A stretch of DNA of 29,819 nt from Polaromonas sp. Its GTDB lineage: Bacteria; Pseudomonadota; Gammaproteobacteria; Burkholderiales; Burkholderiaceae_C. Location: positions 1 to 29,819 of the forward strand of contig JAYVDN010000214.1 in the NCBI GenBank assembly GCA_043749385.1. The letters are read 5' to 3'. Below, piece after piece: positions 1-29,819 of this stretch. Position 1 is the stretch's first letter. The number at the start of each line of letters is the position of its first letter. A program made the position numbers and the translations under genes. The notes under the pieces were generated by a model. The model did not search any database and was not told where the DNA came from. It worked only from the letters and a program-made list of their open reading frames with translations.

Positions 1-21
1 GCTAAATACTTTATCCGACAT
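1..21 (-). CDS. 5' end of a gene running off the left edge (MSDKVFS...)
   Basis: The minus strand reads AAGGAG-cgtttgagtt-ATG TCG GAT AAA GTA TTT AGC: a strong Shine-Dalgarno with normal spacing. Only 7 codons are visible. Confidence 0.4.
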
Positions 22-159
22 AACTCAAACGCTCCTTGAAAAACGCTGAGTCTGCTGGTCTGGCGCTGAACTTTCAAGATGGGTTTGCCGGACGCTTACT
101 GGCGACGGTTCTAAGGCACGGTACAAGGTGAATGTCTACAAATGTTGCAGCGTTGAAAT

Positions 160-1023
160 TTAATTGCCAGCTTCTTTTATATCTTTTGCATAGATAGATC
201 GGGATACAAAGTCACGTAAAAGTTCCGGGTCCACACTTGGGGGCCGGAGAGATTTGCGATTTCCCATGCGAAAACGCTCATAAAGTTCTGGTACACCTGC
301 TTCTAAGCATAAGTGCCGAAGCGGGCGATCCAGGCGTTCGAGAATACGCATTCCAATTTTGTCCTTTTCATTATTAAGTACAAACTGGAGTTCGTCCAGT
401 GGCTCAATAAGATCCATAACGGCACGCTCTGAGATTCGCGGTTGAACCGATCTTGAAGAGTTCATTCGACTAAGTTCGAGAAGTTCTTCGAGAATGTCAC
501 GATCAGAACGGTGCTTTTTCTTTGCGCCTTTATCATTGGATTTCAGGATTGAATCAATTTCTGTTTCAAGCCTAGGCCACCACATCTCGAATACGTTATC
601 GAGGACAGTTGTTTCGAGCCTGGACTCACTAGCTGCACTGTTAATTGTTGCGAATAAGCGTTTAAAGTCTTCTTTAGTAAAACGGGTCGCCTGAAAGCTC
701 GTCAATGGTCCCTTGACATCCGAGTTTTCCATGCCAAATAGAAGAGTGCAGACGAGACTTCGTTCGAGACTTTTAGATAACGCGCCAGCTTCAAACAATA
801 TCCATGGTTTTTCGGTGTTGTCTGAAGTTAGACAAATAATGCCAATGTTGGAACTCTCCAATTCATTCGAAATCTCCGAACCCCACTTGGCACCTTTCTC
901 GATATCTTCAGGGGAGAAACATGGTTTAACGAATTGAAGTGCGGACGGTAGCCAATTGTGGAGAGCTTGCCCAAGTCTCTGGCTAAGAGGTCCGCTCCAA
1001 GAGATAAATACTTTGGTAGCCAT
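160..1023 (-). CDS. TIR-domain protein (TIR_2-like N-terminus, unknown C-terminal region)
   Basis: Start revised to MATKVFISWSG (ATG at 1023, AAAGGA SD upstream). TIR motifs: KVFISWS, FSPEDIEKGAKW, IICLT, PWILFEAGAL (Glu at the catalytic position), GPLTSFQAT. AT-rich relative to neighbours. Confidence 0.85.
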   Translation of the reverse strand: MATKVFISWSGPLSQRLGQALHNWLPSALQFVKPCFSPEDIEKGAKWGSEISNELESSNIGIICLTSDNTEKPWILFEAGALSKSLERSLVCTLLFGMENSDVKGPLTSFQATRFTKEDFKRLFATINSAASESRLETTVLDNVFEMWWPRLETEIDSILKSNDKGAKKKHRSDRDILEELLELSRMNSSRSVQPRISERAVMDLIEPLDELQFVLNNEKDKIGMRILERLDRPLRHLCLEAGVPELYERFRMGNRKSLRPPSVDPELLRDFVSRSIYAKDIKEAGN

Positions 1024-1088
1024 AGATGTTCCTTTGTGAAATGCATTGTACTCATGGTTACACGCGTGGAATGTGCAAACGCCAGAAC

Positions 1089-1213
1089 GCGGCGAGTGAA
1101 TGGGAGTGGGATGAAAAAACTGTAGCAAGGCGCGGCGGGGACTGATGATGGCTACATAAACTGTGCGCGTGTTTGCGTAAGTTTTTTGCAGCGCACTCCC
1201 GTTCGCTCACCGC
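1089..1213. repeat. Long imperfect inverted repeat (arms about 33 bp)
   Basis: Left arm gcggcgagtgaatgggagtgggatgaaaaaact (1089-1121); reverse complement of the right arm gcggtgagcgaacgggagtgcgctgcaaaaaact (1180-1213). Confidence 0.75.
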
Positions 1214-1263
1214 TTGCCTGCCAAGCTGGATATGCTTGTGCCTCTTAAATGTCTAGACCGTCT

Positions 1264-1917
1264 TTAAATCATACGCCGCTGCTTGTCCTGCAATTTTTGC
1301 TGTAGTTGCGTAATCGTGTCGGCCACGCCGGGTAGGCTGGGGTTGACGGCCTGAGCGCGTTCAAAATAGCTGAGTGCGCGATCAAGATCGCCCTGGCGCA
1401 GGTAAATTTGACCATATCCCGACAGAGCGCCAAAGTGGTGGGGGTTGCGTTTGATGACTTCATCGCAGTCTTTGAGCGATAGCTCAAACGCGCCCATCAT
1501 GTAGTGCAGCGTAGCGCGCTTGTTCCAGGCCTCGGCAAAAGCGGGCTTCTTTTGGATGATGCTGGTGAACGTCGCCACGGCTTCGGGCAAGCGAGCGTCC
1601 TGCATTTCTTGCACGCCGCGTTGGTACAGCGTATCAATGGCCGCATCGCCCGAGCGGCTCCAGATTTGCCACAGCGCAGCGGTGGTAGCAGAGCGAACGC
1701 GTACATCGTCGTCATGCAGGCGCTTGGCCAGCACATTGGCATCGGCCATGGTGCCAATATCACCTAGCCTTACCACCCCTTCATAACGTGCCCGCACTGT
1801 GGGTGACTCCAAAGCGCTCAGGGCTTGCGCGCGGGTAGGCTCGCCAGGAGCGGCGCTGACGGATATCGCCATCGCTACAAGAATCAAACTCAAATGCAAG
1901 CGGATTAGCCCAAACAT
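1264..1917 (-). CDS. Exported HEAT/TPR-repeat protein
   Basis: Start revised to MFGLIRL (CAGGAG SD). Signal-like N-terminus (..AMAISVSA), HEAT-like segment (DDDVRVRSATTAALW), TPR repeats (AEAWNKRATLHY, ALSGYGQIY). Confidence 0.8.
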   Translation of the reverse strand: MFGLIRLHLSLILVAMAISVSAAPGEPTRAQALSALESPTVRARYEGVVRLGDIGTMADANVLAKRLHDDDVRVRSATTAALWQIWSRSGDAAIDTLYQRGVQEMQDARLPEAVATFTSIIQKKPAFAEAWNKRATLHYMMGAFELSLKDCDEVIKRNPHHFGALSGYGQIYLRQGDLDRALSYFERAQAVNPSLPGVADTITQLQQKLQDKQRRMI

Positions 1918-2010
1918 GATGATCTCCTGCGGTGGACAGATATTGGATACAAGCGCCAAGCCTACAGAATACGCTTTTTCTTGAATTTGCGAAATTTCTA
2001 CATATAACCA

Positions 2011-2058
2011 GGCTGCAGGCCAATGAAATATAGCGGGAACAGCTATTAAATAAGAAGC
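2011..2058 (-). repeat. 48-bp dispersed repeat, copy a
   Basis: gcttcttatttaatagc tgttcccgctatatttc att ggcctgcagcc; overlaps the last codons and stop of the SDR gene. Confidence 0.8.
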
Positions 2059-3047
2059 AACTCGGGTTCCAAGCCAGCACGCAAACCGGCCTGTACATCA
2101 CCATAGCGCAGTACCAAACGCAGCTCTTCTTTCATTCGCGTGTTGTCTAGTCTGCGCGACTCACTCATAAACGACAGCAGCATCAGCGGCAGCTGGTCTT
2201 GCGCTGCATCGCGGCCCACGCGGGGCGGGCGGGGCAGGTTGTACAGGTCAGCGGCGGCATCGAAATAGTCGCCCATTTTGAGCTGCGTGTCGTCGCTTAC
2301 GTTGTAAACGCGCTGCGCTTTGCCGCGCCACAGGGCGGCTACTGTTGCGCGGGCCAGGTCATCGGCGTGGATGTGGTTGGTGTACACGTCGTCCTCAGCA
2401 CGCAGCACGGGCGTGCCTTTGAGCAGGCGCGCGCGCGGGGTGCCGCCCTCGCGGTCGGGGGCGTAGATGCCAGGGATGCGCAAGATGCTGGCGCGTACAC
2501 CGCTGGCGCGGCCGTAGTGGCGCAGCTGGCGCTCGGCATCTACCCGGCGCTGGGCGCGCGGGGTGTGCGGCTGCACGGGGCGCGCCTCGCTTACCCACGC
2601 GCCGCCGCAGTCGCCATACACACCGCTGGTGGAGCCGTAGACGATGCTCAGCGGTGCCGTGCGCCTGCGCAGTGCTTGCAGCAAGTGCTGGGTGCGTGGG
2701 TCGCGCCACCACTGGGCCGTTTGGCCCGCACCGCGCGCAGCCAGGCCCTCGCTGGGTGGCGGGGCCATGTGAATCACGCGGGTGGCAATGCCCGACAGGC
2801 GTGCCAAAGTAGCGGGGCTGTCTAAATTGCCGACGAGCGGCGTGACGCCCCAGGCACGCAGCTCAGCGACCCGGCTGGGTGTTGAGGTCAATGCGATGAC
2901 CCTGGCGCGCGGGCTCAAACGACCTGCAGGGGAGCTATTGAGATCCCGCGCCACGCGCAGACCCACGTCGCCGCAGCCGACGATCAAAATGCGGGCTTGG
3001 CGAAAGCGGCGAGGCCGCGCACCTAAAGGGGATTGGTTTGAAGGCAA
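2046..3047 (-). CDS. Atypical SDR / NAD-dependent epimerase-dehydratase family protein
   Basis: Rossmann motif ILIVGCGDVG, STSGVYGD, LRIPGIY, HIHADDLA; no canonical YxxxK seen. TTG start; exact start uncertain. Confidence 0.85.
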   Translation of the reverse strand: MPSNQSPLGARPRRFRQARILIVGCGDVGLRVARDLNSSPAGRLSPRARVIALTSTPSRVAELRAWGVTPLVGNLDSPATLARLSGIATRVIHMAPPPSEGLAARGAGQTAQWWRDPRTQHLLQALRRRTAPLSIVYGSTSGVYGDCGGAWVSEARPVQPHTPRAQRRVDAERQLRHYGRASGVRASILRIPGIYAPDREGGTPRARLLKGTPVLRAEDDVYTNHIHADDLARATVAALWRGKAQRVYNVSDDTQLKMGDYFDAAADLYNLPRPPRVGRDAAQDQLPLMLLSFMSESRRLDNTRMKEELRLVLRYGDVQAGLRAGLEPELLLI

Positions 3048-3156
3048 AATAGGGGATTAGCAAAAAGAATCTGCGGGACACACCTGCAGGAGAGCCTTCA
3101 AGCATACCAAGACCTGCGCTGCCCTACCTGGCGCAGGCAAAGTTTCAGGAACCCCT

Positions 3157-4194
3157 ATGTCGTTTACCGTTACCGTGCAGCCCAGTGGCCGCAGCTTCAC
3201 CGTCAACCCAGACCAGGCCATTTTGGCCGCAGGCATTGCGCAAGGCATAGGCATGCCCTATGGCTGCAAAGACGGGGCATGCGGCTCCTGCAAATGCAAA
3301 AAACTCCAGGGCATCGTGGTACACGGCCCGCACCAAAGCAAAGCGCTGAGCGATGAAGAAGAAGCCAATGGCTATGTGCTCACCTGCTGCGGCGTGCCGC
3401 ACAGCGACGTGGTGCTGGAGAGCCGCCAGGTCACCGAAGTGGGGGCCATGCCGATCAAAAAGATGCCCTCACGCGTCACCCTGCTAGAGAAAAAATCGCC
3501 CGACGTGATGCTGCTCACGCTGCAGCTGCCCGCCAACGACGTGATGCAGTTCCACGCCGGCCAGTACGTAGAGTTTTTGCTGCGCGACGGCGCACGGCGC
3601 AGCTATAGCATGGCCAATGCGCCGCACACCTTGGTGGCGGGCTCGCCCACCATTGAGCTGCACATCCGCCACACGCCCGGCGGCAAGTTCACCGACCATG
3701 TTTTCAGCGCGATGAAGGAAAAAGAAATTTTGCGCATCGAAGGACCGTTTGGCAGCTTTTATTTGCGCGACTCGGACAAGCCGATGGTGCTGCTGGCGTC
3801 CGGCACCGGCTTTGCGCCCATCAAGGCCTTGATTGAGCACATGCAGTTTAAAAACATCAAGCGCCCCGCCGTGCTGTACTGGGGTGGCCGCCGCCCCGAG
3901 GACCTGTATATGCACGACTGGGTGATGGCCAAGGTGGCCGAGATGCCCAACCTGACCTACATCCCCGTCATTTCCAACGCCACCGCTGAAGACGCTTGGA
4001 CAGGCCGCACGGGCTTTGTGCACCAAGCCGTGATGCAAGACCACCCCAATCTCAGTGGCCATCAGGTCTACGCCTGTGGCGCGCCGATTGTGGTGGACTC
4101 GGCCAAGGCCGACTATATTGGAAAATGCGGTTTGCCCGAAGACGAGTTTTTTGCAGATTCATTCACCACCGAGGCTGACAAGGCGAAGGCCTAG
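3157..4194 (+). CDS. 2Fe-2S ferredoxin / FAD-NAD(P) reductase (CDP-6-deoxy-delta-3,4-glucoseen reductase-like)
   Basis: CKDGACGSCKC...C iron-sulfur motif, RSYS FAD motif, SGTGFAP NAD motif, YACG near the C-terminus. Confidence 0.88.
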   Translation: MSFTVTVQPSGRSFTVNPDQAILAAGIAQGIGMPYGCKDGACGSCKCKKLQGIVVHGPHQSKALSDEEEANGYVLTCCGVPHSDVVLESRQVTEVGAMPIKKMPSRVTLLEKKSPDVMLLTLQLPANDVMQFHAGQYVEFLLRDGARRSYSMANAPHTLVAGSPTIELHIRHTPGGKFTDHVFSAMKEKEILRIEGPFGSFYLRDSDKPMVLLASGTGFAPIKALIEHMQFKNIKRPAVLYWGGRRPEDLYMHDWVMAKVAEMPNLTYIPVISNATAEDAWTGRTGFVHQAVMQDHPNLSGHQVYACGAPIVVDSAKADYIGKCGLPEDEFFADSFTTEADKAKA

Positions 4195-4262
4195 TTTCTT
4201 CGGCCGCATTCTCAAGCTCGCTACGACCCCCCGCCCACATCTGTCCATCTCTGAGGCCAAGC

Positions 4263-5249
4263 ATGTACACGCCATCTTCTATGCATCGATTAGCTCTTAA
4301 AACTATAGCTTGCGCCGCGATATTCTGCTGGGCTACAGGCAGTTTGGCACAACAAAAGACAATCCGCTTGGTCGTACCCTACGCAGCCGGTGGCCCGATC
4401 GACGTGACGGCCCGCGTGCTGGCCGAACGGGTGAAAGACAGCCTGGGCACGGTCATCATCGACAACAAGCCCGGCGCAGGTGGCAACATTGGAGCCGATG
4501 CGGTGGCCAAGGCCGCGCCCGATGGTTTGACCATTGGCATCGCCGCGCTGGCCACCCACGCTATCAACCCTTGGCTGTACAGCAAGATGCCTTACAACGC
4601 GGCCACAGACTTTGCGCCCATCACGCAAATGGTGCGCGTACCCAACGTGCTGGTGATGAACACCGACACCGCGGCACGGCTGAACATCAACACCCTGGCC
4701 GACCTGGTGCGCTATGCCAAAGCGAACCCCGGCAAGCTCAACTACGGCAGCGGCGGCAACGGCAGTGGTGGCCATTTGGCGGGTGAGATGTTCAAGCAGC
4801 AAGCGGGCGTGTTTGCCGTGCACATCCCCTACAACGGCGGCAACCCGGCCCAGTTGGCCCTGCTCTCAGGCCAGGTGGACTTTAACTTTGACAATCTGGC
4901 CACTGCCGCGCCCAACATCCGCGCAGGCAAGCTCAAAGCGCTGGCAGTGACCAGTGCCCAGCGCCACACAGCCCTGCCTGATGTGCCCGCTGTGGGCGAC
5001 ACCCTCAAAGGTTTTGAAGTAGACACCTGGTGGGGCTTGGTGGCGCCCAAAGGCACGCCGCCAGAGCTGGTAGAAAAATACAATAAAGCATTTGTGGAGG
5101 CACTAGGCCAAGAGGCCACCAAAACCCGCTTCGCCAGCCTGATGGCCGAGCCCGTGGCCAGCAGCAGCGCGCAGTTTGGCGCCATGATGCTGCGCGAGCT
5201 AGCCAAATACGAAAAGCCGGTCAAGGCCAGTGGCGCAAAAGTAGACTAA
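4263..5249 (+). CDS. Bug/TctC tripartite tricarboxylate transporter substrate-binding protein
   Basis: IRLVVPYAAGGPIDVTAR, DNKPGAGGNIG, HIPYNGG, LKALAVTS..R motifs. The start could instead be 4281. Confidence 0.92.
   Translation: MYTPSSMHRLALKTIACAAIFCWATGSLAQQKTIRLVVPYAAGGPIDVTARVLAERVKDSLGTVIIDNKPGAGGNIGADAVAKAAPDGLTIGIAALATHAINPWLYSKMPYNAATDFAPITQMVRVPNVLVMNTDTAARLNINTLADLVRYAKANPGKLNYGSGGNGSGGHLAGEMFKQQAGVFAVHIPYNGGNPAQLALLSGQVDFNFDNLATAAPNIRAGKLKALAVTSAQRHTALPDVPAVGDTLKGFEVDTWWGLVAPKGTPPELVEKYNKAFVEALGQEATKTRFASLMAEPVASSSAQFGAMMLRELAKYEKPVKASGAKVD
4293..4340 (+). repeat. 48-bp dispersed repeat, copy b (in Bug signal peptide)
   Basis: gctcttaaaactatagc ttgcgccgcgatattct gct gggctacaggc; the most diverged copy, but ungapped. 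Confidence 0.65.
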
Positions 5250-7135
5250 GGCCTGACCGGCACATTGCCCCGTGATTTGGGTGGTGCAATTAGGCTTGCG
5301 TTTTGCACTGGTGCAAGTCGGGGCTCAATCGGATTGGCTTCGATCGCGTCAATCTTGGCTACCAGGTCTTGTCTGCGTTTCACAGGATCTATCTCTGCGG
5401 CCATTTCACCCGGGCGCGAGCTCAGCGGTGAATCTACAAACTGCATTTTGCGCGGTGTGCCATGGCTCATTTGGTTCAAGCGCGTGCGCAGCGACTCCAT
5501 CACTTCATTGGCTGAAATGCCTTTGTCAGTCGGTGTCCAGACTGCCAAATGCACGTTGTACACGTCGCCATCGCTGAGGGTGCGGGTGGGTCGCAAACAG
5601 GTGGTGATAATTTTAGTGCTGAGCGCGGTGAGCATGTCGCGCGATACGGGCGACTCCACCAGGTAGACAAAATGGTCATCGTCCAAACGTGCCACGGTGT
5701 CAATGTTGCGCGCCAGGCGGCGCAAGCGCGCACCCAAATGCGACAGCACCGCACCACGTTGGGCCGATGACAAATTGTCTACTTGCTTGTTGTAGTCCAG
5801 CCAACGCAGCATGATGACGCCGCAAGGCTCTTCAAAGCGGGCGCTGCGGGCCAGCACCAGGGGCAAACGGGTAATGGCGATACGGGCGGAGGATAAACCG
5901 GTAGACATGTCGGTGTGTGCCAGCGCTGATTCACGCTCCAGCGCCGCTGAGCTCTCTTTGTTGCGCAGCACCAAGCCTGCGTACACCACCATCATGCCAA
6001 CACAGCCAGTGATAACGCTCAAGAGCTGCGCAACCTCGACGTGGGCGATCCAGCCAAAGTTATAGGACAAACGGGCCAACATCGACAGTGTGAGCGGTGC
6101 AAAGCCGCCCACCATCAACCACAACCATGGCTGGGAGCGCCAAGCCATCCACGCCAATGCACCCAGATTCCACAGCATGGCCACAGCGGCCAGCACGGTC
6201 AGGCCCATGCGCGGCAGGTTGTTTTGCATGACCGCAAACGCGAGCGAGCCTGCGAGTAGCAGCGCGATCAAGGCCAGCGATATTTGGTAAATGCGGGCAA
6301 AGGCCTCTTTGGCATAGCTGACCTTGACCACAAACCAGGTGCTGGCAGCCAAGGTCCACAGAGGCACTATCACCCCCATCACTTTATTGAGGTAAACGCT
6401 GTCTGGCCACAAGCGCAGGCCGGCAAAACCTATCAATACGAGTTGTGTCAAAAGCAGTGAAAACACCATCAAAGCAAACCACGCAAAATCCAGATTGCGG
6501 TTCATCCGCATGGAGACCAGGCCCAGCGCGGTCAATAGGCCAAACAGCCCCAGCATCAAACCCACAATGCCACCCACCAGGGAGGCCGAATTGATGTATT
6601 CGCTGGGGCTGATCAACTCGGGTCGCTCGGAAATGGGAGCGCGATGTTCCAGCTTGAGGTAATAGGTTTGCGGGTGGTCTGCGCGGGTGGACAACTCGAA
6701 GCTGGGCAAGCGGGTCGGCACAGGCCAGTGGTTGACGGCTATGTTCTCGCCTGCAGTCAATGTCATCCAGCCGCTTTGCTCGTTTTGAAAATACAAGGTG
6801 GCCTGCTCCAGCTGCATACGCGGAATACGCAGATACCAAGTTTGGGCAGTGGCGGTAGCGGGCAGTGCAAAACGCAGCCACACGTCACGCTCGGGTGCAG
6901 TGGGCAGCCCAGCGCCCGGGGCCAAGTCTACAAAGCCCTTGGCGCGGGCGGCATCGGTAAATTCGTTGGGGTTGCGTGCCGCCCCTTTGGGAAGAGCTTG
7001 CCACTGCAAGGGGGCCGCCAGCTTGAGCGTGGTGCTGTCATCAAACAGCTTGCCCAACTCTTGGGCCGTGGCCATTTGCGGCGCCCATAAACCAGCGCAT
7101 AGCAACCAACAGCAAAGGAGAAAATGTCTCAGCAC
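5246..7135 (-). CDS. 7TM-DISM extracellular + 7TM receptor protein with degenerate GGDEF domain
   Basis: Signal peptide; DISM2-like segment (VWLRFAL, WYLRI, AGENIAVNHWP); about 7 hydrophobic helices; GGDEF fold with DMSTGL and RNIDTVARLDDDHF in place of RxxD-x5-GGDEF. GTG start. Confidence 0.8.
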   Translation of the reverse strand: MLRHFLLCCWLLCAGLWAPQMATAQELGKLFDDSTTLKLAAPLQWQALPKGAARNPNEFTDAARAKGFVDLAPGAGLPTAPERDVWLRFALPATATAQTWYLRIPRMQLEQATLYFQNEQSGWMTLTAGENIAVNHWPVPTRLPSFELSTRADHPQTYYLKLEHRAPISERPELISPSEYINSASLVGGIVGLMLGLFGLLTALGLVSMRMNRNLDFAWFALMVFSLLLTQLVLIGFAGLRLWPDSVYLNKVMGVIVPLWTLAASTWFVVKVSYAKEAFARIYQISLALIALLLAGSLAFAVMQNNLPRMGLTVLAAVAMLWNLGALAWMAWRSQPWLWLMVGGFAPLTLSMLARLSYNFGWIAHVEVAQLLSVITGCVGMMVVYAGLVLRNKESSAALERESALAHTDMSTGLSSARIAITRLPLVLARSARFEEPCGVIMLRWLDYNKQVDNLSSAQRGAVLSHLGARLRRLARNIDTVARLDDDHFVYLVESPVSRDMLTALSTKIITTCLRPTRTLSDGDVYNVHLAVWTPTDKGISANEVMESLRTRLNQMSHGTPRKMQFVDSPLSSRPGEMAAEIDPVKRRQDLVAKIDAIEANPIEPRLAPVQNASLIAPPKSRGNVPVRP

Positions 7136-7325
7136 AAAATTTACTTTTTAAGTCTGCCTTCTGCGCGCCACATGCCGCAGTGAATGGCAAGGCCAGACTT
7201 TAGTTGTAAATTGGGTACTTGTTACGATTGTTTTTGCACTGTTGTGTGATAAGTCACATTATGAGGGCTGGGCCAATACCCGCCCTACAAGTGCGTGCGA
7301 TTTGCCACAGATTGATGCGACAAAT

Positions 7326-8054
7326 TTACTCGCCCAAATAAGCTGCCCGCACTTTCGGGTCGTTCAAAAGTTGCTTGGCCTCGCCACTCATGGTGATCAG
7401 GCCCGACTCCATCACGTAGCCCCGGTTGGCTATGCTCAGGGCGCGGCTGGCGTTTTGCTCTACCAGCAGCACGGTGACGCCTTGGGCGTACACGTCGCGC
7501 ACCACTTCAAAAATCTTGTCCACCATGATGGGCGACAGGCCCATGGAAGGCTCGTCCAGCAGCAGCACCTTGGGGCGGCTCATCAGCGCGCGGCCCATGG
7601 CCAGCATTTGCTGCTCGCCACCACTCATGGTGCCAGCCAACTGGTCTTTACGCTCTTTGAGGCGGGGAAAAATGCCAAACACTTTGTCGATGTCGTTGGC
7701 GATCTCGGCCTTGTCGGTGCGAATGTAGGCACCCATCTGCAAGTTCTCGGTAATCGTCATGCGGGCGAACACGCCGCGCCCTTCGGGCACCATGGCCAAG
7801 CCTTGTTTGACCAAGTCCCACGAGCCTTTGCCAGCGATGTTTTGGCCCAAGTATTCAATCGTGCCCCCAGCGGCAGCCAGTGAGCCGGTGATGGCCTTCA
7901 TGGTGGTGGTTTTACCTGCACCGTTGGAGCCTATCAAGGTGACCAGCTCGCCCTCACGAACTTCAAAGTCTGCGCTCTTGACGGCCTGGATGCCACCGTA
8001 AGACACTTTGAGGCCCGATACCTTGAGCAGGACTTTGTTGCTTTGTTCAGTCAT
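7326..8054 (-). CDS. livF: Branched-chain amino acid ABC transporter ATP-binding protein
   Basis: GSNGAGKTT Walker A, MSGGEQQM signature, LLLDEPS, C-terminal VRAAYLG. Confidence 0.95.
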   Translation of the reverse strand: MTEQSNKVLLKVSGLKVSYGGIQAVKSADFEVREGELVTLIGSNGAGKTTTMKAITGSLAAAGGTIEYLGQNIAGKGSWDLVKQGLAMVPEGRGVFARMTITENLQMGAYIRTDKAEIANDIDKVFGIFPRLKERKDQLAGTMSGGEQQMLAMGRALMSRPKVLLLDEPSMGLSPIMVDKIFEVVRDVYAQGVTVLLVEQNASRALSIANRGYVMESGLITMSGEAKQLLNDPKVRAAYLGE

Positions 8055-8069
8055 GTTGTCAGTTCCTCT

Positions 8070-8843
8070 TCAGGCGTGGCCTGCGCCTAAGTAGGCTTCA
8101 ATCACTTTTTCATTTTTTTGCACTTCAGCAGGCGTGCCTTCGGCAATTTGCTTGCCATAGTCCAGTACGGTCACGCGGTCGCACAGGCCCATCACCAGCT
8201 TCACGTCGTGCTCAATCAACAGAATAGTGCGGTTGTCTTTGCGGATCTGGTCGATCAGCTCGCGCAGCAGTACCTTCTCGGTGGCGTTCATGCCTGCGGC
8301 GGGCTCGTCCAGCGCAATCAGCTGCGGGTCGGTGGCAAGCGCCCGGGCAATTTCCAGGCGGCGTTGGTCGCCGTAGCTTAGTGTGCGGGCTTTGTAGTCG
8401 GCAAACTTGCCTATGCCTACGTAGTCCAGCAGCTCTTGGGCGCGCTTGGCAATGGCGGCTTCTTCCTGCCGCGCAGCGGGGGTGCGAAACAGCGCGCCCA
8501 GCACGCCCGCGTGGGTGCGCACATGGCGGCCTACCATCACGTTTTCCAAGGCCGTCATTTCGTTGAACAAGCGGATGTTTTGGAAGGTGCGTGCAATGCC
8601 TGCCTTGGCCACCTCATGCACCGCGCTAGGCGTGTAGGGCTTGCCTGCCAGCTCAAAGCTGCCGCTGTCGGGCGTGTACAGGCCGGTCAGCACGTTGAAG
8701 AAGGTGGTTTTGCCTGCGCCGTTGGGGCCGATCAGGCCGTACACCTGGCCGCGCTGGATGGTGATGCCTACATCGCTTAAGGCCTGCAGGCCGCCAAAGC
8801 GTTTGGAGACGCCGCCTACTTTGAGAACTGTGTCTGAAGTCAT
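8070..8843 (-). CDS. livG: Branched-chain amino acid ABC transporter ATP-binding protein
   Basis: FGGLQAL, GPNGAGKTT, ARTFQNIRLF, LSYGDQRR, LDEPAAG, VIEAYLG. Confidence 0.95.
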   Translation of the reverse strand: MTSDTVLKVGGVSKRFGGLQALSDVGITIQRGQVYGLIGPNGAGKTTFFNVLTGLYTPDSGSFELAGKPYTPSAVHEVAKAGIARTFQNIRLFNEMTALENVMVGRHVRTHAGVLGALFRTPAARQEEAAIAKRAQELLDYVGIGKFADYKARTLSYGDQRRLEIARALATDPQLIALDEPAAGMNATEKVLLRELIDQIRKDNRTILLIEHDVKLVMGLCDRVTVLDYGKQIAEGTPAEVQKNEKVIEAYLGAGHA

Positions 8844-8926
8844 AGTGCCCCCACGCTGGTCATTGCATGGTCGGCGCTGCCCCCCATGAGGGTCTTCGCA
8901 CCTTGAAGCGGTTCTGCGGTGTTCAT
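8840..8926 (-). CDS. Putative 28-aa small ORF between livM and livG (MNTAEPLQGAKTLMGGSADHAMTSVGAL)
   Basis: GGAGAA SD directly after the livM stop, ATG at 8926; its TGA overlaps the livG ATG (ATGA). Below the ORF-track cutoff. Confidence 0.45.
   Translation of the reverse strand: MNTAEPLQGAKTLMGGSADHAMTSVGAL
8847..8911. repeat. Probable degenerate copy of a second REP-like element (CCCCCACGCT...GCTGCCCCCC type)
   Basis: gcccccacgctg...cgctgcccccc resembles an intergenic repeat I recall from Comamonadaceae genomes. Single copy in this window, so it cannot be confirmed here. Confidence 0.35.
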
Positions 8927-8936
8927 TGAGTTCTCC

Positions 8937-10043
8937 CTATTTCGGTGCGTTTTGCAAAGACTTGCCATGCTCTGGCGAGGGCCACAAGCCTTTAGGCTTG
9001 AGTAGCACCACGGTGATCATGGCCAAGGCGATCAGCAACTGGCGCAGGATGGAAGCGTCCAGGCGGCCATCGGTCATGGCCTGCAAGGGGCCAGCGACAT
9101 AGCGCAGCACCTCCGGCAACGAGGACAGCAGCAGCGCGCCCAAAATCACACCTGGAATATGCCCCAGGCCACCCAGCACGATCATGGCCACAATCATCAC
9201 CGACTCCATCAGCGAGAACGACTCGGGCGACACAAAGCCCTGGAACGGGGCAAACATCGCCCCCGACACCCCCCCAAATGTAGCGCCCATGCCAAAGGCC
9301 AGCAGCTTCATATTGCGGGTGTTGATGCCCATGGCCTTGGCGGCAATTTCGTCTTCCCGAATCGCCATCCAGGCGCGGCCAATGCGCGACTTTTCCAAGC
9401 GGTAGCAAAGGAAAATAGCCAAGATGACCAAGGCTAAAAACAGGTAGTAGTAGAGCGACACGTTAGCGATGGTGAAGCCAAACACCTCCACCCGTTTACC
9501 CAGATCCAGGCCAAAAAACTTGACCGAATCGATTTGGTTGATACCTTTGGGCCCGTTGGTGATGTTGACCGGGTGGTCCAGGTTGTTGAGGAACACGCGG
9601 ATGATCTCGCCAAAACCCAAAGTGACGATAGCCAGGTAGTCACCGCGCAGCTTGAGCGTAGGCGCGCCCAGCAGCACGCCCAGCATGCCTGCCAGCAGGG
9701 CGGCCAGAGGAATCACCGCCCAGATAGGCAAATGCAAACCACCGGGGAACATGGCCGCAATAGCGGGGAAGGTGTCGGTTAAATGTGGCGAGGCCAGCAG
9801 GGCGTAGATGTAGGCTCCCAGCGCGTAAAACGCCACAAAGCCCAAGTCAAGCAGGCCGGCGTTGCCCACCACAATGTTCAGGCCGAGCGACAGCAAAATG
9901 TAGAGCAAGGCCACGTCCAAAATACGCACCCAGCCGCTGCCTGCTTGCTGCACGATCAGCGGCAGCACCAGCAGCGCCATGGCGCAAAAAACATAGAACG
10001 TCGTGCGCTGCTTGCCTTGCAGAGAATCAAACCATGTAGTCAT
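8937..10043 (-). CDS. livM: Branched-chain amino acid ABC transporter permease
   Basis: GLNIVVGNAGLLDLG, LKLRGDYLAIVTLGFGEI, RIGRAWMAIREDEIAA motifs. Confidence 0.95.
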   Translation of the reverse strand: MTTWFDSLQGKQRTTFYVFCAMALLVLPLIVQQAGSGWVRILDVALLYILLSLGLNIVVGNAGLLDLGFVAFYALGAYIYALLASPHLTDTFPAIAAMFPGGLHLPIWAVIPLAALLAGMLGVLLGAPTLKLRGDYLAIVTLGFGEIIRVFLNNLDHPVNITNGPKGINQIDSVKFFGLDLGKRVEVFGFTIANVSLYYYLFLALVILAIFLCYRLEKSRIGRAWMAIREDEIAAKAMGINTRNMKLLAFGMGATFGGVSGAMFAPFQGFVSPESFSLMESVMIVAMIVLGGLGHIPGVILGALLLSSLPEVLRYVAGPLQAMTDGRLDASILRQLLIALAMITVVLLKPKGLWPSPEHGKSLQNAPK

Positions 10044-10061
10044 TTTTGTGTCTCCCGGGGG

Positions 10062-10991
10062 TTAAGCGCGGTCTGCCACACGTTCACCCAGCAGGCCCGA
10101 GGGGCGCAAGGTCAACATGAAAATCAGCACCACAAAGGCCAAAATATCGACGTAATGGCTGCCCAACACGCCGCCGGTGAGGGTGCCCAAGTAGCCCGCA
10201 CCCAGAGATTCGATCAAACCCAGCAGCACACCGCCCACCACCGCGCCTGCCAGGTTACCAATGCCGCCAAACACGGCTGCGGTGAAGGCTTTAAGACCGG
10301 GCAAAAAGCCCATGGTGTGGTTGACCGTGCCGTAGTTGGCAGCCCACATCACCCCGGCAATGGCGGCCAAAATGGCGCCGATCACGAAGGTGGCCGAGAT
10401 CACCACATCGGGTTTCACCCCCATCAGGGCCGCCACGCGCGGGTTCTCGGCCGTGGCGCGCATGGCCCGCCCCAAGCTGGTGCGGTTCACGATGTACATC
10501 AGCACCGACAAGGAGATCACCGTGGTGGCCAGGATGATGATTTGCGTCTGCGTGATCACCGCGCCGCCAATGTCATAGGGCACCGATGCCAGCAGGTTGG
10601 GGTAGGGCTTGTAGTTGGGCTTCCAGATGATCATGGCCAGGGTTTGCAGCAAAATGCTCATACCAATGGCGCTGATCAAAGGGGCTAGGCGGGGGCTGTT
10701 GCGCAAGCTGCGGTAGGCCACCTTCTCAATTGTGAAGTTCAGCACCGCGCAGACCACGCAGGCAATGATGAGGGCCAGCAGCAAAATCAGCCAGCCGGGG
10801 GTGCCGGGCATGGATTCTTTCATCATGCCAATCACACTCCAGCTGGTCAGCGCGCCCACCATGAGCACCTCGCCGTGGGCAAAATTGATCAGGTTGATAA
10901 TGCCGTACACCATGGTGTAGCCGAGAGCGACTAGGGCGTACATACTGCCGAGGACCAGACCGTTGATGATCTGTTGCAGCAAAATTTCCAT
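10062..10991 (-). CDS. livH: Branched-chain amino acid ABC transporter permease
   Basis: NGLVLGSMYALVALGYTMVYGIINLINFAHGE, GRAMRATAEN, KAFTAAVFGGIG; GGAGA SD. Confidence 0.95.
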   Translation of the reverse strand: MEILLQQIINGLVLGSMYALVALGYTMVYGIINLINFAHGEVLMVGALTSWSVIGMMKESMPGTPGWLILLLALIIACVVCAVLNFTIEKVAYRSLRNSPRLAPLISAIGMSILLQTLAMIIWKPNYKPYPNLLASVPYDIGGAVITQTQIIILATTVISLSVLMYIVNRTSLGRAMRATAENPRVAALMGVKPDVVISATFVIGAILAAIAGVMWAANYGTVNHTMGFLPGLKAFTAAVFGGIGNLAGAVVGGVLLGLIESLGAGYLGTLTGGVLGSHYVDILAFVVLIFMLTLRPSGLLGERVADRA

Positions 10992-11048
10992 ATATTGTTC
11001 TCCGAGATGTAAAGCCAGTATGCACCTGTGATGCTAATTCTGGCTAGC

Positions 11049-11092
11049 AAAAAACCCGCCAAATTTTGACTTGTGGTCGCCATAGGCGGGTT
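11049..11092 (-). terminator. Terminator-like hairpin upstream of livH
   Basis: The minus strand reads AACCCGCC-24 nt-GGCGGGTT-TTTT. The long loop is atypical. Confidence 0.5.
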
Positions 11093-11200
11093 GGTGGGGG
11101 GATTGTAGCCAAGGGCTATGCCTGCGCGAGGCCTCGCTTTCCTCGATACGGCGGGGTTTACCCTCAAGGTACCAGCCGTATCAGCTGCATTATTTTAATA

Positions 11201-12487
11201 TTAGTTTTTCTTATTATTGAGTTTCTTCAGTTCACGTAGCTTATCAGCTATTTTGATCTCCAGCCCGCGCTCTACCGGGCGGTAAAACTCGTTGTGCATG
11301 CCCTCGGGTAAATAGGTCTCACCTGCCGCAAAGCCGCCGTCTTCGTTGTGCGCGTAGCGGTAGCCCTTGCCATAGTCCAGCTCTTTCATCAGCTTGGTGG
11401 GGGCGTTGCGCAGGTGCATGGGCACCGGGCGGGTGCCGTCTTTTTTAATCCAGGCGCGGGCCTCGTTGTAGGCGGTGTACACGGCATTGCTTTTGGGCGC
11501 AATGGCCAGGTAAATCGCACACTCGGCCAGCGCCAGCTCACCCTCTGGGCTGCCCAGGCGCTCGTACACTTCAGCTGCATTGAGCGCAATTTGCAGGGCG
11601 CGCGGGTCGGCCAGGCCGATGTCTTCCGCCGCCATGCGGATCAAGCGGCGCGCCATGTATTTGGGCTCGGCCCCGCCGTCGAGCATGCGCACCAGCCAGT
11701 ACAGGGCGGCGTCAGGGTCAGAGCCGCGCACGCTTTTGTGCAGCGCGCTGATGGTGTCGTAAAACTGTTCGCCGCCCTTGTCGTAGCGGCGCATTTGCTG
11801 GCCCAGCACCTTGGTCAGCCACGCGTTGGTGATGCTGGTGATTTTCTCTTTGTCAGCCGCTACAAACAGCGTCTCCAGCGTGTTCAGCAGGCGGCGTGCA
11901 TCGCCATCGGCATAGGCTACAAGTTTCTTTACTGCTACAGGTTCTATAGCTGCTCCCGCGATATTTTGTTGGGCTCGGGCCATTATTTGTTCTAAATCAT
12001 CGTCTTTTAAGGGTTGCAGCACATACACGGCCGCGCGGGACAGCAGGGCCGAGTTCACCTCAAAGCTGGGGTTCTCGGTGGTGGCACCAATAAAGGTGAA
12101 CAGCCCGCTTTCCACATGCGGCAAAAAAGCATCCTGCTGGCTTTTGTTAAAGCGGTGCACCTCGTCTACAAACATGATCGTACGCCTGCCTTGGTCACGC
12201 CAGATGGTGGCTTGCTCAACTGCCTCCCGAATGTCTTTCACCCCGCCCAGCGTGGCGCTGATGGTAATAAAGTGCGCATCAAACGCACTGGCCATCAGCC
12301 GCGCAATCGTCGTCTTGCCCACCCCCGGCGGCCCCCACAGAATGCAGCTGTGCGGCACCCCAGATTCAAACGCCACTCGCAGCGACATACCCTCGCCTAG
12401 CAAGTGCTGCTGCCCAATCACCTCGCCCAGCGTTTTGGGTCGCAACTGCTCGGCCAGCGGCATGTGGGTAGGGGGGGCTTGGGTCAT
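11201..12487 (-). CDS. rarA: Replication-associated recombination protein A (AAA+ ATPase)
   Basis: PLAEQLRP, WGPPGVGKTT, FVDEVHRFNK, GATTENPSF, SALHKSVRGSD, EDIGLADP. Start revised to MTQAPP (12487); uncertain. Confidence 0.95.
   Translation of the reverse strand: MTQAPPTHMPLAEQLRPKTLGEVIGQQHLLGEGMSLRVAFESGVPHSCILWGPPGVGKTTIARLMASAFDAHFITISATLGGVKDIREAVEQATIWRDQGRRTIMFVDEVHRFNKSQQDAFLPHVESGLFTFIGATTENPSFEVNSALLSRAAVYVLQPLKDDDLEQIMARAQQNIAGAAIEPVAVKKLVAYADGDARRLLNTLETLFVAADKEKITSITNAWLTKVLGQQMRRYDKGGEQFYDTISALHKSVRGSDPDAALYWLVRMLDGGAEPKYMARRLIRMAAEDIGLADPRALQIALNAAEVYERLGSPEGELALAECAIYLAIAPKSNAVYTAYNEARAWIKKDGTRPVPMHLRNAPTKLMKELDYGKGYRYAHNEDGGFAAGETYLPEGMHNEFYRPVERGLEIKIADKLRELKKLNNKKN
11934..11981 (+). 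repeat. 48-bp dispersed repeat, copy c (inside rarA, antisense)
   Basis: gctacaggttctatagc tgctcccgcgatatttt gtt gggctcgggcc. Confidence 0.85.
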
Positions 12488-12647
12488 GCACAGCATTTTA
12501 GGCGGCTGTAGGTCAAAACGATGGCCTTGTCGGCGAAGCAGAAGTCCTGAGCTACGAAGCACCCTAGGCGGCACTGGCGTTTGAGTTGTGGCCTCACTCC
12601 CGACGCCGCTGGGCCCACGCTGTTGATGCTACTTCTGCGTTTTTCGC

Positions 12648-12695
12648 ACTACATATTTCGTAGCTGCTCCCGCGATGTTCTATTGGCTCGCAGCC
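12648..12695 (+). repeat. 48-bp dispersed repeat, copy d
   Basis: actacatatttcgtagc tgctcccgcgatgttct att ggctcgcagcc; inverted partner of copy e. Confidence 0.85.
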
Positions 12696-12819
12696 CGATA
12701 CGTATCTAAAAAAGGCTCTAAAAATGCCAAATTTTCGGTTTTCTGCCGATTTTCAGGCTTTCAGAGCCTCCTGAGCCCTCCCAAATCGTGTTTTTGACCT
12801 GTTTTTCAGGTGCCAATCA

Positions 12820-12867
12820 GGCGGCAGACCAATAGAATATCGCGGGAGCAGCTACTTAATACATAGC
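12820..12867 (-). repeat. 48-bp dispersed repeat, copy e
   Basis: gctatgtattaagtagc tgctcccgcgatattct att ggtctgccgcc; 7 nt after the lolA stop. Confidence 0.85.
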
Positions 12868-12874
12868 ATATGTT

Positions 12875-13513
12875 TTACTGCTTGACCACGTCCACACCCG
12901 CTGGGGCTTTGAAGTTGAAGGTGTCCTGTGCCAAAGCAATGTTGGCCTCTACTTTTTGAAACTTCAGCACCGAGCGCTGGCCAAAGCTGTCCAAAATGTC
13001 GAGTGCGGCCAGCTCGCCCCCCGCCGTTTTAAAGCCGACGCGGATGCTTTGCAGGCTGCCCTCTTTGGCTTTGGGGGTGGCCAGCACCCAGCTCAGGCCG
13101 TCTTGGTCGGGGGCAGATTTGAGGCTGAAGTTTTGCTCCAGTGATTTGAGATCGGACGACGAGGCGATGATGGCTGCGGGCGTGTTGGCCAGCACAGCGG
13201 CTTGTTTGCTGCTAGTGACTTGGTTCAGGTCTACGTCGTACATCCACAGGGTTTGGCCGTCGGCTACCAGGGTTTGCTCAAAAGGTTTTTTGTAGACGAA
13301 CTTGAAGCGGTTGGGGCGGGCGAACTCGAAGTTGCCGGTGCTGGTTTTGACCTTGGGGGCTTGGCCGTCGCGGCCCGGCGAAGTCACAGTTTGGGTGAAC
13401 TCGGCGCGGCCAGACTGTGTGGATTTGAGGAAGCTTTCCAAGCTTTCCAGGCCACTAGCCCAGCAAAATGTCGCGGGAGCAGCTATTAAAAAAATAGCTA
13501 TTAAATTTCTCAT
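12875..13513 (-). CDS. lolA: Outer-membrane lipoprotein chaperone LolA
   Basis: FTQTV, GNFEFARPNRFKF, LVADGQTLWMYDVDLNQVT, TPAAII; position between ftsK and rarA. Start revised to MRNLIA (AAGGA SD). Confidence 0.92.
   Translation of the reverse strand: MRNLIAIFLIAAPATFCWASGLESLESFLKSTQSGRAEFTQTVTSPGRDGQAPKVKTSTGNFEFARPNRFKFVYKKPFEQTLVADGQTLWMYDVDLNQVTSSKQAAVLANTPAAIIASSSDLKSLEQNFSLKSAPDQDGLSWVLATPKAKEGSLQSIRVGFKTAGGELAALDILDSFGQRSVLKFQKVEANIALAQDTFNFKAPAGVDVVKQ
13451..13498 (-). repeat. 48-bp dispersed repeat, copy f (in LolA signal peptide)
   Basis: gctatttttttaatagc tgctcccgcgacatttt gct gggctagtggc. Confidence 0.85.
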
Positions 13514-13621
13514 GACTGCATCCTTCACGTTCACCCAAGGGTGTTTACAACTCTGCTTACTCGTCTGACATACCCATGCGACTTACCTAAACCACTTCAC
13601 GCTACAGTGCACCCACGCGGA

Positions 13622-16021
13622 TTACTCGTGCCTACCAGGCACCAAAATCTCGCGCTGCCCGCGGCCGTTCATGGCGGTGACCAGGCCAGCCTTTTCCATC
13701 GCCTCCAGCAAGTTGGCGGCTTTGTTGTAGCCAATGCTCAAATGCCGCTGCACCAAGGAGATGCTGGCCTTTTGGTTCTTCAGCACGATGTCCACGGCTT
13801 TGTCATACATCGGGTCTTTTTCCCCACCGCCTCCTTCGCCCTCTATCAGACTGCCTTCGTCGTCCACAGTTCCGCCTTCCAGCACGCCCTCAATGTAATT
13901 GGGCTCGCCTTGTTGCTTCAGATACGCTACAACGCGGTGGACCTCTTCGTCGCTGACAAAGGCCCCGTGTACGCGAATCGGCAGGCCGGTGCCGCTGGGC
14001 ATGTAAAGCATGTCGCCCATGCCCAGCAGGGCCTCGGCGCCCATTTGGTCGAGGATGGTGCGGCTGTCGATTTTGCTGCTGACCTGGAAGGCGATGCGGG
14101 TGGGGATGTTGGCCTTGATCAGGCCGGTAATCACGTCCACGCTGGGGCGTTGGGTGGCCAAAATCAGGTGAATACCAGCGGCGCGGGCTTTTTGCGCCAG
14201 GCGGGCGATCAGCTCTTCGATCTTTTTGCCCACCACCATCATCAGGTCGGCCAACTCGTCGATCACCACCACGATGTGGGGCAGGCGCTCCAGCGGCTCT
14301 GGGCTGTCGGGTGTGAGGGAGAAAGGGTTATAGATAAACTCGCCACGCGCTTTGGCGTCGTCCATCTTCACGTTGTAGCCGGCCAGGTTGCGCACGCCCA
14401 TTTTGCTCATCAACTTGTAGCGGCGTTCCATCTCCATCACGCACCAGTTCAGGCCGTTCGCCGCCTGGCGCATGTCGGTCACCACGGGGCATAGCAGGTG
14501 TGGAATACCCTCGTAGACGCTCATCTCCAGCATCTTGGGGTCGATCATCAGCATGCGCACGTCGCGGGCTTCTGCCTTGTACAGCAGGCTCAAAATCATG
14601 GCGTTGATACCCACCGATTTGCCCGAGCCGGTGGTGCCTGCTACCAGCACATGCGGCATCTTGGCCAGGTCGGCCACGATGGGCGCGCCCATGATGTCTT
14701 TGCCCAGGCCCATGGTGAGCAGGGACTTGCCTTCGTTGTAGACCTGCGAGCCGAGAATCTCAGACAGCTTGATGCTTTGGCGTTTGGCGTTGGGCAGCTC
14801 TAAAGCCATGTAGTTTTTGCCCGGAATGGTCTCCACCACGCGGATCGACACCAAAGACAGCGAGCGCGCCAAATCGCGCGCCAAGCCCACCACTTGCGAG
14901 CCTTTCACGCCAGTAGCAGGCTCAATCTCATAGCGCGTGATGACGGGGCCGGGCAGGGCCGCCACCACACGCACTTCGACGCCAAAGTCTTTGAGTTTTT
15001 TCTCAATCATCCGGCTGGTCATCTCCAGCGTTTCGGGCGCAACGGTTTCTTGGCGCAACTGCGCGCCGTCCAGCAAATCGACCTGCGGCAGTTTGCTGTC
15101 GGGCATCTCGCTGAACAGGGGTTTTTGGCGCTCTTTGGCGACGCGTGTGCTTTGGGGTACATCCACCAATACATCGACGAAGGTGGGCTCCAGCATCGGG
15201 CGCTGGGCCACTGGCATGATGAGGGGTGCAGGGTGCAGCTCTTCGCTCTCGGCGCGCTCGACGCTGACCACTTCTTCGCGCTCACGGGCAGCCTGGGTGC
15301 CCATGGCAATGTCTTGCGCTACTTCGCGCTTTTCGCGGCGCTGCTCCCACAGCTGGTAAAGCCAGGCACCCAGGCCGTCAGCCCAACGCGCCCAAGAAAA
15401 ACCAAAGGCCCACGCCGCGCCCACTACGCCAGCCGCAATACCCACTAAGGCCGAGCCGGTAAAGCCAAGCCATTTCACAGTGAAACTGCCCACCACGTAG
15501 CCCAATACACCACCCGCATGTCCTGGCAAGCGTGGCTCAAAGCGGTAAAGGCGCGACCATTCCAGCAAACAACTGGCCACCAGGAGCACCCCCAGGCCTA
15601 GCCAAAATATGGCGCGGGGGGGCAGGCCGAGCACCGCATGTGCATGGCCATCGTCGCTGGCATGGGTTTTGTGCGCACTGCCGCTGGGCAAGTTGCCCCT
15701 CAGCCAATCGCTTAAAGACGAGAGCCATGCCAAGCCAGAGGCCAGCAAGCACCACCACACCGAGTAGCCCAGCAAGTAAAAACTGCTGTCGGCGAGCCAA
15801 GCGCCCAGCTTGCCGCCCCAGTTGCGCACCGCGCCTGGCGCGCCAGAGCCAGAAGTAGACCAAGCGGCATCGGCTGGCGAGTGGCTTAGCAGTGCCACCA
15901 ACCAAAACACCAGCGCTACGGCGCCAATGATCAGGCCAATTTCGTGGGCAAATTTACGCCCCATGGGCGCGTTGCGCTGTGGGGTGGTACCGGATTTGAG
16001 AGTGTCAAGAGAATAAGTCAT
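13622..16021 (-). CDS. ftsK: DNA translocase FtsK
   Basis: N-terminal 4TM region, [41 protein letters not shown], gamma domain ([15 protein letters not shown]). Confidence 0.96.
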
Positions 16022-16102
16022 CGCTACGGTGAGCTTACCTTATCTCAACCCCTCACCTCCCTGAGGTTTGGTTTACAAGTCTTGCGACCGTTACCTCACG
16101 CT

Positions 16103-16777
16103 TTAGCCTAAAGCGTTGAGCCGTTCTTTGATCAACACCGAGTTGTTTTCCAGCGTTTCGATGTAGCCACGCTCTTCCAGGTCTTTCATCACGCGGCTGA
16201 CCATCTCGCGCGAGGCGCCGACCATTTTGGCCAAGTCTTGGCGCGAGACTTTGTCGCGGATCACAAGTTGTCCGTCGGCATCGGGTTCTGCCGCTTCAAT
16301 TAACGCACGGGCTACGCGTCCATAGACATCCATCAGCGCCAGCGACTCAATCTTGCGGTCGGCATGGCGCAGGCGTTGCACCAGGCCTTTCATCACGGCA
16401 TAGGCCATGGAAGTGTTCTCGGGCAGGCAGCGGGCAAACTCTACGCGGCCCAGCATCAGCACGTCGGTTTGCACCTCGGCACGTACGCTGGCAGAGTGGG
16501 ACTCGTTGTCAATCAGGCTCATCTCGCCAATATAGTCACCCGGGGAGAGGTTGGCCAAAATCACTTCGCGGCCACGGGCATCGGTGGTCAGTACGCGGGC
16601 GCGGCCTGTCAAAATGATGAACAGCGCGTTGGACTTTTTGCCCTGCTCTACGATCAGCTCGCCACGCTTGAAGCGCCGCTTGATGACGGCATCAGCCACA
16701 GACTCGGCTTGGCTGGGTGTCAGCATGGAAAATAACGGTACTCGGCGGATCAGCTCCAAATTCGATAACATTGACAT
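16103..16777 (-). CDS. Crp/Fnr family transcriptional regulator
   Basis: cNMP-binding fold (GELIVEQG, GEMSLID) and HTH SRQDLAKMVGASREMVSR. Start revised to MSMLSNL (GAGG SD). Confidence 0.92.
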   Translation of the reverse strand: MSMLSNLELIRRVPLFSMLTPSQAESVADAVIKRRFKRGELIVEQGKKSNALFIILTGRARVLTTDARGREVILANLSPGDYIGEMSLIDNESHSASVRAEVQTDVLMLGRVEFARCLPENTSMAYAVMKGLVQRLRHADRKIESLALMDVYGRVARALIEAAEPDADGQLVIRDKVSRQDLAKMVGASREMVSRVMKDLEERGYIETLENNSVLIKERLNALG

Positions 16778-16866
16778 GTTTAACCCTCTAATAATTTGAA
16801 CCAGCACACACGCGCATGACTATATTTACAAGTAGAACCAATTTACTGTATTCATCTAAGCCGTAA

Positions 16867-17910
<1,044 letters not shown>

Positions 17911-17955
17911 AAACGTATCTGGAGGCCATTTATAGCGCCGGTAACGGCCGTGAAT

Positions 17956-17984
17956 TTGGCTAACCAGGCCCTTCAGGCTATAAT
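17956..17984 (+). promoter_or_regulatory. sigma70-type promoter for rpmB-rpmG
   Basis: TTGGCT (17956-17961), 17-bp spacer, TATAAT (17979-17984). Confidence 0.65.
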
Positions 17985-18139
17985 GGAAGGCTTCCCGGAA
18001 AATGGGAACGTCTTGTTTCTTTCGTGATGTATTGCGTCATGCAGGGGCAAGACTAGACCGCTTGCAGGTGTTGCTACGCAACACTTGGCAGTGCGAGGTG
18101 CGGCGAAGGCCGTTAATTTTGACTTTAGGAGTGCTCCGA

Positions 18140-18373
18140 ATGGCACGCGTCTGTGAAGTAACGGGTAAGAAACCCATGGTGGGCAACAATGTGTCCCACG
18201 CCAACAACAAAACCAAGCGCCGGTTTTTGCCTAACCTGCAGTACCGCCGCTTTTTCGTCGAAAGCGAAAACCGTTGGGTGCGCATGCGCATTTCCAACGC
18301 TGCTTTGCGTTTGATCGACAAAAACGGTATTGATTCCGTGCTCGCAGACATGCGCGCACGTGGCCAAGCTTAA
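18140..18373 (+). CDS. rpmB: 50S ribosomal protein L28
   Basis: [33 protein letters not shown]; AGGAG SD before ATG 18140. The track's 18002 start is an extension artefact. Confidence 0.97.
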
Positions 18374-18391
18374 TTTCTAGGAGAAAAAATC

Positions 18392-18559
18392 ATGGCAAAA
18401 GGCGGACGTGAAAAAATCAAACTGGAATCCACAGCGGGTACCGGTCATTTCTACACCACAACAAAAAACAAGAAAACCATGCCCGAGAAGATGTTGATCA
18501 GCAAGTTTGATCCCAAAGCTCGCAAGCATGTGGAATACAAAGAAGTGAAGTTGAAGTAA
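18392..18559 (+). CDS. rpmG: 50S ribosomal protein L33 (no CxxC zinc motifs)
   Basis: Translated by hand: [55 protein letters not shown] (55 aa), AGGAG SD. Missing from the ORF track. Confidence 0.97.
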
Positions 18560-18574
18560 TTCAACCAGCTTCGC

Positions 18575-18604
18575 AAAAAAACCGCTCTGTTGAGCGGTTT
18601 TTTT
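18575..18604. terminator. Bidirectional intrinsic terminator between rpmG and yacG
   Basis: A-tract, ACCGCTC-tgtt-GAGCGGT stem-loop, then T-tract. Confidence 0.85.
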
Positions 18605-18679
18605 ATGGTTCGGTGCGGTCCAGGCTGCGACAGTCAAACTTCCATGACGGCAGTCAAGCCCGGGTATATTCATTTATAT

Positions 18680-18727
18680 GCTGCAAAATATATAGCTGCT
18701 CCCGCGATATTTTAAAGGGCTACAGCC
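18680..18727 (+). repeat. 48-bp dispersed repeat, copy g
   Basis: gctgcaaaatatatagc tgctcccgcgatatttt aaa gggctacagcc; 4 nt beyond the yacG stop. Confidence 0.88.
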
Positions 18728-18731
18728 TAAT

Positions 18732-18974
18732 TCAATGTAGATTTTCGTATTTGGCATCGCCAAACACTTCATCGGGTGGAGGTGTAGCGCTGGGCACGCG
18801 AAACGATTCGCTGGCCCAGGCTCCAAAGTCATGGTCTTTGCAGCGCTCACTGCAAAACGGGCGCCATTTGTTGCTCGGCGCAAAAATGCTATCGCCTTTA
18901 CAACTCGGGCAAATGACGGTCGGAGAAGCTGATTTGACAGACGTAGGTGTGCTCATGGCGGTGGTCTTTTTCAT
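18732..18974 (-). CDS. yacG: DNA gyrase inhibitor YacG
   Basis: CPSC...[19 protein letters not shown] zinc finger; ATGA overlap with the zapD stop (alternative start 18956). Confidence 0.92.
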
Positions 18975-19729
18975 GCGCACAACGTCAGCTCAAAAGTGGC
19001 ATCTTCACCACTGACTACAGGCAGTTTGTCTTCGCCTGCCCCACGCAGCAAGCGCACTGAAACCATCAACCGGTTACCGCTGATTTCGGGAATCAAGCCC
19101 AAAGCAGGGTCAATGCGCAGGCGCAGTAACTGAAAGCTGCGCCCTTGTGGCAGGGTTTGTTGGAATTGCCCGTTGGTCGCCATGACTTTTTGGGCTGAAC
19201 CGGAGTCGCGCAAAAGCTTGAGTAGCAAGTTGATGCATTGCGCCAGGGGCCACAACGTGGAGGCCCAGCGCGTGAGATCTGCGCGGCGCTGTTCCAGGCT
19301 AAGGTGCTGCCAGTGGAAATAGGCGGGCAAATCAAATTCGCAGGTGCCCGCAGGAATGCCTATGCGGCTGCGCACGCTGACAACCCATTCGTTATCGTTC
19401 AGGGAGGTGCCTACCTTGCCCGACTGGCCGTTGAGGGCGGAAAAAGCATGTTCTATCTGACCCACCACCTCGTCCAACGCGCTTTCAGCGATAGCGGGAT
19501 TGCCACGGTAGGCGTTGAATTGTTGCTTGTGTTTTTCCAGATCCTTGAGAATCTCAGATTTCAGGTCGGAGCGTGCTCCGACCTCGATGATTTCAAACAC
19601 AGTGACAAAGGCGAAATGGTGGTCCAGCGCGGATTCACGCGCAAGCAGTATGCCCAAGCGCTCAAACAGGTGCTCCAGGCGCAGGTAAGTGCGCGCGCGT
19701 TCGTTAAAAGGGTATTCGTAAACTATCAC
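18971..19729 (-). CDS. zapD: Cell division protein ZapD
   Basis: [34 protein letters not shown]; coaE-zapD-yacG order. Confidence 0.93.
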
Positions 19730-19753
19730 GTGAGGTGCTTTCGTCAGGCACCA

Positions 19754-20356
19754 TCATAGCCCGAAGCGATGGGCCCATTGCCTGACTAGCTGTTCAAGTG
19801 CGTGAATATCGATACCTTCGTTGAAAATCACAACATCCGCTGCGCTCAGGCGCAAGGTTCTGCTGGCTTGCGCAGTCACAGCCTGTTGCACTTGCTCGCG
19901 GCGCCAACCACTGCGATGCATCACGCGCTGAATTTGAGTCTCCATTTCGCAATCAACCACCATCACCAAATCCAAACGGGATCGCCAACGAGACGACTCC
20001 ACAAGCAGTGGGATATCGAACACTAGCAAGGTGCAATCAGCAGCCAATGCCTGCTGCTCAAGTCGACCCATCTCCTGGCCCACGATGGGGTGAATAATGG
20101 CTTCCAGTCTGGCCTTGGCACCTGGATCGGTAAAAACCAAGGCTCGCATGGCATCCCGGTCGAGGCTACCATCTGCTGCAATGAATCCAGCGCCAAAGGT
20201 CTGGGCAATGGCAGGGATAGCCGCGCCCCCGGCAGCACTGGCTTGGCGCGAGACGGCATCCGCATCCAGCACTGTAGCGCCGAGGCCAGAGAGTATCGCA
20301 GCGACGGTACTTTTGCCACCGCCTATGCCGCCAGTAAGACCGAGTTTGAGAGGCAT
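19754..20356 (-). CDS. coaE: Dephospho-CoA kinase
   Basis: GLTGGIGGGKSTV, DADAVSR, LEAIIHP, DIPLLVE, ADVVIFNE. Confidence 0.95.
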   Translation of the reverse strand: MPLKLGLTGGIGGGKSTVAAILSGLGATVLDADAVSRQASAAGGAAIPAIAQTFGAGFIAADGSLDRDAMRALVFTDPGAKARLEAIIHPIVGQEMGRLEQQALAADCTLLVFDIPLLVESSRWRSRLDLVMVVDCEMETQIQRVMHRSGWRREQVQQAVTAQASRTLRLSAADVVIFNEGIDIHALEQLVRQWAHRFGL

Positions 20357-20427
20357 GAAGGTGTTGGGATGCCAATTAAGCGGCGCGCTTCAAGATGTGC
20401 CGCTTTAGATCAGGCATAGTAAGCGCT

Positions 20428-21276
20428 TTACTGTAGACCGACGGCGCGCAAAATCGTTTGCGGACCAAATATCAAGGCCGTAAAGCCGGCACCTGCCAAA
20501 AATGGCCCAAAAGGAATATAGCCTCCTTCACGCAAGCCACTAGAAAATTTCATAACTATTCCGACGATGGCTCCAATCACTGAAGCCATCAAAATAATAG
20601 GCACCAAGGCTTGCCACCCAAACCAAGCCCCCAAAGCCGCAAACAGCTTAAAGTCGCCATAACCCATACCTTCTTTGCCGGTGACTAGCTTGAACGCCCA
20701 ATAGACTAACCACAAGGATAAATAGCCTGCTACAGCGCCCCACAGGGCATCGGGCAGGGTCGTGAGAGGGTTCCAACGCAAGGCGGCCACAATCAGGCCT
20801 AGCCACACCAGAGGCAAGGTCATGTCGTCGGGCAGCAGCGTGGTATCCCAATCGATACAGGTTAGGGCTACCAGTGTGGCACAAAAAATGCACCAAACAG
20901 CTGTGGTCATTGTCCAACCCCAGCGGGTAGCGCAAAAAAAGAATAGCGCACCGGTGATCAACTCCACGACAGGGTAGCGAAACCCTATGCGCGTGCCACA
21001 GGAGGAGCACTTAGCGCGCAAAGCAAGAAAACTCAATACAGGGATGTTTTCATACCAGCGAATTTCATGCCCACACTTTGGGCAACGCGAGCGAGGGACG
21101 ATCAGATTGAATTTGGTTTGCTCCGGCAGTACTTGACCGCTGAGCTCTGCACACTCGGCTGCCCATTGCGCCTCCAGCATTTTGGGCAACCGGTGCACCA
21201 CAACATTCAAAAAACTGCCAACCAACAAACCAAGCACGCCAACCAATGCAGCGTCCACCCACACGGAGTCCAGCAT
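20428..21276 (-). CDS. pilD: Prepilin peptidase
   Basis: GSFLNVVVHRLP, SRCPKC..CSSC, IDWDTTLLPD, EGMGYGDFKL, PFGPFL; TAATG overlap with pilC. Confidence 0.95.
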   Translation of the reverse strand: MLDSVWVDAALVGVLGLLVGSFLNVVVHRLPKMLEAQWAAECAELSGQVLPEQTKFNLIVPRSRCPKCGHEIRWYENIPVLSFLALRAKCSSCGTRIGFRYPVVELITGALFFFCATRWGWTMTTAVWCIFCATLVALTCIDWDTTLLPDDMTLPLVWLGLIVAALRWNPLTTLPDALWGAVAGYLSLWLVYWAFKLVTGKEGMGYGDFKLFAALGAWFGWQALVPIILMASVIGAIVGIVMKFSSGLREGGYIPFGPFLAGAGFTALIFGPQTILRAVGLQ

Positions 21277-22490
21277 TAAACCACCTGGCCGAGTTTGAAG
21301 ATGGGCAGGTACATCGACACCACGATGCCGCCGATGATGGTGCCCAGGAACACGATGATGATGGGTTCCATCAAGCTGGAAAGACCGGCCACCATTTCGT
21401 CAACTTCTGCTTCATAAAAGTCAGCAGCTTTGCCTAGCATATGGTCTATCGAGCCTGATTCTTCACCAATAGCCGTCATTTGTATCACCATGGAAGGAAA
21501 CAAGTTGACATTAGTCATGGCTGCGGTAAGCGACGTACCGGTAGAAACTTCCTGTTGAATTTTCACTGTCGCATCAGCATACTTTGAATTTCCTGACGCG
21601 CCCCCGACTGAGTCTAACGCTTCTACCAAAGGTACTCCGGCGGCGAACATGGTGGCCAATGTTCGCGTCCATCGTGCAATGCATGATTTCTCGATTAGAC
21701 CGCCAAACACAGGAACCTTCAGTAGCACGCGATCCATAAAGCGCTGCACTTTCTCATTACGTTGCCAAGCCTGCATGAAAAAATAAATGCCAAAACCTAT
21801 ACCGCCAAAAATCAACCACCACCACTTGACGAAAAATTCACTGATGGCGATCACAAAAAGCGTGGGTGCTGGCAAATCTGCCCCAAAAGAAGTGAACACC
21901 TGTTTGAAAGAGGGAATCACAAATATCATAATCACCGCAACGACCACAAACGCTACTACCACCACAGCGGTGGGGTACATGAGAGCGGATTTAATTTTGG
22001 ATTTAATGGCTTCAGTTTTTTCCATATAGACCGCGAGGCGGTCTAACAAGGCTTCTAAAATACCGGCGGCTTCACCAGCCTCTACCAAGTTACAGTAGAG
22101 ATTGTCAAAATACAAGGGGTGTTTGCGAAAAGCAGCGGACAAAGAGGTGCCAGTTTCTACGTCGACGCGAATGTCATTGAGCAACTTGGTAACGCTAGGA
22201 TTGGTATTGCCCCGCCCCACAATATCAAATGATTGCAATAAAGGCACACCCGCCTTCATCATGGTCGCTAACTGCCGGGTAAAAATGGCGATATCTTTCG
22301 GCTTGATACTTTTGCCCGAGCGCATGCGGCGCTTCTTGATCTTCGTCGTCAAAATACCTTGGCGTCGCAATGCGGCCTGGACTTGATTCTCACCCACTGC
22401 ACGTTGCTCGCCCCGCACTACTTTACCGTTGCGGTCTTTGCCTTCCCATTCAAAGACGAAATCTTTAACTTCTGATTTTTTAGTGGCCAT
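21276..22490 (-). CDS. pilC: Type IV pilus inner-membrane platform protein PilC (T2SS F family)
   Basis: FTRQLATMMKAGVPL, AGEAAGIL, IKSALMYP, GEESGSID, MYLPIF. Start revised to MATKK (GGAGA SD). Confidence 0.95.
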   Translation of the reverse strand: MATKKSEVKDFVFEWEGKDRNGKVVRGEQRAVGENQVQAALRRQGILTTKIKKRRMRSGKSIKPKDIAIFTRQLATMMKAGVPLLQSFDIVGRGNTNPSVTKLLNDIRVDVETGTSLSAAFRKHPLYFDNLYCNLVEAGEAAGILEALLDRLAVYMEKTEAIKSKIKSALMYPTAVVVVAFVVVAVIMIFVIPSFKQVFTSFGADLPAPTLFVIAISEFFVKWWWLIFGGIGFGIYFFMQAWQRNEKVQRFMDRVLLKVPVFGGLIEKSCIARWTRTLATMFAAGVPLVEALDSVGGASGNSKYADATVKIQQEVSTGTSLTAAMTNVNLFPSMVIQMTAIGEESGSIDHMLGKAADFYEAEVDEMVAGLSSLMEPIIIVFLGTIIGGIVVSMYLPIFKLGQVV

Positions 22491-22548
22491 GCTGTCTCCG
22501 CAGTGGATTGCTAATTGTGGATAAACGTGGTGTGCAGAGCATGTGTGT

Positions 22549-24297
22549 TTATTGGTTAGTGCAGGCAAGTACTTCTTCTAATGAAGTAATGCCAAGGCGA
22601 ACCTTGCTGAGGCCCGATTGGCGCAAACTGCGCACACCCTCTTGTTCGGATAGTTTGGCGATATCCAGTGCGCTGGCATCAGCCAAAATCAGGCGCTGCA
22701 TGTCTTCACTGATCGGCATTACTTGATAGATGCCGACCCGACCTTTGTAGCCGTTGTTGCACATCGAGCAACCGACCGGTTTAAAGGGTGTCCAGCTACC
22801 GTCGATGTCTTCTTCTTTGTAGCCCGCGGTGACCAGATTTTCGTAGGGAATATCAGCCGGCTGCTTGCAGCTAGGGCACAGCTTGCGTGCCAAACGCTGG
22901 GCTGTAATCAATATCACGCTCGAAGCAATGTTGAACGGCGCAATACCCATGTTACGCATGCGCGTAAGGGTGGTGGGCGCATCGTTGGTGTGCAGGGTGC
23001 TCATGACCATGTGGCCAGTTTGGGCCGCTTTGATGGCGATGTCGGCGGTCTCCAGGTCGCGAATCTCACCGACCATGATCACGTCAGGATCTTGGCGCAA
23101 GAAGGATTTAAGGGCAACCGCAAACGTCAACCCTGCCTTGTCGTTCACGTTTACCTGGTTAACTCCAGGCAGGTTAATCTCGCAGGGGTCTTCCGCCGTC
23201 GAGATGTTTACGCCGGGTTTGTTGAGCAAATTCAAGCAGGTATAGAGCGACACAGTTTTCCCAGAGCCAGTGGGCCCTGTGACCAACACCATGCCGTAAG
23301 GGCGTTCGATGGCTTTGAGAAGGCGCTCTTTCTCCTCCTGCTCGTAACCCAGCGCTTCAATGCCCAGCCTGGCACTAGACGGATCCAAAATACGAATCAC
23401 AATCTTTTCGCCAAACATGGTGGGCAGGGTGCTGACCCGGAAGTCGATCATCTTGTCGCGGCCCATCTTCATCTTCATGCGGCCGTCCTGCGGCACACGT
23501 TTCTCGGAGATATCCAATCTGGATATGACTTTGATGCGCGAGGCAAGCTTGTCTTTGATGACCACAGGCGGCGATGCAATTTCGCGCAATTCCCCATCGA
23601 CTCGAAAACGCACCCGATAAGTATGTTCGTAGGGCTCAAAATGCAGATCGGATGCGCGCATGTTGAAAGCATCAATCAGCATTTTTTGTAGAAACTTGAC
23701 GATAGGCGCATCTTCGACATCGGTTGCGCCGGTGTCCGTGTCGTCCTCACTCGCCACTTCCATAGTGGCTTCGTCAAACTCAAAATCGCCACTCACCATG
23801 CTATCCATGGCTTCGTTGACGTTGACCATAGTCGCGTCTACAAGCCGAGAAAGCTTGTCATATTCCGCAATGACCCAATCAGTGCCCATTTGGGTGGAGA
23901 ATTTGATTTTTTCAGCGCCTACTTGGTCAGACGGATCTGCGGTGGCTACGATCAGGCGGTTATTGCGTTTGCTTAAGACCACTACACGCAGGGCTTGGCA
24001 CAGCTTAGGGTCTAGCAATCCTTTGGGCAGACGCTGAGTGTCGATGGCATCCAAGTCCAGCAGCGGTGCTGCAAAAGCGATAGACATGGTGTGGGCCAGA
24101 TCGGCGGCAGACACCACCCCTGAGCCAGTGAGCTCCGCAATAAAACTGGTGCGGTTGGTCTGGGATTTTTTATAAATATCCTCAGCCGTCTTTTGCTGCA
24201 GTTTGCCAGCCATCACCAAGGCGCGGCCCAAGCCCGGTAATGCCACCAAGGGCGCCTGGGCAAATGCGAGATTAGCGGGGGTGTCTACAGCGGCCAT
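22549..24297 (-). CDS. pilB: Type IV-A pilus assembly ATPase PilB
   Basis: ASDLHFEP, PQDGR, TGPTGSGKT, LRQDPDVIMVGEIRD, STLHTN, CPSC/CSMC zinc motifs. Confidence 0.96.
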   Translation of the reverse strand: MAAVDTPANLAFAQAPLVALPGLGRALVMAGKLQQKTAEDIYKKSQTNRTSFIAELTGSGVVSAADLAHTMSIAFAAPLLDLDAIDTQRLPKGLLDPKLCQALRVVVLSKRNNRLIVATADPSDQVGAEKIKFSTQMGTDWVIAEYDKLSRLVDATMVNVNEAMDSMVSGDFEFDEATMEVASEDDTDTGATDVEDAPIVKFLQKMLIDAFNMRASDLHFEPYEHTYRVRFRVDGELREIASPPVVIKDKLASRIKVISRLDISEKRVPQDGRMKMKMGRDKMIDFRVSTLPTMFGEKIVIRILDPSSARLGIEALGYEQEEKERLLKAIERPYGMVLVTGPTGSGKTVSLYTCLNLLNKPGVNISTAEDPCEINLPGVNQVNVNDKAGLTFAVALKSFLRQDPDVIMVGEIRDLETADIAIKAAQTGHMVMSTLHTNDAPTTLTRMRNMGIAPFNIASSVILITAQRLARKLCPSCKQPADIPYENLVTAGYKEEDIDGSWTPFKPVGCSMCNNGYKGRVGIYQVMPISEDMQRLILADASALDIAKLSEQEGVRSLRQSGLSKVRLGITSLEEVLACTNQ

Positions 24298-24497
24298 GCA
24301 ATATGTGTCAGAGTGAAGCGGTTAGTAACGCAAAGGTATAGTATGCCAGTATCATCGCCGATAGCCGCTTAGCTGTAAACCTGTCAATTAAAGGGGCACC
24401 CTGAGCTTATGCAGTGTCAGAGTTCCTGCAAGTGCTTGATCAGGTGTTCGCCATGCTTCAGTCGACACGCAACATCAAGTCTAGCGGTATTGAAAAA

Positions 24498-25481
24498 CTA
24501 AGCCCGGCGCACGAGCAACTGCGCCGCTAATTCTAGCAAGGCCTGTGTAAAAGGGTTGTTTGGCAACAACGACAGCGTGTCAATTGCCCGCTGCGCCTCG
24601 TGCGCTGCCGCTTGCCGTGTGGCTTCCAAGCTGCCCGTCGCACGCACGATGTGCACCACTTGGTCGAGTTGGTCGATACCACCTGACTCAATCGCGTCCC
24701 GTACCAGCTGCGCTTGCGGGGGTGATGCGCGCTGCATGGCGATGATCAGCGGGAGAGTCGCCTTGCCCTCGCGCAGGTCGTCTCCCAGGTTTTTGCCCAT
24801 TTCCTGAATATCACCGTCATAGTCCAGCACGTCGTCAATCACTTGAAAAGCCGTGCCCAGGGCTTGCCCGTAGTTGGCGCAGGCGGCCTCCACTGCGGTA
24901 CTGCTGCCCGCTATCACGGCGGCCAAACGGGCACTGGCTTCAAACAATTTGGCTGTTTTGGAGCGAATCACCCGCAAATAACCAGCCTCATCCAGCGAAG
25001 CATCGTGCATATTCATCAGTTGCAGCACCTCACCCTCTGCGATCACATTGGTGGCTTCGGCCAGTATCTCCATCACCCGCATTTGGCCGCTTTCGACCAT
25101 CATCTGAAATGCACGTGAGTACAAAAAATCGCCCACCAACACGCTGGCGGGGTTGCCAAAAGCCTCATTCGCTGTCGAGCGCCCCCGGCGCAGGGTGGAT
25201 TCGTCCACCACATCATCGTGTAGCAAGGTAGCGGTGTGGATAAATTCCACGACAGCTGCCAAATTGAAACGCTGGCTCTGGGTATAGCCCAACGCGCCGC
25301 ACATCAAAAGCAACAGGGCGGGGCGCAGGCGCTTGCCACCGGCGGAGATGATATAGCTGGAGACCTGGCCCACCAGTGGGACACCGGAGTCGAGCCGTGC
25401 TGCAATGACCTTGTCTACCTCGGCCATGTCTTGGGCGATAAGTTGCAGGGCGGCTGTGGTGGCGTTGGAGGTAGCGGACAA
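24498..25481 (-). CDS. ispB: Octaprenyl-diphosphate synthase (polyprenyl synthetase)
   Basis: GGKRLRP, HTATLLHDDVVD (FARM), FQVIDDVLD (SARM), GKNLGDDLREGK. Start uncertain (TTG 25481 or a later ATG); a minus-strand TATAAT at 25522-25527 argues against 25562. Confidence 0.93.
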   Translation of the reverse strand: MSATSNATTAALQLIAQDMAEVDKVIAARLDSGVPLVGQVSSYIISAGGKRLRPALLLLMCGALGYTQSQRFNLAAVVEFIHTATLLHDDVVDESTLRRGRSTANEAFGNPASVLVGDFLYSRAFQMMVESGQMRVMEILAEATNVIAEGEVLQLMNMHDASLDEAGYLRVIRSKTAKLFEASARLAAVIAGSSTAVEAACANYGQALGTAFQVIDDVLDYDGDIQEMGKNLGDDLREGKATLPLIIAMQRASPPQAQLVRDAIESGGIDQLDQVVHIVRATGSLEATRQAAAHEAQRAIDTLSLLPNNPFTQALLELAAQLLVRRA

Positions 25482-25577
25482 AATATAAATCTTAGTTCGG
25501 AACACGGACAGGGTGGGCTTGATTATAGGAATACAGGCGGCCTCCGATTGCTGCTCACACATGTACTTCCAGCGAGT

Positions 25578-25606
25578 TTGTCAGTAACCGCTCACCATGC
25601 TATAAT
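25578..25606 (+). promoter_or_regulatory. sigma70 promoter for rplU-rpmA
   Basis: TTGTCA (25578-25583), 17-bp spacer, TG-c-TATAAT (extended -10, 25601-25606). Confidence 0.75.
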
Positions 25607-25668
25607 CTAAGGCTCTGTGGAAATTCGTCCGCAGACACTCATTTAGACAAACATTCTAAGAGGTTCTT

Positions 25669-26313
25669 ATGTACGCGGTCGTAAAAACCGGTGGCAAACA
25701 ATATAAAGTTGCTGCCGGCCAAAAATTTAAAGTAGAACAGATCGCTGCGGACGTAGGCCAAGAGATTGTGTTGGATCAAATTTTAGCAGTCGGTAACGGC
25801 GCTGAATTATTGATTGGCGCACCTTTGGTCCCCGGCGCAGCGATTAAAGCCACCATCGTGGCCCATGGTCGTGGTGACAAGGTACGCATTTTCAAAATGC
25901 GTCGCCGTAAGCACTACCAAAAGCGCCAAGGCCATCGCCAAAACTTCACCGAGCTGTTCATTGCGGAAATCGCTGACGGCAAAGGTGGCGTTTTCAAAGC
26001 CGAAGCTGCTGCAGTCATTGCTGCTCCCAAGGCTGCCAAAGCTAGCCCCGTTGCTGGTCAAGACGATCTGGAAATCATCGAGGGCATCGGCCCCAAGATG
26101 GCCCAGGTGTTGATCGACAATGGCGTGATCACCTTTGCGCAAGTAGCTGCAGCCTCGGTCGATGAACTGACGGCCATGCTCAAGGCATCGGGCGGACGTT
26201 TCAGCTTGGCAAGCATTGCAACGTGGGCTGAACAAGCCGCGCTGCTGCGTGATGGCAAGATGGACGAGTTCAAGAAGCTTACCGACGAACTCGTCGGTGG
26301 CGTTCGTAAATAA
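25669..26313 (+). CDS. rplU: 50S ribosomal protein L21 with C-terminal helix-hairpin-helix extension
   Basis: aa 1-101 typical L21 ([14 protein letters not shown]...GHRQNFTE), then an Ala/Lys linker and [12 protein letters not shown]...TWAEQAALL; 214 aa in total. Confidence 0.95.
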
Positions 26314-26331
26314 TTTTTTTGGAGCTTTGAA

Positions 26332-26592
26332 ATGGCACAGAAAAAAGGCGGCGGCTCTACGCGAAATGGCCGGGATTCAAACCCCAAGATGCTCGGTGTG
26401 AAAGCTTTCGGTGGTGAACTTATCACCGCTGGCGCGATCATCGTGCGCCAACGTGGCACCAAGTTTCACGCTGGCAACAACGTGGGCATGGGCAAAGACC
26501 ACACCCTGTTTGCTTTGGTAGACGGCAATGTGTCCTTTGGGCACAAAGGCGCGTTGAACAAGCACATGGTGAACGTGACTGCGGCTGCGTAA
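26332..26592 (+). CDS. rpmA: 50S ribosomal protein L27
   Basis: [34 protein letters not shown]. Confidence 0.97.
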
Positions 26593-26616
26593 GCAACTGC
26601 GAGGCGTTTGCCCAGC

Positions 26617-26647
26617 AAAGCCCCGCCTGTGCGGGGCTTTGTTTTTT
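26617..26647 (+). terminator. Intrinsic terminator after rpmA
   Basis: AAAGCCCCGC-ctgt-GCGGGGCTTT followed by GTTTTTT. Confidence 0.85.
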
Positions 26648-26741
26648 CTTCTGTAAACTCTCAAAAAAGCGCCGGGCCGTCCCAAGCTCAATTTTGCTTA
26701 TTAAACTGGCAAAGAGTATGGTCGGAACGCCCAGGCGATAA

Positions 26742-27923
<1,182 letters not shown>

Positions 27924-27991
27924 AATTGCCGAAAACGTGCGCGGCAATTAGCTGGGCGGCGCTTTCATCGCTATCATCCACGCTGCTGAAC

Positions 27992-28039
27992 GCTATATAT
28001 TAAATAGCTGCTACCGCGATATTTTAAAGGGCTGCAGCC
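27992..28039 (+). repeat. 48-bp dispersed repeat, copy h
   Basis: gctatatattaaatagc tgctaccgcgatatttt aaa gggctgcagcc; 32 nt upstream of proB. Confidence 0.88.
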
Positions 28040-28071
28040 CTAAAACTATATAAATATAGAAGCTTTACGCC

Positions 28072-29208
28072 ATGAAACCACAGGCTTTGGACACCACCCT
28101 GCAGAGCGCACGGCGCATCGTCGTCAAAGTAGGCTCCAGCCTGGTCACCAACGAGGGGCGAGGTCTGGATGAAGCTGCTATTGGGCTGTGGTGCGCGCAA
28201 CTCGCCGCGCTGGCGGCAGACAAGCGTGAGGTAGTTATGGTCTCCAGCGGGGCGATCGCCGAGGGCATGAAGCGCCTGGGCTGGGCAGCGCGGCCCCACG
28301 CCATCCATGAGCTGCAAGCCGCCGCTGCGGTAGGCCAAATGGGCCTGGCGCAGATGTACGAGACCAAGCTGCGCGAGCACGGCCTGCGCAGCGCCCAGGT
28401 ACTGCTCACCCATGCCGACCTGGCCGATCGTGAGCGTTACCTCAACGCCCGCTCCGCCTTGCTCACCCTGTTGCAGCACGGCGTGGTGCCCGTCATCAAC
28501 GAAAACGACACCGTGGTGACCGATGAGATCAAGTTTGGCGACAACGATACTTTGGGCGCGCTCGTGGCCAACTTGGTGGAGGCCGACGCCTATGTGATTT
28601 TGACCGACCAAAAAGGCCTGTTCACTGCCGATCCGCGCAAAGACCCCGAAGCCCAATTTGTCGCGGTGGCCAAAGCGGGTGATCCTGAGCTGGAGAAGAT
28701 GGCCGGCGGCGCTGGCTCCTCCATTGGCAAAGGCGGCATGATCACCAAAATTCTTGCTGCCAAACGCGCAGCCGGCTCGGGTGCTAGTACTGTGATAGCG
28801 TGGGGACGCGAGCCGGATGCGCTGATTCGCCTGACCCAAGGTGAAGCCATTGGCACCCTACTGGTGGCGCAAACGGCTAAAAACCAGGCCCGCAAGCAGT
28901 GGATGGTGGACCATTTGCAGCTTGCCGGTGGCGTGCTGGTAGACAACGGCGCGGCGGCACGCCTGCGTGAAGGCAAGGCCAGCTTGCTGCCGATTGGCAT
29001 GGTCGGCGTGACGGGCGAGTTTTCTCGCGGCGACGTCATCGCCATCATCGACGCGCAAGGCCAGGAGATTGCGCGCGGCCTGGCCAACTACGCCAGCGCC
29101 GAGGCACGGTTGATTTGCCGCAAAGCTACTACAGAGTTTGAGGCGCTGCTGGGTTATATTGGTGAACCAGAGATGGTGCACAAAAATAATTTGGTGCTTA
29201 AAAAATAA
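28072..29208 (+). CDS. proB: Glutamate 5-kinase with PUA domain
   Basis: [41 protein letters not shown]-terminal PUA domain. Confidence 0.96.
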
Positions 29209-29218
29209 TGTTATTTAG

Positions 29219-29266
29219 CCCGCTAGGTCACTAGAATATCGCGGGAGCAGCTATTGAATAGATAGT
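29219..29266 (-). repeat. 48-bp dispersed repeat, copy i
   Basis: actatctattcaatagc tgctcccgcgatattct agt gacctagcggg; 10 nt after the proB stop. Confidence 0.85.
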
Positions 29267-29363
29267 AATAACGCACCGCGCAATAGCCTCGATGGGGCTG
29301 CAAAAAGCAGTCAACTCCACAAAATACCCGTCCAAATCGGTACCCGGAAGGCATACGTAGGCG

Positions 29364-29819
29364 CTATTTCATAGGGCTTTTCTGCCTCACTTTTTGCACC
29401 ACGTCGCGCACAGTTTGCGCGGGTGCACGGCCATTGCACAGGCCTTGTTCCGCTAGTCGCAAGGCGTGCGGGGAGGGCTGGTTGCGCAGTGGCAGCCACT
29501 GCGGATCGCTGGCCGGACGCCAGCCGCTGTCGTTGTTGAAGCGGGAGTAGGTCTTCCATTCGCCTGTAGCGCAGCGCACGGCCTCGTACATGGCGTTGGT
29601 GGCACCGCCGGGCGATTGGGCTACTACCACGTAGCGCACGATGCCATCACCCGTGATCTTCATGGTGTCCGGGTCAAAACCCCAATTCAAGGCGCTTCGG
29701 ATGGAGACGTCAAAAGGCACCAGGCGCTTGATGTCAAAAGAGGGTGGTGCGGGGGTCTCAGACTCTTTCCAGTCCGGGTCTTCAGCGGCCCCTTGCGCCA
29801 GCGCTGCGCCGTTGCCGAA
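29364..29819 (-). CDS. CNP1-like family protein (5' end outside window)
   Basis: The frame stays open to the window edge (..DPDWKESETPAPPSFDIKRLVPF); VRYVVVAQSPGGATNAMYEAVRCATGEWKTY and a second Cys in GLC match CNP1-like proteins. Confidence 0.75.
   Translation of the reverse strand, partial: FGNGAALAQGAAEDPDWKESETPAPPSFDIKRLVPFDVSIRSALNWGFDPDTMKITGDGIVRYVVVAQSPGGATNAMYEAVRCATGEWKTYSRFNNDSGWRPASDPQWLPLRNQPSPHALRLAEQGLCNGRAPAQTVRDVVQKVRQKSPMK

What the first reader, a model, noticed from the sequence alone, without database searches (positions are those of the whole stretch)
2011..29266. Nine gap-free copies of a 48-bp tripartite element, about one per 3.3 kb
Seen: copies at 2011(-), 4293(+), 11934(+), 12648(+), 12820(-), 13451(-), 18680(+), 27992(+) and 29219(-) all align at exactly 48 bp with no indels. 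Structure: a 17-bp dyad GCTAT-N7(AT-rich)-ATAGC, a conserved core TGCTCCCGCGATATTYT, 3 variable nt, and a GGGCTRCAGCC-like tail. Subtypes exist: g and h share ...ATTTT-AAA-GGGCT, and d and e share ...TTCT-ATT-GG. The dyad fits the LysR T-N11-A geometry, and core plus tail can form only a weak hairpin (GCTG..CCC/GGG..CAGC). Inference: fixed spacing despite substitutions looks more like a protein-recognised site (nucleoid organiser, recombinase/transposase target) than a classic hairpin REP. I recall similar GCTAT..ATAGC repeats in Comamonadaceae genomes but know of no assigned function; novelty is unverified.
Basis: partly seen in the sequence, partly recalled or inferred. Interest (0 to 1): 0.8.

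Follow-up and report, generated by a model that had tools for sequence, protein, structure and literature searches.

The report
Concertedly evolving REP-like repeat family
The nine copies belong to a family of about 700 indel-free dispersed repeats in a Polaromonas genome, a REP/REPIN-like element without a hairpin, whose copies stay at the same sites in related species (even inside genes) yet change in step to a species-specific "dialect".

Summary
All nine copies are real (chance expectation 0.00). The genome, a Polaromonas MAG, holds about 700 copies, and 704 of 707 align without indels.

- **Structure:** the conserved unit is about 66 bp, not 48. About 105 pairs form 221-bp inverted doublets with a fixed spacer of 125 bp (or 115/124). 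Copies d and e in the window are one such doublet.
- **No hairpin or DDE-type signs:** there is no hairpin covariation, no stable fold and no target-site duplication.
- **Location:** copies favour gene 3' ends. About 20% lie inside coding frames. Some encode signal peptides (Bug, LolA). The RarA copy is a length-neutral overprint.
- **Distribution:** the dyad RCTAY-N7-RTAGC occurs in hundreds of copies in about a third of the family's genera. The core and tail are species-specific.
- **Concerted evolution:** 17 of 21 mapped sites are occupied in both this genome and a sister species. Each copy carries its own species' dialect, so the family evolves concertedly in place.
- **Candidate mobiliser:** a single-copy RAYT-like Y1 transposase has a doublet 44 bp downstream. 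Its orthologue, however, is also intact in a repeat-free relative.

Best reading: a REP/REPIN-like, protein-recognised, long-lived repeat family. It is a new variant of a known kind. The protein partner and the homogenising mechanism are unproven.

The parts
1993..2058 (-). Singlet copy a (48-nt core 2011-2058 plus 18-nt tail). It overlaps the stop codon of the epimerase-family gene 2046-3047(-) and sits at a synteny break.
   Evidence: Relatives carry a copy at the same gene end in the other orientation or in their own dialect. Synteny with relatives ends near 2100-2130.
4293..4358 (+). Diverged singlet copy b, read in sense frame 0 as the signal peptide of a TctC/Bug-family binding protein (ORF 4263-5249).
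   Evidence: Orthologous signal-peptide DNA in four relatives carries each species' dialect.
11934..11999 (+). Singlet copy c, antisense inside rarA (11201-12574, minus strand). It encodes ARAQQNIAGAAIEPVA and is a length-neutral overprint.
12648..12867 (.). Inverted doublet (copies d + and e -, tail to tail, 124-bp spacer) in the lolA-rarA intergenic gap. It is a member of the 221-bp doublet class.
   Evidence: (I1). The whole unit is repeated in relative G014.
13433..13498 (-). Singlet copy f, read in sense frame 0 as the LolA signal peptide (ORF 12875-13534, minus strand).
   Evidence: The dyad is present at the same place in lolA of many genera.
18680..18745 (+). Intergenic singlet copy g (AA subtype), between the L28/L33 region and zapD (18971-19729, minus strand).
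27992..28057 (+). Intergenic singlet copy h (AA subtype), between obg (26760-27923) and proB (28072-29208).
29201..29266 (-). Intergenic singlet copy i, between the convergent genes proB and a CNP1-like gene (29364-29819, minus strand).

Best explanation
The nine copies belong to a REP/REPIN-like family of short non-autonomous repeats: about 480 singlets of 48-66 bp and about 105 inverted doublets of 221 bp.

Shown:
- The family is abundant and free of indels.
- It has no hairpin in this species.
- It favours gene 3' ends but also sits in frame inside genes.
- Individual copies are inherited vertically at fixed sites, while the whole family shifts to a species-specific consensus (concerted evolution in place).
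- Doublets expanded only in some lineages and carry no target-site duplication.

Inferred:
- The element is read as duplex DNA by a dimeric sequence-specific protein at the dyad RCTAY-N7-RTAGC.
- That protein occasionally copies the element to new sites.
- By nicking at the dyad, it also seeds short-patch conversion from other copies. This would homogenise the core and tail, with conservation falling off away from the dyad.
- The two arms of a doublet, on an A-tract-phased spacer whose length varies by one helical turn, would be held together in one nucleoprotein complex.

The best candidate for the protein is the single-copy RAYT-like Y1 (HUH) transposase encoded elsewhere in the genome. That link is weak.
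For: - **Copy number and indels:** 707 hits, of which 704 lack indels, with equal strand counts. The logo shows an invariant TAGC head and a conserved core to about position 66.
- **Doublets:** 105 tail-to-tail pairs have gaps of 125, 124 or 115 bp. The spacer is asymmetric and A/T-tract phased.
- **No TSD:** no target-site duplication at k = 2-8, as expected for HUH-type and not DDE-type mobility.
- **Vertical descent:** 23 of 28 sites are shared with G008, with 138 shared non-consensus states and no indels.
- **Concerted change:** 17 of 21 sites are shared with G004. Of 12 diagnostic positions, a mean of 7.7-8.2 carry the copy's own species' dialect and 2.3-2.4 the other's. Dialect copy counts are complementary between genomes.
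- **RAYT-like genes:** two genes match PF01797, and they score 72.9 and 54.7 bits on NF047646. One has a doublet 44 bp after its stop. In 20 genera it keeps a dialect-matched copy directly 3'.
- **Hairpin relative:** one genus has a perfect 14-bp hairpin after the same dyad.
- **REPIN criteria:** taken from PMC5581495.
Against: - The RAYT-like orthologue was found in 113 of 120 sampled genomes, including dyad-poor ones. G152 has it intact, yet no 16-mer occurs more than 6 times in 1.2 Mb.
- Both Y1 proteins score below the NCBIfam RAYT cut-off of 80.
- There is no hairpin and no arm-to-arm covariation in this species. Known RAYTs bind REP hairpins.
- The RAYT flank copy is one conserved orthologous site among many. 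The same holds for the lolA site.
- The complex prediction did not separate the real DNA from shuffled DNA (0.69 against 0.70, no verdict).
- Conversion seeded at the dyad is inference only.
Confidence: 0.5

Rival explanations
1. Host-serving architectural sites (BIME-like). The dyad and bent spacer would bind a nucleoid or topology protein such as IHF, gyrase or an unknown dimer. Selection on that function would keep sequence and spacing. Spread and origin could still be REP-like.
For: Length constraint is strict and doublet spacers differ by 10 bp. The spacer has phased A/T tracts. Copies are more conserved than their non-coding flanks between species. Coding copies keep the DNA core at 0.89 identity, against 0.91 for non-coding copies.
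Against: Whole lineages, including close relatives, have lost the family with no evident replacement. Simultaneous change of hundreds of sites to a new dialect is hard to explain by site-by-site selection. There is no strand or position polarity. No binding protein has been identified.
Confidence: 0.2
2. Uptake-signal-like molecular drive. A DNA-uptake or recombination bias would favour fragments that carry the motif. Sites would then arise and follow the receptor's specificity in place, as with DUS/USS dialects.
For: The rarA site was overprinted without any length change across 10 genomes. Dialects occur at orthologous sites, including coding ones, and the protein sequence follows the DNA dialect. 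Strand use is equal. Coding copies sit in tolerant regions and in several frames. The sites appear to have decayed in lineages without the family (G152 rarA site matches 26 of 48).
Against: The motif is 48-66 bp, far longer than any known uptake signal, and occurs only once per 5.4 kb. The 221-bp doublets, with a directional repeated spacer, must have spread by copying and not by point-mutation drive. Most coding copies coincide with extra length relative to G152 (median +10 aa). No competence data exist.
Confidence: 0.1
3. Ordinary MITE left by a DDE-type insertion sequence whose terminal inverted repeats are the 48-66 bp arms.
For: The 221-bp units have about 66-nt inverted ends. Doublets expanded in a lineage-specific way, with none in 400 kb of G008.
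Against: There is no target-site duplication at any length or offset. Plus/minus pairs at IS-like distances show no excess (27, against 46, 41 and 28 for the other orientations). Singlets outnumber doublets and are as conserved. In-place dialect change is not expected of MITEs.
Confidence: 0.05

Closest known systems
REP / REPIN-RAYT systems (Pseudomonas, Enterobacteria; PMC3116915, PMC5581495)
   Same: Hundreds of short extragenic repeats carry a conserved xTAG head. Fixed-length inverted doublets occur. There is no TSD. Copies persist vertically at orthologous sites and have a species-specific consensus. A single-copy Y1 transposase-like gene has a doublet next to it.
   Different: This species has no hairpin and no compensatory changes. 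The arms are long (66 nt) and the spacer is 89 bp and directional. About 20% of copies lie inside coding frames. Copies change dialect in place. The RAYT-like gene does not track the repeats and scores below the RAYT model cut-off.
E. coli BIMEs (REP clusters bound by IHF and gyrase; from established knowledge)
   Same: Composite repeats at gene 3' ends have fixed internal architecture and are thought to be read by DNA-bending or topology proteins.
   Different: There is no sequence relationship. No IHF-like consensus was recognised, and binding is untested.
Rickettsia palindromic elements (RPE; e.g. PMC1458961 and Ogata et al. 2000, from knowledge)
   Same: Copies of a dispersed repeat lie in frame inside protein-coding genes and add peptide segments in tolerant regions.
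   Different: RPEs are longer palindromic insertions. Here some coding copies are length-neutral overprints, others form signal peptides, and all follow a species dialect.
DNA uptake sequences and their dialects (Neisseriaceae DUS, Pasteurellaceae USS; from knowledge)
   Same: Motifs lie on both strands, inside and outside genes. They are conserved in position between species while the consensus differs by lineage.
   Different: DUS/USS cores are 9-12 bp at about one per kb. This element is 48-66 bp, forms 221-bp composites and has no known link to competence.
BRE, Betaproteobacterial repeat element (PMC3110155)
   Same: It was reported in Polaromonas and other Comamonadaceae, and some copies lie in coding sequence.
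   Different: BRE is about 90 bp, GC-rich (69%), tandemly arrayed and present in at most 29 copies. It is a different element.

Membership tests
REP/REPIN-RAYT | Short imperfect palindrome that forms a hairpin, kept by compensatory changes | tested here: not met
   No pairing covariation appears in 686 copies. Fold z-scores are about 0 and structures differ between copies. Doublet arms pair no better than column composition predicts. A relative's dialect does have a perfect 14-bp stem.
REP/REPIN-RAYT | Conserved GTAG-type head next to the repeat body | tested here: met
   Positions 14-18 (TAGCT) are 93-100% conserved and position 13 is R. The same head is conserved across the family.
REP/REPIN-RAYT | Inverted doublets of fixed length as a distinct unit | tested here: met
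   105 tail-to-tail pairs have gaps of 125, 124 or 115 bp. Only 4 head-to-head and 3 direct pairs lie within 400 bp.
REP/REPIN-RAYT | Single-copy RAYT gene flanked by the abundant repeat | tested here: inconclusive
   A Y1_Tnp gene has a doublet 44 bp downstream, on one flank only. NF047646 scores 72.9, below the cut-off of 80. The 3' copy is conserved in 20 genera.
REP/REPIN-RAYT | Repeat family present only where the RAYT is present and active | tested here: not met
   The orthologue was found in 113 of 120 genomes, including dyad-poor ones. G152 has an intact orthologue and no abundant 16-mer.
MITE (DDE-transposase derived) | Target-site duplication flanking the element | tested here: not met
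   Counts for k = 2-8 at offsets 0-6 are at chance level in 102 doublets.
MITE (DDE-transposase derived) | Autonomous IS with the same terminal inverted repeats | tested here: inconclusive
   Outward-facing pairs at 0.4-4 kb show no excess and none encloses a transposase. The assembly is a fragmented MAG in which IS copies may be missing.
DNA uptake sequence (DUS/USS) | In-place evolution with lineage dialects at orthologous positions | tested here: met
DNA uptake sequence (DUS/USS) | Short core (about 10 bp) at about one per kb, arising by point mutation | tested here: not met
   The element is 48-66 bp and occurs once per 5.4 kb. The 221-bp composites share a spacer and require copying.
DNA uptake sequence (DUS/USS) | Preferential uptake of motif-bearing DNA by competent cells | not testable with these tools
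   This needs a transformation or uptake assay.
Rickettsia-type in-frame coding repeats (RPE-like behaviour) | Repeat adds residues in frame to otherwise conserved proteins | tested here: inconclusive
   Net length around 36 coding copies ranges from -7 to +37 aa (median +10) relative to G152, against a background of 0.8. About one third are length-neutral, and rarA is strictly so.

The most novel reading that the evidence does not exclude
The family is kept uniform by a protein-directed, in-place conversion drive that acts on any copy, including those embedded in genes. The DNA element would then dictate the amino-acid sequence of tolerant protein segments (the RarA linker, signal peptides) and rewrite them whenever the recogniser's specificity drifts. 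That would make it a long-motif analogue of uptake-sequence dialects, not classic transposition.
Probability: 0.2. Interest if true: 0.85.

Novelty: new variant of a known kind. Interest (0 to 1): 0.62.

Why it matters
How REP-type repeats stay uniform within a species yet differ between species has been an open question since species-specific palindromic units were first noted. This family offers an unusually clean test case. Hundreds of indel-free copies sit at orthologous sites in sister species, with 12 diagnostic dialect positions. Some copies are embedded in conserved genes, so their orthology is beyond doubt. That makes in-place conversion distinguishable from turnover.

It also shows a repeat supplying signal peptides to unrelated exported proteins and overprinting a conserved enzyme. 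This matters for annotation of Comamonadaceae genomes and for MAG assembly. The on/off distribution of the dyad across genera is a ready handle for finding the responsible protein by phylogenetic profiling.

Tried and rejected
- **Rfam:** scanning the window gave no match at any copy.
- **LysR-site idea:** rejected. About 700 sites with a 66-bp conserved body do not fit a regulon.
- **Hairpin REP in this species:** rejected.
- **DDE MITE:** no TSD and no parent IS.
- **BRE of Hot et al.:** a different element.
- **Literature:** word searches with core sequences and with RAYT/REPIN plus Comamonadaceae genera found nothing relevant.
- **RAYT presence/absence as a tracker:** failed.
- **Conserved boxes between the RAYT-like gene and gltB:** they are not repeated in the genome, so they are not the RAYT's REP.
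- **Complex prediction (RAYT-like dimer with element DNA):** no verdict, 0.69 against 0.70 for shuffles.
- **Promoter and terminator scans:** no association with the copies.
- **Empty sites for doublets in G008:** mapping failed because only one flank mapped in each case.
- **Earlier scan notes:** no look-alike found in other genomes.
Full report
**1. Observation**

- The nine copies are at the stated places and strands and align over 48 nt without gaps.
- A 22-nt core pattern with up to 3 mismatches finds eight of them, against 0.00 expected. The ninth, the Bug copy, is more diverged.
- The dyad pattern gives 10 matches against 0.41 expected.
- Rfam has nothing at these places.
- The window is contig C214 of a 3.82-Mb, 748-contig assembly of 58% GC. 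Titles of related records name it Polaromonas, a MAG of the glacier/stream kind.

**2. The family in this genome**

- A profile built from the nine copies finds 707 hits at E<1e-4. Of these, 704 have no indel, and the strands are 363/344. That is one copy per 5.4 kb.
- The logo of 686 copies shows conservation from position 0 to about 66. It comprises the dyad RCTAY-N7(A/T)-RTAGC, an almost invariant core (positions 14-32), a TTGG..CT.CAGCC tail, then ATT and an A-run.
- Mutual information shows only neighbouring-position subtype signals (TT or AA at 36/37) and no base-pair covariation. Positions 1/17 and 5/13 of the dyad vary independently.
- The nine window copies do not fold better than shuffles, and their structures differ from copy to copy. 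In this species the element is not a hairpin.

**3. Doublets**

- There are 105 tail-to-tail pairs, almost all with a gap of 125 bp. Eleven have 124 bp and twelve have 115 bp.
- Only 4 head-to-head and 3 direct pairs lie within 400 bp. The family therefore has a 221-bp composite form. Window copies d and e are one such unit (gap 124).
- After orienting the units, the 89-bp spacer is directional, moderately conserved and made of A/T tracts about every 10-11 bp. It occurs in either orientation.
- The two arms of a unit are no more complementary than column composition predicts.
- Singlets end between about 45 and 80 nt of the unit.
- Doublets have no target-site duplication (k = 2-8, offsets 0-6).
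- 203 of 204 doublet arms are intergenic, whereas 137 of 482 singlets lie inside called genes.
- Outward-facing pairs at IS-like distances show no excess.

**4. Gene context**

These figures rest on a crude codon-usage gene caller.

- Copies per kb are 2.3 in convergent, 0.95 in tandem and 0.46 in divergent intergenic regions.
- In tandem regions there is no orientation bias (124 against 112), and the median distance from the upstream stop is about 34 bp.
- 138 copies lie wholly inside called genes.
- Where the frame is open, the antisense frame reading LAQQNIAGAAI is mostly inside long ORFs (82 of 131).
- Seventeen sense-frame-0 copies sit at N-termini and read like signal peptides (..IAAPAIF.WA..).
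- In the window, the Bug/TctC protein and LolA both use the element as their signal peptide, and RarA carries it antisense.

**5. Insertion or overprint?**

- The RarA segment between LLSR and GDAR is 51 aa in all ten genomes compared, including four dyad-poor genera. It is shorter than in E. coli MgsA, PDB 3pvs.
- Its DNA matches the consensus at 37-39 of 48 positions in the three genomes of this dialect, 29-31 in two other Polaromonas, 18 in a third, 26 in G152 and 14-16 in distant genera. That copy is a length-neutral overprint.
- For 36 other coding copies, compared with 1.2 Mb of the dyad-poor G152, the net length difference within 25 aa of the copy ranges from -7 to +37 aa (median +10). 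The background is 0.8 per window of equal size.
- So many coding copies coincide with added residues, while about a third are length-neutral. Because G152 is another genus and these are variable regions, this test is only indicative.

**6. Relatives**

- **Dialect counts.** The core of this dialect is present in 649 copies here and in 607, 466, 316 and 228 copies in four congeners. It is nearly or fully missing in the other congeners and in other genera. Those congeners have their own dialects. The G004 form occurs 435 times in G004, 178, 164 and 127 times in three others, 4 times here and once in G008.
- **Dyad distribution.** The dyad alone is bimodal over 121 genera of the family. About 45 genera have roughly 100-840 per strand and the rest have 0-30, while the reversed-pattern control gives about 100. 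The lolA signal peptide carries the dyad in Polaromonas, Rhodoferax, Curvibacter, Paracidovorax, Hydrogenophaga and Acidovorax records.
- **Comparison with G008** (about 86% identical). Of 28 mapped sites, 23 are occupied in the same orientation. Orthologous copies share 40.9 of 48 positions without gaps and share 138 non-consensus states, so they descend from one copy. The adjacent non-coding flank is often unalignable. G008 has C at position 21 in 25% of copies against 4% here, including at orthologous sites. It has no doublets in 400 kb.
- **Comparison with G004.** Of 21 mapped sites, 17 are occupied. At 12 diagnostic positions, each copy carries its own species' state (7.7 and 8.2) and not the other's (2.4 and 2.3). 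Seven of 52 G004 copies still have this genome's dialect.
- **Coding sites.** At the three coding sites, the protein follows the DNA dialect. For example, RarA reads NIAGAA here and NAAQAA in G004.
- **Orientation.** At the epimerase gene's 3' end, different species carry the copy in different orientations.
- **Conclusion.** Copies persist in place and the family evolves concertedly. Turnover by fresh insertion cannot explain the coding sites.

**7. Candidate protein**

- The genome has two Y1_Tnp genes. They score 72.9 and 54.7 on the NCBIfam RAYT model, whose cut-off is 80.
- The 239-aa gene has a doublet 44 bp after its stop. The chance of that for a given gene is about 3%, from 105 doublets among about 3,900 genes.
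- In 20 genera this gene is syntenic upstream of gltB. Most carry, directly 3', a copy in that genome's dialect. In one genus the copy has a perfect 14-bp hairpin after the dyad, which ties the family to hairpin REPs.
- By the criterion of Bertels et al., the abundant repeat lies in the RAYT's flank (PMC5581495). That feature is met on one side.
- Against this, the orthologue was found in 113 of 120 genomes, including dyad-poor ones. G152 has it intact, yet no 16-mer occurs more than 6 times in 1.2 Mb.
- A structure prediction of the dimer with the element did not separate real from shuffled DNA.

**8. Mechanism**

What is shown:
- a very abundant repeat with constrained length and no hairpin;
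- doublets copied without a TSD;
- vertical persistence;
- dialect change in place.

What is inferred:
- recognition of the dyad on duplex DNA by a dimer;
- occasional copying to new sites;
- homogenisation by short-patch conversion that starts at the dyad, which would fit the fall of conservation from positions 14-32 outwards;
- a looped complex on the phased spacer, since gaps differ by 10 bp.

Rivals: host-serving architectural sites, an uptake-signal-like drive and a DDE MITE are weighed in the Rival explanations section. The MITE reading is the weakest.

**9. Comparison and novelty**

- The closest known kind is the REP/REPIN-RAYT system. Two defining features are met (the head and the doublets), two are not met (the hairpin and the RAYT tracking the repeats), and one is inconclusive.
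- I found no description of this family in the searchable literature. BRE is a different element.
- I rate it a new variant of a known kind. Its unusual traits are the lost hairpin, strict length, coding overprints, signal-peptide use and demonstrable in-place concerted evolution.

**10. Limits**

- The genome is a 77%-complete MAG.
- Gene calls are home-made.
- Relatives are anonymous handles and are not independent.
- Only parts of G152, G008 and G004 were read.
- No expression or binding data exist.

Noticed in passing
window 160-2130: Synteny with all five congeners ends at about 2100-2130, right at copy a. This looks like a variable island bounded by a repeat copy.
   Followed up: partly
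G000 contig C716:7340-7853 and loci L191-L210: Between the RAYT-like gene and gltB, about 20 genera conserve two boxes (GTCCCCAATTAA-like and TCTGACCCCAATTAA-like) with inverted AATTAA/TTAATTGG parts. The boxes are essentially unique in the genome, so they are probably a gltB regulatory region and not a repeat.
   Followed up: partly
L171-L190 (G008:C1:1-400000): G008 carries the same dialect. It has C instead of T at core position 21 in 25% of copies, including orthologous sites where this genome has T. It has no 221-bp doublets among 81 copies. This may be a dialect shift in progress, and it shows that the doublet expansion is lineage-specific.
   Followed up: partly
L211-L230 (G004): Seven of 52 G004 copies keep this genome's dialect (TGCTCCCGCG...), among them variants that keep an antisense reading frame open and that may lie in coding sequence. 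The dialect switch is therefore incomplete and may be held back by coding constraint.
   Followed up: no
window 18545-18623: There is a weak sub-threshold Rfam Leu_leader match on both strands (31.8 and 25.5 bits, gathering score 50), just upstream of copy g. It is probably only a hairpin or terminator after the L28/L33 genes.
   Followed up: no
G000 doublets d0, d8, d61, d66, d97 (contigs C457, C734, C289, C633 and others): For most doublets only one flank maps to the G008 contig, so doublets often sit at synteny breaks. At one such site G008 has a singlet where this genome has a doublet.
   Followed up: partly
G000 contig C520:12487-13311: A second Y1_Tnp protein with a C-terminal HTH_23 domain is cut by the contig end. 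Its relatives occur mostly in dyad-poor genomes.
   Followed up: no

Follow-up and report, generated by a model that had tools for sequence, protein, structure and literature searches.

Ribosomal proteins that continue through a linker into a helix-hairpin-helix (HhH) module are already known, being recorded in NCBIfam and CDD for the alphaproteobacterial L21 and S2. In NCBIfam, a related C-terminal module is found on the long L21 (PRK12278), on S2 (PRK12311), on NuoE (PRK12373) and on the phasin PhaH, which is the only relative in this module family with a reported activity. The C-terminal HhH domain of PhaH from Caulobacter crescentus binds DNA non-specifically (PMC13052382, citing Salinas et al. 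2023), and the protein keeps PHB granules on the nucleoid (PMC13052382). Two more relatives have been described in photosynthetic core complexes: the C-terminal compact domain of protein-O is invisible in the RC-LH1 map and its function was called obscure (PMC12079452); that of Urf1/protein-3h is also invisible in the map, is cleaved off in an Ala/Pro linker, and its function was again called obscure (PMC13066640). Our literature searches returned nothing relevant on an HhH-extended L21 (matches to the BL21 strain swamped the term 'bL21'), on the alphaproteobacterial or Rhodobacter L21 extension or its cryo-EM, or on DUF4332.

Here we analysed an extended rplU gene in a stretch of 29,819 nucleotides, hereafter called the window, which belongs to a MAG of 748 contigs and 77% completeness (G000). 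The gene order at the locus is the canonical one, namely ispB(-), rplU, rpmA, obg, and the following features were located in it:

25578..25606, strand +: candidate sigma-70-like promoter of the rplU-rpmA operon, TTGTCA-17-TATAAT with TG extension, 11/12 of the consensus, by pattern match only
25669..26313, strand +: rplU open reading frame, 214 aa, without internal stop
26311..26313, strand +: rplU stop codon, TAA
26332..26592, strand +: rpmA (bL27), 18 nt 3' of the rplU stop, in the shared operon
26614..26643, strand +: intrinsic terminator 3' of rpmA, a 13-pair stem followed by a T run
26760..27923: obg, last in the gene order given above

The genome gave one L21 match, i.e., rplU is there in single copy. 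Ribosomal_L21p (PF00829) matched aa 1-101 over the entire profile (positions 1-99 of 99; E 8.5e-38, 129 bits against a cut-off of 27), and TIGR00061 scored the product at 118.7 bits, above its cut-off of 43.7. The core shares 80-83% identity with the short L21 of Hydrogenophaga, Acidovorax and others, in agreement with an earlier sequence-only reading of this DNA, which had described it as a normal betaproteobacterial L21. The open 113-aa extension reported in the same reading proved to be real, as the 214-aa frame runs through without internal stop and the quoted motifs are present in it. The gene is the native single rplU, and its product consists of a bL21 core, assembling into the 50S subunit, and of the extension that follows. 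As to the neighbouring ispB, its open reading frame (window 24498-25562 (-)) encodes 354 aa from the ATG, of which the N-terminal ~25-30 aa are not present in all relatives, whose IspB ranges from 322 to 364 aa; the real start codon in the window may be located further inside.

The extension spans 25972..26313, corresponding to aa 102-214 plus the stop (113 aa), and the whole protein can be divided into the following parts:

25669..25971, strand +: bL21 core, aa 1-101 (Pfam, TIGR00061; AF2 beta fold with pLDDT 82-89)
25972..26001, strand +: conserved start of the extension, aa 102-111, with an AF2 strand at aa 108-110; genus-wide, and kept in G015
26002..26061, strand +: Ala/Lys/Pro-rich linker, predicted to be flexible, aa 112-131; pLDDT <50 over aa 113-128, indel-rich
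26062..26310, strand +: helical module of predicted (HhH)2/SAM-like fold, 83 aa, aa 132-214 (AF2, HHH_5)
26068..26112, strand +: canonical helix-hairpin-helix, L-x-x-I-E-G-I-G-P-K-x-A-x-x-L, aa 134-148 (Pfam HHH on aa 131-149)
26182..26202, strand +: second, degenerate Gly-rich hairpin, K-A-S-G-G-R-F, aa 172-178, between model helices 3 and 4
26224..26295, strand +: helix with W-x-x-Q-A...D-G-K and extra C-terminal helix, aa 186-209, the mark of the module subtype

The HHH_5 profile (PF14520) recognised aa 133-169 with 32.4-33.9 bits against a cut-off of 27 (E values 1.4e-7 and 4.6e-8), and the description of the extension as a linker plus an HhH module was thereby upheld. The further label 'DUF4332-like' fits less closely: while HHH_5 was above its cut-off, DUF4332 (PF14229) remained borderline, just below 23.2 bits, with 20.9 bits for the whole protein and 23.0 for the extension alone, in an alignment spanning only profile positions 52-119 of 122. 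When 21 full-length relatives, down to 55% identity, were aligned (alignment A1), the residues E138, G139, G141, P142 and K143 of the HhH hairpin were invariant, as were G175 in the second hairpin, where K172 and F178 are almost so, and W186, Q189, A190, L192, D195, G196 and K197 downstream; the linker varied in length and was rich in indels. The AF2 model based on A1 predicts an L21 beta core whose last hairpin is prolonged by the strand at aa 108-110, a linker with pLDDT <50 at aa 113-128, and a helical domain with pLDDT 82-86. A model of the module alone (alignment A2) reached a pLDDT of 90.7, with five predicted helices, and 15 module columns are invariant across 23 sequences, down to 44% identity. 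The second Gly-rich hairpin (aa 172-178) can probably be counted as an HhH hairpin. The module has a pI of 4.6 here, in a family that ranges from pI 4.6 to 6.9 and in net charge from -5 to 0.

The fold of the modelled domain was compared with known structures. By Foldseek, its first 60-65 residues resembled the RadA/Rad51 N-terminal domain (TM 0.57-0.59, 30% identity), and the (HhH)2 matches overall reached TM 0.55-0.59 over 61-65 residues with Foldseek E >= 0.16, no match to the PDB being found at E <= 0.001. VIA-align gave only generic HhH/SAM folds: the HhH region of POLQ scored Z 7.7 and the (HhH)2 domains Z 6.1-6.3, values that lie within common helical arrangements. NusA AR2 and SAM domains were among the best fold matches (Z 5-6.3), and AF1548 was also found among the (HhH)2/SAM-like ones. 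These matches of a predicted fold are too weak for a function to be transferred. The search of the ESM Atlas gave only clusters named 'DUF4332/HHH_5 hypothetical protein', with scores <0.9.

To describe the selection acting on the protein, dN/dS was calculated pairwise between the window and 14 related loci. The core gave 0.02-0.1, rising to 0.22 against L016, the most distant locus, the linker 0.3-0.5 within the genus, and the module 0.07-0.19. The module is, at these values, under purifying selection and is therefore translated, which contradicts the possibility, left open by the sequence-only reading, that the extension is not translated. As far as substitution patterns tell, then, the extension is both translated and selectively maintained. 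The same architecture was present in >120 clusters at 90% identity, and the JGI annotation is that of a plain L21.

Two codon regimes were observed within the rplU frame (window 25669-26310). The core has a GC3 of 0.51, with AT-ending codons and a within-genus dS of 0.2-0.28; the module has a GC3 of 0.67, genome-typical codons and a dS of 1-1.7, resembling obg, and rpmA falls between the two with a dS of ~0.5. A later origin, an allele exchange or a weaker codon selection on the tail may be behind this split.

In the genus of the window (NCBI label Polaromonas sp.), the extension is the majority state, inherited vertically with later deletions. It was found in 12 of the 18 other species of the GTDB genus, including G005 and G007, in which it is visible in part, at contig ends. 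Among the others, L21 has 105 aa in G009, G011 and G017 and 123 aa in G015, it is cut by the contig end in G018, and no match was obtained in G003 (82% complete). When 300 genomes spread evenly over the family were sampled, full-length matches came from 11 genomes of 8 of the 201 genera; G178, a genome of this sample flagged as unpublished, counts just as one among numerous short-form rows. The extension had been called unusual for its lineage, and this is correct for the family, with 8/201 genera, but not for the genus itself, in which it is the rule and vertically inherited; the same two levels answer the objection, foreseen in that reading, that it could be widespread in the family by vertical inheritance.

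Sixteen other families of the order, at one genome each, showed no extended L21, and neither did the 24 genomes of the same order within the phylum sample; in the marker tree, however, L019, L022 and L024 are placed outside the family. These three belong to the 12 extended loci (L013-L024) found among the best 80 of a scan of GTDB species genomes, with record titles of Polaromonas, Variovorax, Rubrivivax, Burkholderiales or Betaproteobacteria MAGs. Several extended-locus MAGs bear the isolate prefixes OTE or VAR, which we take to indicate glacier-fed stream samples.

Some deviating alleles were observed in the same scans. In L018:2506-3405 (JANPNT010000502.1, a 3.5-kb MAG contig), the rplU stop reads TAT rather than TAA and the frame continues into rpmA, giving a 299-aa L21-linker-HhH-L27 reading that may be a genuine triple fusion or may stem from an error in sequencing. 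L044 and L060, both from MAGs, and L136 (G036, from another family of the order) encode an L21 of 116-120 aa with a short Ala/Pro/Glu-rich tail, from which the HhH module is absent; at aa 96-98 they have the Leu-Phe-Ile that is common to the extended forms too. These tails may be relics of a loss or a separate type of tail.

The short alleles in the genus of the window were compared with the extended ones at the DNA level, and turned out to be clean in-frame deletions. The allele of G015 (L111, 123 aa) has retained 10-14 residues from the start of the extension and a few codons from its end, and those of G009, G011 and G017 (L108, L109, L110) end directly after the Gly-Lys at aa 104-105; no remnant of the module was found before rpmA in the truncated alleles, and rpmA begins after 12 nt. 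In a species proxy tree built on Obg, IspB and L27 from the same loci (75 rows), the three 105-aa alleles fall inside the genus, adjoining the lineage of the window. By this comparison of alleles, the short L21 of G009, G011, G017 and G015 are secondary losses. The extended forms are scattered over the proxy tree, in which the starred branches force >=8 changes.

The tree of the L21 core (94 columns) rejected a single clade of extended forms (AU p 5e-5), and most cores grouped with their short-form neighbours. Thus, the L21 cores are native, and the view that the extension was added onto the native gene was confirmed by the same test. The modules, instead, were of two types: type A, found in the window's genus, g182, g206, g84 and L016, and the more divergent type B. 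A wider module tree included the modules of 29 non-L21 proteins, of two membrane-anchored paralogs and of L21 from other classes. In this tree type A was monophyletic (99/94) and lay within a set of modules from multi-module proteins, and the alpha- and gammaproteobacterial L21 modules formed a distant clade (100/99). A single clade of all L21 modules was rejected (AU p 0.014), so that the Burkholderiales fusion is most likely independent of the alphaproteobacterial one, as far as the trees can tell; a common origin of the Burkholderiales types A and B was not rejected (p 0.158). The sequence-only reading was right that other classes of Pseudomonadota, too, have a long L21 ending in a related module, since such genes were found in 8 of the 400 genomes sampled outside the order, but to take the alphaproteobacterial module as the same fusion does not hold: it is shorter and of another subtype, and the fusion is most likely a parallel one.

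Within type A, the module tree was star-like, with the modules of other genera nested among those of the window's genus, whose monophyly was not rejected (AU p 0.096). The nucleotide identity of the modules was 71-84% whatever the taxonomic distance. For the cores, it was 94-96% among the close congeners of the window and 85% to the divergent G001; between most genera it was 68-80%, and 85-87% to g182. A recent transfer of the module across genera was sought, and no cross-genus pair exceeded 84% module nucleotide identity. Type A may have spread by cassette transfer, or its pattern may result from repeated loss. No module paralog that could have been an in-genome source was found in G000 (77% complete). 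A separate observation regards g182, whose cores (L094/L014/L021, titled Variovorax sp.) are inside the clade of the window's genus (100/97) in the core tree, while its Obg+IspB+L27 markers fall elsewhere, with L098; this hints at a whole-gene exchange of rplU between g182 and the window's genus, or at a poorly settled marker tree.

The module family is much larger than its ribosomal members. A HMMER search with aa 122-214 as query (E <= 1e-3) matched 6781 representative proteins, many of them with 2-19 tandem copies and no other recognisable domain. A sequence profile search of the PDB found chain O of 8YY9 (aa 160-233, E 3.5e-7), which is protein-O from the RC-LH1 of Dinoroseobacter shibae, and Urf1/protein-3h of Rhodovulum sulfidophilum (9WQV chain a, E 2e-4). 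The module is not modelled in 8YY9 or 9WQV, and no solved structure of it was found.

A membrane-anchored paralog of 169-192 aa was observed in some genomes; it starts with one TM helix, which a low-complexity linker connects to a module of the same subtype. It occurs in G008, G013 and in G223 of g206 (L161:1517-2026 (-), L172:1480-2058 (-), L162), its gene always adjoining an OmpA-like gene 3' of hscA-fdx, and was not found in G000, G011 and G052. Two of the 18 genomes of the genus contain it. An obligatory pairing of the L21 module with this paralog was ruled out, the gene being absent from most carriers.

What the module does on the ribosome can be approached by analogy. The role that we tentatively put first, with a likelihood slightly short of even, is that of a flexibly tethered, low-affinity anchor to nucleic acid or to the nucleoid on the 50S subunit. 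In published 50S structures bL21 and its C-terminus are solvent-exposed. The core would fix the protein to the large subunit, on its solvent side; the linker, with about 20-30 Ala/Lys/Pro residues predicted to be disordered, would let the module sweep a wide radius, and the module, perhaps aided by the linker lysines, would weakly contact nucleic-acid backbones independently of sequence. By analogy with PhaH, the likeliest ligand would be double-stranded DNA, and ribosomes, or free 50S subunits, would be held with low affinity at the nucleoid or at nascent transcripts. As to its evolution, the native rplU of Burkholderiales received its module from a promiscuous family, and the fusion has been kept in most species of the genus and deleted in a few.

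Several traits are consistent with such an anchor: the canonical GIGPK hairpin, the other conserved, Gly-rich hairpin with K172 and R177 at its flanks, conserved G/K/R at both hairpins, the lysines of the linker, the (HhH)2-like predicted fold, and the homology with the DNA binder PhaH over aa 111-170. On the other hand, beyond the linker the PhaH match extends over just half of the module, the first, and the fold matches are middling (E >= 0.16; Z <= 7.7), with SAM and protein-docking HhH domains scoring similarly. In its charge, which is acidic to neutral, the module resembles NusA AR2, a binder of proteins, and differs from typical DNA binders. Moreover, related modules sit on membrane complexes (Urf1/protein-O), where they are invisible or cleaved in cryo-EM (PMC12079452, PMC13066640). 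Non-specific binding of nucleic acids, as claimed in the sequence-only reading, has in its favour the analogy with PhaH only (PMC13052382), and against it the pI of 4.6. In addition, the module is dispensable, having been lost in four species of the genus, of which G011 encodes no further copy.

The acidity of the module leaves room for a docking onto proteins, which we regard as the less likely role. In this case an acidic HhH/SAM-like domain would recruit a partner to the ribosome surface, such as a polymerase subunit or a chaperone, or would pair with another copy of itself, e.g., that of the membrane paralog. Docking agrees with the pI range of 4.6-6.9, with the presence of SAM and of NusA AR2, which binds the RNAP alpha-CTD and SuhB, among the best folds, with the tandem arrays of 2-19 copies, with the occurrence of the module on unrelated large complexes, and with the membrane-anchored paralog of some genus members. 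However, the sole characterised relative binds DNA (PMC13052382), GIGPK is a canonical backbone-binding HhH, and the paralog, found in 2/18 genomes of the genus and absent from G052 and G000, is not an obligatory partner.

It is improbable, in our opinion, that the protein is cleaved after translation in its Ala/Pro-rich linker, to give ribosomes with a short L21 and a module that acts freely or is degraded. The Urf1 of Rhodovulum sulfidophilum, with the same layout, is cut in the linker and only its N-terminal fragment stays (PMC13066640), and the linker in the window is predicted to be disordered. By contrast, the cut in Urf1 may be a purification artefact, and strong purifying selection together with the recurrent fusion to L21 across classes favours the idea that the tethering itself matters. 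We give equally little credit to the idea that the extension is a nearly neutral passenger, i.e., a promiscuous domain at a permissive C-terminus without any function related to the ribosome. The patchy distribution (8/201 genera), the recurrent clean losses within the genus, and codon usage and dS of the module like those of ordinary genes (GC3 0.67 vs 0.51; dS 1-1.7 vs 0.25) would suit a passenger, but the dN/dS of 0.07-0.19 holds over long divergence with 15 invariant columns, the fusion to L21 recurred independently, and a 110% lengthening of a highly expressed protein would be costly for nothing. Finally, an artefact in which a missed stop or a frameshift joins rplU to a downstream gene is practically inconceivable and was excluded by the same frame in >120 independent clusters: nothing was found in its favour apart from the window being a fragmented MAG, the frame is equally continuous in complete or near-complete genomes, e.g., G008 and G052, and rpmA starts 18 nt past the stop, as in short-form operons.

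The anchor to nucleic acid or nucleoid can be extended to the whole family in a more speculative form, which we consider a long shot: the HhH module could be a general positioning tag, hitching large, slow assemblies to the nucleoid or to each other. If so, the tag would serve ribosomal subunits (L21, S2), complex I (NuoE), RC-LH1 (Urf1) and PHB granules (PhaH), and the position of ribosomes relative to DNA would be altered in Burkholderiales, for instance aiding the coupling of translation with transcription; such a role may help in cold freshwater habitats, to which many carrier MAGs trace back. Few known proteins are as conserved as the ribosomal ones, and a selected domain that doubles L21 points to a lineage-specific ribosome biology. 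The recurrence of the module on L21, S2, complex I, photosynthetic core complexes and a DNA-binding phasin makes the nucleoid or nucleic-acid tether a testable hypothesis, for which the sister species with clean deletions of the module are natural controls. The phenomenon is already present in annotation databases, and the carriers are mostly uncultured MAGs.

Among the known systems, in PhaH too a low-complexity linker leads into an HhH domain, and the protein tethers a large particle to the nucleoid (PMC13052382). Its profile (NF045508) matched aa 111-170 with 35.5 bits (E 1e-8) against the 250 bits that define the full-length protein, over profile positions 150-209 only; past the linker, the alignment ends halfway through the module, the N-terminal PHB-binding part is absent here, and the cargo is a ribosomal subunit instead of a storage granule. 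Urf1/protein-O and the long NuoE (NF009040; E 9e-11) have a homologous C-terminal compact domain and the same layout, in which a long Ala/Pro linker joins the module to an anchor; what serves as anchor is a transmembrane hairpin in Urf1/protein-O, a complex I subunit in NuoE, and bL21 here. The bS2 with an HhH tail (NF008966) shows a comparable plan on another carrier, with a weak profile match (E 1e-4). The RadA/Rad51 N-terminal domain and NusA AR1/AR2 come near, with the middling scores given above, to the predicted fold of the first 60-65 residues of the module; in sequence, nothing significant apart from the HhH motif links it with (HhH)2 domains (E 0.05), and the module here has a degenerate second hairpin and an extra C-terminal helix.

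A system of like architecture is the alphaproteobacterial long bL21 (NF008915/NF008916, PRK12278; 216-223 aa), likewise made of a core, an Ala/Lys/Pro linker and a C-terminal HhH. The two profiles align to the L21 of the window over aa 1-193, which scored far below their equivalog cut-offs (135 vs 281 bits and 133.4 vs 193); the profile search for the long form at genome level also remained below the cut-off, with 123.4 bits. The alphaproteobacterial L21 modules seen were of ~55-65 aa, without the last helix, and in their separate clade (100/99). On sequence grounds, the module of the window is of another subtype, and most likely of another origin, than that of the alphaproteobacterial L21. 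What is new at this locus is, thus, an 83-aa module subtype with an extra helix on a betaproteobacterial core, most likely acquired independently.
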